From positions 320,846 to 384,845 of the forward strand of contig CAVZJT010000007.1 of NCBI GenBank assembly GCA_963775655.1: a stretch of DNA of 64,000 nucleotides, written 5' to 3'. Shown in pieces: positions 1 to 64,000 of this stretch; position 1 is the stretch's first letter, and the number at the start of each line of letters is the position of its first letter. Source of the DNA: an uncultured Actinomycetota bacterium (lineage in GTDB: Bacteria > Actinomycetota > Actinomycetes > Mycobacteriales > QHCD01). Made by a program: the position numbers and the translations under genes. The notes beneath the pieces were generated by a model. The model was not told where the DNA came from. It ran no database searches and saw only the letters and a list, made by a program, of their open reading frames with translations.

Positions 1-419
1 CGTCGCTGTCGGGGGTGCTCGCGGTCGGCGACTGCGCCACCCGCTTCTCCCCGCGGGCCGGGCGCCGGCTGCGGCTCGAGCACTGGGACGACGCGCTGCA
101 CTCGCCCGAGGTGGTCGCCGCCACCCTGCTCGGCGAGGACGCGACGTATGACCCGGTGCCCTACGTGTGGTCCGAGCAGTTCGGCCGCTACGTGCAGTGG
201 GTCGGGTGGCGCACCGGCGACCCGGCCGTCTGGCGGGGCGATCCGGCCGACGGTCAGGGGTGGGCCGCCGGGTGGCTCGACGGGTCGGGGCGGCTCACCG
301 GCTTCCTCGCCGTCGACCGGCAACGCGACCTGCTGCAGGCCCGCAAGCTGATCGCCGCCGGCCGTCAGCCCGATCCGGCCCGGCTCGCCGATCCGGCCGT
401 ACCCGTCCGCGACGCCTGA
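1..419 (+). CDS. FAD-dependent pyridine nucleotide-disulfide (ferredoxin-type) reductase, C-terminal part; 5' end lies outside the window
   Basis: The frame is open from the window edge to the stop at 417-419. The tail (AVGDCA..HWDDA..VPYVWSEQFG..) resembles the C-terminal dimerisation domain of ferredoxin reductases. Confidence 0.65.
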   Translation, partial: SLSGVLAVGDCATRFSPRAGRRLRLEHWDDALHSPEVVAATLLGEDATYDPVPYVWSEQFGRYVQWVGWRTGDPAVWRGDPADGQGWAAGWLDGSGRLTGFLAVDRQRDLLQARKLIAAGRQPDPARLADPAVPVRDA

Positions 420-483
420 ACTGGTCGGAGGGCGGGTCCGGGCGGCCCGACGGGCGTTCCGGGCGCCGTCTTAGGCTGGCCCG

Positions 484-819
484 GTGAGCGAACCGAAGGA
501 GTGGCTGACCCTGGCGGAGGTCGGGGAGCTGCTCGGCCAGTCCCCGAACCAGGTACGCCGGCTCGTCCGCGATCACCACCTCATCGGCCTGCGCCGGGAC
601 CGGGGGCTGGAGGTCCCGGCCGACTTCGTCCTCGACGGCGTGGTGGTCAAGGGCCTGTCCGGGACGCTGGTCCTGCTCTTCGACGCCGGCTACACCGACG
701 AGGAGGCGCTCCGGTGGCTCTACGCCGCCGACGACACGCTTCCCGGCCGGCCGATCGACGCGCTGCGCGAGAACCGCGGCACCGAGGTCCGGCGGCGGGC
801 CCAGGCCGCCGGATTCTGA
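484..819 (+). CDS. Rv2175c-like helix-turn-helix DNA-binding protein
   Basis: 111-aa ORF with a GTG start. The N-terminal WLTLAEVGELLG..VRRLVRD HTH and the C-terminal ..EEALRWL..GRPIDALRE.. are typical of the Rv2175c family. Confidence 0.65.
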   Translation: MSEPKEWLTLAEVGELLGQSPNQVRRLVRDHHLIGLRRDRGLEVPADFVLDGVVVKGLSGTLVLLFDAGYTDEEALRWLYAADDTLPGRPIDALRENRGTEVRRRAQAAGF

Positions 820-835
820 CCGGGCCGGCCGGGCC

Positions 836-1168
836 GTGCGGCTGATCTACCTGGCGCTGCTGGCCGGATGCCTGCTCGTGACCCTGCCGCTCGAGCTGTG
901 GCTGCACACCCGGGTCTATTCGCGGCCCGCCCGCTGGCTCGGCGCGATCCTGCCGCCCGCGGTGATCTTCCTGGGGTGGGATCTGTACGCCGTGGCGCGG
1001 CACCAATGGTGGTACGACCCGGCGCAGACCGTCGGACTGCGGCTGCCCGGCCGGCTCCCGATCGAGGAGGTCGGGTTCTTCCTCGTCGTACCGACCTGCG
1101 CGATCCTCGCCTTCGAGGCGGTACGCGCGGTGACCGGGTGGACCGCGGGCGACGAGGGGGCGCCGTGA
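836..1168 (+). CDS. crtYc: Lycopene cyclase domain protein (heterodimeric cyclase subunit, CrtYc-like)
   Basis: 110-aa polytopic membrane ORF carrying the PIEEVGFF motif of the lycopene-cyclase domain. Its stop overlaps the next start (GTGA at 1165-1168). Confidence 0.8.
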   Translation: MRLIYLALLAGCLLVTLPLELWLHTRVYSRPARWLGAILPPAVIFLGWDLYAVARHQWWYDPAQTVGLRLPGRLPIEEVGFFLVVPTCAILAFEAVRAVTGWTAGDEGAP

Positions 1169-1473
1169 GCTACACCGTGCTCGCGTTCGTCGCGACCGCG
1201 GCCGTGGTGATCGTCGACCTGCTCGTGCTGCGCACCCGGCTGCTGATCCGGCCGATCTTCTGGATCGCGGAGGCGATCGTGCTGGTGTTCCAGCTGATCG
1301 TCAACGGCGTCCTGACCGGTCGCGGCGTCGTCCGCTACAACCCGCACGACATCATCGGCGCGCGGCTTGTGCATGCGCCGATCGAAGACCTCTTCTTCGG
1401 CTTCGCGTTGGTGACACTCACGCTCTCGCTGTGGGTCTGGCTCGGCCGGCGTGCCGCGGCGCGGGCCGGATAG
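1165..1473 (+). CDS. crtYd: Lycopene cyclase domain protein (second subunit, CrtYd-like)
   Basis: GTG at 1165 lies inside ORF 868..1473. The product is a membrane protein with the PIEDLFFGF motif and is translationally coupled to the preceding subunit. Confidence 0.75.
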   Translation: MSYTVLAFVATAAVVIVDLLVLRTRLLIRPIFWIAEAIVLVFQLIVNGVLTGRGVVRYNPHDIIGARLVHAPIEDLFFGFALVTLTLSLWVWLGRRAAARAG

Positions 1474-1512
1474 GTGTTGCCTCGGCGCGGCCGGGTCGAC
1501 AAAGATCGCGCC

Positions 1513-1867
1513 ATGGCGAGCAGCTGGTACACCGTGGTCATCGATTCGCACGACATCCACGCGCAGGCGCGCTTCTGGGCGGAGGTCCTCGGCTACGACA
1601 TCGTCTTCGAGATCGAGGAAGAGGTCGCCGTCGCGAAGAACGACCACACCTACCCGGGTCTGGTCTTCGTCCCGGTGCCCGACGACGAAGACGATCAAAA
1701 ACCGGCTGCACATCGACCTCAATCCCGACGACCAGAACGCCGAAGTGGAGCGGCTCCTGGCCCTCGGTGCCACCCGCGCGGATGTCGGGCAGGGCGACAA
1801 GCCCTGGGTCGTGCTGGCCGACCCAGAAGGCAACGAGTTCTGCGTGCTCACGGCTCGCGATCGGTAA
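1513..1867 (+). pseudogene. VOC/glyoxalase-like family protein, reading frame broken once (about 1675-1700)
   Basis: The N-terminal half (MASSWYTVVIDSHDIHAQARFWAEVLGYDIV..) is in frame 1. The C-terminal half (..KNRLHIDLNPDDQNAEVERLLALGATR..WVVLADPEGNEFCV) is in frame 2. The switch lies near the A5 run at 1695-1699 and behaves as one extra base. Confidence 0.6.
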
Positions 1868-3896
1868 CCGCCACCATCTGGTGCCCGTCGATCCGCGGAA
1901 CGGTGAAGTCGACGCGCGATCCGTTTTGGCGGAACGGCAGATCGACGCCCTGCGGCTCGAGTCGGATGCTTTTGGCCGCCGTGGTGGTGCGCAGTGACAC
2001 GTCCACGTCGAAGAGCGGCAGCACGTCTTCCACCGTGTCGAACTCCGTACCCCGCCGTTCGGGGATGTAGTGCAGCAGGTGCACGACGTCACGCTGCTGC
2101 TGCGGCTGGCTGGTCACCGACACCTCGAGCGTGCTCGGACCGTCGTGCCGAAGCACGGGATCAGGCAGCAGCAGTCCGATCGCAGCGAGGAAGGCGGTCT
2201 TGATCCATCGCGGCGCGTTGGTCTCGTACTGCGTGTGGATCGGATGACAGAAATAGACCACGCGGCCGCGCCGGATCACGGCGGGTCCGGCGGTCTCGCC
2301 GGTCGACGGGGCCTGCAGGTGGGAGATGTAGTGCTCCCAGGTGCGGTCGAAGTAAGGCAGCACGAGGTCGGCGAGGACCTCCGTGTCGGGGCCGGCGGTA
2401 ACGTCGAGACCGCGGATGTACATCGGATGCTCGACCGCGGGCAGCCGGTCGGTGAGCGCGGGTCGCGGCCGGAGGTATTGGCAGAAGTCGTGCCGGGCGT
2501 AGACCTTTCCGCGGGCCGGCTCGCCGCGGGAGTCGCGCGGGCCGTCGGACTCGACCTGGACGCCCCACTCGTCCAGGGCGAAGTCGTCCCGCTCGACCGC
2601 CAGTCCCGACTCGTAGCTGGCGACGACTGATCCGCCGTCGTCCAGGAAGCGGCGGAGCTTCGCCGCGAGGTCGGGCGTCAGCCGGATGTGGTCGGGCAGG
2701 ACCAGTAGCCGGTAGCGGGCCAGGTCGGCGGCGGAGTCGATGACGTCGAACTGGTGACCGCCCTCGACGAGCATCCGGACCGCACCCTGGATGCCCGGTG
2801 GCAGGTTCAGCACTCCGCCGCCGAGGTTTTCCTCCGGGTTGAAGACGCCGATGTCCACCCGGGGAAGGGCTTGCGCGCACCACGGCTCCTTGCGCTCCAC
2901 CTGGGCGTAGACGTCGCCGACGACCCGGTAGGTCTCCGGATCGAGCACGCCTCTCGGGTGCAGCTGGTCGCCGATCGAACATCCCGCGCCCTGGGCGAGC
3001 ATCCGGAACACCTCGTACTCCAGGGCCGCGGGGTTTTTCGTGGAATGGAAGTCGCCCCACGTCGTGTGGAACTTGCCGGTGGTGCCGACCACGTCCGGGC
3101 CGAGGGTCCGCGCGTAGCGCCCGGTGACCGGGAAGTACATGTAGCCCCAGCCGCCGCTCGGCAGCGTCTCGAGCTCGAACTGGGTGTACGCCGCGGCGAC
3201 CGTGCGGTGCCGGAGACCTATGTGGCCGCCGTTGTAGGTCACCGGACAGCCGGGTTGGATCGACCGGACGAAGGCCGAGAGTTCGAGTTCGAAGTCGTTG
3301 ACGGTCTCCACGCCGAACTGCTCCACCCGGCGGGCGTCGGACGGATCCCATCCGCGGTCGCGCATTCCCTGCTGGCAGTAGCCGCACACGCAGTGGTCGG
3401 GGCGGATGAAGTCGAAATACAGTCCGTCGACCGGGAGCGAGGCGAGGATCTCCGCCGCGTGCTCCTTCATGAAGTCGCGGAACGGCGAGTTCAGGCACAG
3501 CTTGCGGTAGAAACCGGCTTCGAACGGCGGGGTTCCCTCGAGTCGACCATCGGCCAGCACGATTCGCCATTCGGGGTGCGCCTTCACGGTCAGGTCGTCC
3601 CATTGCACCGTCGTGTAGATCGGCACCCGGATCCCCAGTGCGTGGCAGGCGGCGATCTGCTCGACGAGCAACGGGCGATCGAGCGTCGGATGCTTGCGGT
3701 CGGCAAGGTGCGCGCTGTCGTAGTAGACCCAACCGTGGTGGCAGCGGGCGAAACACAGCACGGAGTTGACGTGCGCGTCGGCCAGGGTCTTCGCGAATCC
3801 GGCCGGATCGAAGTCCGCTCCGACGTCGGGGATGAGGCCGGAGGTATGGAAGTCGAGGTGGATCTGCCGGAGAACGGTGGATGACGAGGCTGGCAC
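1848..3896 (-). CDS. Putative glycoside hydrolase (GHL6-type TIM-barrel N-domain plus beta-galactosidase-trimerisation-like domain)
   Basis: 682-aa ORF with a GTG start at 3896. The N-terminus (IHLDFHTS..NSVLCFARCHHGWVYYDS..HP..) and the cysteine-containing stretch CVCGYC recall the hypothetical glycosyl hydrolase 6 family. Confidence 0.55.
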   Translation of the reverse strand: MPASSSTVLRQIHLDFHTSGLIPDVGADFDPAGFAKTLADAHVNSVLCFARCHHGWVYYDSAHLADRKHPTLDRPLLVEQIAACHALGIRVPIYTTVQWDDLTVKAHPEWRIVLADGRLEGTPPFEAGFYRKLCLNSPFRDFMKEHAAEILASLPVDGLYFDFIRPDHCVCGYCQQGMRDRGWDPSDARRVEQFGVETVNDFELELSAFVRSIQPGCPVTYNGGHIGLRHRTVAAAYTQFELETLPSGGWGYMYFPVTGRYARTLGPDVVGTTGKFHTTWGDFHSTKNPAALEYEVFRMLAQGAGCSIGDQLHPRGVLDPETYRVVGDVYAQVERKEPWCAQALPRVDIGVFNPEENLGGGVLNLPPGIQGAVRMLVEGGHQFDVIDSAADLARYRLLVLPDHIRLTPDLAAKLRRFLDDGGSVVASYESGLAVERDDFALDEWGVQVESDGPRDSRGEPARGKVYARHDFCQYLRPRPALTDRLPAVEHPMYIRGLDVTAGPDTEVLADLVLPYFDRTWEHYISHLQAPSTGETAGPAVIRRGRVVYFCHPIHTQYETNAPRWIKTAFLAAIGLLLPDPVLRHDGPSTLEVSVTSQPQQQRDVVHLLHYIPERRGTEFDTVEDVLPLFDVDVSLRTTTAAKSIRLEPQGVDLPFRQNGSRVDFTVPRIDGHQMVAVTDREP

Positions 3897-4112
3897 GGCG
3901 GCACTCCTTCGCGGCTTGCGTCACTCCTCGCAAACCGTGGCGCAGCGAGGTACCGCACAGATGCTATGGGCGTTAGATTTCCCGGACAAGAACGCGCCGG
4001 GCGCCGGGTCCGGGCTCGGAGGGCGGATCGGTGATGCAGGCGGAGGAGCGCGCCGAGCGTGCGCTCGAGGCGCGGCGGGCCACCGTCGTACTGAATCGCC
4101 GCGACGTCGATC

Positions 4113-4355
4113 GTGCAGGACGTTCGGGTCGTCGCGGCCGGGCGCGATCCTTCGGAACTGTCCGCGGCCGGGATCCGGCGGCTGCCGTCGTCGGCTGCGG
4201 AGGCGCTGGATCATCTCTCCGCGTCCGGCATCCTGCGCGACGCCATGGGCGACCCGCTCTTCGAGGCCTTCCTCGCCGTACGCCGGGCCGAGATCGACGC
4301 GGCGGCCGAACGGAGCCCGGAGGACGTGGTCGCCGCCACGAGGTGGCGTTACTGA
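4113..4355 (+). pseudogene. Remnant of the last ~75 codons of a glutamine-synthetase-family gene
   Basis: Translation ..GIRRLPSSAAEALDHLSASGILRDAMGDPLFEAFLAVRRAEIDA..SPEDVVAATRWRY* matches only the extreme C-terminus of GlnA-family proteins. An in-frame stop at 4092-4094 and the divergent gene at 3896 leave no room for the catalytic domain. Confidence 0.55.
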
Positions 4356-5491
4356 TGACCGGACCGGTGCACCGGCTGCGGGCGCACCTCGACGAGATGC
4401 GACTCGTCGACCACCACACGCACAGCGTCGTGCGCGCAGACCTCGACCGGACCGGTCTGGAGGCTATGCTCACCGAGGCGCACGTCCCGGGCCCGGCGGT
4501 CTTCGACTCCCCGCTCGGCGTCGCGGTACGCCGGTGGTGCGCGCCGGTGCTCGATCTACCGGCACACGCCGATGCCACGGCCTACGTCGAGCGGCGGGCG
4601 GCGCTGGGACGTTCCGAGGTGACCCGGCGGATGCTGCGTGCCGGCGGCCTCGACACGCTGATCGTCGACGTCGGCTTCCGACCGGACGAACTGCTCGATC
4701 CGGCGTCGCTCGGAGACGCCGCGGGTGCCGCGGTGCACGAAGTGGTGCGGGTCGAGGGCGTGGCCGAGGAGCTGGCTCGCGCCGGCATACCGGCCCGGCA
4801 GTTCGCCGCGTCCTACCGCGATCTGCTCCGGGTACGGAGCGCCGACGCCGTGGGACTGAAAACGATCGCCGCCTACCGGACCGGTCTCGACGTACCCGCT
4901 CTCCGGCCGACCGACGCCGAGGTGCGCGGTGCGGCGGAACGTTGGCTGTCCACAGTGGACGCCTCCGGCGTCGCGCGGCTCGACGATGCGACGCTGATCG
5001 GATTCGCCTGGTGGAGCGCCGTCGACACCGGGCTGCCACTGCAGGTCCACACCGGCTTCGGTGATCCGGACGAGACGCTGCGCCGCGCCGATCCGGCCTG
5101 CATGCAGGAATTTCTCGACTCATCCGCGGCGGTCGGGACGCCGATCGTCCTGCTGCACTGCTACCCCTACCACCGGCAGGCCGCCTACCTCGCGCATGTC
5201 TACCCGCACGTCTACTTCGACGTCGGACTGGCGACCAACTACATCGGTGCGTCGGCGCGCACCGTCATCGCCGAGGCGATGGAACTCGCGCCGTACGGCA
5301 AGTTCCTCTACTCCTCGGATGCCTTCGGCCTGCCGGAGCTGCACTATCTCGGTGCGGTGCTCTTCCGTCGTTCCCTCGCCGAGGTACTCGGCGGCTGGGT
5401 CGACGCCGGCGACATGACTGTCGACGACGCGCTGCGCTACGCCGACCTGATCGGTGCCGGCACCGCCCGCACGCTCTACCGCCTCCCGTAA
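4355..5491 (+). CDS. Amidohydrolase family protein (amidohydrolase_2-like)
   Basis: ATG at 4355 overlaps the stop of the GS remnant (TGATG). The sequence MRLVDHHTH..LQVHTGFGD..LLHCYPY..YFDV.. is metal-dependent-hydrolase-like. The upstream part of ORF 4031..5491 is Arg/Gly-rich junk. Confidence 0.7.
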   Translation: MTGPVHRLRAHLDEMRLVDHHTHSVVRADLDRTGLEAMLTEAHVPGPAVFDSPLGVAVRRWCAPVLDLPAHADATAYVERRAALGRSEVTRRMLRAGGLDTLIVDVGFRPDELLDPASLGDAAGAAVHEVVRVEGVAEELARAGIPARQFAASYRDLLRVRSADAVGLKTIAAYRTGLDVPALRPTDAEVRGAAERWLSTVDASGVARLDDATLIGFAWWSAVDTGLPLQVHTGFGDPDETLRRADPACMQEFLDSSAAVGTPIVLLHCYPYHRQAAYLAHVYPHVYFDVGLATNYIGASARTVIAEAMELAPYGKFLYSSDAFGLPELHYLGAVLFRRSLAEVLGGWVDAGDMTVDDALRYADLIGAGTARTLYRLP

Positions 5492-5500
5492 CCCGCCCCG

Positions 5501-5521
5501 CTCCTCCTCCTCCTCCTCCTC
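5501..5521. repeat. (CTC)7 trinucleotide microsatellite
   Basis: Seven perfect CTC units read directly, abutting the hairpin at 5523. Confidence 0.9.
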
Positions 5522-5522
5522 C

Positions 5523-5581
5523 CCATGATCAAGAGGGGATTCCGGTACGAAACGCCGTACGAAATCCCCTCTTGATCATGG
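5523..5581. repeat. Long palindrome, family 2 (CCATGATC..GATCATGG), between convergent genes
   Basis: Perfect 19-nt arms CCATGATCAAGAGGGGATT / AATCCCCTCTTGATCATGG around a 21-nt loop containing CGAAACGCCGTACG. It is related to the element at 50721-50798. Confidence 0.85.
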
Positions 5582-5599
5582 AGGTTTGAAGAGGGGGAG

Positions 5600-6541
5600 T
5601 CAGGCTCGGCGGGCGAGGTAGGCGCGGGCGGCGGACGGCAGGCCGACGGCGAGGCGACGCCGGGCCGGAATGGTGACCCGGCCGGTCAGCACCTGGTAAT
5701 CGGCGCGCTCGATCTCGTCGAGAATGCCGCCGTACAGAAGGAATGCGGCGCGTACGCAGTCACGGCTGTCGGCGTGTAGCAGCCGGATGCCCGGTTCGGC
5801 GGCGCGGTAGATCTCCCGGGTGCGCGCGATCTCGTGGGCGAGCAGCCGTCGCACCGGTCCGTCGACGACGCCGCGGACCAGGTGTTCGCGATCCACGCCG
5901 AACAGCGCCATGTCCTCGGCGGGAAGGTAGACGCGCCCGCGCTGGAGGTCTTCGCCGACGTCGCGGAGGAAGTTGGTGAGCTGGAACGCCCGGCCGAGAT
6001 CGGCGGCGTACGGCGCAGCGACCTCGCGGTCGGTCGTCGTCCCGAGCACGGGGAGCACGAGCAGGCCGATCACCGCCGCTGATCCCCACATGTACCCGGC
6101 GAGATCGTCATAGGTCGGGTAGCCGGCGACGGTGAGGTCGGTGCGCATCGAGTCGAGGAAGTCGGCGACATAGGCGGCCGGCAGGTCGAATCGGCGCATC
6201 GTGTCTCGTACGGCGCGCACCACCGGCGCGGCGCCGTGCTCGGATCCGCCGTCGGGCCCGGCGGATCCGACGACCTGATCGTGCAGGGTCTGCAACCGGG
6301 CGGCAGCCGACGCGACCTCGGGGTCACCGGCCCGGGTCGGGCCGAGCTGGTCGACGAGATCGTCGGCGTAGCGGGCGAAGCCGTAGAGCGCATGCACGTA
6401 AGGTCGCTTCGCCGGCGGCAGCAGCCGGGTGGCGAGGTAATACGTCCGGCCGTGCGTGGCATGCAGCCGCCGGCAGGCGGCGTACGCCGACCGCAGCGAT
6501 TCGCCGCGGATGCCGGCTGCGTCGAGCTCGCGGCCGGTCAC
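5600..6541 (-). CDS. crtB: Phytoene synthase
   Basis: The sequence ..HGRTYYLATRLLP..YGFARYADDLVD..FQLTNFLRDVGEDL..GRVYLP.. shows squalene/phytoene synthase signatures. GTG at 6541 overlaps the upstream stop (GTGA). The longer ORF extending to 6895 overlaps the upstream gene. Confidence 0.85.
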   Translation of the reverse strand: MTGRELDAAGIRGESLRSAYAACRRLHATHGRTYYLATRLLPPAKRPYVHALYGFARYADDLVDQLGPTRAGDPEVASAAARLQTLHDQVVGSAGPDGGSEHGAAPVVRAVRDTMRRFDLPAAYVADFLDSMRTDLTVAGYPTYDDLAGYMWGSAAVIGLLVLPVLGTTTDREVAAPYAADLGRAFQLTNFLRDVGEDLQRGRVYLPAEDMALFGVDREHLVRGVVDGPVRRLLAHEIARTREIYRAAEPGIRLLHADSRDCVRAAFLLYGGILDEIERADYQVLTGRVTIPARRRLAVGLPSAARAYLARRA

Positions 6542-8028
6542 GATCGGCTCACCGGCCGCGGCACGATCCCGTCCGCCCGACCCAGAGGCACCGACGCGGA
6601 CGGACCGGACGCCGACCTCAGGACGACGACGGTCGCGACCACAGCCGCGACCGTGGTCGCGATCAGCGTGGCCGGCCGGTCGTACAACGTCGCGCCCTGC
6701 GGGGTGATCAGCATCGACATCGCCACGCTGACCCCGGCGATGACTGCGATGACACCGCCCGGCAGGCTGAGCGCCGCGGCGACCGCGAAGGGCCAGACCA
6801 GATACCACGGCTGCACGATCGGGCCGAGCAGGACGACCGCGAGCAGCGCCAGGGCGAGCGCGCGCAGCACCCCGATCCGCTGAGCGAACGCCCACAACCC
6901 CAGGCTCACCACGCCCGCCACCACCTGGCCCGCCGTACGGAACGCCGCGACCACGCTCTCCCGGTGATCACCGGCACCGAACAGCCGGCCGATCAGATCG
7001 GCGAGCAGCCCGAGCCCGCTCGACACCGACACCCAGGTGATCAAGGCGCCCGGCGTCGTCAACCCATCGAGCCACCCCACACCGAGACCGCTGAGCAGGG
7101 TCACGATCGTGAACACGATCACCGAGACCACGACCACCCGGGCCAGGGCACGCCACCAGCGGTGCGCGCCCTCGAGCCGGGCCGCCCACAGCGGCACACA
7201 GAACGCCACCACGAGGCCGATCGGCGCCTTGACCGCGACACCGAGCGTCGCGATCGCCACCCCGGCGACGCCGTGGCCCTCCGCGACGAGTGCGAGGCCG
7301 GCGATCGCGAGCCCGAGCATCAGCGCGTCGTTGTGACCGCCGGACACGAAATGCAGCAGCAGCAACGGATTCGCGACGCCGAGCCAGAGGGCGACCCGCG
7401 GGTCGCCACCGCACGATGCGGCGAGCCTGGGCAGGTAACGTGCCAGCAGCAGTACGCCGAGCACCGACAGCAGCCGCATGACCTCGGCGGTGAGGATGAC
7501 GTGGTCGCCGGTGATTGCCGCGACGCCCCGCCCCACCATCAGCCACAGCGGTCCGTACGGGGCTGGTGTGTCGACCCAGATCCGCTGCACCTGGTCGAGG
7601 TACGGCCCGGACAGGACGTCGGGTCCGACCCGGTAGGGATCGAGCCCGGCATGGGTCAGGTGGGCCTGCGCGGCGTAGCTCCACACGTCGCGGCTGAACA
7701 GCGGGACGGAGAGCAGCAGCGGTGTGCCCCACCAGGCACAGGTCGCCAACAGCGCGCCGGGGGTCGTGCCCGGATCCCGTCGGCGTACGGCGCGACCCAG
7801 ATACAGCCACGCCAGGCCGAGTGTCGCGACGCCCGCGTAGACCAGCGTGAGGGCGATCTGTGGTCCCACGCCGTGCCGGAGCAGGCCGAGGATCGGCCAG
7901 TGCGCCGTGGGATCGGTCACCGGCAGGGCACCCGCGCCGTAGGAGCCGACGACCGCGAGCAGGACTCCGACGAACCCCGCCCAGCGGGCGCGCAGCGCGA
8001 GCGAGCCGGTGTGGTCGGGTTGGTTCAT
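6538..8028 (-). CDS. Polytopic GT-C type membrane protein resembling polyprenol-phosphate-mannose dependent alpha-1,6-mannosyltransferase MptB
   Basis: 497 aa from ATG 8028, with more than 10 predicted TM helices. It carries the motif [26 protein letters not shown], typical of MptB/DUF2029-like glycosyltransferases. It has 4-nt overlaps with crtI (ATGA) and crtB (GTGA). Confidence 0.55.
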
Positions 8029-9521
8029 GGTCGGGTGGAGCCGGCGCCGACGATCCGTTCGGCGGCCAGCCGTCCGGAGATCACCACCATGGGTACGCCG
8101 ACGCCCGGAGTGGTCCAGCCGCCCGCGAAGACGACGTTGTCCAGGCCAGGCACGAGGTTGGCGGACCGGAACGGGCCCGTCTGTGCGGGCGTGTGGGCGG
8201 CGGCGAACGGTGTCCCGGCGGTGAGCCCGTCGGCCGCCCAGTCGGCCGGGGTCACCAACCGCTCGACCTCGATGGCGTCGCCGAATCCGGTGTAGCCGCG
8301 GGCCTGCAGCGTCGCGACGAGTTCGTCGCGGTAGCGCGGGCCGACGACCGACCAGTCCAGCCCGGATTCGGCATTGGGCACCGGAGCGAGGACGTAGTAG
8401 GACTGGCGTCCGTCCGGGGCCAGGGACGGATCGGTCCGGCTGGGGTTGGTGACCAGCAGCGAAGGGTCGCTCATCAACCGGTGCTCGCCGATCAGCTCGT
8501 CGAACGTCGTACGCCACGACTGTCCGAAGTGGACGTTGTGGTGCGCGGTCTGCGGGTAGTGCGCCGACGAGCCGACGTTCAGCACCACGCACGACGGCGC
8601 CGCGCGCAGCCGTTCGACTCCGCCCGGCGTCGGATGGTCGGCGAGCAGATTGCGGTATGCACCAGGCAGATCGCCGGCCAGGACCACCGCGTCGGCGATC
8701 AGCCGCTCGCCGTCGGTGGTGTGGACCGCGCGGGCCCGGCCACCCGCGAGCTCGACCCGCGACACCGTCGTGCCGTAGCGGAACGTCACGCCGTGCTTGG
8801 TCGCCGCACCGGCGAGCGCGAGCGGCACCTCGTGCATCCCGCCGCGCGGAAAGGAAACGCCGTTGACCGTGTCGAGATAGGAGATCACGGCGTAGAGGGC
8901 CAGGGCGCGGTACGGCGAAAGACCGGCGTAGAGGGCCTGGAAGGTGAACATCCGCCGGATACGCGGGTCGCGGATGAATCGACGTACCGCGGGATCGAGC
9001 CGGCGCAGGCCCCCGAGCGCGACCAACCGGGCGAGCGACGGCCGCAGCAGGTCGAGCGCCGAGTCGAGGTTGCGGTCGATGAAGTCGCGCCGTTGCGCTC
9101 GATAGAGGGCCGTCAGCCAGCCGACGAGGCGGCGATAGCCATCGGCGTCGCGCTGCCCGGCCAGCCGCGCGATCTCCGCGGCGGTGGCGCCGACGTCGGT
9201 GAAGATGTCGAGCCGCTCACCGTCGGGGAAGAAGCCGCGGTACACGGGGGAGAGCGGGACGAGATCGAGCCAGTCCTCGAGCGATTCGCCGACGCAGCCC
9301 AGCGTGTCGGCCAGCAGGTCGGGCATCGTGAGCACGGTCGGCCCGGTGTCGAAGACGTAACCGTCGAGCCGCAGCCGGCCGGCCACCCCGCCGGGCTGCT
9401 CGCGCCGCTCGATCACCGTGACCTCACGGCCCGCGCCGGCCAGGCGCAGCGCCGCCGACAGACCCGCCAGTCCGGCGCCGACGACGACCACGCGATCGGT
9501 CGGCCCACTGACGGTACGCAC
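8025..9521 (-). CDS. crtI: Phytoene desaturase
   Basis: GTG at 9521 is followed by the dinucleotide-binding motif [14 protein letters not shown]. The body shows CrtI-like features ([26 protein letters not shown]..). Confidence 0.85.
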
Positions 9522-9622
9522 CCGCGAAAGCCTACGGCCGCCGTACTCGCGCCCCGACAAGGCACCGGCGCCCGGCCACCCCTCGACCCGTCCTCGACCA
9601 TCCCCTCGACCCGGTCGCTTGA

Positions 9623-9649
9623 CCAAAACGCACTCCTAGTGCGTTTTGG
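9623..9649. repeat. 27-bp perfect palindrome CCAAAACGCACT-CCT-AGTGCGTTTTGG in the crtI/metF divergent spacer
   Basis: Read directly: 12-bp arms around a 3-nt centre. Confidence 0.85.
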
Positions 9650-9671
9650 GGGCTCGCACCGGCGTGTCGTG

Positions 9672-9702
9672 GACCAAAACGCACTAGGAGTGCGTTTTGG
9701 TC
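9672..9702. repeat. 31-bp perfect palindrome GACCAAAACGCACT-AGG-AGTGCGTTTTGGTC, an inverted copy of the 9623 element
   Basis: Its reverse complement is identical to 9621-9649 over 29 nt. The centre triplet is flipped (AGG versus CCT). A third, degenerate copy lies at about 9719-9747. Confidence 0.85.
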
Positions 9703-9773
9703 GCCGCTCCACCCCCGCACCAATACGCACTAGTCGTGCGTTCCGTACGACGGCCGCCCACTACTCTTGGGCT

Positions 9774-10658
9774 ATGAACCGGACCGTCCGCGACCGCCTG
9801 GCCACGGGCCGGCCGACGTTCTCCTTCGAATTCTTCCCGCCCAAGACGCCGGACGGCGAGCGGGCCCTGTGGCGGGCGATCCGCCAACTCGAGCCGCTGC
9901 ACCCGTCGTTCGTGTCCGTCACCTACGGCGCGGGCGGCACCACCCGCGCCGGCACCGTGCGGATGACCGAGCGGATCGCGACCGACACCACGCTGCTCCC
10001 GCTGGCCCACCTCACCGCCGTCAACCACTCCGTCGCCGAACTCCGCCAGGTCATCGGGCAGTACGCCGACGCCGGTGTACGCAACGTGCTGGCGCTGCGC
10101 GGCGATCCGCCGGGAGACCCGCGGGCCGAATGGGTCAAGACGCCCGAAGGGCTCGAATACGCCGAAGAACTCGTCCGGCTGGTCAAGGCGCACGGTGACT
10201 TCTGCGTCGGAGTCGCCGCCCACCCGCAGGGGCATCCGCGGTCGACCAACCTCGACGTCGACGCCCGGCAGTTCGTCGCCAAATGCCGGGCCGGCGCCGA
10301 CTTCGCGATCACCCAGATGTTCTTCTACGTCGAGGACTACCTGCGGCTGCGCGACCGGGTCGCCGCGCGCGGCTGCGACATCCCGATCATCCCGGAGATC
10401 ATGCCGGTCACGAACATCCGGCAGATCGAGCGGTTCGCGGTCTTGTCCGGTGAAAGCTTTCCCGCCGACCTCGCCGCGCGGCTGCAGGCCGTCGCCGACG
10501 ATCCCGCCGCGGTGCGCGAGATCGGCATCGCGGCCGCGAGCGAACTCTGCGACAAGCTGCTCGCGGCGGGCGCTCCTGGCCTGCATTTCCTGACCCTCAA
10601 TCGGTCCACGTCGACCCGCGAGGTGTGGGGCAACCTCAACCTCGACGCGCGGGTCTGA
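9774..10658 (+). CDS. metF: Methylenetetrahydrofolate reductase
   Basis: The sequence [36 protein letters not shown].. is classic MetF. The start is ATG 9774; the upstream part of ORF 7860..10658 is antisense junk. Confidence 0.9.
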
Positions 10659-12235
10659 CCCAGCCCGGCCACCACGACCGGCGCGGGTCCCGGTCGGCGA
10701 GCACGATGCCGGCGGCCGTCCGCCCGCTCGCGCCGAAGACGCCGCCACCCGGATGCGTCGACGCGCCGGTGAGATAGAGGTTGCGTACGCCGGGAACGCG
10801 ATGCCGGGCGAGCTCGGGCAGTGGCCGCAGCCCGAACATCGACTCCACCGTCATGTCGACGTGCATCACGTTGGCCCGGGGGAGTGCGAGCTCGCGTTCG
10901 ATCTCCTCCGGCGTCTGCACGTGCACCTGCTCGACGGTGGCCGCGAAACCCGGCGCGGCCCGGTCGACCTCACCGATCAGCCGGTCGGCCTCCGCCCGGG
11001 CGATGTCGCTCCATCGGCGGCCGTCGGCCAGCGCGTAGGGGTGCCACTGGCCCCACACGGAGACGTTGTGCCGCCCGGGCGGTGCGATCGTGTCGTCGAA
11101 CGCGGAGAAGGTCATCGCCAGAGCTGCCGGGCGCGCCGGCGGGCGCCCGGCCAGGAAATCGCCGTAGGCCGTGCGCAACGCACCACGATCCGGCGCGAGC
11201 AACTGCAGGGCGCGGTACGCCGAGTCGCCCTCGGCGCCCGGGTAGCGCGGCAGGTCGGTCGTGCCGAGCCGCACCACCATGCCGATACCCGAGCCGACTT
11301 TGATCTCGCCGATCCGGTGCTGCAACGCCGACGGGAGCGCGTCGCCGAGCAGGCCGAGCGTCTCGGTCACATGACAGCCGCCGACCACGGCGCCCGCGCG
11401 CAACACGTCGCCCGACGTCGTCCGCACGCCCCGGACCGCGCCGTCCTGCACGAGGATCGTCTCCGCACCGTCGCCGAGTCGCAGCGATCCGCCGTCGGCG
11501 AGCCAGGCGGGCGGCGAGCGCCTCGCTGAGCCGGCCGCTGCCGCCCCGCGGGTGCCCGGGAGCGCGTTTGTGCAGGAGCGCCAGCCAGCCGACCAGATCG
11601 GCCGTTCCGGTTTCGTGCGTCGGCGGGCCGGACTGCGATCCCATCCACGCCAACGCCGTCTTCAGGCGTTCGTCGGTGAAGTGCGCGTCGAGCAGCGCAT
11701 CGGCGCTGCCGAGGAACTGCCGCACCACCTCGCCGTTCGTGGCGCCGGCGCCACGGCCGGCCCGCCACAATGTGCGGCCGATCCGCAATGGTGCCGGTTC
11801 GCCCGCGAACGAGGCGAACACGTGCTCGTTACGCCGCCCCCAATCGGTGATGAACCGGTGATAGGCCTCCGCGTCGGCCGCCCCGCACACCGCCGCGATC
11901 GACGCGCAGGTGCGGTCGAGGTCGACCCAGAAGGTGATCGCGACCTGTTCGCCGGCCGGTGTCCAGAACGGCGCGAAACCCCACGGATCGAGGTCGTCGT
12001 AGACCAGGCCGTACGACGCCAGGTCGAGCTCTTCGACGATGCCGGTGTGTCGGATCATCACGTGGGCGCTGGAGCCCCGATCGACGCGGTATCCGGGAAA
12101 CCGCTCCACGGTCGACACCGCGCCACCGACGACGGTGTCGCGTTCGATCACCTCGACGTCGAGGCCAGCCCGGGCGAGATAGCAGGCCGTGACAAGGCCG
12201 TTGTGCCCGGCGCCGATGACGACGACATCAGGCAT
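10636..12235 (-). pseudogene. CrtI-family NAD(P)/FAD-dependent oxidoreductase, frame broken once (about 11496-11503)
   Basis: The N-terminal part starts at ATG 12235 (MPDVVVIGAGHNGL..GGAVST..HPRGGSGRLSEALAARLA). It continues in the next frame as DGGSLRLGDGAETILVQDGAVRGVRTTSG... down to 10636. The break behaves as one extra base. Confidence 0.7.
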
Positions 12236-12788
12236 GTGCGGCGAACGGGAGGTCGGCGCCGAGGATCGCGAACGGGCGACTGTCCCCGGGAAAGAAGTGG
12301 TCGCGCAGCACGTCGACGAAGCCGAGCGACCGGTAGAGCCGCCAGGCCCGGGTCCGGCCCTCCGGCGTGGAGAGCAGCACGCGGCGTTCGGGAATACCGT
12401 CGACAAGTCGGGTGAGCAACTCGCGGCCGATCCCGTTGCCCTGCCACACCGGCAGAACGTGCAACTCGCACAGCTCGAAGCAGTCGACGAACCAGCGCGC
12501 CGCGGCGTCGCGGTCCAGGGCGCCGTTGACCTGGTCGTGCCACCACTGCCCGGTCTGGCTGGTGTAGCCGTAGCCGAACCCGGCCAGTTCGTCGCCGGCG
12601 ATCGCGGCGGTGCAGCGGAACCCGGACCGGCTGGTGTGCGCCGCGGTGAACCCGGCCCGGGACCGTCCGGTCTCGGGGGGATAGCCCATCGCGGTCGTGT
12701 AGACCGTCATCGCTTCATCGAGCCGCCGGCGCAGGTCCGCCGCACCCCACCGGACGATCGTGACCGGTTCCTGCTCCGACGACTCCAT
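12228..12788 (-). CDS. GNAT family N-acetyltransferase
   Basis: 186-aa ORF containing LHVLPVWQGNGIGRELL..AWRLYRSLGF, an acetyl-CoA binding motif. Confidence 0.75.
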   Translation of the reverse strand: MESSEQEPVTIVRWGAADLRRRLDEAMTVYTTAMGYPPETGRSRAGFTAAHTSRSGFRCTAAIAGDELAGFGYGYTSQTGQWWHDQVNGALDRDAAARWFVDCFELCELHVLPVWQGNGIGRELLTRLVDGIPERRVLLSTPEGRTRAWRLYRSLGFVDVLRDHFFPGDSRPFAILGADLPFAAHA

Positions 12789-12791
12789 CGG

Positions 12792-13298
12792 TCAGTCGCC
12801 GACTTGGGCCGGAGTTCCGCCGGTGATGCGGACCAGCTCGTCGTAGCTCGTGGGAAACACCGTGTGCGCCGTCCCGGCGGCCGCCCACACGATCGGATAC
12901 TTCTGCAACGCCGTGTCGACGAGGGTGCGGACCGGCGCCGGGTGTCCCACCGGTGCCACGCCGCCGATGGCCTGACCGGTCGCGGCGCGCACGAAATCGG
13001 GTGTGGCGCGCCGGATCCGGGCCACCCCGATCAGGCGGGCGACCCGGTCGGTGTCGACCCGGTGGGCGCCGCTGGTCAGGACGAGTAAGGGTGCGCCGTC
13101 GGCGTCGAAGACCAGGCTGTTGGCGATGGCGCCGACCTCGATGCGGAGTTGCGCTGCCGCCGACGCCGCGGTCGTCGCCTGATCGGGCAGGGTGCGGAAG
13201 TTGGTGTCGGCGCCTGCGGCCTCGAGCGCCTGTACGACCCGTCGGGTGTTGGCATGCACCGGACGCGGGGACACCGGGTTGGTCGCCATGCGTCCCAT
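12792..13298 (-). CDS. YbaK/EbsC-type aminoacyl-tRNA deacylase domain protein
   Basis: Contains ..IANSLVF..APLLVLTSGAHRVD..IGGVAPVGH.., a YbaK-like signature. The start is taken at the ATG downstream of the cysH stop; 13289 is an alternative. Confidence 0.7.
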   Translation of the reverse strand: MGRMATNPVSPRPVHANTRRVVQALEAAGADTNFRTLPDQATTAASAAAQLRIEVGAIANSLVFDADGAPLLVLTSGAHRVDTDRVARLIGVARIRRATPDFVRAATGQAIGGVAPVGHPAPVRTLVDTALQKYPIVWAAAGTAHTVFPTSYDELVRITGGTPAQVGD

Positions 13299-13332
13299 CC
13301 TGTCGCGCCCGTCTCCGCCGTGTGGCGGCAGG

Positions 13333-14037
13333 TCAGACGTGCAGCCCGCACTCCACCTTGTCGCGGCCGGCCCAGCGGCCTGCCCGAGCATCTTCGCCCG
13401 GCTTGACGGCGCGGGTGCACGGCGCGCAGCCGACCGAGGTGTAGCCGGCGTCGATCAGCGGATTGACCAGCACGCCGTGCTCTGCGGCGTAGGCGTCGAC
13501 GTCGTCCTGCGTCCAGGTCGCGAGCGGGTTGATCTTCACCATGCTCCGCTTGGCGTCCCACGCCACGACCGGAGTGTTGGCCCGGCTCGGGGCCTCGTCG
13601 CGCCGTACGCCGGAACCCCAGGCGTGGTAGGAGGACAGCGCAGCCTCCAACGGCCGCACCTTGCGCATCGAGCAGCACAGGTCGGGGTTGCGCTCATAGA
13701 GCCGCGGCCCGTATTCGGCATCCTGCTCGGCGACGGTCTGGGACGGCTTCACCGACAGCACGGTCACCGGCATCGTCGACGCCACCGCGTCGCGGGTGCC
13801 GATCGTCTCGGCGAAGTGGTAGCCGGTGTCGAGGAAGACGACGTGGATCCCGGGACGGGCGCGCGAGGCAAGGTGGGAGAGGACGGCATCGGCCATCGAG
13901 GAGGTGATGCACAAACGGTCGCCGAACTCGTCGGAGGCCCAGCGCAGCACGTCGAGGGGATGTGCGTCTTCCAACTCCGGCTCGGCCGCCTCAACCAGCG
14001 ACACGAGCCGTGCGTGCTCGTAATCGGGAGCACTCAC
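13333..14037 (-). CDS. cysH: Phosphoadenosine/adenosine 5'-phosphosulfate reductase
   Basis: Contains ..VVFLDTGYHF.ET..CC..RKV.PL.. and the C-terminal ECGLH motif. Confidence 0.9.
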   Translation of the reverse strand: MSAPDYEHARLVSLVEAAEPELEDAHPLDVLRWASDEFGDRLCITSSMADAVLSHLASRARPGIHVVFLDTGYHFAETIGTRDAVASTMPVTVLSVKPSQTVAEQDAEYGPRLYERNPDLCCSMRKVRPLEAALSSYHAWGSGVRRDEAPSRANTPVVAWDAKRSMVKINPLATWTQDDVDAYAAEHGVLVNPLIDAGYTSVGCAPCTRAVKPGEDARAGRWAGRDKVECGLHV

Positions 14038-14219
14038 GATGCCTCCTTAGTCGTCAAACCCAGGAACCGTAGCCGCCAGGCCCGACGGCATGCTGCGCAC
14101 CGCCATACTCCGGCCTCGTCGCCACTCACTTCGTCGCGACTGGGTCGAATGTCTTCCTCTCCGCAGTATGGACAGTAAAACGGCGGAGCGTGGGAAACCC
14201 GGCTCGTCACGCCAGCCAC
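14034..14219 (-). CDS. Small zinc-ribbon protein between sulfite reductase and cysH (CysX-like position)
   Basis: About 58-61 aa with CPYCG...CAAC. Alternative GTG start at 14210 gives a GTGA overlap with the sirA stop. Its own stop overlaps the cysH start. Confidence 0.5.
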   Translation of the reverse strand: MAGVTSRVSHAPPFYCPYCGEEDIRPSRDEVSGDEAGVWRCAACRRAWRLRFLGLTTKEAS

Positions 14220-15850
14220 TCCTCATCCGCGCGGGCGACGTAATCGGCGAACGATTCGTCACCTTTGCAGCGTTCTTTATAGCCCCGCAGTACCCGTTCG
14301 ATGTAGTCGGCGGTGTCGCTGGCGGCGACCCGCAGACCCCGGAACTTCCGACCGAGTGTCGGATCCGCCCCGAGTTGTCCGCCTAGATGTATCTGGAAAC
14401 CGTCGACGTCCTCGCCGTTATTCCCCCGCATGACCATTCCCTTGAGGCCGATGTCGGCGACCTGGAAACGCGCACAGGAGTTCGGGCAGCCGTTGACGTT
14501 GATGGTCACCGGCGTGTCGAAGTCGGGCAGCCGGCGTTCCAGCTCGTCGACGAGCCAGCTGGCGCGGCCCTTGGTCTCCACGAGCGCCAGCTTGCAGAAC
14601 TCGATGCCGGTGCAGGCGATCGTCCCGCGCCGGAACGCACTCGGCCGCACAGCGAGCCCCTCACCCTCCAGGGCGGTGACCAGCGCCTCGACCTGCTCCT
14701 CGGGTACGTCGAGGACCACCAGCTGCTGCTGCGCGGTGGTGTTGACCCGGCTGCCGCCGTACTCGTGCGCGAGGTCGGCGATGCGGGAAAGCTGGGTGCC
14801 GCTGGTGCGCCCGGACCGCAGCGCGAAGCCCACCGAGTAACGCCCGTCGGCCTGACGCTGCACGCCGAGGTGGTCGCGCGGGCCGGTCGGAGCCGCCGGA
14901 GCCGGACCGTCCGGGAGCGGGGAGTCGAGGTAGTCGGACTCGAGGATCTCCCGGAACTTCTCGGGACCCCAGTCGGCCATGAGGAACTTCAGCCGGGCCC
15001 GGTTGCGCGACTTGCGGTAGCCGTAGTCGCGGAAGACTGCGGTCACGCCGCGCCAGGTCTCCACCAGCCGGTCGACCGGCACGAAGGCGCCGAGCCGGAC
15101 GGCGAACCGCGGATTTGTCGACAGGCCGCCACCGACCCACAGGTCGTAGCCGGGTACGCCGTCCGGGCCGGTCACGCCGACGAAGGCGACGTCGTTGATC
15201 TCGTGGTTGGTGCAGTGCCGGCCGCAGCCGGAGACCGAGGTCTTGTACTTGCGCGGGAGGTTGGAGTATTCGGGGTCGCCGACGACCAGGTCCGACAGCT
15301 CGTTGATCTTCGCGGTCGCGTCGAGGACCTCGTCCTCGGCCACCCCGGCGAGCGGACAACCGAGCATCACCCGGGGCGTGTCGCCGCACGCCTCGGTGGT
15401 GGACAACCCGACCGCTTCGAGGCGCTGCCAGATCTCGGGCACGTCCTCGATCCGGATCCAATGCAGCTGGACGTTCTGCCGGTCTGTGACGTCGGCCACG
15501 TCGCGGCCGTACTCCTTGGCGATCCCGGCCACGGTGGACAGTTGCCGGGACGAGAGCCGGCCACCGTCGATGCGGATCCGGAGCATGAAGAACTCGTCTT
15601 CGAGCTCGTGCGGCTCGAGTACGGCGGTCCGGCGACCGGGGATCCCGGCGGCCCGCTGGGTGTAGAGGCCGTACCAGCGGAACCGGCTGGAGAGATCGGC
15701 CGGATCGATGCTGGCGAAGCCGTTCTTCGAGTAGACGTCGATGATCCGCTGTCGCACGGCGAGGCCGTCGTCGTCCCGCTTTACGCGTTCGTTGGCGTTG
15801 AGCGGCTCACGGTGGCCCAGCGCCCACTGGCCCTGTGCTGTCGATGGCAT
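14207..15850 (-). CDS. sirA: Ferredoxin-dependent sulfite (nitrite/sulfite) reductase
   Basis: 547 aa containing ..RFRWYGLYTQR..FMLRIRIDGG..TEACGDTPR..CTGIEFCKLA..CPNSCAR.., which are siroheme/4Fe-4S signatures. Confidence 0.9.
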   Translation of the reverse strand: MPSTAQGQWALGHREPLNANERVKRDDDGLAVRQRIIDVYSKNGFASIDPADLSSRFRWYGLYTQRAAGIPGRRTAVLEPHELEDEFFMLRIRIDGGRLSSRQLSTVAGIAKEYGRDVADVTDRQNVQLHWIRIEDVPEIWQRLEAVGLSTTEACGDTPRVMLGCPLAGVAEDEVLDATAKINELSDLVVGDPEYSNLPRKYKTSVSGCGRHCTNHEINDVAFVGVTGPDGVPGYDLWVGGGLSTNPRFAVRLGAFVPVDRLVETWRGVTAVFRDYGYRKSRNRARLKFLMADWGPEKFREILESDYLDSPLPDGPAPAAPTGPRDHLGVQRQADGRYSVGFALRSGRTSGTQLSRIADLAHEYGGSRVNTTAQQQLVVLDVPEEQVEALVTALEGEGLAVRPSAFRRGTIACTGIEFCKLALVETKGRASWLVDELERRLPDFDTPVTINVNGCPNSCARFQVADIGLKGMVMRGNNGEDVDGFQIHLGGQLGADPTLGRKFRGLRVAASDTADYIERVLRGYKERCKGDESFADYVARADEEWLA

Positions 15851-15956
15851 CGGGTTACCTCGCGGTTGTGACGCTCCTGCGCGGCGCTGCGTCAGTACGC
15901 CTGCTGGTCAGGGTCTGCGGTGTCAGATGGACACCGGACAGGCGGCGCTGATCGCG

Positions 15957-15987
15957 TGCTGCAGGTCGACATGCAGCCTCGCGACGA
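15957..15987. promoter_or_regulatory. Left arm of a 31-nt inverted repeat containing the quasi-palindrome CTGCAgGTCGACaTGCAG
   Basis: 27 of 31 positions match the reverse complement of 16111-16141. It lies in the 500-bp sirA/cysG divergent spacer. Confidence 0.45.
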
Positions 15988-16110
15988 GAGGTACACCGCG
16001 GTCCGTCACGCCGACTAGGATCGCACATGATCACTCGGTTCGCACACCCTGTCTGTCGACCGATGTTGCCGACCTGTGCGATCCTGTGGTGCATGTCTGC
16101 GACCGCGGTG

Positions 16111-16141
16111 CTCGTCGCTCGCCTGCATGTCGATCTGCAGC
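16111..16141. promoter_or_regulatory. Right arm of the inverted repeat (CTGCAtGTCGAtcTGCAG)
   Basis: Partner of 15957-15987, separated from it by 123 nt. Confidence 0.45.
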
Positions 16142-16291
16142 GGGTCGCCAGCGCGGTCTGTCCGTCCGACTGAATCGGGTCGGCGCCTCTCCCGTCGCAC
16201 CATCCCGCCTCGCCTGCAGGCGCTGGACCCGGGTACGTCGCCCTCACGGACTCGACACCACGAGGACAGACCAGCAGACCAGGAGAACCTC

Positions 16292-16354
16292 ATGACCATC
16301 ATCCCGACGCCGGCGGAGATCGTCGCGGGCGGCCCGATCGGCGGTGTCCGGTGA
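16292..16354 (+). CDS. Candidate 20-codon upstream ORF (MTIIPTPAEIVAGGPIGGVR) coupled to the cysG-like gene
   Basis: AGGAGA lies 5 nt upstream of the ATG. 18 of 19 third-codon positions are G/C. Its TGA overlaps the GTG of the next gene (GTGA at 16351-16354). Confidence 0.35.
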   Translation: MTIIPTPAEIVAGGPIGGVR

Positions 16355-17547
16355 GCGACGGCTATCCGGTCGTCCTCGACCTCACCGGCCGCCGGGTCGT
16401 CGTCGTCGGGGCCGGGTCGGTCGCCGAGCGGCGGGTCGCCGGGCTGCGCGACGCGGGCGCCGACGTACACGTCGTAGCACCCGTCGTCTCGGGTCACTTC
16501 GACGCCGACGTCACCGTGCACCGCCGCTCCTACGTCGACGGCGACCTTGACGGGGCGTGGATGGCGCACGCGTGCACCGACGATGCTGCGGTCAACGCCG
16601 AGGTCGCCGCCGCGGCCGAGCAGCGGCAGATCCCCTGTGTCCGGGCCGACGCCGCGCCGGACGGGACCGCCCGCACACCGGCCGTCGCCCGCTCCGGAGA
16701 GGTGGTCGTCGCCGTCTCCTCCGACGACCCGGTCCGCTCCGTGCGCATCCGCAACCGGATCTCGGGCCTGCTGGACCGTTCCGAGCTGCCGATCCGCCGG
16801 GCCCGCCGGGACGGCGTCGGCCGGGTCACCCTCGTCGGGGGCGGACCCGGGGATCCGGGCCTGATCACGGTCGAGGGGCGGGCGCTGGTGGCCGACGCCG
16901 ACGTGCTGGTCGTCGACCGGCTGGCGCCCCGCGGCCTGCTCGACACGGTCGACGACGACGTCGAGGTGATCGACGTGGGCAAGGCGCCCTACCGGCACGG
17001 GGCGACCCAGCAGGAGATCAACGACCTGCTGGTCGACCGGGCCGGACGCGGACTGCACGTGGTGCGGCTCAAGGGTGGTGACCCGTTCGTGCTCGGCCGG
17101 GGCGGCGAGGAGGTCGCCGCGTGCACCGCGGCCGGAGTGCCGGTGCACGTCGTACCCGGGGTCACATCGGCCCTCGCGGGTCCGGCGATGGCCGGTATCC
17201 CGCTGACCCACCGCGGGATCGCCGCCGACTTCGCCGTCGTGTCGGCACACCTGGATCCGACCCATACCGGTTCGACCGTCGACTGGCCGGCGCTGGCGTC
17301 CGGCCCCGCGACCCTGGTCCTGTTGATGGCGATGGAGCGGCTCGACGCGGTGTGTCAGACCCTGATCGGGCACGGCCGGTCAGCCGACACGCCGGCCGCG
17401 GTGGTCCAGGAGGCGACGACGCCCGCCCAGCGCACGCTCACGTCGACGCTCGGCTCGCTGGCCGACGACGTACTCCAGGCGGGAATGGGCTCGCCCGCCG
17501 TGGTGGTCGTCGGTGAGGTGGTCCGGCTGGCCCGGACGGTCGGATGA
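16351..17547 (+). CDS. cysG: Siroheme synthase-like fusion: precorrin-2 dehydrogenase domain plus uroporphyrinogen-III C-methyltransferase
   Basis: The N-terminus has a Rossmann motif (VVVVGAGSVAERR). The C-terminal half contains VTLVGGGPGDPGLIT..RLKGGDPFV.GRGGEE..PGVTSA.. (SUMT). Confidence 0.8.
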   Translation: MSDGYPVVLDLTGRRVVVVGAGSVAERRVAGLRDAGADVHVVAPVVSGHFDADVTVHRRSYVDGDLDGAWMAHACTDDAAVNAEVAAAAEQRQIPCVRADAAPDGTARTPAVARSGEVVVAVSSDDPVRSVRIRNRISGLLDRSELPIRRARRDGVGRVTLVGGGPGDPGLITVEGRALVADADVLVVDRLAPRGLLDTVDDDVEVIDVGKAPYRHGATQQEINDLLVDRAGRGLHVVRLKGGDPFVLGRGGEEVAACTAAGVPVHVVPGVTSALAGPAMAGIPLTHRGIAADFAVVSAHLDPTHTGSTVDWPALASGPATLVLLMAMERLDAVCQTLIGHGRSADTPAAVVQEATTPAQRTLTSTLGSLADDVLQAGMGSPAVVVVGEVVRLARTVG

Positions 17548-18350
17548 CCGATCCGGTCCTGCTCGCGGTCGCCCACGGATCTCGGGACGAGCGGGCCGCG
17601 CCGGCGCTGGACCGGCTGATCGAGCGGGTCCGTGCGGGGTCACCCTCGATCGAGGTACGGCTGTCCTACGTGGACCACACCTCGCCGTCGGTCACCCGAG
17701 CCCTGGACGATCTGTCGACGCGGCCGACGGTGGTGGTCCCGTTGCTGCTCACCGCCGCGTCGCACACCAAGGGCGACGTGGCGGCCGCGGTCCGGGCCGC
17801 CCGGCGGCCGGACCGGCACCTGCACCAGGCCCGGCCGCTGGCGCCCCATCCCGGCCTGCTCGCCGCCCTGGACCGCCGGCTCGACGAGGCCGGCGTGGAC
17901 CGGCGTACGGCGGTGGTGCTGGCGGCGGTGGGCTCGGCGGATCCGGACGCGAACGCCGAGGTCGTCGCCGACGCCCGCCGGCTGTGGGAGTGGCGCCGCG
18001 CCGAGGCGCCGGTCGAGGCCGGCTTCGCGTCCGCGACCACGCCGACCGTCGCCGAGGCCGTGGACCGGCTCCGGCGGCTCGGCTACGACGAGGTCGCCGT
18101 AGCGGCGTACGCGCTCGCCCCCGGGAGACTGCTCGACAAGGCCACCGCCGGCCTCGATGTCGCCGCAGTGACCGAAGAGCTCGCCGACACCCCGGAGGCC
18201 GCTGAGGTGGTGCTCGAGCGCTACCGGGAGGCCATCGCCGGCGACATCCGGATGGGGTGCGACACCTGCCTCTACCGGGTCGCCTGGCCGGGCCGCGAGG
18301 ACCGCCGCGGCGCCGCCCAGCGGGTCCACCCGCACCCCGACGACACCTGA
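17544..18350 (+). CDS. Sirohydrochlorin ferrochelatase (CbiX/SirB family)
   Basis: Contains LLAVAHGSRD..VVPLLL..HTK.D.. repeated in two halves. ATGA overlap with the preceding gene. Confidence 0.75.
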   Translation: MTDPVLLAVAHGSRDERAAPALDRLIERVRAGSPSIEVRLSYVDHTSPSVTRALDDLSTRPTVVVPLLLTAASHTKGDVAAAVRAARRPDRHLHQARPLAPHPGLLAALDRRLDEAGVDRRTAVVLAAVGSADPDANAEVVADARRLWEWRRAEAPVEAGFASATTPTVAEAVDRLRRLGYDEVAVAAYALAPGRLLDKATAGLDVAAVTEELADTPEAAEVVLERYREAIAGDIRMGCDTCLYRVAWPGREDRRGAAQRVHPHPDDT

Positions 18351-18384
18351 CCTCGCAGGCTCGCCCGGCCCCGGCCTGCCTTTT

Positions 18385-18685
18385 CGCTTGAACGTGACGT
18401 TCAAGCGCTCTATCCGCCTCAACGTGACGTTGATGCGGAATGGGCGGCCTGCGTTTGGCTTGAACGTGACGTTCAAGCCAAATGGGAGGGCCCGGAGCCG
18501 GCCACCGGGTCGACATCGTGCGCCGCACTCGCATCGACGGGGCAGATCTGCAAGTAGGACGCACGATGTCGCCCGGCACTCCGGCGTACGCCGACCTCGG
18601 CCCCCGTTCCACCTCAACGTGACGTTGATGCGAAGGGCGGCCCGCGTTTGGCTTGAACGTCACGTTGATGCCGAACGGGGGAGCT
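18385..18685. repeat. Cluster of five AACGTGACGTT-centred palindromes, including two ~75-nt direct repeats
   Basis: Palindromes are centred at 18396, 18426, 18468, 18621 and 18661, with arms of 11-14 bp. Units at about 18414-18488 and about 18609-18682 are close to 88% identical. Confidence 0.8.
18511..18571 (+). repeat. 61-nt hairpin repeat, family 1, copy 1
   Basis: CGACATCGTGCGCCGCACTCGCA - 15 nt - TGCAAGTAGGACGCACGATGTCG. Confidence 0.8.
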
Positions 18686-18725
18686 GGGGACGACGGTTGC
18701 GCGGGCGGTTCGGGGAGGGCTAATC

Positions 18726-18743
18726 TTCGAACACATGTTCGAA
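18726..18743. promoter_or_regulatory. Palindrome TTCGAAC-ACAT-GTTCGAA preceded by TAATCT
   Basis: Read directly. It sits immediately upstream of the HEPN-like gene. A role as operator or promoter is inferred only. Confidence 0.3.
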
Positions 18744-18770
18744 CGCCGCGTCCCCGGGGAGGGTGCCGAG

Positions 18771-21415
<2,645 letters not shown>

Positions 21416-21604
21416 CCGTGGTCGCGCGGTAGCTCGGGGGCACGGCCGGAAGGCAGATCTGCGCCCCCAGGTATCGTCGGGGACGAGTCGGGTATAGGTC
21501 ACCGATGGCATCGCCGTGGCCACGGCTCAGCGTGCGGGACATGGTTCTCGTGGGCGGGGGCCCCGTCACCCTCGGGGTCGACGATCAGACCAGGGAGTAG
21601 CTGT

Positions 21605-22858
21605 ATGAGACGAGCGTTCCGGACGAAGCGACGCGTGTTGGTGACCGGCGCGGCAGTGGCCGCGGCCGCCGCCCTCGCTCTCGCCGGCTGCTCCAGCGGC
21701 TCCGGAAACACCGCCTCCGGTCCGCAGAAGAGTTCCGGCAAGCAGGCGCAGAACAAGCAGGCCGACCACAAGGCCTCCGCGTCGCCGACGCCCTCCCCGA
21801 CGCCGGCCGCGGACGTGAGCATCAGCCCGCAGAACGCTCCGATGAACCCGACCGACCCCATCGTGGTGAAGGTCGACAAGGGCACGCTCAAGTCCGTCGT
21901 GGTCACCAACCCCAAGGGCAAGCAGGTCAGCGGCGCCTACGGCGCGGACAAGACCACCTGGTCGACCAACGAGCCGCTCGGCTACGCCAAGGCCTACGCG
22001 GTCAGCGCCGATGCCGTCGCGAAGAGCGGCGGCACCGTGCACCAGACCGGGACCGTGCACACCCTCTCGCCGCAGGCGCAGGCCTACCCGTCGTTCATCC
22101 CGCCGCCGAGTGAGACCGACGTCGGTATCGGCCAACCGATCGTCGTCCGGTTCGACCACCCCATCGCCGACAAGGCAGCGACCCAGAAGCGGCTCCAGGT
22201 CACCTCCACCCCGGCGCAGACCGGTGCCTGGTACTGGATCTCCAACACCGAGGTCCACTACCGCCCGGAGAAGTACTGGCAGCCCGGGACGACGATCAAA
22301 CTGCACGCCGGCATCTACGGCGTCGATCTCGGCGACGGCGTCTACGGCCAGACCGACCGCGACCTCACCCTGCACGTGCACGACTCGTGGATCGCCAAGG
22401 CCAATGGCGCGACCAAGCGCATGTGGATCTTCCACAACGGCAAGCTCGTGCAGAACATGCCGATCAGCCTGGGCACCACCAACACGCCGACCCACACCGG
22501 CATCCACGTGATCTCCGAGAAGTCCCAGAAGGTGATCATGGACTCGGCGACGTACGGCGTGAAGAAGGGCCAGCCCGGTTACTACCGCGAGTCGGTCTTC
22601 TGGGACGAGCGGATCTCCAACGACGGCGAGTTCGTGCACGCCGCGCCGTGGTCTACCGGCGAGCAGGGAGCCTCCAACGTCTCCCACGGCTGCGTGAACC
22701 TCTCCGTGCCCAACGCCCAGTGGTTCTACGCGCACTTCGGACCCGGCGACGTGGTCGAGGTGTCCAACTCCGGCGGCCCGCAGCTGCCGGTCTACGACAC
22801 CTACGGCGACTGGTCGGTGCCGTGGTCGACCTGGTCGGCGGGCAACACCAACAGCTGA
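21605..22858 (+). CDS. L,D-transpeptidase lipoprotein (YkuD domain, LdtMt2-like)
   Basis: Lipobox LALAGC. The C-terminus has ..HAAPWSTGEQGASNVSHGCVNLS.., the catalytic motif. Confidence 0.85.
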   Translation: MRRAFRTKRRVLVTGAAVAAAAALALAGCSSGSGNTASGPQKSSGKQAQNKQADHKASASPTPSPTPAADVSISPQNAPMNPTDPIVVKVDKGTLKSVVVTNPKGKQVSGAYGADKTTWSTNEPLGYAKAYAVSADAVAKSGGTVHQTGTVHTLSPQAQAYPSFIPPPSETDVGIGQPIVVRFDHPIADKAATQKRLQVTSTPAQTGAWYWISNTEVHYRPEKYWQPGTTIKLHAGIYGVDLGDGVYGQTDRDLTLHVHDSWIAKANGATKRMWIFHNGKLVQNMPISLGTTNTPTHTGIHVISEKSQKVIMDSATYGVKKGQPGYYRESVFWDERISNDGEFVHAAPWSTGEQGASNVSHGCVNLSVPNAQWFYAHFGPGDVVEVSNSGGPQLPVYDTYGDWSVPWSTWSAGNTNS

Positions 22859-22876
22859 GGTCGCGCCCGCGTCACC

Positions 22877-23560
22877 TCAGAGCGCGCACCGGCCGTCGCT
22901 GATGGTCAGGCCGATGCCGGCGAGGTGCGCGAGTCGGGCCACCTCGCTGGGCCGGAACGTCGGCCCGCCCGGCCGGCCGACCACGAGCACGTGCTCGGAC
23001 CCGTCGAACGGGACGCCCATCAGGTCGGTCTCCATCGCGACGAACGAGTCCGGCAACACGTCGGTGTCCGGGTCGAGGATGCGGGCCCGGTCGAAGGCCC
23101 CGGGGCCGAAATCGTCGAGGACCTTGCCCGGGTCGGCCGGCGCCGGCTTGCTCACCGCCTCGACCACGGCCTGGTCGGCACCGGTACGGCGGACCACCAG
23201 GCACCAGCCGGCCCGGAAGATCCGCGGGACACCGGCGACCAGTTGCCCGATCGCCCGTGCGGGGTCGCCGGTCATCGCCTCGATCAGCTCCAGCTCGCGC
23301 TGGGTGTCCAGGGCGCCGGCGTAGACCCGGATCGACTCGACCCGCACGTCCGCGACTGCTCCGGCCGCAGTCACCAGCGTGTCCGGCAACCGCCCGTCGG
23401 GAAGTTCGACGACGAGGTCGTCGACCGCGGCTCCGGGTGTCCGCTCCACGACGTCGAGGCTGATGATGTCGGCGTCGACCGACCCGAGGGCGGTCGCGAC
23501 CGCGCCCAGCATGCCGGGCCGGTCGGGGAGCACGACCCGCAGCAGAAACGTCGAGACCAC
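22877..23560 (-). CDS. ACT domain-containing protein (Rv3013-like)
   Basis: N-terminal ACT fold (LLRVVLPDRPGMLGAVATALG). It occupies a conserved position next to gatC/ligA. Confidence 0.65.
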   Translation of the reverse strand: MVSTFLLRVVLPDRPGMLGAVATALGSVDADIISLDVVERTPGAAVDDLVVELPDGRLPDTLVTAAGAVADVRVESIRVYAGALDTQRELELIEAMTGDPARAIGQLVAGVPRIFRAGWCLVVRRTGADQAVVEAVSKPAPADPGKVLDDFGPGAFDRARILDPDTDVLPDSFVAMETDLMGVPFDGSEHVLVVGRPGGPTFRPSEVARLAHLAGIGLTISDGRCAL

Positions 23561-23562
23561 CG

Positions 23563-24459
23563 CTAGAGCACCAGGCCGATGGTCAGCAGGATGCCGAACG
23601 CGAGTTCCAACTGGCCGGTCGCGACCAGCGTCGCCACCAGATCGCGACCGGTGTCACCGCGCACCACCCGGCGCACCGGATTCACCGCGACAGGTATCGC
23701 GAGCAGGCCGACCGCCGCCCACGGGTGGATCACCGCCGCGACGATGACGAAGCCGAACGCGACGACGATGCACGCGACGTATCCGATCCGGGTACGCCGG
23801 TCGCCCAGTAGCACCGCCAGCGTGCGCTTGCCGACCTCCCGGTCGCGGGGGATGTCGCGGAGGTTGTTGGCGACCAGGACCGCCACCGCCAGCAGGCCGC
23901 ACGGTACGGCGCAGACCACGGCGAGCGCGCTCACGTGCGGCGGTGAGGAAGCGACGTACGCCGTACCGATGACGGCGACCAGGCCGAAGAAGACGAACAC
24001 CGCGAGATCGCCGAGCCCGCGGTAGCCGTAGGGCCGCGACCCGCCGGTGTAGAACCAGGCCGCGGCGATGCTGGCGGCCCCGACCAGGACGAGCCACCAC
24101 GACGTGACCGCGGCCAGGGCCAGGCCCACCGCGCCGGCGACGGCGAAAGACAGCAGTGCACCGGTCAGCACCCGGCGCGGCGACGCCAGGCCGGAGGCGG
24201 TCAGCCGCACCGGGCCGACCCGGTCGGCGTCGGTGCCGCGGACCCCGTCGCTGTAGTCGTTGGAGTAGTTGACGCCGATCTGCAGGGCGACCGACACGAC
24301 CAGAGCGGCCGCGGCGCGCCACCAGGCCAGCGGGCCGGCCGTCGCGGCCACCCCGCTGCCGACCAGCACCGGAACGACCGAGGCCGGCAACGTGCGGGGG
24401 CGGGCACCGGCCACCCACGCGGCGATGCCGGACGGCAGCGGCGAGGAGGTGCTACTCAT
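23563..24459 (-). CDS. menA: 1,4-dihydroxy-2-naphthoate polyprenyltransferase
   Basis: UbiA-family membrane protein with NDYSDGVRGTD and ..NNLRDI.RD...GKRTLAV. Confidence 0.85.
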   Translation of the reverse strand: MSSTSSPLPSGIAAWVAGARPRTLPASVVPVLVGSGVAATAGPLAWWRAAAALVVSVALQIGVNYSNDYSDGVRGTDADRVGPVRLTASGLASPRRVLTGALLSFAVAGAVGLALAAVTSWWLVLVGAASIAAAWFYTGGSRPYGYRGLGDLAVFVFFGLVAVIGTAYVASSPPHVSALAVVCAVPCGLLAVAVLVANNLRDIPRDREVGKRTLAVLLGDRRTRIGYVACIVVAFGFVIVAAVIHPWAAVGLLAIPVAVNPVRRVVRGDTGRDLVATLVATGQLELAFGILLTIGLVL

Positions 24460-24539
24460 GACCCCATCCTGCCTGGCCGCTCCGGGCGGCGCTGCCGTGG
24501 GTGAAACCTCGCCGCAAGGCCCGCCGTAGACTCGGGCCC

Positions 24540-24851
24540 ATGCCCGACGCCCCCGCAGGCATCACCCGTGATGAGGTGGCCAACCTCGCGCACCTCGCCC
24601 GGCTCGCCGTCACCGACGAGGAGCTGGACGTCTTCGCCGGCCAGCTCGACGTGATCCTCGGCGCGGTCGCGCGGGTCGGCGAGGTCGTGGCCGCCGACAT
24701 ACCTCCCACGTCGCACGTCGTGCCGTTGACCAACGTCGCGCGACCGGACGTGGTCACGCCGTCGCTCCCGCGCGACGCCGTGCTCGCGGCGGCACCAGCG
24801 GTGGAGGACCACCGCTTCCGGGTGCCGCGGATCCTCGACGAGGAAGGCTGA
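24540..24851 (+). CDS. gatC: Asp/Glu-tRNA amidotransferase subunit C
   Basis: Contains [27 protein letters not shown]. Confidence 0.9.
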
Positions 24852-24855
24852 CCGG

Positions 24856-26352
24856 GTGCCCGACCTGATCCGTGCCACCGCGGCCGCGACCGCCGCCGCG
24901 ATCGCGAGCGGCGAGGTGTCCGCCGTCGAGGTCACCCAGGGCCATCTCGATCGGATCTCGGCGGTCGACGACCGGGTCCACGCGTTCCTGCACGTCGACG
25001 CCGACGGCGCCCTCGCCGCCGCCAAGATCGTCGACGAGCGACGCGCGGCCGGCGAGTCGGCCGGACCGCTGGCCGGCGTACCGCTCGCGCTCAAGGACGT
25101 GATCGTCACCGCCGGCCTGCCCACCACCTGCGGGTCGCGCATCCTCGACGGCTGGATCCCGCCGTACGACGCCACCATCACGACCAAGCTCCGCGCCGCC
25201 GGCGTCGTCGTACTCGGCAAGTCCAACATGGACGAGTTCGCGATGGGTTCCTCGACGGAGAACTCCGCGTTCGGGCCGAGCCACAACCCGTGGGACCTGG
25301 CCCGGGTGCCGGGCGGGTCCTCGGGCGGCTCCTCCGCCGCGGTCGCCGCCTACGAAGCGCCGCTGGGCATCGGCACCGACACCGGGGGATCGATCCGCCA
25401 GCCGGCCGCGGTCTGCGGGCTGGTCGGTCACAAGCCGACCTACGGCGGCGTGTCCCGCTTCGGCCTGGTCGCCTTCTCCAGCAGCCTCGACCAGGCCGGC
25501 CCGCTCGCGCGCACAGTCCTCGACGCCGCGCTGCTGCACGAGGTGATCGGCGGCCACGACCCGGCCGACTCCACCAGCATCGACGCCCCGCTGCCGGCGC
25601 TGGCCGACGCCGCCCGGCGCGGTGCGGCGGGCGACCTGTCCGGCGTACGGGTCGGCGTCGTCACCGAGCTCGGCGGCGCGGGCTACCAGCCGGCCGTCAC
25701 GCAGCGGTTCACCGAGGCGGTGGCGGTGCTCGAGTCACTCGGCGCCACGGTCCGCGAGGTGTCCTGCCCGCACTTCGGCTACGGGCTGCCGGCCTACTAC
25801 CTGATCGCGCCCAGCGAGGCCTCGTCCAACCTGGCCCGCTTCGACGGAGTGCGCTACGGCCTGCGGGTCGGCGACGACGGGCAGGCGAGCCTCGAAGAGG
25901 TCATGTCGATGACCCGGGACGCGGGCTTCGGTGCGGAGGTCAAGCGCCGGATCATCCTCGGCACCTACGCGCTCTCCGCCGGCTACTACGACGCCTACTA
26001 CGGCCAGGCGCAGAAGGTCCGCACCCTCATCAGCCGTGACTTCGACGCCGCCTTCGAGGACTGCGACGTGCTCGTGTCGCCGACCACGCCGACGGTGGCG
26101 TTCCCGATCGGTGAGCGGATCGACGACCCGATGGCCATGTACGCCGCCGACCTCGCGACCCTGCCGGCGTCGCTGGCCGGCGTACCGGCAATCTCCGTCC
26201 CCTGCGGCCGGTCCGAGGGCCTGCCGGTGGGACTGCAGATCATGGCGCCGGCGCAGGCCGACGACCGGTGCTACTTCGTCGGGGCGGCCTTCGAGGCGGC
26301 GGCCGACGCCAGCCGCGGCCATCCCCTCCTCGACGAGGCGCCGGCACTGTGA
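24856..26352 (+). CDS. gatA: Asp/Glu-tRNA amidotransferase subunit A
   Basis: Amidase signature [25 protein letters not shown]. Confidence 0.9.
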
Positions 26353-26588
26353 GCGCGACGCCGGACAACGAGCCTCAGGTCGGGCCCCGGGTCAAACGCC
26401 CGACGCGTCTGGTCAGTGCGCGCGAGGTCACCCTGGTGGTCTTCATCATGGGCTTCCTCGTCTCGGTCGGTGTCGGCGTCATCCTCTCCTCCGCCGAGGC
26501 CGCGACCACCGCCCTCATCGTCACCGTCGTCGTCTGCGCCGCGGTCTTCGCCATCGTGTCGCTGACCCGGGCTCGGAAGGCGTCATGA
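26349..26588 (+). CDS. Small two-TM membrane protein inserted between gatA and gatB
   Basis: 79 codons with high GC3. GTGA overlap with the gatA stop and ATGA overlap with the gatB start. Two hydrophobic helices. Confidence 0.5.
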
Positions 26589-28084
26589 CCATCACCCTCC
26601 CGACGTACGACGACGTCAACGCCCGCTACGAGCCGGTGATCGGGCTGGAGACGCACGTCGAGCTGGGCACCGCGTCGAAGATGTTCTGCGGCTGCTCGAC
26701 GACGTTCGGCGCCGAGCCCAACACCCAGACCTGCCCGGTCTGCCTCGGGCTGCCCGGCAGCCTGCCGGTGATCAACGCCAAGGCGGTCGACTTCGCCATG
26801 CGCATCGGGCTGGCGCTGCACTGCTCGATCGCGACGTGGTGCCGGTTCGCCCGGAAGAACTACTTCTACCCGGACATGCCGAAGAACTATCAGATCAGCC
26901 AGTACGACGAGCCGCTGTGCACCGACGGATGGCTCGACGTCGACGTCGAGGGAACGACCTACCGCATCGGGATCGAGCGGGTGCACATGGAGGAGGACAC
27001 CGGCAAGTCGCTGCACGTCGGCGGCGCGACCGGGCGGATCCACGGTGCGACGCACTCCCTCGTCGACTACAACCGGGCCGGCATCCCGCTCGTCGAGATC
27101 GTCACCAAGCCGATACCCGGCATCGGCGACCATGCCCCGCAGGTGGCCCGCACCTACGTCACCGAACTGCGCGACATCCTGCGCACTCTCGACGTCTCCG
27201 ACGTACGGATGGAACAGGGCAGCCTGCGCTGTGACGTCAACACCTCCCTCGCGCCGCGCGGCGCGGAGTGGGGCACTCGGACCGAGACGAAGAACGTCAA
27301 CTCGCTGCGCTCGGTCGAGCGCGCGGTGCGGTTCGAGATGCTGCGCCAGGCGGCCCTTCTCGACGCGGGCGACCGGATCGTGCAGGAGACCCGGCACTTC
27401 CACGAGGACAGCGGAGAGACCACCTCCGGCCGGAGCAAGGAAGAGGCCACCGACTACCGGTATCTGCCGGAGCCGGACCTCGTGCCGCTGGCGCCCGATC
27501 CGGCCGTGGTGGAGAAGATCCGCGCCGAGCTGCCGGAGCTCCCGGCCACCCGTCGGGCCCGGCTCGGCGCCGAGCTCGGTGCCTCGCCGGAACACATGCA
27601 GGCGATGGCCAACGCGGGCGTCGTCGACCTCGTCGCGGCGACGGTGACCGCGGGCGCGTCGATCGACGACGCGCGCAACTGGTGGCTGGGCTACCTCGCG
27701 CAGAAGGCCAACGCCGCCGAGATCGAGCCGGCCGAGCTGACCATCACCCCCGACCAGGTCGCCCGGGTGATCGAGCTGATCTCCGACGGGTCGCTGTCCA
27801 CGGGGCTGGCCCGACAGGCCGTCGACGGGGTTCTCGAGACCGGCCGCGACCCCGACGAGGTGGTCATCGAGCGTGGACTGCGCCGGGTCACCGACACCGA
27901 CGCGCTCGGCGCGGCGGTCGACGCGGCCATCGCAGGGCAGCCCGACGTCGCGGAGAAGATCCGCGGCGGCAAGGTCGCGGCCGCCGGCGCGCTCGTCGGA
28001 GCAGTGATGAAGGCCACCCGCGGGCAGGCCGACGCCACCGTCGTCAGGCAGCTGATCCTCACCCGGCTCGGCGTCGACGCCTGA
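26585..28084 (+). CDS. gatB: Asp/Glu-tRNA amidotransferase subunit B
   Basis: Contains ..IGLETHVEL...KMFC.C...PNT..CPVCLG.PG.LP..NYFYPD.PK.YQISQ.. Confidence 0.9.
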
Positions 28085-28108
28085 CGTCGCGCCCGCCGGG
28101 CCGACGGA

Positions 28109-31231
<3,123 letters not shown>

Positions 31232-31278
31232 TCACCGTAGTCGACGGGCGGACGGGGGAGAACCTCCCGTCGGTCCCG

Positions 31279-32509
31279 TTAGAGCGGCGACATGGTCGTT
31301 CCCGACGGCGGCAGGATGCGCAGCACCCGGTCGTCGAGAACGGTGGGGTGGCCGTGCCCGTCGCGGTTGGACGTGGTGACCCACAGCGCCCCGTCCGGCG
31401 CCGCCACGACGCTCCGCAGCCGCCCGTACACGCGGGTCAACAGGCTGCGGGCGGCGCCGGTCGGTCGTCCCGCCGTGTCGAGCGGGACGCTCAGCAGTCG
31501 CTGCCCGGTGAGTGCCCCGACGAAGAGCCCGTAGCCGAGCACCGCGCAACCACCCGGGGAGGCCTGGGCGGCGGGGAAGGTGACGAGCGGGTCGACCAGC
31601 CCGCGGCGCCGGGCCGCCCTCTCCGCCCGCGGCCAGCCGTAGTCTTTGCCGGGCCGGACCAGGTCGATCTCGTCGGTCCGGCGGGCGGCCGAGTCGGTCG
31701 CGTACAACTCCTTGCGCTGGTTCCAGCACAGCCCGAGCACATCGTGGAAGCCGGATGCGAAGACGGGGGAGCCGGGGACCGGGTTGCGCGGCGCGGGCTT
31801 GCCGAAGACGGTGATCCGCAGCACCTTTCCGGCGAGGCTGTGCCGGTCGCCCGCCAGCGCCGGATTGCCGGCGTCACCGGTGCCGACGTAGAGGTCGCCG
31901 TCAGGGCCGAAGGCGATACGTCCGCCGTCATCGCCGCGACCCCGTGGGATCCCGGTGAAGATCGGGGTGGGGGTGCCGCCCAGGGGGAACCGGATGATTC
32001 GGTCGTCGCGGGCGGTGCTGACGTAGGCGTAGACCAGCCCGTCCTCCTGGTACGCCGGCGAAACCGCGAGGCCGAGCAGGCCGCCGTCGCCCCGGGTGAC
32101 CAGATGGTGGATCACCATGACCTCGTGGACCGGCCCCGGGTTCGGCTGCACCTGCAGGATCCGGCCGGTGTCCCGTTCTCCGACGAGGGCGGAGCCGTCG
32201 GGGAGCAGCGCCAGACCCCACGGCGCGGCCAGTCCCTGGGCGACGACATTGGGGTCGCCCTTCCCGCCGGATCGGCCCGGCGGCAGGCCGGGGTTGCCGG
32301 GGCCGGGGTTACCCGGGCTGCCCGGGGGTCTGGCCGGGCACCTGTGGGTCGACCGCCGGCGGCGGGCCGGTCACCTGCGAGGACCAGGTGCGCGACGCCG
32401 AGGGCTGCCCGCCGAACAGGCCACATCCCGCGAGGAGCGCGACGCAGGCGGCGACGGCCAGCAACCGGACGGCGAAACGTCGGCCCCCGGGTGCGCCACC
32501 GGTCCTCAT
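31279..32509 (-). pseudogene. PQQ-dependent sugar (glucose/sorbosone) dehydrogenase lipoprotein, frame broken once (about 32306-32316)
   Basis: The signal/lipobox part (MRTGG..LLAGCGLF..PGQTPGQPG*) is in one frame. The beta-propeller body (NPGPGNPG..APWGLALLPDGSALVGERDTGRI..) is in the next frame. The break lies in a CCCGGG-rich run and behaves as one extra base. Confidence 0.65.
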
Positions 32510-32705
32510 CGGACCACGCCCATGTCGTGTCCCCCGACCCTGCCGCGGCGCGGTTCCGTCGTCTCCGCAGCTCGCACGCGCCCGCGGCCTCAGGGTACGG
32601 CGCGGCGGTGACCCGCACGGGGTTATCCACCGGCCAGGACCGGCTCGGGGACGGGGCCGGTGGTCGGCGGATCGACCGGTCGGCGCGGACGGTAGTTTTT
32701 GCGGC

Positions 32706-33619
<914 letters not shown>

Positions 33620-33626
<7 letters not shown>

Positions 33627-34078
33627 GCCGGCCGCTCCTGAGCCGACGGCTCCTGGGCCGATGGCGATTCGCGCGACGGCTCCTCCTGCTTACCGCCCTC
33701 GCGCGCCGTGACGTCGGGCACCCGCCCGCCGCTCACCGCCGCGATCGCCGGAAGGTCGCGGGCCCGCACCAGCGGCATCCGCAGCAACTCCCCGTCGGAG
33801 AGCACGAGCCGGACCCTGCGGGCACCCTGCATCGACAACCCGCGGACCTCGTCCCAGCCGACCCGGCGGACCCCGAACAGGGCGCGCACCGTGACGCCGT
33901 CGGAGTCGATGTCGGTGCCGACCCGGTAGATCCACAGCACCGCGAGGGCGGGAGCCAGATAGAGGACGAGCAGCCACGACCGGACGAACGCCAGCGGGGT
34001 GACGCCGAAGATGAGGAAGAGGACCGCGAGCAGCGCCGTGCGGTTGGTACGCAACCGCAGTACGCCGGGGGAGGTCAC
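33620..34078 (-). CDS. Membrane-anchored bacterial PH-domain protein (Cfp6/Rv3004-like)
   Basis: Two TM helices followed by ..DSDGVTVRALFGVRRVGWDEV... Its position next to ilvBNC matches mycobacteria. The start is uncertain (GTG 34078 or ATG 34159). Confidence 0.5.
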
Positions 34079-34245
34079 CTGCCCATGGTCGCAGAGGGCT
34101 GACGGCGCCGGGGCGGGCAGCCCCTGCCGGTGCCGTGCGGGCCGCTCCGCGCGGGGCACTAGGCTGATCGCACCGCTCTGGCCGCCCGGCTGCCGCCTCG
34201 ACTCGGAGGTCCGGCCGCCCTACCCGTCGACTCAAGGAACGCGTC

Positions 34246-35928
34246 GTGCCCCCACAGCAGCACCGGAAGCCACGCAGCCACGAAGTCACCGACGGCATGC
34301 AACGTGCCGGGGCGCGCGCGATGCTCCGCGCCGTCGGGATGACCGACGACGACTGGGGAAAGCCGCAGGTCGGCGTGGCGTCGTCCTGGAACGAGATCAC
34401 CCCGTGCAACCTGTCGCTCTCCCGGCTCGCCCAGCGGGCCAAGGAGGGTGTCCGGGGCGCCGACGGGTTCCCGATGGAGTTCGGCACGATCTCGGTCTCC
34501 GACGGCATCTCGATGGGCCACGAGGGCATGCGCGCCTCGCTCGTCAGCCGCGAGGTGATCGCCGACTCGGTCGAGACCGTCGTCTTCGCCGAGCGGCTCG
34601 ACGGGATGGTCCTGCTCGCCGGCTGTGACAAGTCCTTGCCCGGCATGCTGATGGCGGCCGCCCGCCTCGACCTGGCGGCGGTCTTCCTCTACGCCGGCAC
34701 GACCCTGCCCGGGCATCTCGACGGCCGGGATCTCACCATCATCGACGCGTTCGAAGGTGTCGGAGCCTGCGCCATGGGCCGGATCACCCGCGATCAGCTC
34801 GACGACATCGAACGCCACGCCTGCCCCGGCGAAGGTGCCTGCGGCGGGATGTACACCGCCAACACGATGGCCAGCGCCGCCGAGGCGATGGGGCTGTCCC
34901 TGCCGGGCAGCGCCGCGCCGCCGTCGGCGGACTCCCGACGCGACGTCTACGCCGAGCGCAGTGGCGAAGCGGTCGTCGCGCTGATCGACAACGGCATCAC
35001 CGCGCGCCAGATCCTCACCAAGGAGGCGTTCGAGAACGCGATCACGGTGGTGATGGCGCTCGGCGGCTCGACCAACGCCGTCCTGCACCTGCTGGCGATC
35101 GCCCACGAGGCCGGCGTACGACTCGACCTGGACGACTTCAACCGGGTCGGCGACCGCACCCCGCACCTCGCCGACGTCAAGCCGTTCGGTCGTTACGTCA
35201 TGAGCGACATCGACGGTGTCGGCGGCGTGCCCGTGGTGATGAAGGCACTGCTCGACGCCGGGCTGCTGCACGGCGACTGCCTCACCGTGACTGGACACAC
35301 GATCGCCGAAAACCTCGCGGAGATCGCGCCGCCCGACATCGACGGCACGATCGTCCGGTCGATGGCAAACCCGATCCACCGCACCGGGGGACTGACCGTG
35401 CTGACCGGATCGCTCGCCCCCGAGGGCGCCGTGGTCAAGAGCGCCGGCTTCGACAACGACACCTTCGAGGGAACGGCCCGGGTCTTCGACGGCGAAGCGG
35501 GCGCGATGGACGCCGTCACGCAGGGCACGCTGCGACCGGGCGATGTGATCGTGATCCGGTACGAAGGGCCCAAGGGCGGTCCGGGGATGCGCGAGATGCT
35601 GGCCGTCACCGGCGCGATCAAGGGCGCCGGCCTCGGCAAGGACGTGCTGCTGCTCACCGACGGGCGCTTCTCCGGCGGCACGACCGGGCTGTGCGTCGGA
35701 CACGTCGCTCCCGAGGCCGCGCACTGCGGCCCGATCGCGTTGATCCACGAGGGTGACCCGATCCGGCTCGATCTGCCGGCCCGTCGACTTGATCTGCTCG
35801 TCGACGACGACGAGCTGGCCCGTCGCCGGTCGGAGTGGAGCCCGGCCCCGGCGCGCTACCCGACCGGAGTGCTCGGCAAGTACGCGAAGCTCGTCGGATC
35901 GGCCGCGCAGGGCGCGGTCTGCGGGTAG
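34246..35928 (+). CDS. ilvD: Dihydroxy-acid dehydratase
   Basis: Contains ..[43 protein letters not shown].. Confidence 0.9.
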
Positions 35929-35937
35929 GGGACGAGG

Positions 35938-36702
35938 ATGTCGGCCTCCGACGCCCTGGTCACGGGTGCGACCGGGCAGCTCGGGCCCGCGCTCGTCGCC
36001 GCCCTGCGTGAGCGGGGTTACGGCGTCCGTGCGCTCTCGCGGCGTCCGGGCACGGATCGGGTGGTGGCCGATCTGTCCACCGGCGGCGGCCTCGCCGAGG
36101 CCGTCGACGGGTGCCGGGTGGTGGTGCACGCCGCCACCGACCCGCACGACACCGAGGCCGTCGACATCGAGGGCACCGAGCGGCTCGCCGAGATCTGCAA
36201 GGCCGCCGGGGTCGAGCACCTCGTCTACGTGTCGATCGTCGGTATCGACCGCAATCCGATCGGCTACTACCGGGCGAAGCTCAGCGCCGAGCGACGGGTC
36301 GCCCGGTCCGGGGTCCCGTACTCGATCGTGCGCGCCTCGCAGTTCCACTCGCTCGTGGCGACGATGCTGGGCAAGGCCAGACGCGGACCGGTCTGCCTCG
36401 TCCCGGCCGGCTGGGAGATCGAGCCGGTCGCGACCGTCGACGTCGCCCGGCACCTGGCCGACCGGGCGGCCACCGGACCCTCCGGTGCGGTGGGCGAATT
36501 CGCCGGCCCGGAGCGGCTCGGGTTGCGCGATGTCGCCCGGACCTGGCTCGCCGCCGGGGGCGGTCGTGCTGCCGTGGTCCCCGTCCCGATCCCGGGCAAG
36601 GCGGCCCGGGCCTTCCGCATGCGCAGCAACATCGCGTCGCCGGATGCGGCCCGCGGGCAGGTCACCTGGGCCGACTGGCTATCCCAGAATGCGGGATTGT
36701 GA
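35938..36702 (+). CDS. NAD(P)H-binding NmrA/SDR-like protein
   Basis: Contains LVTGATGQLG....HLVYVS..YY.AK...E. Confidence 0.7.
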   Translation: MSASDALVTGATGQLGPALVAALRERGYGVRALSRRPGTDRVVADLSTGGGLAEAVDGCRVVVHAATDPHDTEAVDIEGTERLAEICKAAGVEHLVYVSIVGIDRNPIGYYRAKLSAERRVARSGVPYSIVRASQFHSLVATMLGKARRGPVCLVPAGWEIEPVATVDVARHLADRAATGPSGAVGEFAGPERLGLRDVARTWLAAGGGRAAVVPVPIPGKAARAFRMRSNIASPDAARGQVTWADWLSQNAGL

Positions 36703-36712
36703 TCCCGCTGAG

Positions 36713-36741
36713 TTGACCTCGTATGTCGCCCGACGTACGGT
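36713..36741 (+). promoter_or_regulatory. Candidate promoter TTGACC-17 nt-TACGGT for a leaderless ilvB leader transcript
   Basis: The hexamers are read directly. The -10 ends 6 nt before GTG 36748. This is inference only. Confidence 0.35.
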
Positions 36742-36747
36742 TCGTTC

Positions 36748-36777
36748 GTGCTCCGTAGCGTCATCGTACTTAGCTAG
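36748..36777 (+). CDS. Candidate ilvB leader peptide MLRSVIVLS
   Basis: GTG CTC CGT AGC GTC ATC GTA CTT AGC TAG has four consecutive branched-chain codons. Its stop is embedded in the first hairpin (36776-36800). Confidence 0.4.
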   Translation: MLRSVIVLS

Positions 36778-36802
36778 CGCGTCGATCCCGTCGACGCGCT
36801 CA

Positions 36803-36832
36803 CCCCTCCGTGCCTGGCACGAGGGGTTTTTT
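36803..36832 (+). terminator. Intrinsic terminator / attenuator 32 nt upstream of the ilvB start
   Basis: CCCCTCCGTGCC-T-GGCACGAGGGG followed by TTTTTT. Confidence 0.7.
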
Positions 36833-36864
36833 GTTGCCACCGTCCGTCTTTCGAAGGTCGCCAC

Positions 36865-38655
36865 ATGACAGCCTCGAGCTCCCCGGCACAGTCTCCCCGG
36901 CAGGTCACCGGTGCACAGGCACTCGTCCACTCCCTGGAGTGCCTCGGCGTCGACGTGGCGTTCGGCATCCCGGGTGGCGCCATCCTGCCGGCGTACGACC
37001 CGCTCTACGACTCCACCAGCGTGCGGCACGTCCTGGTGCGGCACGAGCAGGGCGCCGGGCACGCCGCGACCGGCTACGCCCAGGCCACCGGCCGGGTCGG
37101 CGTCTGCATCGCGACGTCCGGTCCGGGCGCGACCAACCTGGTGACCCCGATCGCCGACGCCTACATGGACTCGGTGCCGATCGTCGCGATCACCGGGCAG
37201 GTCGGCCGGCCGCAGATCGGTACCGACGCCTTCCAGGAGGCGGACATCTGCGGCATCACCCTGCCGATCACCAAGCACAACTTCCTGGTCCAGTCGGCCG
37301 ACGACATCCCGCGGGTCATGGCCGAGGCGTTCCACATCGCCTCCTCCGGTCGCCCGGGTCCGGTCCTCGTCGACATCCCGAAGGACGTGCAGCAGGCACA
37401 GACGACGTTCCGCTGGCCACCGACGATGGACCTGCCCGGCTACCGGCCGGGACTGCGGCCGCACGGCAAGCAGATCCGCGAGGCCGCCCGGCTGATCTCG
37501 CAGGCACGGCAGCCGGTGCTCTACGTCGGCGGCGGCGTGCTCAAGGCCCACGCGGCCGACGAGCTGCGGGCGCTGGCCGAGCTCACCGGCATCCCCGTCG
37601 TCACGACGCTGATGGCGCGCGGAGCGTTCCCGGACAGCCACCCGCAGCACCTGGGCATGCCCGGCATGCACGGGTCGGTGACCGCGGTGACCGCGCTGCA
37701 GAAGGCCGACCTGCTCATCACCCTCGGCGCCCGTTTCGACGACCGCGTCACCGGGAAGCTCTCCACCTTCGCTCCGGACGCCGCGGTCATCCACGCCGAC
37801 ATCGACCCGGCCGAGATCTCCAAGAACCGCACGGCCGACGTGCCGATCGTGGGGGACTGCAAGGACGTGCTCGAGGCGCTGGTGCCGGCCGTGCAGGCCG
37901 AGCGCGAGGCCGCGTCGCCTGCCGACCTTTCTGCGTGGTGGGCGCAGATCGACAGCTGGCGGGGCACCTACCCGCTCGGCTACGAATGGCCCGCGGACGG
38001 TGCGCTCGCTCCGCAGTACGTCATCGACCGGCTCGGGAAGATTGCCGGCCCGGACGCGGTCTACGTCGCCGGCGTCGGCCAGCACCAGATGTGGGCGGCG
38101 CAGTTCATCTCCTACGAGAACCCCTACACCTGGCTCAACTCCGGCGGCCTCGGGACGATGGGCTACGCCGTGCCGGCCGCGATGGGCGCCAAGATGGGAC
38201 GTCCGGACGCGACGGTGTGGGCGATCGACGGCGACGGCTGCTTCCAGATGACCAACCAGGAGCTCGCCACCTGCGCCATCGAGGGCATCCCGATCAAGGT
38301 CGCGCTGATCAACAACGGCAACCTCGGCATGGTCCGCCAGTGGCAGGCACTCTTCTACGAGGAGCGCTACTCCCACACCCGGCTCGGCACGATCGGGCAC
38401 GCGGACAACACCGTGCGGGTGCCCGACTTCGTCAAGCTCGCCGAGGCGATGGGCTGCGTGGGCCTGCGGTGTGAGCGCGGCGAGGACGTGGACGCGACGA
38501 TCGACAAGGCGATGGGCATCAACGACATGCCGGTCGTCTGCGAGTTCGTGGTCGGCCAGGACGCGCAGGTCTGGCCGATGGTGCCGTCGGGCACCAGCAA
38601 TGACGAGATCCTGGCGGCCCGCGACGTGCGGCCGGCATTCGACGAGGTGATGTAG
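36865..38655 (+). CDS. ilvB: Acetolactate synthase large subunit
   Basis: 596-aa ThDP enzyme with ..[27 protein letters not shown]... Confidence 0.9.
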
Positions 38656-39182
38656 TGAGCAGGCACACGCTGTCCGTCCTGGTGGAGAACAAGCCCGGCG
38701 TGCTCGCCCGCGTCGCCGGCCTGTTCAGCCGGCGCGGCTTCAACATCGAGTCGCTCGCGGTGGGGCCGACCGAGGTGGCCGAGATCTCCCGGATGACGAT
38801 CGTGGTCAACGTCGAGGAGCAGCCGCTCGAGCAGGTCACGAAGCAGCTGAACAAGCTGATCAACGTCATCAAGATCGTCGAGCTCGAGTCGGCGCAGGTC
38901 GTGCAGCGCGAACTGCTGTTGGTGAAGGTGCGCGTCGACGCCGCCGTGCGCAGCCAGGTGCTGGAGACGGCACAGCTGTTCCGGGCCCGGGTCGTCGACG
39001 TCGGCACCGAGGCCGTCACCATCGAGGCGACCGGGACGGCGGACAAGCTCGACGCGCTGCTGAAGGTGCTCGAGCCCTACGGCGTCCGGGAGATGGTGCA
39101 GTCGGGCATGGTCGCGATCGGCCGTGGTCCGCGCTCCATCACCAGCGCCGCCGGGCTGCGCCCGGTCGAACGCACCGCCTGA
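38655..39182 (+). CDS. ilvN: Acetolactate synthase small subunit
   Basis: Contains HTLSVLVENKPGVLARV.GLFSRRGFNIESL.VG.TE (ACT domain). Confidence 0.9.
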   Translation: MSRHTLSVLVENKPGVLARVAGLFSRRGFNIESLAVGPTEVAEISRMTIVVNVEEQPLEQVTKQLNKLINVIKIVELESAQVVQRELLLVKVRVDAAVRSQVLETAQLFRARVVDVGTEAVTIEATGTADKLDALLKVLEPYGVREMVQSGMVAIGRGPRSITSAAGLRPVERTA

Positions 39183-39251
39183 TCCCGACCGTTTCCCGGC
39201 ACCACACTTCCGACATCATGAAGACCGAGATCCCTGAGATCGAAAACCTGA

Positions 39252-40282
<1,031 letters not shown>

Positions 40283-40283
<1 letters not shown>

Positions 40284-40313
40284 CCGGTCGGGGGCCGCGC
40301 GGCCCCGATCGGT
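40283..40313 (+). terminator. GC-rich hairpin after ilvC (no U-tract)
   Basis: ACCGGTCGGGGGCC-GCGC-GGCCCCGATCGGT forms a 13-bp stem with one bulge. Confidence 0.35.
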
Positions 40314-40407
40314 GACACGCCGCGCCGCTTCACGCGCGGCGGGGCTCCCGGGTGCATGATCTTTCCGCAGTGTCCTGCGGCGCCCGGATCTGAAGGTGGT
40401 GGTGCGC

Positions 40408-42105
40408 ATGCCGCACGTCTTGGCTGCTACCACCCGCCTGGATGTCAACTCGCTCGACTACACGATCCTGGCGATCTACTTCGTGCTCGTCGTCACGATC
40501 GGGATCCTCGCGCGGCGGGCGATCGCCACCAGCGAGGACTTCTTCCTGTCCGGGCGTTCGCTGCCTGCGTGGGTGACCGGGCTCGCCTTCATCTCGGCCA
40601 ACCTCGGGGCGATCGAGATCCTCGGCATGGCGGCCAACGGTGGCCAGTACGGCTGGTCCACCGTGCACTTCTACTGGATCGGCGCCGTACCGGCGATGAT
40701 CTTCCTCGGCCTGGTCATGATGCCGTTCTACTACGGCTCCCGGGTGCACAGCGTGCCCGAATACCTGCGCCGCCGGTACAACATCCCGGCACACATCCTG
40801 AATGCATTGAGCTTCGCGCTCGCCCAGGTGCTCACCGCGGGCGTCAACCTCTACGCACTGGCGCTGGTCATCCAGAGCCTGCTCGGCTGGCCGATTCCGC
40901 TCGCGATCGTCGTCGCGGCGGCGTTCGTACTCGCCTACATCACCCTCGGCGGTCTGTCCGGTGCGATCTACAACGAGGTCATGCAGTTCTTCGTCATCAT
41001 CGCCGGACTGCTCCCGATCGTCATCGTCGGTCTCATCTCCGTCGGCGGGTGGAGCGGCCTGGAAGCCAAGATCAACAACGGCACGGCGCTGGCCGGCAGG
41101 GCTTTCAGCACGTGGAAGGGTACCGGAATCCCGTGGAGCAACCCGCTCGGTGACTGGATCGGCATCGTCTTCGGTCTCGGCTTCGTCCTCTCCTTCGGCT
41201 ACTGGACGACCAACTTCACCGAGGTGCAGCGTGCCCTGTCCGCCAAGGACCTCTCCGCCGCCCAGCGCACCCCGCTCATCGGCGCCTACCCGAAGATCTT
41301 CATCCCCTTCCTGACCATCATTCCCGGGCTGATCGCGCTGGTCGTGATCCCGCACTTCGGCACCGGCGCGAAGACCTACAACGATGCGATCCCCCTGTTA
41401 ATGGGCAAGTTCCTGCCCAACGGGGTACTCGGTATCGCGCTCACCGGCCTGCTGGCGGCGTTCATGGCGGGTATGGCCGCCAACGTGAGCTCCTTCAACA
41501 CCGTCTTCACCTACGACCTGTGGATGCCGTACATCAGACGGGGCCGGCCCGACCGCTACTACCTCAACGTCGGGCGCATCGTCACCGTGGTCGGCGTCGT
41601 GATCGGCATCGGTACGGCGTTCATCGCCTCCGGCTACAGCAACATCATGAATTACATCCAGTTGCTGTTCTCCTTCTTCAACGCGCCGTTGTTCGCGACG
41701 TTCATCATCGGCATGTTCTGGAAGCGCACGTCGATCGTGTCCGGCTTCTGGGGCCTGCTGTCCGGCACGATCGCGGCCGGCGTCATGCACTTCGTCGGCT
41801 ACAACATCAGCTACTTCTATCCCGGCGGCCACTACGACCCGTCTCACAAACTGGTCAATGCGCAGATGCTCAACTTCTACGGCGCGATCGCCGCGTTCGT
41901 CGTCGACGCGGTGGTCACCGTCGCGGTGACCCTGTTCACGCAGCCGAAGCCGGTCGAAGAGCTCGCCGGACTGGTCTACGGCGTACCCGATCCGAGTGCG
42001 CCCGATCCCCGGTTGGTCCCGAAGCCGGAATGGTGGCGTTCGCCGAAGCTCTTGGGCTTCACGGCGCTGGGCATCACACTGGCACTGTCGCTGATATTCG
42101 TCTGA
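40408..42105 (+). CDS. Sodium:solute symporter family (SSF) transporter
   Basis: About 565 aa and 13-14 TM helices, with ..FFLSGRSLP.W..G.AF.SANLGA.E..G... GTG 40396 is an alternative start. Confidence 0.8.
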   Translation: MPHVLAATTRLDVNSLDYTILAIYFVLVVTIGILARRAIATSEDFFLSGRSLPAWVTGLAFISANLGAIEILGMAANGGQYGWSTVHFYWIGAVPAMIFLGLVMMPFYYGSRVHSVPEYLRRRYNIPAHILNALSFALAQVLTAGVNLYALALVIQSLLGWPIPLAIVVAAAFVLAYITLGGLSGAIYNEVMQFFVIIAGLLPIVIVGLISVGGWSGLEAKINNGTALAGRAFSTWKGTGIPWSNPLGDWIGIVFGLGFVLSFGYWTTNFTEVQRALSAKDLSAAQRTPLIGAYPKIFIPFLTIIPGLIALVVIPHFGTGAKTYNDAIPLLMGKFLPNGVLGIALTGLLAAFMAGMAANVSSFNTVFTYDLWMPYIRRGRPDRYYLNVGRIVTVVGVVIGIGTAFIASGYSNIMNYIQLLFSFFNAPLFATFIIGMFWKRTSIVSGFWGLLSGTIAAGVMHFVGYNISYFYPGGHYDPSHKLVNAQMLNFYGAIAAFVVDAVVTVAVTLFTQPKPVEELAGLVYGVPDPSAPDPRLVPKPEWWRSPKLLGFTALGITLALSLIFV

Positions 42106-42124
42106 CCGAGGGGAGGAGGCACCG

Positions 42125-42427
42125 ATGCAGATCGACAGCCCGGAAGAGGAAAAGGCCAGCGCCTCAGCAAACCTGTTCGACCTTCGCTTGATCATCGGTG
42201 GGCTCTTCACCCTCTACGGCGTGATCCTCACCATTGTCGGGGCGCTGGACAGCCCGGCCGAGGTCGACAAGGCGGCGGGTGTCCGGATCAATCTCTGGAT
42301 GGGTCTCGGGATGCTCGTGCTCGGCCTGCTGTTCCTGCTGTGGGTGTTTCTGCGGCCGCTGCACGCCGAAACGTCCGACTCCACGCCACCGGCTCCGAGT
42401 GGAGCCGCGGCGCCCGAGCGCACGTGA
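42125..42427 (+). CDS. Small membrane protein downstream of the symporter
   Basis: 100 aa with two TM helices. GAGGGGAGGAGG lies upstream of the ATG. Confidence 0.45.
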   Translation: MQIDSPEEEKASASANLFDLRLIIGGLFTLYGVILTIVGALDSPAEVDKAAGVRINLWMGLGMLVLGLLFLLWVFLRPLHAETSDSTPPAPSGAAAPERT

Positions 42428-42460
42428 AAGTCTTCACAAGCTCTCGGTAGACTTCGGGTC

Positions 42461-44095
42461 GTGACCAATCCGCCCGCCGCCACAGCCAGCCAGACGGGGG
42501 CCGCCCGCGCCGTCGTCCTCGTCGCCGACCAGCTCGCCCCGGCCGCGCTCGACGTCCTCGCCAAGGACTTCGACGTCCGGCAGGTCGACGGGACCGACCG
42601 GCCCGCGCTGCTCGCCGCGATCCCCGACGCCGACGCCGTGCTGGTGCGCAGCGCGACCACCATCGACGCGGAGGTGCTGGCCGCGGGGAGTCGGCTGAAG
42701 GTCGTCGCCCGGGCCGGGATCGGCCTGGACAACGTCGATGTCGCGGCCGCCACCACCCGCGGCGTGATGGTCGTCAACGCGCCGACCTCCAACATCCTCA
42801 GCGCGGCCGAGCACGCGGTCGCCCTGCTGCTGGCGGTCGCCCGCCACGTGCCCGCCGCCGATGCCTCGCTCAAGGGCGGTGCCTGGAAGCGGTCGGCCTT
42901 CACCGGCGTCGAGGTTGCGGACAAGACGGTCGGCGTGGTCGGGCTGGGACGAATCGGCGTGCTCGTGGCCCAGCGGCTCGCCGCCTTCGGCACCCGGCTG
43001 ATCGCCTACGACCCCTACGTCCCGCCGGCCCGGGCCGCGCAGGTCGGCGTACAGCTCGTGTCTCTTCCGGAGCTGCTCGCCGAGAGCGACTTCATCACGA
43101 TCCACCTCCCCAAGTCGCCGGAGACGCTGGGCCTGATCGGTGCCGAGGAGCTCGCCGCCGCCAAGCCCGGCATCCGGATCATCAACGCCGCCCGCGGCGG
43201 CCTGGTCGACGAGCAGGCGCTGGCCGACGCGATCGCGTCCGGTCACGTCGCCGGGGCCGGGATCGACGTCTTCGCGACCGAGCCGACCACCGAGAGCCCG
43301 CTGTTCGGGCTGCCCGGAGTCGTCGTCACCCCGCACCTGGGGGCATCCACCCGTGAGGCGCAGGACAAGGCCGGGCTGGCCGTCGCCCGGTCGGTGAAGC
43401 TGGCGCTCGACGGCGAGTTCGTGGCCGACGCGGTCAACGTGCAGGCCGCCGGCGTCGTCGCGGAGGAGATCCGCCCGGCGCTGCCGCTGGTCGAGAAGCT
43501 GGGGCGGGTCTTCACCGCGATCGCCGGCGGGGTCGCCGCGAGCATCTCGGTCGAGATCCGCGGCGAAATCACCTCCTACGACGTCGGCGTGCTGCAACTG
43601 GCCGCGCTCAAGGGCGTCTTCGCCGACGTCGTCGAGGAGCAGGTGACCTTCGTCAACGCGCCGATCCTGGCCAAGGACCGCGGCGTCGACGTAGGCCTCG
43701 CCACCTACGCCGAGAGCGAGGACTACCGCAACCTGGTGACCGTGCGCGGCGTACTCCCCACGGGCGAGCAGGTCAGCGTGTCCGGCACCCTCACCGGCCC
43801 CAAGCAGGTCGAGAAGCTGACCGAGATCAACGGCTTCGACGTCGACCTGCCGCCGGAGGACCACATGCTCTTCTTCCGCTACCACGACCGGCCCGGCGTG
43901 GTCGGCATGGTCGGCGTACAGCTCGGTGAGGCCGGCGTCAACATCGCCGGCGCGCAGGTCAGCCGGAGCCGGCGCGGGGGCGAGGCCCTGATGTCACTCA
44001 CGGTCGACTCCGCCGTGTCCGCCGACCTGCTGGCCGACATCGCCCGGGCGATCGGGGCCGAGGACGCGCGTAGCGCCGACCTTGACGGCGAGTGA
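42461..44095 (+). CDS. serA: D-3-phosphoglycerate dehydrogenase (long form with ASB/ACT domains)
   Basis: Contains ..GIGLDNVD..GLGRIG..NAARGG..TPHLGAST.EAQ.. and a C-terminal ACT domain. Confidence 0.9.
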   Translation: MTNPPAATASQTGAARAVVLVADQLAPAALDVLAKDFDVRQVDGTDRPALLAAIPDADAVLVRSATTIDAEVLAAGSRLKVVARAGIGLDNVDVAAATTRGVMVVNAPTSNILSAAEHAVALLLAVARHVPAADASLKGGAWKRSAFTGVEVADKTVGVVGLGRIGVLVAQRLAAFGTRLIAYDPYVPPARAAQVGVQLVSLPELLAESDFITIHLPKSPETLGLIGAEELAAAKPGIRIINAARGGLVDEQALADAIASGHVAGAGIDVFATEPTTESPLFGLPGVVVTPHLGASTREAQDKAGLAVARSVKLALDGEFVADAVNVQAAGVVAEEIRPALPLVEKLGRVFTAIAGGVAASISVEIRGEITSYDVGVLQLAALKGVFADVVEEQVTFVNAPILAKDRGVDVGLATYAESEDYRNLVTVRGVLPTGEQVSVSGTLTGPKQVEKLTEINGFDVDLPPEDHMLFFRYHDRPGVVGMVGVQLGEAGVNIAGAQVSRSRRGGEALMSLTVDSAVSADLLADIARAIGAEDARSADLDGE

Positions 44096-44134
44096 CCTCT
44101 AGCGCGGATTCGACGGAACGGTAGCCTCCCAGCC

Positions 44135-45163
44135 ATGAAACTCGCGGTGATCCCGGGCGACGGTGTCGGCCCGGAAGTGGTCGCGGAGGGCCTGAAGGTC
44201 CTGCGCGAAGCAGTGCCCGACGTCGAGACGACGCGCTACGACCTCGGCGCCGCCCGGTGGCAGCGCACCGGGGAGTTGCTGCCCGACTCCGTGCTCGGGG
44301 AGTTGCGGGCGCACGACGCCATCCTGCTCGGCGCCGTAGGCGATCCCGCCGTACCCAGCGGGATCCTCGAGCGCGGGCTGCTGCTGCGGCTGCGTTTCGA
44401 ACTCGATCACCACGTCAACCTGCGCCCGGTGCGGCTCTTCCCCGGCGTGACGTCGTCACTGGCCGGCTCGCCGGAGATCGACATGGTCGTCGTCCGTGAG
44501 GGCACCGAGGGCCCCTACGCCGGCACCGGCGGGGTCCTGCGCAAGGACACGCCGCACGAGATCGCGACCGAGGTCAGCCTCAACACGGCGTACGGCGTGC
44601 ACCGGGTGGTCCGCGACGCGTTCCAGCGGGCGGCAGGCCGGCCCAGGAAGCATCTGACCCTGGTGCACAAGACCAACGTGCTCGTCAACGCCGGTTCCCT
44701 GTGGGCGCGGGCGGTCGAGGAGATCGGCGGCGACTATCCCGAGGTGACCGTCGCCTACCAGCATGTCGACGCCGCGTCGATGTACTTCGTCACCGACCCG
44801 TCCCGGTTCGACGTGGTCGTCACCGACAACCTCTTCGGCGACATCCTCACCGACCTCGGCGCCGCGATCACCGGCGGCATCGGGCTCGCCGCGAGCGGCA
44901 ACCTCGACGTCAGCGGAGCCAACCCGAGCATGTTCGAGCCGGTGCACGGCAGCGCCCCGGACATCGCCGGCACCGGGGTGGCCGACCCGACCGCCACGGT
45001 GCTGTCGGTCGCCCTCATGCTCGACCACCTCGGGCACGGCGACCAGGCCCGGCGGATCGAGGCCGGGGTCGCCTTCGACCTCGCCACCCGCGACCATTCC
45101 GCGCTCGGTCGTACTGTGGAGATCGGGGACCGGCTCGCGGCGCTGGCCAGCAAGACGGGATAG
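44135..45163 (+). CDS. leuB: 3-isopropylmalate dehydrogenase
   Basis: Contains ..[34 protein letters not shown].. Confidence 0.9.
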
Positions 45164-45249
45164 CTTCCGCGACCGCCCACCCCTCGCTCTGGTCGGCCGT
45201 AACGTGTGATGCAATCGTCGCGAATCGGTCGTGTGTCAAAGGAGTCGTT

Positions 45250-46176
45250 GTGCCCATCACGCCCACCTCGAAGATCTGGATGAACGGCACGCTCGTCGAC
45301 TGGGACGACGCGACGATCCACGTCCTGAACCCGACCATGCACTACGGATGGGGCGTCTTCGAAGGTATCCGGGCATACGCGACAGACAAGGGTCCGGCCG
45401 TCTTCCGGCTCACCGACCACATCGCCCGGCTGTTCCGGTCCGGGCGGATCTACCTGTTGGAGCCGGAGTTCACCCCGGAGCAGCTCGTCGCCGCGACCAA
45501 GGAGACGGTGCGGGTCAACGACGTGGAGGCGTGCTACATCCGGCCGATCTTCTACCTCGGCTACGGCGAGATGGGCCTCAACCCGCTGCCCAGCAAGACC
45601 GAGGTGTCGATCGCGGTCTGGCCGTGGGGCTCGTATCTGGGTGAAGAGGCCAAGCAGACCGGCTGCCGGGCGGCCACCTCGAGCTGGCAGCACATCAACC
45701 AGAACTCGATCCCGCCCACGGGCAAGGGCACCGGGCAGTACATGAACTCGTCCCTGGCCAAGGTGCAGGCACTCAAGGCCGGCTACGACGAGGCGATCCT
45801 GCTCAACCCGGCCGGGCACGTCGTGCAGGGCACCGGCGAGAACATCTTCATCGTCTCCGACCGCACCCTGATCACCCCGCCGACCAGCGACGGGCTGCTG
45901 CAGGGGATCACCCGCGAGTCGGTGATGACGATCGCCCGCGACCAGGGTTACGACGTGGTCGAGCGCAGCCTGGTGCGCACCGACCTCTACCAGGCCGACG
46001 AGGCATTCTTCACCGGGACCGCCGCCGAACTGGTGCCCATCGCCGAGGTCGACGATCGGCCGGTCGGCCCCGGCAAGGTCGGCCCGATCACCCGCGAGAT
46101 CGCCGAGATCTTCAGCGCCGCCACCGTCGGCGAGGTCGACCTCTACAAGTCGTGGAACGAGTACGTCCGCGACTGA
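45250..46176 (+). CDS. ilvE: Branched-chain amino acid aminotransferase (class IV)
   Basis: GTG follows AAAGGAG. Contains ..IWMNG.LV.W..A..HV......YG..VFEG.R.Y... Confidence 0.85.
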   Translation: MPITPTSKIWMNGTLVDWDDATIHVLNPTMHYGWGVFEGIRAYATDKGPAVFRLTDHIARLFRSGRIYLLEPEFTPEQLVAATKETVRVNDVEACYIRPIFYLGYGEMGLNPLPSKTEVSIAVWPWGSYLGEEAKQTGCRAATSSWQHINQNSIPPTGKGTGQYMNSSLAKVQALKAGYDEAILLNPAGHVVQGTGENIFIVSDRTLITPPTSDGLLQGITRESVMTIARDQGYDVVERSLVRTDLYQADEAFFTGTAAELVPIAEVDDRPVGPGKVGPITREIAEIFSAATVGEVDLYKSWNEYVRD

Positions 46177-46220
46177 TCGTTCTGCCCTACCGCGGTTTCC
46201 CGCCGGTCGGCAGCGGCGGG

Positions 46221-46281
46221 CGACATTGTGCGCCGTACTCGCATTAACGGCACCGGGATGCGAGTAGCGCGCACGATGATG
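46221..46281 (+). repeat. 61-nt hairpin repeat, family 1, copy 2
   Basis: CGACATTGTGCGCCGTACTCGCA - 15 nt - TGCGAGTAGCGCGCACGATGATG. Confidence 0.85.
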
Positions 46282-46323
46282 CCGACTGGCCCCCGCCTAT
46301 GGCTGCCGGTTGGCAGCGGCGGC

Positions 46324-46384
46324 CGACATCGTGCGCCGTACTCGCGTAAATGCCGCCGGGATGCGAGTAGCGCGCACGATGATG
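46324..46384 (+). repeat. 61-nt hairpin repeat, family 1, copy 3
   Basis: Same arms as copy 2 but a different loop. It is part of a 103-bp tandem duplication that includes GGCAGCGGCGG upstream. Confidence 0.85.
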
Positions 46385-46406
46385 CGCGCGGGCCGCGCCG
46401 ACGTAT

Positions 46407-46467
46407 CGACATCGGACGCTGTACTCGCATTTCGAGGCTGATTCTGCGAGTAGAGCGTCCGATGATG
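46407..46467 (+). repeat. 61-nt hairpin repeat, family 1, copy 4 (alternative stem allele)
   Basis: CGACATCGGACGCTGTACTCGCA - 15 nt - TGCGAGTAGAGCGTCCGATGATG. The stem changes are compensatory. Confidence 0.85.
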
Positions 46468-46513
46468 CCCGCGGATCGGCGGCCGGCAACCGGGCCCACG
46501 CCGGGAAAGCGCC

Positions 46514-46574
46514 CCACCGGGTGCCGATATCTCGCAGACTGGTGTCGATACGGCGAGATGCCGTCCGTCGGTAC
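46514..46574 (+). repeat. Decayed family-1 copy
   Basis: ..GCCGATATCTCGCA - exactly 15 nt - GGCGAGATGCC... keeps the geometry, but many stem mismatches are present. Confidence 0.45.
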
Positions 46575-46620
46575 TAGTGAGAGGCCCGGCACGCGGGCCG
46601 CGGAGTAAGGGGACAGCGCT

Positions 46621-46968
46621 ATGGCGGAGTACCTGATCCTGATCTACGGCGACGAGCAGGTGTGGAGCCAGGCCACCGAGGCCGAGTTGGAACAGCTCAT
46701 GAAGGAGCACATGGCCTTCGGTGAGAAGCACCACGACGTCCTGCGCGGTGGCAATGCCCTGAAGTCCACGCAGACCGCGACATCGATCCGCAAGGACGGC
46801 TCGGGCCCGGCAGCGGTGACCGACGGGGCGTTCGCCGAGACGAAGGAAGCCCTGGGCGGTTACTACGTCGTCGAGGCCGCGAACCTCGACCAGGCGCTGG
46901 CGATCGCGAAGGACGTTCCGGCCGATCACGGCGGCGTCGAGGTCCGCCCGATCCAGGTCTTCGACTGA
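46621..46968 (+). CDS. YciI family protein
   Basis: Contains MAEYLILIYGDE.......GGYYVVEA..LD.A...A...P, typical of the YCII/DGPF domain. Confidence 0.8.
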   Translation: MAEYLILIYGDEQVWSQATEAELEQLMKEHMAFGEKHHDVLRGGNALKSTQTATSIRKDGSGPAAVTDGAFAETKEALGGYYVVEAANLDQALAIAKDVPADHGGVEVRPIQVFD

Positions 46969-46985
46969 CCGGCACCGTTCTGCCT

Positions 46986-48243
46986 GTGGATCCGGGGGTC
47001 GCGGCTGCGGTCGCGGACGCGCACCGTCGCGAGTGGGCATTCGTGCTCGCGGCGACGGTGCGCGTGACCCGGGATCTTGACCTGGCCGAGGAATGCGTGC
47101 AGGACGCCTACGCCCAGGCCCTGGTGACGTGGGGCGACCGGGGGATACCGGACAACTACGGGGGTTGGCTCACCACCGTCGCCCGGCGCAAGGCGCTGGA
47201 TCTCCTCCGCCGCGACGCGACGCTCCGACGCACCCTTCCGCTGCTGCTCGACGATCAGGTGGAGGCCGGCCCGGACGACGCCGCCTCGACCGAGCACGAG
47301 ATCGTCGACGACCGGCTGCGGCTGGTCTTCACCTGCTGTCACCCGGCGATCGCCCAGGAGGCGCAGGTCGCGCTGACCCTGCGCCTGCTCTGCGGACTGA
47401 CCACCGCGGAGGTCGCCCGTGCCTTCCTGGTCGGTACGCCGACCATGGCCGCCCGGCTCACCCGGGCCAAGAAGAAGATCGCGGCGGCCCGCATCCCCTA
47501 CCGGGTGCCGCCCGCCGAGGAACTGCCGGCCCGCATCGACTCGGTTCTCACCGTCGTACATCTGCTCTTTTCCACCGGCCACACCGCGCCCGCGGGCGCC
47601 GACCTGATCCGCCGCGACCTGGTCGAGCGCGCGCTCGACCTCGCGCGGATGCTCCGGACGCTGCTGCCCGCCGACCCCGACGTGGCCGGCCTGCTGGCGC
47701 TGATCCTGCTCACCGACGCGCGCCGCGCCGCCCGCATCGGCGATGACGGCCGCATGCTGCTGCTGGCCGAGCAGGATCGCACCCGCTGGGACCGGGGCGC
47801 GATCACCGAGGGCGTCGGCAATGGTGCGCGAAGCGCTCCGGAGCCGGCCACCCGGGCGGTTCGCGCTGATGGCCGCGATCGCCGCCGTGCATTCCGAGGC
47901 GCCCAGCTGGCCGGACACCGACTGGCGCGAGGTGGTGGCGCTCTACGACCTGCTGGTCGCGCTCTGGCCGTCCCCGGTCGTCGCGCTCAACCGGGCCGCC
48001 GCCGTCGGGCTCGCCGACGGACCCGCGGCCGGTCTCGCCGCGCTGGACGCACTCGCCAACGAGCCGCAACTCGCCGGCTACAGCTACCTCGCCGCGGCAC
48101 GGGCGGACTTCCTGCGCCGGCTCGACCGCCCCGGGGAGGCGAAAGAGGCCTACGAGGAGGCTCTGCTGCTGACCGAGAACGCCGTCGAACGGGAGTTCCT
48201 CACCGCGCGGGTCGACGAGCTCGACCGCAGCCGGCCCGATTAA
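46986..48243 (+). pseudogene. ECF-type sigma factor with long C-terminal extension (YciI-associated class), frame broken once (about 47812-47822)
   Basis: Region 2/4 motifs (..EECVQDAY..WLTTVARRKALDLLRR..LTTAEVARAF..TMAARLTRAKKKI) run up to ..DRGAITEGVG. The sequence continues in the next frame as MVREALRSRPPGRFALMAAIAAVH... The break behaves as one extra base. Confidence 0.7.
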
Positions 48244-48281
48244 CTGAGGTGACCGCCAGGACGGACATCCGCGACACTACG

Positions 48282-48954
48282 ATGATGATCTCGCAGCACT
48301 GGCCGCTCTTCGATCTCCGGCTCCGCACGCCCCGGCTGGAGTTGTGCGTGCCGTCGCTCGAGCAGCTGGGTGACGCTGGCGGACCTCGCCGTCGACGGCA
48401 TCCATGATCCGGGGTTCATGCCGTTCCTGCAGCCGTGGACCGACCAGCCGCCGCAGGAGCGCGCCCGGGGCACGCTGCAGTACCACTGGGGGCAGTGGGC
48501 CGCGTTGGTCTCCGGAGCGGTGGAGCCTCGAACTCGTCGTCGTTGCGGGACGGGTCGGTCGTCGGCACCCAGAGCGTGGGCGGCAACGAACTTCGCCGTG
48601 CTCCGCGAGGTCGGCACCGGCTCGTGGCTCGGCCGGAAGTTCCAAGGTGAGGGGATCGGCACCGAGATGCGGGCCGCCGTGCTGCACCTGGCCTTCGCCG
48701 GGCTCGGCGCGCAGTGGGCCTACTCCGGCGCGTTCGCCGACAACGCCGCGTCGCTCGGCGTCTCCCGCAAGCTCGGCTACGTCGAGAACGGGTACTCGCG
48801 TCAGGTACGGCGCGGCGAGCCCGCCGACGAGGTCGGGTTCCGGATGAGTCGCGCCGACTGGGAGAGCCACCGCCGTACGCCGGTGGAGATCGACGGGCTC
48901 GAACCGTGCCTGCCGATGTTCGGTCTCGACGGGGCCGAGGAGACGGCGCGGTAG
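48282..48954 (+). pseudogene. GNAT (RimJ/RimL-like) N-acetyltransferase with four frame breaks
   Basis: The conserved peptide can be followed through frames 0,1,2,0,1. The segments are MMISQHWPLFDLRLRTPRLEL.. / TLADLAVDG..YHWGQWAA / SPERWSLELVVV / RDGSVVGTQSVGGNE / [26 protein letters not shown]... The breaks lie near 48368, 48500, 48542 and 48589. Confidence 0.6.
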
Positions 48955-48992
48955 CCTCGCCGGGAGTTCGAGATCCCATGGCGGAGGTGCCG

Positions 48993-50078
48993 ATGAGCCA
49001 GCAAGTGCGTGGAGTCGTCGCTCGGAGCAAGGGCGCGGCGGTCACGACCGAGACGATCGTGATCCCCGACCCCGGCCCCGGCGAGGCCGTGGTGCGGGTG
49101 CAGGCGTGCGGTGTCTGTCACACCGACCTGCACTACCGCGAAGGCGCGATCACCGACGACTTCCCGTTCCTGCTCGGCCATGAGGCGGCCGGAATCGTCG
49201 AGACGGTGGGCGACGGCGTCGACACCGTCGCACCGGGCGACTACGTCGTCATCGCCTGGCGGGCGCCGTGCGGGCACTGCCGCGCCTGCCTGCGGGGCCG
49301 GCCGTGGTACTGCTTCGACAGCCTCAACGCCAAGCAGCCGATGACGCTCGCCGACGGCACACCGCTGACCGCCGCCCTCGGCATCGGCGCGTTCGCCGAC
49401 AAGACGCTCGTCGCGGCCAAGCAGTGCGTGCCGGTCGACCCGGCCGCGCGGCCCGAGGCGGCCGGCCTGGTCGGGTGCGGCGTGATGGCCGGCTACGGCG
49501 CCGCCGTCAACACCGGGGGAGTGCGGCAGGGCGACACCGTCGCGGTCATCGGCTGCGGCGGCGTCGGCGCGGCGGCCATCGCCGGGGCGTCGATCGCGGC
49601 CGCCCGCACGGTGATCGCGGTCGACGTCGACCAGGCCAAGCTCGAGACGGCCCGCAAGTTCGGCGCCACCCACACCGTCGACGCCGGGTCCGAGGACGTC
49701 GTGTCGCGTATCCGCGAACTCACCGGCGGCTTCGGCGCCGACGTCGTCGTGGAGGCGGTCGGCCGCCCGGAGACCTACAAGCAGGCCTTCCTCGCCCGCG
49801 ACCACGCCGGGACGCTCGTGCAGGTCGGCGTACCCGATCCGACAATGCGGGTCGACCTCGGCATGATCGATCTCTTCGGCCGCGGCGGTGCGCTGAAGTC
49901 GTCCTGGTACGGCGACTGCCTGCCCACCCGCGACTTCCCGACCTTGATCAACCTCTATCTCGCCGGCCGGCTCGACCTCGACGGCTTCGTCAGCGAGACG
50001 ATCGCCCTCGACGAGGTGGAACAGGCCTTCGACAAGATGAAGGGCGGCAAGGTGCTCCGCTCGGTCGTCGTGCTGTGA
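48993..50078 (+). CDS. mscR: S-(hydroxymethyl)mycothiol dehydrogenase (Zn-dependent class III ADH-like)
   Basis: Contains ..[24 protein letters not shown]....C... ATG 48993 follows GGAGG; 48978 is an alternative start. Confidence 0.8.
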
Positions 50079-50696
50079 TCCGCGCCGAACGCGTGGTGAC
50101 GTCGGGGATCTTCTCCCTGGACGGGCAGGACTTCGAGGTCGACAACAACGTCTGGCTGGTCGGCGACGACGATGAGGTCGTGGTGGTCGACGCCGCGCAC
50201 GACGCGGGCCCGATCCTCGACGCGATCGAGGACCGGCGGGTGCGGCTGATCGCCTGCACGCACGCGCACAACGACCACATCAACGCCGCGCGCGACGTGC
50301 AGGCGGCGACCCGGGCGCCGATCGCGGTGCATCCCGCCGACCGGATGCTCTGGGACGCCGTCTATCCGGATGCCGCGCCGGACGCCGATCTCAGCGACGG
50401 GCAGGAGATCCCGATCGCCGGGTCGACGCTGACCGTGCTGCACACCCCGGGCCACTCGCCGGGTTCGGTGAGCCTGCGCGGCGGGCGGCTGCTCTTCTCC
50501 GGCGACACGCTCTTCGCCGGCGGACCGGGCGCGACGGGCCGGTCGTACTCCGACTTCGACACGATCATCGCCTCGATCCAGGACCGGTTGCTCACACTGC
50601 CGCCGCGACACGATCGTGCACACCGGCCACGGCGACGACACGTCGATCGGCAGCGAGGCGCCGCACCTGGCCGACTGGATCGCCCGCGGCCACTGA
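50075..50696 (+). pseudogene. MBL-fold metallo-hydrolase (partner of mscR; S-formylmycothiol hydrolase-like), frame broken once (about 50600-50607)
   Basis: GTGA overlap with mscR. The sequence THAHNDH..HTPGHSPGS..SGDTLF runs up to ..IQDRLLTLPP. The conserved end DTIVHTGHGDDTSIGSEAPHLADWIARGH* is in the next frame. The break behaves as one extra base. Confidence 0.7.
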
Positions 50697-50720
50697 CCAG
50701 CGCCCGACCGCCCCCCGGCC

Positions 50721-50798
50721 TCCCCTCTTTCCATGATCGTGATCGGATCCGTACGGCGTTTCGCGGCTATTTCCGATCACGATCATGGAAAGGGGGGA
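50721..50798. repeat. Long palindrome, family 2 (27-nt arms, 1 mismatch)
   Basis: TCCCCTCTTTCCATGATCGTGATCGGA - 24 nt - TCCGATCACGATCATGGAAAGGGGGGA. The loop contains CCGTACGGCGTTTCG, the reverse complement of the loop core at 5548-5561. Confidence 0.85.
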
Positions 50799-50887
50799 CG
50801 GAATTTGGCGAAGGCGTATGGCGGGCCGGCGTCTCACGATGCGGGATGCCTTGTCCATTGCACGGATGCTGTGCGAGACTCGTCGGC

Positions 50888-50917
50888 GTGCACCACCCCG
50901 TGATCATTAGCACCTAG
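50888..50917 (+). CDS. Candidate cimA leader peptide (M)HHPVIIST
   Basis: GTG CAC CAC CCC GTG ATC ATT AGC ACC TAG. Alternative starts are ATG 50846 and GTG 50900. The stop context TAGCGCG is identical to that of the ilvB leader. Confidence 0.3.
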   Translation: MHHPVIIST

Positions 50918-50944
50918 CGCGCTTGCGACTTCCCGCTTGCGCGC

Positions 50945-50974
50945 AGACCTCCCGCACCCGCGGGAGGTCTTTTT
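50945..50974 (+). terminator. Intrinsic terminator / attenuator 22 nt upstream of the cimA start
   Basis: Perfect 11-bp stem AGACCTCCCGC-ACCC-GCGGGAGGTCT followed by TTTT. Confidence 0.65.
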
Positions 50975-50996
50975 CGTTGAAGGGGCTTCTGCCACC

Positions 50997-52577
50997 ATGA
51001 CTGACGATCGGTTCCACCTATTCGACACGACCTTGCGCGACGGGGCGCAGCGCGAGGGCATTTCGTATTCGGTGACCGACAAGCTCGCGGTCGCCCGGCT
51101 TCTCGACGAGCTCGGCGTCGGCTTCATCGAAGGCGGCTGGCCCGGGGCGATGCCGAAGGACACCGAGTTCTTCGCGCGGGCGGCCGGCGGCGAGCTCACC
51201 CTCCGCAACGCCCAACTGGTGGCCTTCGGCGCGACCAGGAAGGCCGGCGTGCCGGTCAAGGAGGACGCCCAGGTGCGGGCCCTGCTCGACGCCCAGACGC
51301 CGGTGGTCACCCTGGTCGCGAAGTCCGACGTACGCCACGTCACGAAGGCACTGCGGACGACGCTCGAGGAAAACCTCGCCATGGTCGCCGACACCGTCGC
51401 CTTCCTCGTCTCGGAGGGCCGCCGGGTATTCCTCGACTGCGAGCACTTCTTCGACGGGTACGCCGCCGACCACGACTACGGCGTGCAGGTGCTCGACGCG
51501 GCGTTCCGCGCCGGTGCCGACGTCGGCGTCCTCTGCGACACCAACGGCGGGATGCTGCCGATGGGGATCCACGACGTGGTCACCGAGGTGCTGCAGCGCA
51601 CGGGGGGCCGGATCGGGATCCACTGCCAGGACGACACCGCCTGTGCCGTCGCCAACACCCTCGCCGCGGTCGACGCGGGCGCCACGCACGCCCAGTGCAC
51701 CGCCAACGGCTACGGGGAGCGGGCCGGCAACGCCGACCTGTTCGGCGTAATGGGCGGACTGGTGATGAAGATGGGCTACGGCGACATCGTCCCCGACGGG
51801 TGCCTGTCGGAGATGGTCCGCGTGTCGCACGCGATCGCCGAGATCGCCAACATCGCACCCAACACCCACCAGGCCTACGTCGGCACCAGCGCCTTCGCGC
51901 ACAAGGCCGGCCTGCACGCCAGCGCGATCAAGGTGAGCCCGGAGCTCTACAACCACATGGAGCCGGAGCTGGTCGGCAACGACATGCGTGTGCTGGTCAC
52001 CGAGATGGCCGGGCGGGCGAGCGTCGAGCTCAAGGGCCGCGAGCTCGGGATCGACCTCGCCGGCCGGCCCGACACCGTCGGTCGGGTCGTCGACCGGGTC
52101 AAGGACCTCGAGGCCGGTGGCTGGTCCTTCGAGGCCGCCGACGCGTCGTTCGAGCTGATGGTCCGCGAGGAACTCGGCGAGCGCACCCGGCCGTTCACCG
52201 TCGAGTCGTATCGGGTGATCGTCGACCGCACCGCGGACGGCACGGTGGCCAGCGAGGCGACGGTGCGGCTCTACGCCAAGGGGGAGCGGGTCGTCGCCAC
52301 CGGCGAGGGCGCCGGGCCGGTCAACGCACTCGACCGGGCGCTGCGGTCGGCGCTCGAGCGGATCCACCCCGAGCTCGCCGGCCTGGAACTCGTCGACTAC
52401 AAGGTGCGCATCCTCGAAGGCCGGCACGGCAGCGACGCGGTCACCCGGGTCCTCGTCGGCACCGGCGACGGGGCGCAGGAATGGACGACGGTCGGCGTAC
52501 ACGAGAACGTCATCGAGGCGTCCTGGCTCGCCCTCGACGACGCGGTGCGCTACGGGTTGCTGCGCTCGTCGGTCTGA
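50997..52577 (+). CDS. cimA: Citramalate synthase (LeuA/CimA family)
   Basis: Contains ..LFDTTLRDGAQ.EG......K......LD.LGV..IEGGWPGA.PKD..FF.. and a C-terminal LeuA-dimer regulatory domain. 526 aa. Confidence 0.8.
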   Translation: MTDDRFHLFDTTLRDGAQREGISYSVTDKLAVARLLDELGVGFIEGGWPGAMPKDTEFFARAAGGELTLRNAQLVAFGATRKAGVPVKEDAQVRALLDAQTPVVTLVAKSDVRHVTKALRTTLEENLAMVADTVAFLVSEGRRVFLDCEHFFDGYAADHDYGVQVLDAAFRAGADVGVLCDTNGGMLPMGIHDVVTEVLQRTGGRIGIHCQDDTACAVANTLAAVDAGATHAQCTANGYGERAGNADLFGVMGGLVMKMGYGDIVPDGCLSEMVRVSHAIAEIANIAPNTHQAYVGTSAFAHKAGLHASAIKVSPELYNHMEPELVGNDMRVLVTEMAGRASVELKGRELGIDLAGRPDTVGRVVDRVKDLEAGGWSFEAADASFELMVREELGERTRPFTVESYRVIVDRTADGTVASEATVRLYAKGERVVATGEGAGPVNALDRALRSALERIHPELAGLELVDYKVRILEGRHGSDAVTRVLVGTGDGAQEWTTVGVHENVIEASWLALDDAVRYGLLRSSV

Positions 52578-52855
52578 TCGGCGCCGGCCGAGGCGCCGGC
52601 GGCGGCCTGCGCGCACGCTCCGGCGCCGCAGTTGCACCCGGCGCAGCCGGCCGGCGGCGCGGTGCGGGCGGCGGCAGCGGTGCGGGAGGCGACGGCGGGA
52701 AGCCGCGTGGTCGCGTAGCCGGCGAGCAGCCCGAGCAGCAGGAACGGGATCCCGAGCACCCGGGTGACGGTCGGGCCGCCGGTGGCCCACGGCAGGACAC
52801 CGGCGACGAGGAGTACGGCGGTCAGCGCGGCCAGGCGCAGGCGTGCGGCGGTCAC
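52550..52855 (-). CDS. Small membrane protein with cysteine-rich tail (GCAGCNCGAGAC)
   Basis: 101 codons with a GTG start, high GC3 and two TM helices. It overlaps the cimA 3' end by 28 nt. I recognise no family. Confidence 0.35.
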   Translation of the reverse strand: MTAARLRLAALTAVLLVAGVLPWATGGPTVTRVLGIPFLLLGLLAGYATTRLPAVASRTAAAARTAPPAGCAGCNCGAGACAQAAAGASAGADQTDERSNP

Positions 52856-52952
52856 CGGTCGACCTCGGGGGAGCCAGTCACCCGGTCAGTGTCCCAGCAT
52901 GCCGCCGGTAGGCTCGAAGCCGACCCCGTACCCCGCCCGTAGAGGAGTCGTC

Positions 52953-53735
52953 GTGCGCATCGCCCGGTTCGCCCACCCTGAGGGGTTCGCCTTCGGCGTG
53001 GTCGGTGCGGGTGACCCGGCGACCGACTCGCTGACCGTCGCCGAGGTGGCCGAGCACCCCTTCGGCCCGGTGTCGCTCACCGGACGGCAGTGGCCGCTGG
53101 CCGACGTCCGCCTGCTGGCGCCGATGCTGCCGACCAAGGTGGTCTGCATCGGGAAGAACTACGCCGACCACGTGCGCGAGATGGGCGGCGACGAGCCGCC
53201 CGCCGCGCCGGTCCTCTTCATCAAGCCGTCGACCTCGGTGGTCGGCCCCAACGACCCGATCCGGCTGCCGGCCGACGCCGGGCGGGTCGACTTCGAGGGC
53301 GAACTGGCCGCGGTGATCGGCGGTGTCGTCCGCGATGCGCCGGTCGAGAAGGCGCTCGACTCGGTCCTCGGCTACACCTGCGCCAACGACGTCACCGCCC
53401 GCGACCAGCAGCGCAGCGACGGCCAGTGGACCCGGGCCAAGGGCCACGACACCTTCTGCCCGCTCGGCCCGTGGGTCGAGACGACGGTCGACCCGGCCGA
53501 CCTCGCGCTCCGCACCACGCTCGACGGCGAGGAGCGGCAGAACTCGCGCACGTCGCTGCTGCTGCACGACGTCGCCGGCCTGGTGTCCTTCGTCTCCCAC
53601 GTCATGACGCTGCTGCCCGGCGACGTCGTCCTCACCGGTACGCCGGCCGGGGTCGGCCCGATGACGCCCGGCCAGACGGTCGCGGTGAGCATCGACGGGA
53701 TCGGCACGCTGAGCAATCCGGTGACGACCCGATGA
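52953..53735 (+). CDS. Fumarylacetoacetate hydrolase family protein (Rv2993c-like)
   Basis: AGAGGAG lies before the GTG. Contains ..KVVCIGKNYADH..FIKP.....DFEGELA.VIG..TCANDVTARD.Q..... Confidence 0.8.
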   Translation: MRIARFAHPEGFAFGVVGAGDPATDSLTVAEVAEHPFGPVSLTGRQWPLADVRLLAPMLPTKVVCIGKNYADHVREMGGDEPPAAPVLFIKPSTSVVGPNDPIRLPADAGRVDFEGELAAVIGGVVRDAPVEKALDSVLGYTCANDVTARDQQRSDGQWTRAKGHDTFCPLGPWVETTVDPADLALRTTLDGEERQNSRTSLLLHDVAGLVSFVSHVMTLLPGDVVLTGTPAGVGPMTPGQTVAVSIDGIGTLSNPVTTR

Positions 53736-55216
53736 GCGAGCGGGTCCGGGTCCGCTTCCCCCCGTCGCCGACCGGCGACCTCCACGTCGGCAACGTCCGC
53801 TCCGCGCTGTTCAACTACGCGTTCGCGCGGCACAACGGCGGTGCGTTCGTGCTGCGGATCGAGGACACCGACCTCGTCCGCAGCACCGAGGCGTCCTACC
53901 GCGGCCTGCTCGACGACCTGCGGTGGCTCGGCCTCGACTGGGACGAGGGACCCGAGGTCGGCGGACCCTACGGGCCCTACCGGCAGTCCGAGGCGAGCGG
54001 CCACTACGCCGACGTCGCCGCACGGCTGCTGGTGGCCGGTTTCGCCTACCCGTGCTACTGCACGCCGGCCGAGGTGGAGGCGCGGACGAAGGCGGCGGGG
54101 CGGCCGCCCGGCTACGACGGCCACTGCCGGGACCTCAGCGAGCAGCAGCGCGCGGCGTACGACGCCGAGGGTCGCCCGTCCGTGCTGCGCTTCCGGATGC
54201 CCGACGAGGCGATCGCGTTCACCGACCTGATCCGTGGTCCGGTCCGGTTCGAGCCCGAGCACGTGCCGGATTACGTGCTGGTCCGCAGCGACGGCTCCCC
54301 GCTCTACACCCTCACCAACCCGACCGACGACGCGATGCAGCGGATCAGCCATGTACTGCGCGGCGAGGACCTGCTCTCCTCGACTCCCCGCCAGATCCCG
54401 CTGCACCGCGCGCTTCGGGAGCTTGGCCTCACCGACGCGCCGATGCCGGAGTTCGGCCATCTGCCATTCGTGCTGGGTGAGGGCAACCAGCGGCTGTCGA
54501 AGCGCAAGACGCCGGAGGCGTCGCTGCAGTTCGTCCGGGAGCAGGGTTACCTGCCGGAGGCGGTCCTCAACTACCTCGCCCTGCTCGGGTGGTCCTTCGG
54601 CGACGACCGGGAGCTTTTCAGTCTCGAGGAGATGTGCCGCGGGTTCACCCTCGACCGGGTCAACGCCAATCCGGCCCGCTTCGACGTCCGCAAACTGCAG
54701 GCGATCAACGGGATCAAGGTGCGCGAGCTCTCCGCTGCCGACTTCATCGGGCGGATCGTCCCGTTCCTCGAGCGGGCCGAGCTGATCGCCAACCCGCCCA
54801 CCGACGCGCAGCGACAGGTGGTCGAGGAGGCGACGCCGCTGATCCAGGAACGCGTCAACCTGCTCACCGACGCCGTACCGATGCTCGACTTCCTGCTGGT
54901 CGACGAGGACAGCTTCGCGATCGACTCCGACGCGGCGGCCAAGCAGCTGCAGCCCGACACCCTGCCGACGCTGGAGGCGGCGCAGGCGGCGCTGGCCGGC
55001 GTCGACGAGTGGACCGCGGACGAGCTCCAGGAGGCGTTGCGTACGGCGCTCGTCGACGGGCTGGGCCTCAAGCCGCGTCGCGCCTTCGGTCCGGTCCGGG
55101 TCGCGGTGACCGGGCGCACCGTGTCACCGCCGTTGTTCGAGTCGATGCAGATCCTCGGCCGGCCCCGTACGACGCGGCGGTTGGGCGCGGCGATCGACGC
55201 GATGCGCGCGGAGTAA
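53732..55216 (+). CDS. gltX: Glutamate--tRNA ligase
   Basis: Contains RFPPSPTGDLHVGNVRSAL.. and ..KLSKRK-like LSKRK. ATGA overlap with the FAH gene. Confidence 0.9.
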   Translation: MSERVRVRFPPSPTGDLHVGNVRSALFNYAFARHNGGAFVLRIEDTDLVRSTEASYRGLLDDLRWLGLDWDEGPEVGGPYGPYRQSEASGHYADVAARLLVAGFAYPCYCTPAEVEARTKAAGRPPGYDGHCRDLSEQQRAAYDAEGRPSVLRFRMPDEAIAFTDLIRGPVRFEPEHVPDYVLVRSDGSPLYTLTNPTDDAMQRISHVLRGEDLLSSTPRQIPLHRALRELGLTDAPMPEFGHLPFVLGEGNQRLSKRKTPEASLQFVREQGYLPEAVLNYLALLGWSFGDDRELFSLEEMCRGFTLDRVNANPARFDVRKLQAINGIKVRELSAADFIGRIVPFLERAELIANPPTDAQRQVVEEATPLIQERVNLLTDAVPMLDFLLVDEDSFAIDSDAAAKQLQPDTLPTLEAAQAALAGVDEWTADELQEALRTALVDGLGLKPRRAFGPVRVAVTGRTVSPPLFESMQILGRPRTTRRLGAAIDAMRAE

Positions 55217-55302
55217 CCGGCTGCCACGGCGGGTTTGGGTGCGGGAATCGCCGTCCGGTATCGTCATGGCGGTACACGGCAGGGGAGCCGCCAGCCCCCA
55301 CG

Positions 55303-55374
55303 CCGGCAGCATTGGGGTATGGGGTAATTGGCAGCCCGACTGGTTCTGGTCCAGTTAGTCTAGGTTCGAGTCCT
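55303..55374 (+). tRNA. tRNA-Gln (CTG)
   Basis: A manual cloverleaf was built. The acceptor pairs TGGGGTA with TACCCCA. The anticodon stem is ACTGG/CCAGT with loop TTCTGGT. The T-arm is CTAGG-TTCGAGT-CCTGG. No CCA is encoded. Confidence 0.9.
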
Positions 55375-55396
55375 GGTACCCCAGCGCCGTTCACTG

Positions 55397-55469
55397 CATC
55401 ACCTAGGGCCCCGTCGTCTAGCGGCCTAGGACACCGCCCTCTCAAGGCGGCGGCGCCGGTTCGAATCCG
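55397..55469 (+). tRNA. tRNA-Glu (CTC)
   Basis: The acceptor pairs GGCCCCG with CGGGGCT. The anticodon stem is CCGCC/GGCGG with loop CTCTCAA. The T-arm is GCCGG-TTCGAAT-CCGGT. Confidence 0.9.
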
Positions 55470-55679
55470 GTCGGGGCTACCCTGCACGACCGCCCGTGTT
55501 TCCCAGCCGAGTCCCGGCGGGACGCGGGCATTTTCCGTATCCGGGGCCGGTTCGGCTCTCCCGGCCGCCGAGATCGTCCCGTAGTGCCGTTTTGCCCCAA
55601 AGGGCAGAACGGTCACCTAGCCTTACACTATGTCATCAACTAAATACTCAGCGTCACCAAACTCCGTCTGCGCGAGGCG

Positions 55680-56852
55680 GTGACCGCCCACCGGCGCGTC
55701 CTCGTGGTCGCGGTGGCGGCGATGATCGCCGGACTCGTTGCGGCGCTCTTCAGCATCACCTCGGCATCGGCGTCGACCGGCGCCGGCTCCGCACCACGCC
55801 CGACGGCGCCGTACGTGCCGGGAACCGACGGGCACCTCCCGAACCACCCCGGTGGCATCACCCCGAACCAGGCCGGTGACCCGACCGGTGCCCACTTCGG
55901 CCAGTACGACCCGAGCGCATGGGGATGGGCGTGGGCCAACGGAGCGATCCCGTTCTCCTACGCGGGTCACTCCTTCCCGCAGGGCGTCGCCAACGCCGAC
56001 ATCGCCACCATCGATACGAAGATCCTGAGCATCATCGTGCCGCGCATGCGCGAGCGGCTGTGCTACCAGGGCGACTGCTGGGGCTATGAGGCCCGCAACA
56101 TCGCCGGCTCGTCATCGCACTCCTTCCACGGCTACGGTCTCGCCCTCGACGTGAACGCTGCGACCAACGGACAGACCACGGCACCCATGTCCACCAGCAC
56201 GACCACCCTGCCGCTGAACACCGGCGCCCTGATCCGGCCCTACGGCGCGGAATGGGGCGGCGACTGGTCATCGAATTCGCCGCGCGACCCGATGCACATC
56301 GAGATCCACCTCTCACCTGCCGGCGCGGCCGGCGTGGCGGCGAGGATCCGGGTCGGCAGCCCGCTCAAGGGCCCGGCGTATGCGCACTTCGGTTCGACGG
56401 TGACCCTGACCGGCGTGGCGCCGGCGAACACGAACCTGAAGGTCTGGCTGCATCGGCGTGGCCCGGCCGGCTACACCGCCCACACCGTCGCGGTCAACAG
56501 CTTCGGGGTGTGGACCCTGCGCTACCTCGCCGCCGATGACTACCGATACCACGTCACGACCTCCGGCCACCTGCACGAGGGTCTGACCCAGATCGACACC
56601 ACCCTCAGCGGACCCGCGCACGCCGCGCGCAACTCGACGGTGACCTTCGGCGGCCACGGCCGGCCGTCGACCACCCTGACGGTGTGGTTCCACAAGGCCG
56701 ACACCAACGGCTACACCGCCCGGCGCACCATCACCGTGACCGGCAACGGCGTGTGGCGCACCACGTACGTCGCCAACGCCGACTACCGCTACTACGCCGT
56801 CGACAACATCACGGGTCGGGCGTCCAGCTTCGGGCTGACCCAGGTCGGCTGA
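55680..56852 (+). CDS. Secreted M15-family (VanY / D-Ala-D-Ala carboxypeptidase-like) metallopeptidase with two C-terminal ~70-aa repeat domains
   Basis: The signal peptide ends in ASA. Zinc ligand pattern SHSFHGYGLALD...DPMHIE. Tandem repeats occur at GPAYAHFGSTVTLTG..DDYRYHV and GPAHAARNSTVTFGG..ADYRYYA. Confidence 0.65.
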   Translation: MTAHRRVLVVAVAAMIAGLVAALFSITSASASTGAGSAPRPTAPYVPGTDGHLPNHPGGITPNQAGDPTGAHFGQYDPSAWGWAWANGAIPFSYAGHSFPQGVANADIATIDTKILSIIVPRMRERLCYQGDCWGYEARNIAGSSSHSFHGYGLALDVNAATNGQTTAPMSTSTTTLPLNTGALIRPYGAEWGGDWSSNSPRDPMHIEIHLSPAGAAGVAARIRVGSPLKGPAYAHFGSTVTLTGVAPANTNLKVWLHRRGPAGYTAHTVAVNSFGVWTLRYLAADDYRYHVTTSGHLHEGLTQIDTTLSGPAHAARNSTVTFGGHGRPSTTLTVWFHKADTNGYTARRTITVTGNGVWRTTYVANADYRYYAVDNITGRASSFGLTQVG

Positions 56853-56862
56853 CGCACCCCGG

Positions 56863-57595
56863 TCACCGCACGATGCGGCCGCGGCGCAGGGCAAGCACGC
56901 CGGCAGCGACACCGAGCACGGCGATCACCAACGCGATGATCGACAGCGTGAGCGCCGTACCGGAGCCGGAGGCCGCCGGCGCCGAGGACGACCACGTGGG
57001 ACTCGCCTCCGGCGGTGCCCGTCTCGGGCGTCGCTCCCGCCGGGCTGAGTGTCAATGTGGGCGCGGGGTGCTCGGGTTCGGGTGCACCCGGTGCCGCGAC
57101 CTGGATCCACCGCACGACGGTGCCGTTGCTGTAGGTCTGTAGCGCAGGGAACCGGAGCGACGTCGTCTTGGGCAGCGGCTCGGCGGAGATCGAGAACTCG
57201 CCGAACTCGCCGGGCTTGATGGCACTCGCCGCGGAGTCGGCCTTCCACGCGATCTGGGTCACCGCAGTGGTGACCGGTCCGTCGTCGGTCTGGATCGGCT
57301 TGGCCAACTTCGCCGTCGTCACCCGGAAGGACCATCCCGGCTGCGGCTGCACCGCCACGCTGGCGATCGGGGTGGCCCGCGGGAGGGCGACGCGCAGCGC
57401 GGTCGTCGAGGCGTTGTCCACCTCCGTCGGTACCCGGAAGGTGATCTTGGCGGACCCGCCCTGGGTCGGGGTGTCCGCATTCACCGTGACATGCGCGAAG
57501 GCGGGTACGGCGGCGACCACCACCAAGGTCAGTGCGGCGAGAGCGACCAGCCCGAGCCGGGTGAGCGAGCGGGCGGGTTTGCGATGTGCGGCCAT
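56863..57595 (-). pseudogene. YcnI-like (DUF1775) copper-binding protein, frame broken once (about 56965-57005)
   Basis: Signal peptide ..PAFA followed by HVTV.. (N-terminal His). The body is conserved up to ..TGTAGGES. The expected C-terminal anchor SGSGTALTLSIIALVIAVLGVAAGVLALRRGRIVR* is in the next frame. The break behaves as one extra base. Confidence 0.7.
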
Positions 57596-57630
57596 GAGCC
57601 CTTCCTTCGGAAGCCTGTCCTGGATCGGTG

Positions 57631-59415
57631 TCACTGCACGGGAATGGCGACGCGGAAGGTGGTCGCATCGAATGCGGAGGTCTGCACGCTGACATCGAGG
57701 TCCCATCGGCCGGACACGGCGAAACTCGTCATGGCCATCGCCTGCCCGGCGGCGGTGCGGGTGAAGTGCACCGGCACGGGACCGACGTGGTGTGCCGGAA
57801 GGGACAACGCACCGGTGACCTGCTGAATGGGTTGCCGCCGACCGGATGGCGTGTCGGCGCGTAGCTGGATCATCGCCATACCGGTGCGCGCCGGATCGAC
57901 CGTCACCTGCAAGCGGGTCGACGTTGCGGCGACGGTGGTCTGGAAGTGCGGTGCATAGGTCTCCTTCGCCTGTGCGGTGTTGACCAGGACCGTGCTCACC
58001 ACCAGCACCGCCAGGCCGATCACGACCTCGCCGACCAGGCCGCGGCGCAGCCCCGCCAGCCGGATGCGTGCCGGGTCCGCGTGCCGCGTCGTCGGGGGCG
58101 GGTCGACGACCGGCGGCACCGGACCGTCGGCGTGCGCGACGAGGCGCGGGGCGAACCACCGCACGGAGTTGGTGTCGAGGTAGTGCCGGTGCACCCAGCG
58201 CCGGGCCAGGTTTCCGAGTCCGATCAGGACGAGGAAGCCGCCCATCTTCGCCAGCAGCAGCCGGCCGTAGACGGTGTCGACCAGAGCCGGCCAGGACCCG
58301 ACCTCACGCCAGGACTGGAAGACGCCGGTCGCCGCGATCAGGATCACGGCGGTGAACGCCAACCGCGAGTAGCGGGGGAGGACGACGGCCAGGTCGGCGG
58401 CCCGCGACCGGACGGCGAGGCAGTCCACGAGGAGCGCCAACCCGCCTATCCAGACGGCGACCGCGGCCAGATGTACGACGTCGCTGGTCAGCGTCAACCC
58501 GCTCAGCGTGTCGTCGGCGGCGTGCCCGGAGACCGCGAAGGTCACCAGGATGGCCACCGAGACGGCGAGCCCGGCGCCGAGCAGCCACCGCGGTGGTTGC
58601 CGCTGCGCCGGGCGGGCCGCGACACCGGCGGTCACCGGACGCCGGGAGAAGGCGAGCGCCAGCAGCGCCGCGAGCATCAGCAGCAAGGTGATCCGGGCCA
58701 TCGACGCCGTCCCGAACCGGGTCTCGATCGTGGTCGACAACAGCCCGGAATCGAACAGCCGTCCGAGCCCGGCACCGGCTCCGTAGGGACCCTGCAGGAG
58801 CAGCCCACCAGCCGTACCCGCGACCAGCAGGCCCCATCCGGTCCACACCAGGACCCGGGCCCGACGCACCCGCCGGCCCGCCGGCCACAACGCGAACAGC
58901 ACCACCGCGCTGCCGAGGCCGAGCACGATCCCGACGAATCCGGCCAGCCGCGTCGCGCCCAGCAGTACGCCGACGGTGGTGCTCCCGCCGCCACTGCTCC
59001 GCGCCGTACCGGCGACGGCGCTGGGATGTCCGACCGAGAAGGTGAAGCCGCCGGAGACGGGGTGCGAATCGGCCGAGATGACTCGCCAGGTGACGGTGTA
59101 GGTGCCGGGACGCAATGCCGGCCGGAGCGAGACGCCGACCGAGTCGGCGCGGCCGTCGGGATGATCGACCGCACCGTGATCGACCCGGCGCAGCCGGTCG
59201 TCGTACACCCGTACGGCGCCGGGCGGGACGATCACCGGCTCGCCGAAGCGGAGCGCGACCGCCTGCGGTGCGGTGCGGACGACCGAGCCGTCGGACGGGG
59301 TGGTGCTCTCCAGTACCGCGTGCGCGCCGGCCGGGCGGCTGACCGCGCCCACGGCGATCGCGCTACCGGCACCGACCAGCAGCAGCGCCGCGGCGGCCCG
59401 CCCGCGGAGCCGGCG
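57631..59415 (-). CDS. CopC-CopD fusion protein (YcnJ-like copper transport/resistance protein); the 5' boundary is unresolved because the ORF continues upstream to 59781
   Basis: The signal-like segment RRLRGRAAAALLLVGAGSAIAVGAVSRPAGA is followed by HAVLESTTPSDGSVV..YTVTWRVISADSHPVSG (CopC). Then come about 8 TM helices (CopD) and a C-terminal soluble domain. There is no ATG/GTG/TTG immediately upstream of the signal segment. The nearest in-frame GTG/TTG codons lie about 27 codons upstream, inside the anti-sigma TM4 region (CVLLW). Confidence 0.7.
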   Translation of the reverse strand, partial: RRLRGRAAAALLLVGAGSAIAVGAVSRPAGAHAVLESTTPSDGSVVRTAPQAVALRFGEPVIVPPGAVRVYDDRLRRVDHGAVDHPDGRADSVGVSLRPALRPGTYTVTWRVISADSHPVSGGFTFSVGHPSAVAGTARSSGGGSTTVGVLLGATRLAGFVGIVLGLGSAVVLFALWPAGRRVRRARVLVWTGWGLLVAGTAGGLLLQGPYGAGAGLGRLFDSGLLSTTIETRFGTASMARITLLLMLAALLALAFSRRPVTAGVAARPAQRQPPRWLLGAGLAVSVAILVTFAVSGHAADDTLSGLTLTSDVVHLAAVAVWIGGLALLVDCLAVRSRAADLAVVLPRYSRLAFTAVILIAATGVFQSWREVGSWPALVDTVYGRLLLAKMGGFLVLIGLGNLARRWVHRHYLDTNSVRWFAPRLVAHADGPVPPVVDPPPTTRHADPARIRLAGLRRGLVGEVVIGLAVLVVSTVLVNTAQAKETYAPHFQTTVAATSTRLQVTVDPARTGMAMIQLRADTPSGRRQPIQQVTGALSLPAHHVGPVPVHFTRTAAGQAMAMTSFAVSGRWDLDVSVQTSAFDATTFRVAIPVQ

Positions 59416-60052
59416 GGGCGACGCCGTCGTCGGATTCCGCTTGCGCCGGACGGGAGCGGAACCGTGGCCGGACTCGCCACGGGCGATCAGCCACAGCAAC
59501 ACGCACCCCGCCACCGCGAGCAGATGCGGCGCCTCCTCGCTCACCTGGGTGCGCCCGGCGGCGAGATCGATCCCGGCGGTGGCGACCAGCGCGACGGCGG
59601 CGACACCCACGAGCGGCGCCATCCCGGCCGCGCGGGCGGGACGGAAGACCGCGACGAGGAAGCCGACCGCCAACGCGAGGTCGAACGACCCGAGCTCGTG
59701 CGCCACGTGCATCGGCGTCGAGTGGTCGTGGCCGAAAACGAGCACCGGGATCGTGACCGCGAGCTGCGCCGCCGCGACCACCGCCAGGCCGATCCGGGCC
59801 AGCCGCCGACGGCGCGACCGGACCGGGTCGTCGGCGGTGAGAACAGCGGCCGCGATGTCCTCGGCGCGGTCGGGTACGTCGGGCGTCGCGAGCGAGGCGG
59901 GCCCGCCGGGTCACCGCGACCGCGGCCGATCGCCATTCCCGGCAGGCGACGCACGTCTCGAGGTGCCCGCGCAGGTCGCGCAGCGGCACCGCTGGGTCCG
60001 CACCGTCCAGCTGCGCCGAGGTCGCCTCGCGCGCCTTCTCACACGTCAGCAC
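59416..60052 (-). pseudogene. zf-HC2 anti-sigma factor with multi-TM C-terminal region. The frame is broken once (about 59885-59892) and no stop separates it from CopC-CopD.
   Basis: The N-terminus from ATG 60052 (MLTCEKAREATSAQLDG..LRGHLETCVACREW) carries the H-x3-C-x2-C motif. After the break it continues as TPDVPDRAEDIAAAVL..RLARIGLAVVAAAQLAVTIPVLVFGHDHS..HELGSFDLALAVGF... Confidence 0.5.
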
Positions 60053-60153
60053 ATGCAGATAGTCGTCCGACGGCGTCGTGCGGTTCCCACCGACCGGCGG
60101 GTGGGTGGGGGTGCCTCCCGCCGTTGCGCCGCGCTCCGCTTACGGTGGCTCCC

Positions 60154-60756
60154 GTGGATCCGCTGACCGTGGTGCTGTCAGCGGCTGGCCGTGGGGATCA
60201 CCAGGCGCTCGTATCGTTCATCCGGGACACCCAGGCAGATGTGTGGCGTTTCGCCGCGCACCTCGTGGACCCGCAGAGCGCCGACGATCTCACCCAGGAG
60301 ACCTACCTGCGCGCCGTACGTGCGGCGCCGTCCTTCGAGGGTCGCTCGTCCGCGCGCACCTGGCTGCTGGCGATCGCGCACCGCGTCTGCATGGACGAAC
60401 TGCGCGCGCGGACCCGGCGCCGGCGCCGCGACGCCCTGCTGCCGTGGGTCGGTCCTCCCCGGGTCGAACCCGACGTCGCGGGCGAGGTCACCGCGACCGC
60501 GCTCCTCGCTGATCTCGACCTCGACCGGCGTACCGCCTTCGTGCTCACCCAGCTGATCGGGCTGTCCTACGAGCAGGCGGCGCAGGCGTGCGGCTGCCCG
60601 GTGGGCACCATCCGGTCCCGCGTCGCGCGGGCGCGGGCCGACCTGGTGCAGGCGCTGGACGCCGACCATGTCGTCACCCTGCGTCCGGTCCGGTCCCGTC
60701 GGTCGACGCCGGACCGGCCCGTAGCTCCACGCAACACGCTCCGGGCCGAGGGTTGA
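60154..60756 (+). CDS. sigC: ECF sigma factor, SigC-like
   Basis: Contains ..VWRFAAHLVDPQSADDLTQETYLRA..RSSARTWLLAIAHRV.. and ..CGCPVGTIRSRVARARADL. To my recollection this closely parallels M. tuberculosis SigC. The start is ambiguous (TTG 60124, GTG 60145 or GTG 60154). Confidence 0.7.
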   Translation: MDPLTVVLSAAGRGDHQALVSFIRDTQADVWRFAAHLVDPQSADDLTQETYLRAVRAAPSFEGRSSARTWLLAIAHRVCMDELRARTRRRRRDALLPWVGPPRVEPDVAGEVTATALLADLDLDRRTAFVLTQLIGLSYEQAAQACGCPVGTIRSRVARARADLVQALDADHVVTLRPVRSRRSTPDRPVAPRNTLRAEG

Positions 60757-61424
60757 GGATGGCCTGCACGGTCTGGGCGTGCAACCCGCCGAGAAAGCCG
60801 GCTCAGGAAGGCGTGGTTGATGCCGCAGACGACCTGCGGCGCCTGCGCCGCCAGCGGGTGGAACGGGCAGTTCCGTAACCGCACACACAGCGGTTCGTCG
60901 CGGGTCGGGTCGAAGCCGCGCTCCCGGAGTACGCGCTCGGCAAGGGTGAGGGCGCGTTCGGCGCCGAGCCGGCCGGCGCGGCTGCGGTGCCGCTCCTCGG
61001 CGCCCAGGGTCTCGCCGTGGCTGCGCGCCACCTGCATCGCGGACTGCATCGCGCTCCCGCCGGCGGGCTCGGCGACGAGCGCGTCGACCAGGATGTCGGA
61101 CAGGTCCTCGTGCCGGCGGGCCGGAATGCTCACCCGGACGTCGAGGTCGGTCGGCCGGTAGGTCTTCGGGGTGCGCCCGACCCGGCCGGGTCGCTCCGGC
61201 TCGTCGTACGCGGCCCGGAGCAGGCCCACGTCGACGAGCTTGTCCAGATGGAATGCGGCCAGCTTGCGGGAGATCCCCACGGCGCTCGCCGCGTCCTCCC
61301 GGGTGACGGGTCGGCCGGCATCGCGGATGTAGGTGAACATGCCGCGCCGCAGGTCGTCGTCGAGTGCCGCGACCGCCCGGATCGACGCTCTCGAATCCGG
61401 TCCGGATCCGGCGTACCCGATCAA
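60674..61424 (-). pseudogene. Winged-helix (ArsR-like) transcriptional regulator with C-terminal NCPFH..C..CC domain, frame broken once (about 60798-60803)
   Basis: The sequence ..RRGMFTYIRDAGRPVTREDAASAVGISRKLAAFHLDKLVDVGLL.. runs up to ..VCGINHAFLS. The conserved end GFLGGLHAQTVQAILNPRPGACCVELRAG..* is in the next frame. The break behaves as one extra base. Confidence 0.55.
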
Positions 61425-61529
61425 CCATCACCGACCCAGGTTACGCCTATCTCGATGTGCGAAACCCTTCAACGAGCAGTATTCCTCTTCCACTTGACCG
61501 GGCCGCCGGAATATGACCAAGATAATTGG

Positions 61530-62145
61530 GTGAAAACAGCCGAGCTTCCCACGGTCCGCCCGGATCTGCACGTGCTTCCGCAGCCGGACCAGGTCGACCT
61601 CGTTGCGGCGGAGCGGGCGGCCGAGGCGTTTCTGCGGGCGCTCGGTGTGGCCCCGGACACCGAGTCCCTCCGCAACACCCCGGCCCGGATGGCCCGCGCG
61701 TACGCCGAGTTGTTCACCCCGCGGCCGTTCGACCTGACGACGTTCCCCAACGACGAGGGCTACGACGAACTCGTCCTCGCCCGACGGATTCCGCTCCGGT
61801 CGGTGTGCGAGCACCATCTGCTGCCGTTCATGGGGGTCGCGCACGTCGGCTACCTGCCGGGGGAGCGGATCCTCGGGCTGTCCAAGCTCGCCCGGGTCGT
61901 CGAACGCTGCGCGTCGCGGCCGCAGGTGCAGGAACGGCTCACCAAGCAGGTCGCCGAGTGGCTCGACAAGCCGGCTGCGGCCGCGCGGCGTCGGCGTCGT
62001 GATCGAGGCCGAACACACCTGCATGACGCTGCGCGGTGTCCAGGCGGCCGGATCGAGCACGGTCACCTCGACATTGCTCGGCACGCTGCGCGACGACGCA
62101 CGCAGCCGGCAGGAGTTCTTCGCCCTCTCCGGCGTACACGCCTGA
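61530..62145 (+). pseudogene. folE: GTP cyclohydrolase I (FolE type 1), frame broken once (about 61968-61973)
   Basis: The sequence ..[30 protein letters not shown]...GLSKLAR.V......[10 protein letters not shown] runs up to ..EWLDK. The conserved end [23 protein letters not shown]...* is in the next frame. The break behaves as one extra base. Confidence 0.75.
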
Positions 62146-62164
62146 GCGACGCCGGCGATGACCG

Positions 62165-63151
62165 CTAGGCGATGTCGGCGATCGCCGGCGCGTCCTCGGC
62201 GCCCTGGAAGGTACGGCGGTAGGCCATCGGCGTGGTGCCCACCTGCTGGCTGAAGTGGTGGCGCAGCAGGTCGGCCGCGCCGAACCCGCTACGCCGCGCG
62301 ATCTCGTCGACGCCGAGCCCGCCGTCCTCGAGGAGTTGCTGGCTCAGCAGCACCCGTTGCCGCGTCAGCCACTGGTGCGGGGTGGTGCCGGTGGCGGCGG
62401 CGAACTTGCGGGCGAAGGTGCGCGACGACATGTGCGCCCGGGCGGCCAGGCCCGCGACAGTGATCTGTTCGTCGAGATGCGCCTGCATCCACGCCAGCAG
62501 TGGCGCGAGGTCGTCGCCCACGGCCACGCCGACCGGAACGGGGGTCTGGATGTACTGCGCCTGCCCGCCGTCGCGGTGCGGCGGCACGACCATGCGGCGG
62601 GCGATGCCGTTGGCGACCTGCGCGCCCAACTCGCGGCGTACGACGTAGAGGCAGGCGTCGATGCCGGCGGCCGTGCCGGCGCTGGTGATCACCGGCCCGT
62701 CGTCGATGTAGAGCCGGTCCGCCTCGACCTCCAGGCACGGGTAGCGCTCGGCCAGCGCGTCGGCGTCGTACCAGTGACAGGTCACCCGCCGGTCGGCGAG
62801 CAGGCCCGCCCCGGCGAGCAGGAACACGCCGGAGCAGACGCTGAGCACGGTGGCGCCGCGGTCGACCGCGGCGTGGAGCACGTCGACGATCTCGGTCGGG
62901 ACGGGAACGTCGTCGGTCCGCCAGGCGGGAATCACGACCAGGTCGGCGCTGGCGGCGCGATCGAGCCCGTGCCCGACCTGCATGGTCATGCCGCCGGTGA
63001 CGGGGAACGGTCGGTCGTCCATCGCGCAGACCGCGAAATCGAAGGTGGGCAGACCCTCGGCGGACCGGTCGAGGCCGAACACCTCGCACGCCACAGCGAG
63101 CTCGAAGGGGTGAACCGACCCGTCCACGATCGCGACCACGTCCTGAAGCAT
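62165..63151 (-). CDS. GlxA-family transcriptional regulator (DJ-1/PfpI domain plus AraC HTH)
   Basis: Contains ..SVCSGVFLLAGAGLL..TSAGTAAGIDACL.. and a C-terminal AraC-type HTH (..SSRTFARKF....G.TP..W...R...). Confidence 0.85.
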   Translation of the reverse strand: MLQDVVAIVDGSVHPFELAVACEVFGLDRSAEGLPTFDFAVCAMDDRPFPVTGGMTMQVGHGLDRAASADLVVIPAWRTDDVPVPTEIVDVLHAAVDRGATVLSVCSGVFLLAGAGLLADRRVTCHWYDADALAERYPCLEVEADRLYIDDGPVITSAGTAAGIDACLYVVRRELGAQVANGIARRMVVPPHRDGGQAQYIQTPVPVGVAVGDDLAPLLAWMQAHLDEQITVAGLAARAHMSSRTFARKFAAATGTTPHQWLTRQRVLLSQQLLEDGGLGVDEIARRSGFGAADLLRHHFSQQVGTTPMAYRRTFQGAEDAPAIADIA

Positions 63152-63225
63152 GTTGGCAGTATATACGCGGAGGCTGTCAGTTCTGCCACTTCTGCAGTCA
63201 CGTCGAGCCGCGCATGCTCAGTGGC

Positions 63226-63594
63226 ATGACGAATCTCGTGCTTGTCACCAGCCTGATTTCGCTCCTCACCGTCGCGGTGTGGCGCTATGGCGCCGACAGC
63301 CGGGACGGCCGCGACTGGCAGCGGGCGGCGGACCCGGCCGTTGCGGGGCGGGCGCCGTACCGACGGGCGCACACGCCAGCCGCGGATCTCGTGTCCGTGG
63401 GGCGATCGATCCGCCGGCTCGTCGCCGCGATCGTCGAGTTCCACCGGGCGCAGACCGATCTGTGGGAGCGCTACCACGCCGCCCAGCGGCCCTGGGAGAC
63501 CGAACGGCTCCATTGGGCGCGTACCCGTCGCGGCTGGGTCCTGCGGGGCCGGTGCGCCCCGACCGCGCCGGCCGGCCGAACCCCCACCCGCTGA
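63226..63594 (+). CDS. Hypothetical small membrane-anchored protein
   Basis: One N-terminal TM helix followed by RYGADSRDGRDW. I recall this as a recurrent actinobacterial hypothetical motif. The start may be 63214 or 63226. Confidence 0.4.
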   Translation: MTNLVLVTSLISLLTVAVWRYGADSRDGRDWQRAADPAVAGRAPYRRAHTPAADLVSVGRSIRRLVAAIVEFHRAQTDLWERYHAAQRPWETERLHWARTRRGWVLRGRCAPTAPAGRTPTR

Positions 63595-63617
63595 GCTGTC
63601 TCTCCTTTGCGCCGATC

Positions 63618-63641
63618 GGCGCCCGCCTTCGGGTGGGCGCC
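63618..63641 (+). terminator. GC-rich hairpin with a TTCG tetraloop 24 nt after the stop
   Basis: GGCGCCCGCC-TTCG-GGTGGGCGCC forms 10 bp with one G-U pair. No U-tract. Confidence 0.35.
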
Positions 63642-63671
63642 GATAGACGTGTCGTGGGCGAGCCGCGCGGG

Positions 63672-63732
63672 CGACATCGGACGCCGTACTCGCAAATCGC
63701 CGGGATTTATGCGAGTAGAGCGTCCTACGTCG
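63672..63732 (+). repeat. 61-nt hairpin repeat, family 1, copy 5 (GGACGC stem allele)
   Basis: CGACATCGGACGCCGTACTCGCA - 15 nt - TGCGAGTAGAGCGTCCTACGTCG. Confidence 0.8.
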
Positions 63733-63763
63733 GGTGGGCATCCTGTCCGCCCCGGGCGCGGCG

Positions 63764-63824
63764 CGACATCGTGCGCCGTACTCGCATCCGGGGGCCATTT
63801 GTGCGAGTAGGACGCACGATGTCG
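63764..63824 (+). repeat. 61-nt hairpin repeat, family 1, copy 6 (GTGCGC stem allele)
   Basis: CGACATCGTGCGCCGTACTCGCA - 15 nt - TGCGAGTAGGACGCACGATGTCG. 21 of 23 positions are paired. Confidence 0.85.
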
Positions 63825-63879
63825 GCGACTGGAGGGTCGGAAACAGCGGCCCCGGCCATCGCGGCGCTACGCTGGTGAC

Positions 63880-64000
63880 ATGGTCCTGAGAATCCTGGGC
63901 ATCGTGCTGGTTGTCTGGCTGGCGTTCGTCATCATCGGCCTGCTCGTCAAGGCGCTGTCCTGGCTCTTGGTGGTCGGTCTGGTCCTTGCCGGGGCCACGC
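63880..64000 (+). CDS. Start of a membrane protein (3' end outside the window)
   Basis: ATG 63880 is followed by a strongly hydrophobic stretch (MVLRILGIVLVVWLAFVIIGLLVKALSWLLVVG..). Confidence 0.3.
   Translation, partial: MVLRILGIVLVVWLAFVIIGLLVKALSWLLVVGLVLAGAT

Follow-up and report, generated by a model that had tools for sequence, protein, structure and literature searches.

Uniform single-base insertions that split ten conserved genes of an uncultured actinobacterium probably represent a systematic assembly artefact and not gene decay

The window analysed in this study, i.e. the whole stretch of 64,000 nucleotides, carries roughly 58 genes, ten of which are disrupted, and one further gene contains an internal deletion. 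Two assemblies served as the main references: the short-read metagenome-assembled genome GCA_036497565.1, whose loci L083, L086, L087 and L089 tile positions 1–62558 of the window with 92–94% nucleotide identity, and the sister assembly ERZ25039463 (contig_86001, with Flye-style contig names; L001) with 87–89% nucleotide identity. Using the intact orthologues from both as tblastn queries, we found each of the ten genes split into at least two adjacent reading frames, and the matches at the breaks formed collinear pairs which either skipped one base of the window or spent one too many. The first-pass annotation had listed 13 such breaks, all of which were recovered by tblastn and gapped DNA alignments as one extra base each, and a fourteenth insertion was detected in addition.

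The first affected gene (1513–1867, + strand) codes for a VOC protein, whose orthologue of 117 amino acids is intact in L087 and contains the Pfam domain Glyoxalase_6. Residues 1–57 matched in frame 1 and residues 56–116 in frame 2, with an overlap of the matches around position 1683, where a C unlike either neighbour is inserted (cccgaCgacg, + strand). Once this base is removed, the ORF is complete and 40 nt around the site agree with the relative without any mismatch, which no other single removal achieves. The second gene (10636–12235, − strand) codes for a CrtI-like FAD amine oxidase with 532 amino acids in the relative and an intact orthologue in L087/L089 (Pfam Amino_oxidase). Residues 1–245 matched at 12235–11501 and residues 246–532 at 11499–10639, and the inserted base is an isolated A on the + strand at 11501 (gcgAgcc). 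The gene for a PQQ-type glucose/sorbosone dehydrogenase (GSDH) lipoprotein (31279–32509, − strand) appeared in two frames by tblastn, with overlapping matches and a junction within 32201–32337. DNA alignments placed one extra base at 32315–32318 (acccGGGCtg), where it may be assigned either to a G of GGG or to the C, and the same +1 shift was obtained against three independent assemblies containing the intact gene (L083, L084 and L085; 391–409 amino acids, Pfam GSDH).

A second group of genes starts with that for a YciI-linked sigma factor (46986–48243, + strand; Sigma70_r2, r4_2 and DUF6596), which is intact in L001 (416 amino acids), L086 (399 amino acids) and the further assembly L092 (414 amino acids). 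Its tblastn junction at 47816|47818 coincides with an isolated C at 47816 (gggcgtCggca, + strand). It is followed by a GNAT gene (Acetyltransf_3; 48285–48954, + strand), which is intact in L001 and L092 (221 amino acids) and in L086 (233 amino acids) and shows four net +1 shifts within 215 nt, with the same pattern against L001 and L086. These consist of an isolated G at 48375 (gtgacGctgg), one extra base at 48504–48506 (gccgcGTTggt), a net +1 shift at 48543–48557, which may be aligned as +1/−1/+1 or as one base inserted into TTG plus substitutions, and one extra A at 48589–48590 (acgAAct; aligned at 48589), all on the + strand. The gene for a metallo-beta-lactamase-fold (MBL) hydrolase (50075–50696, + strand; 206 amino acids in relatives, intact in L001, L086 and L092) is interrupted at 50602|50604 according to tblastn by one extra C at 50603–50604 (gccgCCgcg, + strand; aligned at 50603).

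The YcnI gene (DUF1775; 56863–57595, − strand), whose product has 243 amino acids in nine other assemblies, showed a junction at 56993|56991 against L001 and two overlapping matches against L086; an isolated A is inserted on the + strand at 56991 (gacgAcca). Next to it lies a gene for a fusion of an anti-sigma factor (zf-HC2), a membrane part, CopC and CopD (57631–60136, − strand; 808–838 amino acids in relatives). The orthologue in L001 has 838 amino acids with a faint zf-HC2, CopC and CopD, and those in L086 and six cluster mates have 808. Here, four bases (59894–59889) stand for one residue, and the inserted base is an isolated G on the + strand at 59890 (gtcgcGagc); after repair, the N-terminus contains the motif HLETCVAC. 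Two insertions affect the gene for an ArsR-like HTH_20 regulator (60674–61428, − strand; 250 amino acids in L086). One is an isolated C on the + strand at 60802 (gccggCtca), corresponding to a tblastn junction at 60801|60799. The other is the fourteenth insertion, missed by the first-pass annotation and recognised by alignment to L086 and three-frame translation: an A as read on the + strand, corresponding to a T in the coding orientation, at 61415, uniquely placed at codon 5, which cuts ATG-GTT-GAT-CGG (MVDR) from the remainder of the gene. The repaired protein starts with MVDRDAGSGPDS, compared to MVDRDAGSAPDS in L086. Finally, the folE gene for GTP cyclohydrolase I (61479–62145, + strand), which is intact in L001 (221 amino acids) and L086 (192 amino acids), is broken at 61967|61969 by one extra A at 61968–61969 (cgacAAgcc, + strand; aligned at 61968).

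The uniform polarity claimed by the first reading was borne out at every site, with 14 insertions vs. 0 deletions in genes, and an unbiased scan of the alignments with the relatives tiling positions 1–62558 revealed no frameshifting deletion in any gene. For the 13 sites listed initially, an exclusive occurrence of insertions has a probability of P = 1.2 × 10−4 at even odds and of P = 0.007 at an insertion share of 68%, the value known from mutation-accumulation lines of Mycobacterium smegmatis (PMC4938668). The reported clustering is equally real, because ten of these 13 breaks fall within 14.2 of 62.5 kb (binomial P = 5 × 10−5). Removing 14 single bases, one per site, was sufficient to regain ten complete ORFs with terminal stops only, and none of the ten repaired ORFs contains an internal stop.

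A comparison with orthologous loci of close genomes had been proposed as a check, and all ten genes turned out to be intact in GCA_036497565.1. They are also intact in JGI and Logan contigs, L001 and L092, and the orthologues are plain uninterrupted ORFs in at least five relatives. In the public record, the frameshifted proteins come solely from the 884-kb contig of the window itself, including a 280-aa MBL and a 237-aa folE product, while nine other YcnI proteins have 243 amino acids throughout and six full-length CopCD proteins 808. The extra bases are present, uniform in polarity and private to this assembly. The closest relatives available represent a sister species (92–94% nucleotide and 92–98% amino acid identity) and not the same strain, and very recent real insertions could escape this comparison. 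The cluster mates of nine window proteins, all with 88–99% amino acid identity, included no relative of the same species. A scan of genome contigs with a MetF query yielded nothing closer than 72% amino acid identity, and a scan of metagenome contigs with the repaired GNAT query nothing closer than 67%.

The inserted bases do not share an obvious context. The initial suggestion that several breaks lie in short homopolymers or GC runs is only partly right. The GSDH site alone lies in CCCGGG, and the homopolymer part does not hold; the C inserted into the VOC gene (GACGAC, third base) lies 18 nt upstream of an AAAAA run and not inside it. Eight of the 14 inserted bases are unlike either neighbour, three lie in runs of 2 nt and three are ambiguous, so at most six touch a run of 2–3 nt, and runs of at least four bases are not involved at any of the 14 sites. 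Because of these isolated bases and the missing longer runs, slippage and phase variation do not fit. The six homopolymers of at least six bases in the window were not among the indel sites found relative to the relatives, and inspection by eye, which covered the 14 sites of the window as well as those of L001 (see below), revealed no shared sequence or methylation-type motif. Private substitutions are not elevated near the insertions (three observed vs. 3.0 expected within 5 nt; seven vs. 5.8 within 10 nt), which counts against a patch of poor raw-read quality and gives no support to a mechanism by which both alleles were kept. Scans for Rfam families and tRNAs provided nothing bearing on the breaks.

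The broken genes carry no evolutionary signature of inactivation. After repair, their dN/dS values are 0.088–0.224, compared to about 0 to 0.33 for intact neighbours, and GC3 remains high downstream of each break. With L001 as outgroup, seven of the broken genes have accumulated 182 private substitutions in the lineage of the window vs. 229 in the lineage of the intact L086, and the GNAT gene with its four shifts shows 29 vs. 42. The statement that these genes are possibly intact therefore gains support from the complete repaired ORFs, the intact relatives and the dN/dS values of 0.09–0.22.

The same type of lesion was observed outside the ten genes. Isolated intergenic 1-nt indels relative to GCA_036497565.1 occur in both directions, about 11 vs. 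7 by our own reading of the alignments. When the intergenic indels at 41–62 kb were polarised by L001, the private 1-nt events numbered about eight insertions and one deletion in the window, and about two insertions and one deletion in the short-read relative. In the patch at 47.8–62 kb, about one base in 900 would be a spurious insertion (16 in 14.2 kb). The sister assembly L001 itself contains about 15 private single-base insertions, mostly outside homopolymers, of which 13 affect serA, one ilvE and one an SSF transporter gene; each of these genes is uninterrupted in the window as well as in L086 and L092. No broken gene calls occur in the region in L092, which is a third assembly from this batch, so the error does not affect the batch uniformly. 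The only other lesion in a gene of the window is of a different kind: a glutamine-synthetase-like gene contains an internal deletion of 1.06 kb, and some real gene loss is therefore possible in this lineage.

Several readings that take the breaks as biological need to be weighed. In reductive genomes such as that of Mycobacterium leprae, pseudogenes show mixed lesions, stop codons, relaxed dN/dS and a loss of codon bias. The window resembles such decay in the many conserved genes interrupted within a short stretch, ten of roughly 58 plus one with an internal deletion, but differs in every other respect: all 14 lesions are +1 insertions, no premature stops remain after repair, dN/dS is not elevated, the window lineage shows no excess of substitutions, GC3 stays high behind the breaks, and the lesions are absent from all relatives. 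We consider an older, ordinary pseudogenisation highly improbable. Given the uniform +1 polarity, the broken genes might also still be expressed, through programmed +1 frameshifting on the ribosome, slippage during transcription or tracts subject to phase variation. Where functional genes are known to contain a +1 change of frame, as in prfB-type frameshifting or the reversible homopolymer frameshifts in glpK of M. tuberculosis, the sites are conserved in orthologues or lie in long homopolymers. In contrast, the orthologues of the ten genes are uninterrupted at the same positions in at least five relatives, inspection of the 14 sites revealed neither a shared sequence nor a homopolymer or slippery tract, and the GNAT gene would require four consecutive events, which makes this explanation hardly conceivable.

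A real and very recent burst of insertions, e.g. resulting from defective replication or repair in a lineage without MutS/MutL, which has just inactivated ten genes, is a more serious alternative, though still an unlikely one. An insertion bias is known for M. smegmatis, a high-GC actinobacterium lacking MutS/L, whose mutation-accumulation lines contained 141 insertions vs. 66 deletions (2.1 to 1; 32% deletions), and such a burst would agree with the genuine-looking 1.06-kb deletion in another gene and with a comparison resting on a sister species instead of a same-strain reference. However, even this bias leaves 13 of 13 insertions improbable (P = 0.007), and 79% of the small indels in these lines occurred in simple repeats, whereas at most six of our 14 touch a run of 2–3 nt and none a longer one. 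Moreover, the 207 small indels of the lines were accompanied by 856 substitutions (PMC4938668), a ratio predicting dozens of extra substitutions in the window lineage, where none are apparent (182 vs. 229). Neither four hits in 215 nt of the GNAT gene without extra substitutions nor a hit in folE are expected from a burst, and the lesions in serA and ilvE of L001 would require this unusual biology to exist in a second species as well. It is very unlikely that the extra bases are real and derive from an insertion-specific, non-slippage process common to L001, e.g. a template-independent addition of single bases during repair, acting so recently that substitutions have not yet accumulated. If true, such a mutational process would be at work in an uncultured soil actinobacterium and the related species represented by L001.

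Taking polarity, constraint, base context, intact relatives and the L001 lesions together, we agree with the first-pass annotation and infer, rather than observe, that the breaks are an insertion-biased consensus artefact and not a biological feature, with a probability of about 90%. The consensus would contain spurious single bases, 14 inside the ten genes and several more between genes, concentrated in a lower-quality patch at 47.8–62 kb. Each of them would shift the frame by +1 and lead the gene caller to report truncated or fused products. The 884-kb contig of the window belongs to a public metagenome-assembled genome and, judging from its size and the sister records, apparently stems from a long-read assembly whose contigs bear Flye-style names, and the errors may have originated in the consensus or polishing step of such a metagenome assembly, e.g. 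by low local depth or mixed strains. As in known consensus-indel artefacts, which are commoner in low-coverage metagenome bins and detectable by comparison with reference proteins, single-base indels would make intact genes look pseudogenic, and they occur exclusively in one assembly while its close relatives lack them. Consensus errors from Nanopore data are reported as mainly homopolymer-associated deletions (PMC12007338), and the long-read catalogue of Microflora Danica, assembled with Flye and one round of Medaka, was also checked for consensus indel errors (PMC12313526). The errors in the genes of the window do not follow the published Nanopore profiles (PMC12007338), as they are all insertions, mostly unlike their neighbours, free of substitutions and strongly clustered. 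We therefore rejected a typical Nanopore homopolymer error, given that deletions are lacking, eight of the 14 bases are isolated, no run of four or more is involved and the homopolymers of at least six bases are spared.

Because the signature is insertion-only, clustered, substitution-free and mostly outside homopolymers, a homopolymer-aware correction would miss the error. Its recurrence in the sister assembly may make tracing it useful for the maintainer of the pipeline, and core biosynthetic genes are among those affected (folE here, serA and ilvE in L001). Caution is advisable with highly contiguous deposited genomes containing such insertion patches, since truncated and fused proteins derived from them have already entered public protein collections. 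The breaks themselves would have no biological significance and represent an ordinary data-quality problem. The ten genes are almost certainly intact in the organism and should be annotated accordingly, including folE, the YciI-linked sigma factor and the copper-handling module, in which YcnI is joined by the anti-sigma/CopC/CopD fusion and the ECF sigma factor belonging to it.

The analyzed stretch consists of actinobacterial DNA of 72% G+C, and the closest relatives available for comparison represent a sister species rather than the strain of the window. Four overlapping loci (L087, L089, L083 and L086) of a MEGAHIT-assembled MAG (GCA_036497565.1, contig DASXJE010000018.1), hereafter the short-read relative, tile window 1-62558 at 92-94% nucleotide identity. 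Two sister assemblies provided the 622 kb contig L001 (ENA ERZ25039463, contig_86001), which is 87-89% identical in nucleotides to the window and syntenic with its part at 40.8-62.2 kb, and the 1.32 Mb contig L092 (ERZ25039539, contig_15010); additional relatives came from short contigs of JGI and Logan (L002, L084, L085, L088, L090 and L091). L001 and L092 are both very long contigs with Flye-style names, and from these sister records and the size of the window's own contig, which exact protein matches identify as one of 884,373 bp in NCBI and ENA, we infer a long-read origin for the latter.

Six-frame translation showed that each of the ten genes named as broken in the first-pass annotation runs on in the next frame, and tblastn searches with intact orthologous proteins yielded collinear matches in adjacent frames for all ten, with one window base in surplus at the junction. 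Gapped DNA alignments set the extra bases at 1683 (VOC protein), 11501 (CrtI-like oxidase), 32315-32318 (GSDH), 47816 (sigma factor), 48375, 48504-6, 48543-57 (net +1) and 48589 (all GNAT), 50603 (MBL hydrolase), 56991 (YcnI), 59890 (anti-sigma/CopC/CopD fusion, CopCD), 60802 (ArsR-like HTH regulator) and 61968 (folE). The thirteen breaks reported from the sequence alone thus all recur within a few bases of their proposed positions, and one +1 insertion was added to them at 61415, which removes the start codon and the first four codons (MVDR) of the HTH gene. Because the short-read relative spans window 1-62558, its alignment serves as an unbiased scan for indels; it revealed no frameshifting deletion in any gene over this range, so that the uniform +1 polarity claimed earlier holds with 14 insertions against 0 deletions in the ten genes. 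The reported concentration of ten of the thirteen breaks at 47.8-62 kb is likewise significant (14.2 of 62.5 kb, P = 5e-5). Frameshifted proteins are on public record from the window's own contig only (MBL, 280 aa; YcnI, 267 aa; HTH, 257 aa; folE, 237 aa; CopCD, 716 aa; GNAT, 194 aa), indicating that the breaks are present in the deposited assembly. The other YcnI sequences (n = 9) are 243 aa each and the full-length CopCD sequences (n = 6) 808 aa each.

The repaired CopCD gene, 57631-60136 (-), codes for a zf-HC2 anti-sigma N-terminus (HLETCVAC), a histidine-rich membrane segment, CopC and CopD, and its counterparts in relatives comprise 808-838 aa; the L092 gene call at this place is a 1001-aa CopC-CopD-DUF1775 fusion. 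The gene is divergent from an ECF sigma factor gene (60154-60756) and lies upstream of the YcnI gene (56863-57595), an arrangement that suggests a copper-sensing or copper-handling module. Between the MBL gene and cimA, we observed a 78-nt palindromic element (50721-50798) with 27-nt arms of 96% complementarity, a 24-nt loop and a G+C content below that of the flanking DNA. The window has a single copy, whereas L001 carries one at the equivalent place and a second one 3' of folE (L001 21204-21264).

Deleting one base per site restored ten complete ORFs with a terminal stop only. The dN/dS values of the repaired genes against the short-read relative were 0.088-0.224, compared to about 0-0.33 for intact neighbours. 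With L001 as outgroup, the two lineages are equally long (586 private substitutions in the window vs. 610 in L086), and seven broken genes carry 182 private substitutions in the window lineage vs. 229 in the L086 lineage, where they are intact. GNAT with its four shifts shows 29 vs. 42, and no excess of substitutions was seen up to 5 or 10 nt from the insertion sites. Since drift lasting long enough for four indels in one gene should leave many extra substitutions, and mutation-accumulation lines of M. smegmatis gained 856 substitutions alongside 207 small indels (PMC4938668), the missing surplus in the broken genes led us to reject real decay of any age. In the same lines, insertions made up 68% of the small indels, and 79% of the small indels fell in simple repeats (PMC4938668). 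Even under this insertion share, 13 insertions out of 13 would be rare (P = 0.007), and we regard very recent real insertions as improbable. The homopolymer context proposed earlier was the one part of the first-pass annotation not borne out: of the 14 inserted bases, eight differ from both neighbours, three lie in 2-nt runs, three are ambiguous and none belongs to a run of at least four, while none of the six window homopolymers of at least 6 bases coincides with an indel site. The orthologous loci of close genomes, a comparison recommended at the outset, are uninterrupted, and the insertion sites have no apparent sequence in common, which excludes programmed frameshifting, transcriptional slippage and phase variation; these and older pseudogenisation together retain a barely appreciable probability.

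Isolated intergenic 1-nt indels between the window and the short-read relative run in both directions (about 11 vs. 7), as natural divergence should give. After polarisation over 41-62 kb, about eight window-private insertions first counted as intergenic (42459, 46180, 46512, 48247, 48967, 55395, 55531 and the site at 61415 reassigned to HTH) face one deletion (52930), compared to about two and one in the short-read relative. The surplus of inserted bases therefore extends beyond genes, and the intergenic ones probably belong to the same artefact class. The spacer between the genes for tRNA-Gln(CTG) and tRNA-Glu(CTC) (55313-55481) contains the insertion at 55395; both genes are located downstream of gltX and have normal tRNA scores. 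In L001, serA contains 13 private single-base insertions inside 1.3 kb (L001 1869-3174, equivalent to window 42659-43954), ilvE contains one, and an SSF transporter gene contains one insertion and one single-base deletion (lesions outside serA at L001 5089, 568 and 84). Most of the L001 insertions are non-homopolymeric, and the window, L086 and L092 have intact copies of all three genes. Broken gene calls are absent from L092 over the region compared, suggesting that the errors occur in patches.

The window has further irregularities. About 1.06 kb is missing from the interior of a glutamine-synthetase-like gene at 4108-4137, a lesion unlike the insertions that is due either to a real deletion or to misassembly and leaves a remnant at about 4007-4352 (+) with residues 2-35 and 398-469 in different frames; the orthologue in GCA_036497565.1 has 469 aa, and the gene is also present in Logan contig L088. 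In the sulfite reductase gene (-), comparison with L089, L090 and L091 shows +1 and -1 shifts that are separated by 6 nt and compensate each other (15686-15692), with two codons changed and the frame preserved. A NAD-dependent epimerase-like ORF (35938-36702, 254 aa) has one stop before the end of its 257-aa L083 orthologue when projected onto it, apparently about three codons early, which looks like natural variation.

Judged from these sequence comparisons, the extra bases are probably an assembly artefact (probability about 0.9), in agreement with the first-pass annotation and supported by the ORF repair, the dN/dS values, the private substitutions and the L001 lesions. Published Nanopore consensus errors are chiefly homopolymer-associated deletions (PMC12007338), whereas the signature of the window is insertion-only, mostly non-homopolymeric, substitution-free and clustered. 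It also differs from the Microflora Danica long-read catalogue, assembled with Flye and one Medaka round, in which low coding density is mainly found in low-coverage, low-GC, homopolymer-rich MAGs (PMC12313526). The breaks are not a biological feature, and all ten genes are best regarded as intact.

Follow-up and report, generated by a model that had tools for sequence, protein, structure and literature searches.

A family of 61-bp intergenic palindromic repeats in soil actinobacteria that resembles REP and REPIN elements and whose largest arrays in related genomes adjoin DUF222-HNH genes

Extragenic palindromic repeats have been well studied in proteobacteria. In enterobacteria, BIMEs form composite arrays after genes, in which two types of unit (Y and Z) alternate and also change orientation from one unit to the next, and the linkers between the units are defined sequence motifs. 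BIMEs are reported to bind proteins at the DNA level (PMC2817692). REPs that carry a GTAG or CGTC tag are 20-40 bp long, have the unpaired tag at one end and often occur as inverted dimers; they are palindromic and extragenic, are located mainly between unidirectional or convergent ORFs downstream of coding regions, and some of their families have no dedicated transposase (Di Nocera et al. 2013, PMC3733652). REPINs are hairpin-forming units with inverted arms and a less conserved spacer; they are strictly extragenic and exist mostly as single units, and additionally as tandem clusters in which the flank is duplicated (Bertels & Rainey 2011, PMC3116915; Nunvar et al. 2010, PMC2817692). In REPIN systems two repeat types alternate, and the largest clusters adjoin a nuclease gene, the Y1 (HUH) RAYT. 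We found no description of a comparable actinobacterial family in the literature searched on REP, actinobacteria and Micromonosporaceae, and searching literature text with the arm sequences of the repeat described here returned unrelated primers only. REP-type elements are the nearest known kind to this repeat.

The window, the whole stretch of 64,000 nucleotides that was analysed, carries six copies of a 61-bp palindromic repeat. All six good copies that the initial annotation had picked out on the plus strand were recovered with unchanged boundaries; they scored 65-82 bits with covariance model R1, whereas the next best match in the window scored 18 bits. The left-arm pattern gave 8 matches in the window compared to 0.00 expected by chance, and the inner-stem pattern 12 matches compared to 0.09 expected. 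Three of the copies are located between ilvE (stop at 46176) and yciI (start at 46621). The first, at 46221-46281 (74.9 bits), is of type A, with a GTGC/GCAC stem and the ends CGAC...GATG, and its RNA fold has an energy of -41.4 kcal/mol (z -6.2). It is a tandem duplicate of the second, also of type A, at 46324-46384 (65.2 bits): the 90-nt unit 46202-46291 is 87% identical to 46305-46394, a tandem duplication of 103 bp that includes the flank. The third, at 46407-46467 (76.0 bits), is of type B, with a GGAC/GTCC stem, and has a T-A pair in place of the C.C/C-G pair adjoining the G.G mismatch; the C-to-T change matched by a G-to-A change that had been pointed out in this copy is present. Judging from its sequence, copy 46324 is probably orthologous to the single copy found at this site in CAWHER01 (locus L040, 5804-5864), with 39 of the 46 arm positions in agreement and the loops reading taaatgccgccggga in the window and taaatcggcttggga in L040. 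The ilvE-yciI site thus holds three copies in the window compared to one in L040.

Outside this spacer, a solo type A copy is located at 18511-18571 (plus strand, 69.2 bits), in the interval between a CbiX-family gene and ligA. The remaining two copies, both on the plus strand, form a cluster to which the nearest confidently called gene is a minus-strand AraC-type gene (62165-63151). Its type B copy at 63672-63732 (67.6 bits) belongs to a subtype with ...CGTCCTACGTCG in the right arm and is orthologous, by synteny and by 44 of 46 arm positions, to a copy at L016 7916-7976 in a Rugosimonospora sp. MAG. The type A copy at 63764-63824 (82.4 bits) starts 92 nt after the start of the B copy; its arms equal the family consensus, with 0 mismatches to the left-arm pattern.

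A fourth, decayed copy at 46514-46574 had been proposed, and the ilvE-yciI spacer had been described as built almost entirely of hairpins. Since the three copies account for 183 of its 444 nt, the spacer is not almost entirely hairpins. The stretch at 46514-46574 (plus strand) scored 12.4 bits with R1 (E 0.39), which is at noise level, and lacks the fold of the family hairpin; membership was rejected on the covariance score, the fold and the orthologous sequence alike. It is the best-conserved part of the spacer in comparison to L040, being nearly identical while the remaining spacer has diverged. This promoter-like stretch contains TGTCGA (46543-46548) and CGTC (46566-46569), and the genes downstream are yciI (YCII) followed by an ECF sigma factor gene with DUF6596. 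These motifs may be those of an ECF42-type promoter.

The family extends beyond the window copies from which it had first been recognized. Our catalogue from the window and three related MAGs comprises 45 intergenic clusters with a total of 76 copies. The window contributes 6 of them, CAWHER01 44, CAWINQ01 25 and the Rugosimonospora MAG 1; the window is about 91.5% identical to this last MAG. Three more copies were found in a fourth MAG, GCA_036497565.1. The sample covers about 5% of the related genomes, with loci picked by the exact pattern, and therefore the copy counts, the orientation statistics and the absence of Y1 genes reported here are provisional. REP families are marked by a high copy number, more than 100 per genome; for the repeat the sampled loci give at least 44 copies in CAWHER01 (21 loci) and at least 25 in CAWINQ01. 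The exact pattern had no matches in viral contigs or in JGI metagenome contigs. With Rfam, the window matched two tRNAs only and the repeat matched no family at the gathering score, and over 46150-46650 nothing exceeded 18 bits at E values up to 1. By sequence, the family appears to be confined to a small group of soil actinobacteria.

The wider set bears out that the family is real, structured and strictly intergenic, with a fixed geometry and a conserved mismatch in the stem. The loop had been given as always exactly 15 nt, which applies to 72 of the 76 copies (23-15-23 geometry); three have a loop of 14 nt and one of 16 nt. The G.G mismatch common to the six good window copies, between arm position 15 and right-arm position 9, was found in 70 of 72 copies. 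The arms are conserved at about 90-100% per position, and the inner stem, GTACTCGCA/TGCGAGTAG, shows practically no variation, its inner 9 bp being conserved at about 100% over 72 copies. This does not agree with the earlier suggestion that structure and not sequence is maintained. The loops, described before as unrelated, are distinct in sequence in 67 of 72 copies but share a weak consensus, TnTnGGGsCCGrwTr, with the central positions at G61/72, G52/72, C52/72 and C52/72. Between orthologous copies the identity was 88% in the arms, 70% in the loops and 55% in the 30-nt flanks. The unit ends are CGAC/CATC and GTCG/GATG, and a GTAG is found at right-arm positions 6-9, 14 nt from the end, with only its last G unpaired. 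The stem does not extend into the flanks (2.09 of 6 pairs observed, 2.40 in permuted flanks). No target-site duplication was detected, flank identity at k = 2-9 not being above that of permuted flanks, and no related transposase gene was seen; a MITE was rejected on these grounds.

The paired change of TG/CA to GA/TC across both arms, which the initial annotation had read as covariation, was present in 14 copies, together with other double changes. It separates two subfamilies, A and B, and does not represent many independent compensatory events. Within arrays, A and B neighbours alternate in 24 pairs and do not in 6 (p 1.6e-5), whereas solo copies are 22 of type A and 3 of type B. The multi-copy clusters are all direct, with the units sharing one orientation, and the one apparent exception, in L019, is a symmetric copy. 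Measured from the start of one unit to the start of the next, the distances group at about 72, 82, 93, 103, 113 bp and beyond, quantised in steps of about 10.5-10.9 bp. For all 34 spacings, some of which come from paralogous arrays, the Rayleigh R was 0.65 at 10.9 bp, and for the 18 spacings without DUF222 linkage it was 0.79 at 10.4 bp; with both sets, 0 of 3000 null sets reached the observed R. Spacers within one length class are unrelated in sequence. The arrays thus resemble BIMEs in being composite, in having alternating subtypes and in lying after genes, whereas they run in one direction throughout and their spacers, unlike BIME linkers, are constrained in length class alone. There are paralogous arrays in L017, L026 and L059. 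Signs of turnover were also observed: in one orthologous copy both arms have gone from A to B with the loop retained, one copy has been homogenised to its neighbour, and solo right-arm remnants are present.

All 45 clusters are intergenic, as had been noticed for the window, at a median of 57 nt past the facing stop codon; 21 lie between tandem, 13 between convergent and 5 between divergent genes. This placement is among the reasons to consider a role at the RNA level, with the repeats as transcribed 3'-UTR hairpins that serve as factor-independent or factor-assisted terminators or as barriers to 3'-exonucleases, and with selection acting on pairing. The four window copies tested, on the plus strand, fold at -33 to -42 kcal/mol with z scores of -3.2 to -6.2, the stem changes are paired, and in the L040 orthologue an A-T pair has become G-C. 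The compensatory changes, both A/B and that in L040, and the placement after stop codons are equally expected of a selected RNA hairpin. In 8 of the 9 informative tandem clusters the end variant with a G.U pair, CGAC...GATG, is on the sense strand of the mRNA, an asymmetry that does follow transcription. Other features of the repeat do not fit an RNA role. None of the 76 copies has a run of at least 4 T within 12 nt on either strand, and no terminator-like sites were found in 46100-46700; the RNA polymerase of mycobacteria, the studied actinobacterial case, was found in experiments to require a U-tract (PMC3993855). An intrinsic (rho-independent) terminator was accordingly rejected, the hairpin being there and the U-tract not, and the orientation relative to genes being random.

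The orientation of the units argues in the same direction. They had been described as all in the same orientation and downstream of plus-strand genes, and an RNA role had been considered along with this; the shared orientation is a chance property of the three window clusters, since among tandem-context clusters the G.G strand ran with the upstream gene 10 times and against it 11 times. RNA folding was better in the sense direction in 7 clusters and in the antisense direction in 14 (p 0.86), so that the sense strand folds no better, and G.U mismatches on the sense strand were not clearly enriched over A.C mismatches (25 against 19). Five clusters sit between divergent genes, the near-invariance of the arms goes beyond what pairing alone would call for, and the helical-turn phasing of the units has no RNA rationale. 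The hairpin-only ('I-shaped') terminators proposed for actinobacteria are similar in being stable GC-rich hairpins shortly past stop codons without a U-tract. These terminators are not known to have a sequence in common, whereas the arms of the repeat are nearly invariant and its orientation is random to transcription. Altogether we consider selection for an RNA function unlikely. When transcribed, a unit would fold as a very stable hairpin in either orientation and may incidentally stall exonucleases or RNA polymerase, which would leave the conserved features unexplained.

On balance, and with moderate confidence, we favour the reading that these are lineage-restricted extragenic palindromic repeats, REP/REPIN-like with an architecture of their own, which are recognised by a protein and maintained at the DNA level. 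The strand asymmetry that is blind to transcription, the helical-repeat spacing and the alternation of A and B in direct arrays are three uncommon properties, and together they speak for a protein that reads the repeat at the DNA level. Each unit, in which a 15-bp spacer separates two inverted arms of 23 bp, would be recognised by a sequence-specific protein, and the conserved features would be those of the DNA and not of a transcript. Propagation would include local tandem duplication of unit and flank, gene conversion between copies would contribute, and occasionally a copy would reach a new 3' intergenic site. Units would in this way accumulate in direct arrays in which A and B alternate and neighbours are spaced in helical-turn steps.

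Part of this evidence would also suit arrays of domesticated duplex binding sites, to which a chromosomal protein (nucleoid-associated, a topoisomerase or a regulator) binds cooperatively on one face of the helix. Such binding has been proposed for BIMEs with IHF and gyrase. The spacing in helical steps between spacers of unrelated sequence, the 15-bp distance between half-sites held despite a varied loop, the arm sequence kept across species and an orientation irrelevant to transcription are all in line with this, and it overlaps with the reading that we favour. However, there is no candidate protein for it, the G.G mismatch is meaningless in duplex DNA, where the half-sites simply differ by one base, and the turnover in copy number and the truncated remnants have more in common with selfish DNA than with sites that are maintained. 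As a separate explanation we regard it as decidedly unlikely.

A further alternative, put forward in the initial annotation, is a classical REP or REPIN whose mobility depends on a Y1 (HUH) transposase, be it a RAYT or an IS200/IS605 TnpA, that would recognise the bulged hairpin in single-stranded DNA. The repeat agrees with this in being an imperfect palindrome whose mismatch keeps one position, in the GTAG tetranucleotide with the last G unpaired and in the REPIN-like build, where conserved inverted arms enclose a spacer of lower conservation and tandem clusters take in the flank, as well as in its extragenic location with a 3' bias. In contrast to tagged REPs, the unit is 61 bp instead of 20-40 bp, the GTAG is within the stem and is not a terminal tag, and neighbours are direct instead of in opposite orientation as in REP dimers and BIMEs; in contrast to REPINs, the arms are not small palindromes, the loop is fixed at 15 nt, the units are phased by helical turns and the host is an actinobacterium, a group that goes unmentioned in the REP survey of Di Nocera et al. 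(2013, PMC3733652). The orientation showed no link to proxies of replication, agreeing with GC skew in 24 of 45 clusters and with the majority gene strand in 26 of 45, and none to the position along the contigs. A weak tblastn search with IS608 TnpA and the E. coli RAYT as approximate queries gave nothing at E<1 in the window and 39 loci. Neither a Y1 transposase (PF01797) among the 25 Pfam families listed for 83 flanking genes nor any transposase among the 25 PHROG families listed for them was seen, and no RAYT was found beside the 45 clusters in this weak search of about 5% of the related genomes. A Y1-driven origin is improbable in our view.

The gene that does adjoin the repeats in the related genomes, unlike in REPINs, encodes a DUF222-HNH endonuclease. 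The largest arrays adjoin DUF222-HNH genes (L017, L051, L059, L026/L067 and L038); the gene calls, here and above, were made with a GC3-based caller. Every DUF222-HNH gene examined in the hairpin-carrying genomes had an array within about 110 nt, and three such genes that were fetched by protein homology alone (L068, L069 and L070) had arrays within about 100 nt. There is no DUF222 gene in the window, and homologues with 41-53% identity (L071-L075) had no long hairpins nearby. As the linked genes belong to only two paralogue groups, the link may reflect as few as 2-3 independent events. REPINs were first tied to RAYTs by the same positional argument, and by this argument DUF222-HNH is a candidate partner, the protein that would read the repeat.

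A more specific proposal, which we put forward only tentatively and consider doubtful, is that the adjoining DUF222-HNH (REP13E12-type) endonucleases have these hairpins as their cognate DNA. In this scheme the asymmetric palindrome, perhaps in the form of an extruded cruciform or hairpin, would be recognised and nicked by the nuclease. With another array as the template for repair, the arms would become homogenised, units would be added in helical register, and the nuclease gene would be taken to further hairpin sites. Such a system would parallel the RAYT-REPIN partnership with an HNH enzyme as its driver, and it would give the 13E12 family, long an enigma, its first functional handle. The adjacency bears both on the maintenance of the repeat and on the function of 13E12/DUF222 genes. 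Should the link to DUF222 fail, the repeat would be an ordinary lineage-specific family with unexplained phasing.

The linked genes share with the mycobacterial REP13E12/DUF222-HNH genes the DUF222 and HNH domains, multiple copies within a genome and location at a synteny break, whereas we found no hairpin arrays described for the mycobacterial family. In M. tuberculosis the 13E12 genes are reported to be SOS-induced and to mark inversion breakpoints (PMC13157036). The DUF222 protein had no sequence match in the PDB. Its structural model had a mean pLDDT of 73, with a confident N-terminal helical domain, and in comparison to PDB structures the HNH part alone gave weak matches, to McrA, TagI and the Gme HNH nicking endonuclease.

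Based on a covariance model built from 57 family members, we found that the six 61-nt hairpins claimed in the initial annotation (starts at 18511, 46221, 46324, 46407, 63672 and 63764, all on the + strand) reached 65-82 bits when read on the + strand and 49-66 bits on the opposite one, with the rest of the window at or below 18 bits. The left-arm pattern gave 8 matches in the window compared to 0.00 expected from shuffles. The imperfect palindromes at 46221, 46324 and 46407 lie in the 444-nt spacer between the stop codon of ilvE (Aminotran_4 domain; 46176) and the start of yciI (YCII domain; 46621). A decayed fourth copy had been placed at 46514-46574, but this stretch scored 12.4 bits (E 0.39, about 60th among the noise matches) and folds differently, and score, fold and orthologue comparison rule it out as a family member. 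As only three copies are members, the hairpins occupy 183 of the 444 nt, and the spacer is not built almost entirely from them as had been described. The copies at 46221 and 46324 arose as a tandem duplication of 103 bp, in which about 19 nt of the upstream flank were duplicated as well (90 nt aligned at 87% identity).

The stretch at 46514-46579 is the best-conserved part of this spacer. It has hardly changed in the orthologous locus L040, from the related metagenome-assembled genome (MAG) CAWHER01 and syntenic with window 40441-48625 (84-89% identity), and the remainder of the spacer has diverged. It sits just upstream of the YCII gene and a gene for an ECF sigma factor extended by DUF6596, and contains TGTCGA (46543-46548) and CGTC (46566-46569), which resemble the ECF42-type target or promoter motif. 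We read the stretch as a promoter or operator, probably the autoregulated promoter of the yciI-ECF operon.

The pattern GYACTCGCR-N15-TGCRAGTAG was scanned against 185,579 species-representative genomes and gave 66 loci, of which 39 belong to the hairpin family. These were found in two long-read MAGs of uncultured Actinomycetota (CAWHER01 and CAWINQ01) and in one Rugosimonospora sp. MAG, whose locus (L016) is 91.5% identical to window 55774-63756 across 8 kb. The remaining loci were rejected as single chance matches with unrelated outer arms. From the similarity to L016 and L040, the window derives from a Rugosimonospora-like member of the Micromonosporaceae that is absent from the scanned collection. 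Copies of the family are present in a fourth MAG, GCA_036497565.1, as well. The pattern had no match in viral contigs and JGI metagenome contigs, no described RNA family in Rfam matched the hairpins, and no description was found in the literature searched. Two neighboring tRNA genes (55313-55384 and 55407-55479, + strand) were the sole Rfam matches in the window. Together, the window and the three related MAGs gave 76 copies in 45 clusters. The loci read cover about 5% of the related genomes, and their selection with an exact 33-nt pattern biases the sample to well-conserved copies with a 15-nt loop. Neighboring copies recovered with looser criteria had the same geometry. Genes were called with our own GC3-based caller.

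The loop, previously stated to be always exactly 15 nt, has this length in 72 of the 76 copies; of the other four, three have a loop of 14 nt and one a loop of 16 nt. Essentially no variation is seen in the inner stem GTACTCGCA/TGCGAGTAG. Left-arm position 15 is G in 70/72 copies and the opposite base is G in 72/72; the G.G mismatch is therefore a fixed feature, and its constancy among the window copies holds across the wider family. Whether the two flanking positions pair or mismatch differs from copy to copy. Although 67 of 72 loops are distinct, they are not unrelated as first thought, since the 72 copies have the consensus TnTnGGGsCCGrwTr in common, with a centre that is 70-85% conserved. 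Two stem types were distinguished, type A (GTGC/GCAC, n=53) and type B (GGAC/GTCC, n=21), which the alignment shows as 40 U-A and 14 G-C at the first of the differing pairs and 41 G-C and 14 A-U at the next. Both arms do change together, as had been observed, but the pattern reflects two subfamilies and not many independent compensatory events. Adjacent units of an array alternated between the types in 24 pairs and did not in 6 (expected alternation 41%, p 1.6e-5), and solo copies were of type A in 22 cases and type B in 3. The ends vary too: the left one is CGAC or CATC, the right one GTCG or GATG, and these variants combine freely. No stem extension into the flanks was found, and the hairpin folds stably from either strand.

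All 45 clusters are intergenic, which extends the earlier observation on the window copies to every cluster; the two flags 'inside gene' in locus L059 come from an over-long ORF call running through the array. The context was tandem for 21 clusters, convergent for 13 and divergent for 5, with a median of 57 nt from the facing stop codon, similar to the placement reported for REPs (PMC3733652). Orientation was defined by the strand carrying the G.G mismatch. In tandem contexts this strand agreed with the upstream gene in 10 clusters and opposed it in 11, so that the uniform + orientation of the window copies does not carry over to the wider family. Orientation matched the local GC skew in 24/45 clusters and the majority gene strand in 26/45, and was mixed along large contigs, with the units of one array sharing one orientation. 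In the window, the 520 nt (63152-63671) between an AraC-type gene (62165-63151, - strand) and the 63672 cluster are occupied only by weak + strand ORFs (63214-63594 and 63287-63646) without Pfam match. This cluster is therefore possibly not downstream of a + strand gene, and may lie in a divergent or orphan region.

A role of the hairpins at the RNA level would agree with their placement after stop codons, with the paired stem changes and with the CGAC...GATG end variant, which was on the mRNA-sense strand in 8/9 informative tandem clusters (L003, L041, L051, L053, two in L059, L065 and window 46221-46467; the exception is L010 3134-3274), even though the G.G strand is random relative to transcription. 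The sense RNA fold was not more stable than the antisense one (7 clusters vs 14, p 0.86), and G.U mismatches on the sense strand were not clearly favored over A.C (25 vs 19). We consider the RNA-level reading unlikely.

The distances between units fell into start-to-start classes of ~72, 80-83, 90-95, 101-105, 112-117, 127, 137 and 145 nt, with spacers of 12, 19-22, 28-34, 40-47, 51-56, 66, 76 and 84 nt (window 46221-46467 and 63672-63824; loci between L002 and L070). The Rayleigh peak was at 10.9 bp (R 0.65, n=34 spacings), and this R was equalled by 0/3000 uniform and 0/3000 jittered (+/-5 nt) null sets, each maximised over periods of 5-25 bp. When arrays linked to DUF222-HNH genes were left out, R was 0.79 at 10.4 bp (n=18; p ~1e-5 for an a-priori 10.5 bp). 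Spacers of equal length class are unrelated in sequence, and shared descent therefore does not explain the classes. The one-turn steps and the fixed 15-bp half-site gap point to a constraint on duplex DNA geometry. The conserved features, namely the sequence of the arms, a strand asymmetry that does not follow transcription, the half-site distance and the helical phasing, fit better with DNA recognised by a sequence-specific protein than with an RNA structure.

Comparison of orthologous sites showed differences in copy number: three copies at the ilvE-yciI site in the window vs one in CAWHER01 (the common copy recognised by its loop), two in L007 vs one and a right-arm remnant in L034, and one with a remnant in L006 vs two with a remnant in L030. 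In the orthologous copy of L006 and L030, 12/15 loop positions are kept while the arms are type A in one genome and type B in the other, meaning four substitutions coordinated across both arms. The second copy of L021 has acquired the loop of the first, whereas its L046 orthologue belongs to type B and has another loop; this indicates local gene conversion. Across six orthologous pairs, identity was 88% in arms, 70% in loops and 55% in 30-nt flanks; the arms are thus far better conserved than the DNA around them, through either selection or homogenisation. Solo right-arm remnants (e.g. GCGACGTAGGACGCACGATGTCG) and a recurrent CGACGTAT motif adjoin intact copies (L006 ~1640-1700 on the - strand, L030 ~6470-6500, L034 ~6000-6030, window 46399-46406) and look like truncated units. 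Within the 76-nt spacer between two hairpins at L026 588-663 (- strand), a 16-nt unit, CTCGCCGTTCGGTCGT, is repeated three times in tandem.

The dynamics of the element are REP/REPIN-like: units are duplicated in tandem together with their flanks, copies convert one another, truncated remnants occur and the species differ in copy number. The hairpins depart from classical REPs in several defining respects, as the size is wrong, the terminal GTAG/CGTC tag is lacking and the units are not inverted pairs. A MITE was rejected as no target-site duplication was found in the flanks of the copies, and an intrinsic terminator for want of a U-tract, with no T-run within 12 nt on either strand of any copy. 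Given these dynamics and the failed tests, we file the family with the extragenic palindromes. In a weak tblastn search with IS608 TnpA and E. coli RAYT as queries, no gene for a RAYT (Y1 transposase) was found in the window and 39 loci.

The 83 flanking genes were ordinary housekeeping genes, with DUF222 as the sole recurrent family among the matches listed. These neighbors encode proteins of 430-475 aa that combine a DUF222 domain with an HNH domain whose motifs are intact, a type known in mycobacteria as the REP13E12 family (PMC13157036). In a first group (L017 483-1910, L051 2492-3850, L059 3839-5190, the IS-disrupted L067/L026 copy with L067 4001-5104, and L070 1-1049 from the fourth genome; 73-100% identical to the L017 protein), an array of 3-5 oppositely oriented units lies 10-35 nt past the stop codon of the gene. 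In a second group (L038 5516-6838, L068 4001-5317 and L069 4001-5296; ~60% identical to the L017 protein), the array has 1-4 units and lies upstream, ending 20-110 nt before the gene. Viewed by G.G orientation, the gene is always 3' of its array.

Each of the multi-copy DUF222-HNH genes listed lies within ~110 nt of a hairpin array. Protein similarity was the only criterion for retrieving L068, L069 and L070, which were therefore not selected for hairpins, and since hairpin clusters occupy ~1% of intergenic regions, chance is a very unlikely cause of the adjacency. As few as two or three founding events may lie behind it, however, since the arrays belong to the duplicated units. The largest REPIN clusters lie beside RAYT genes, which first tied the two together, and the arrays beside DUF222-HNH genes are the same kind of observation. 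No hairpins were found near DUF222 genes of 41-53% identity in other genomes, and no DUF222 gene was found in the window. That the nuclease is the partner enzyme of the hairpins is in our judgment a doubtful proposal. The structure model of the DUF222-HNH protein has a confidently predicted all-helical N-terminal domain without PDB counterpart, and its HNH part shows a weak resemblance to nicking or restriction HNH nucleases of the McrA, TagI and Gme types.

In CAWHER01 (contig 1, ~591.8-592.5 kb), two short ORFs with rve (integrase/transposase) domains, L067 5826-6478, interrupt the DUF222 gene. On either side of them lie the N-terminal part of the gene (367 aa) and a C-terminal remnant of 49 aa (L026 328-474), and a five-unit hairpin array follows. 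L051 and L059, one from each of the two MAGs, share synteny (92% identity) on the downstream side of the DUF222 gene and array and are unrelated upstream, which places a rearrangement breakpoint at the left edge of the DUF222 unit and recalls the inversions reported for 13E12 in M. tuberculosis (PMC13157036).
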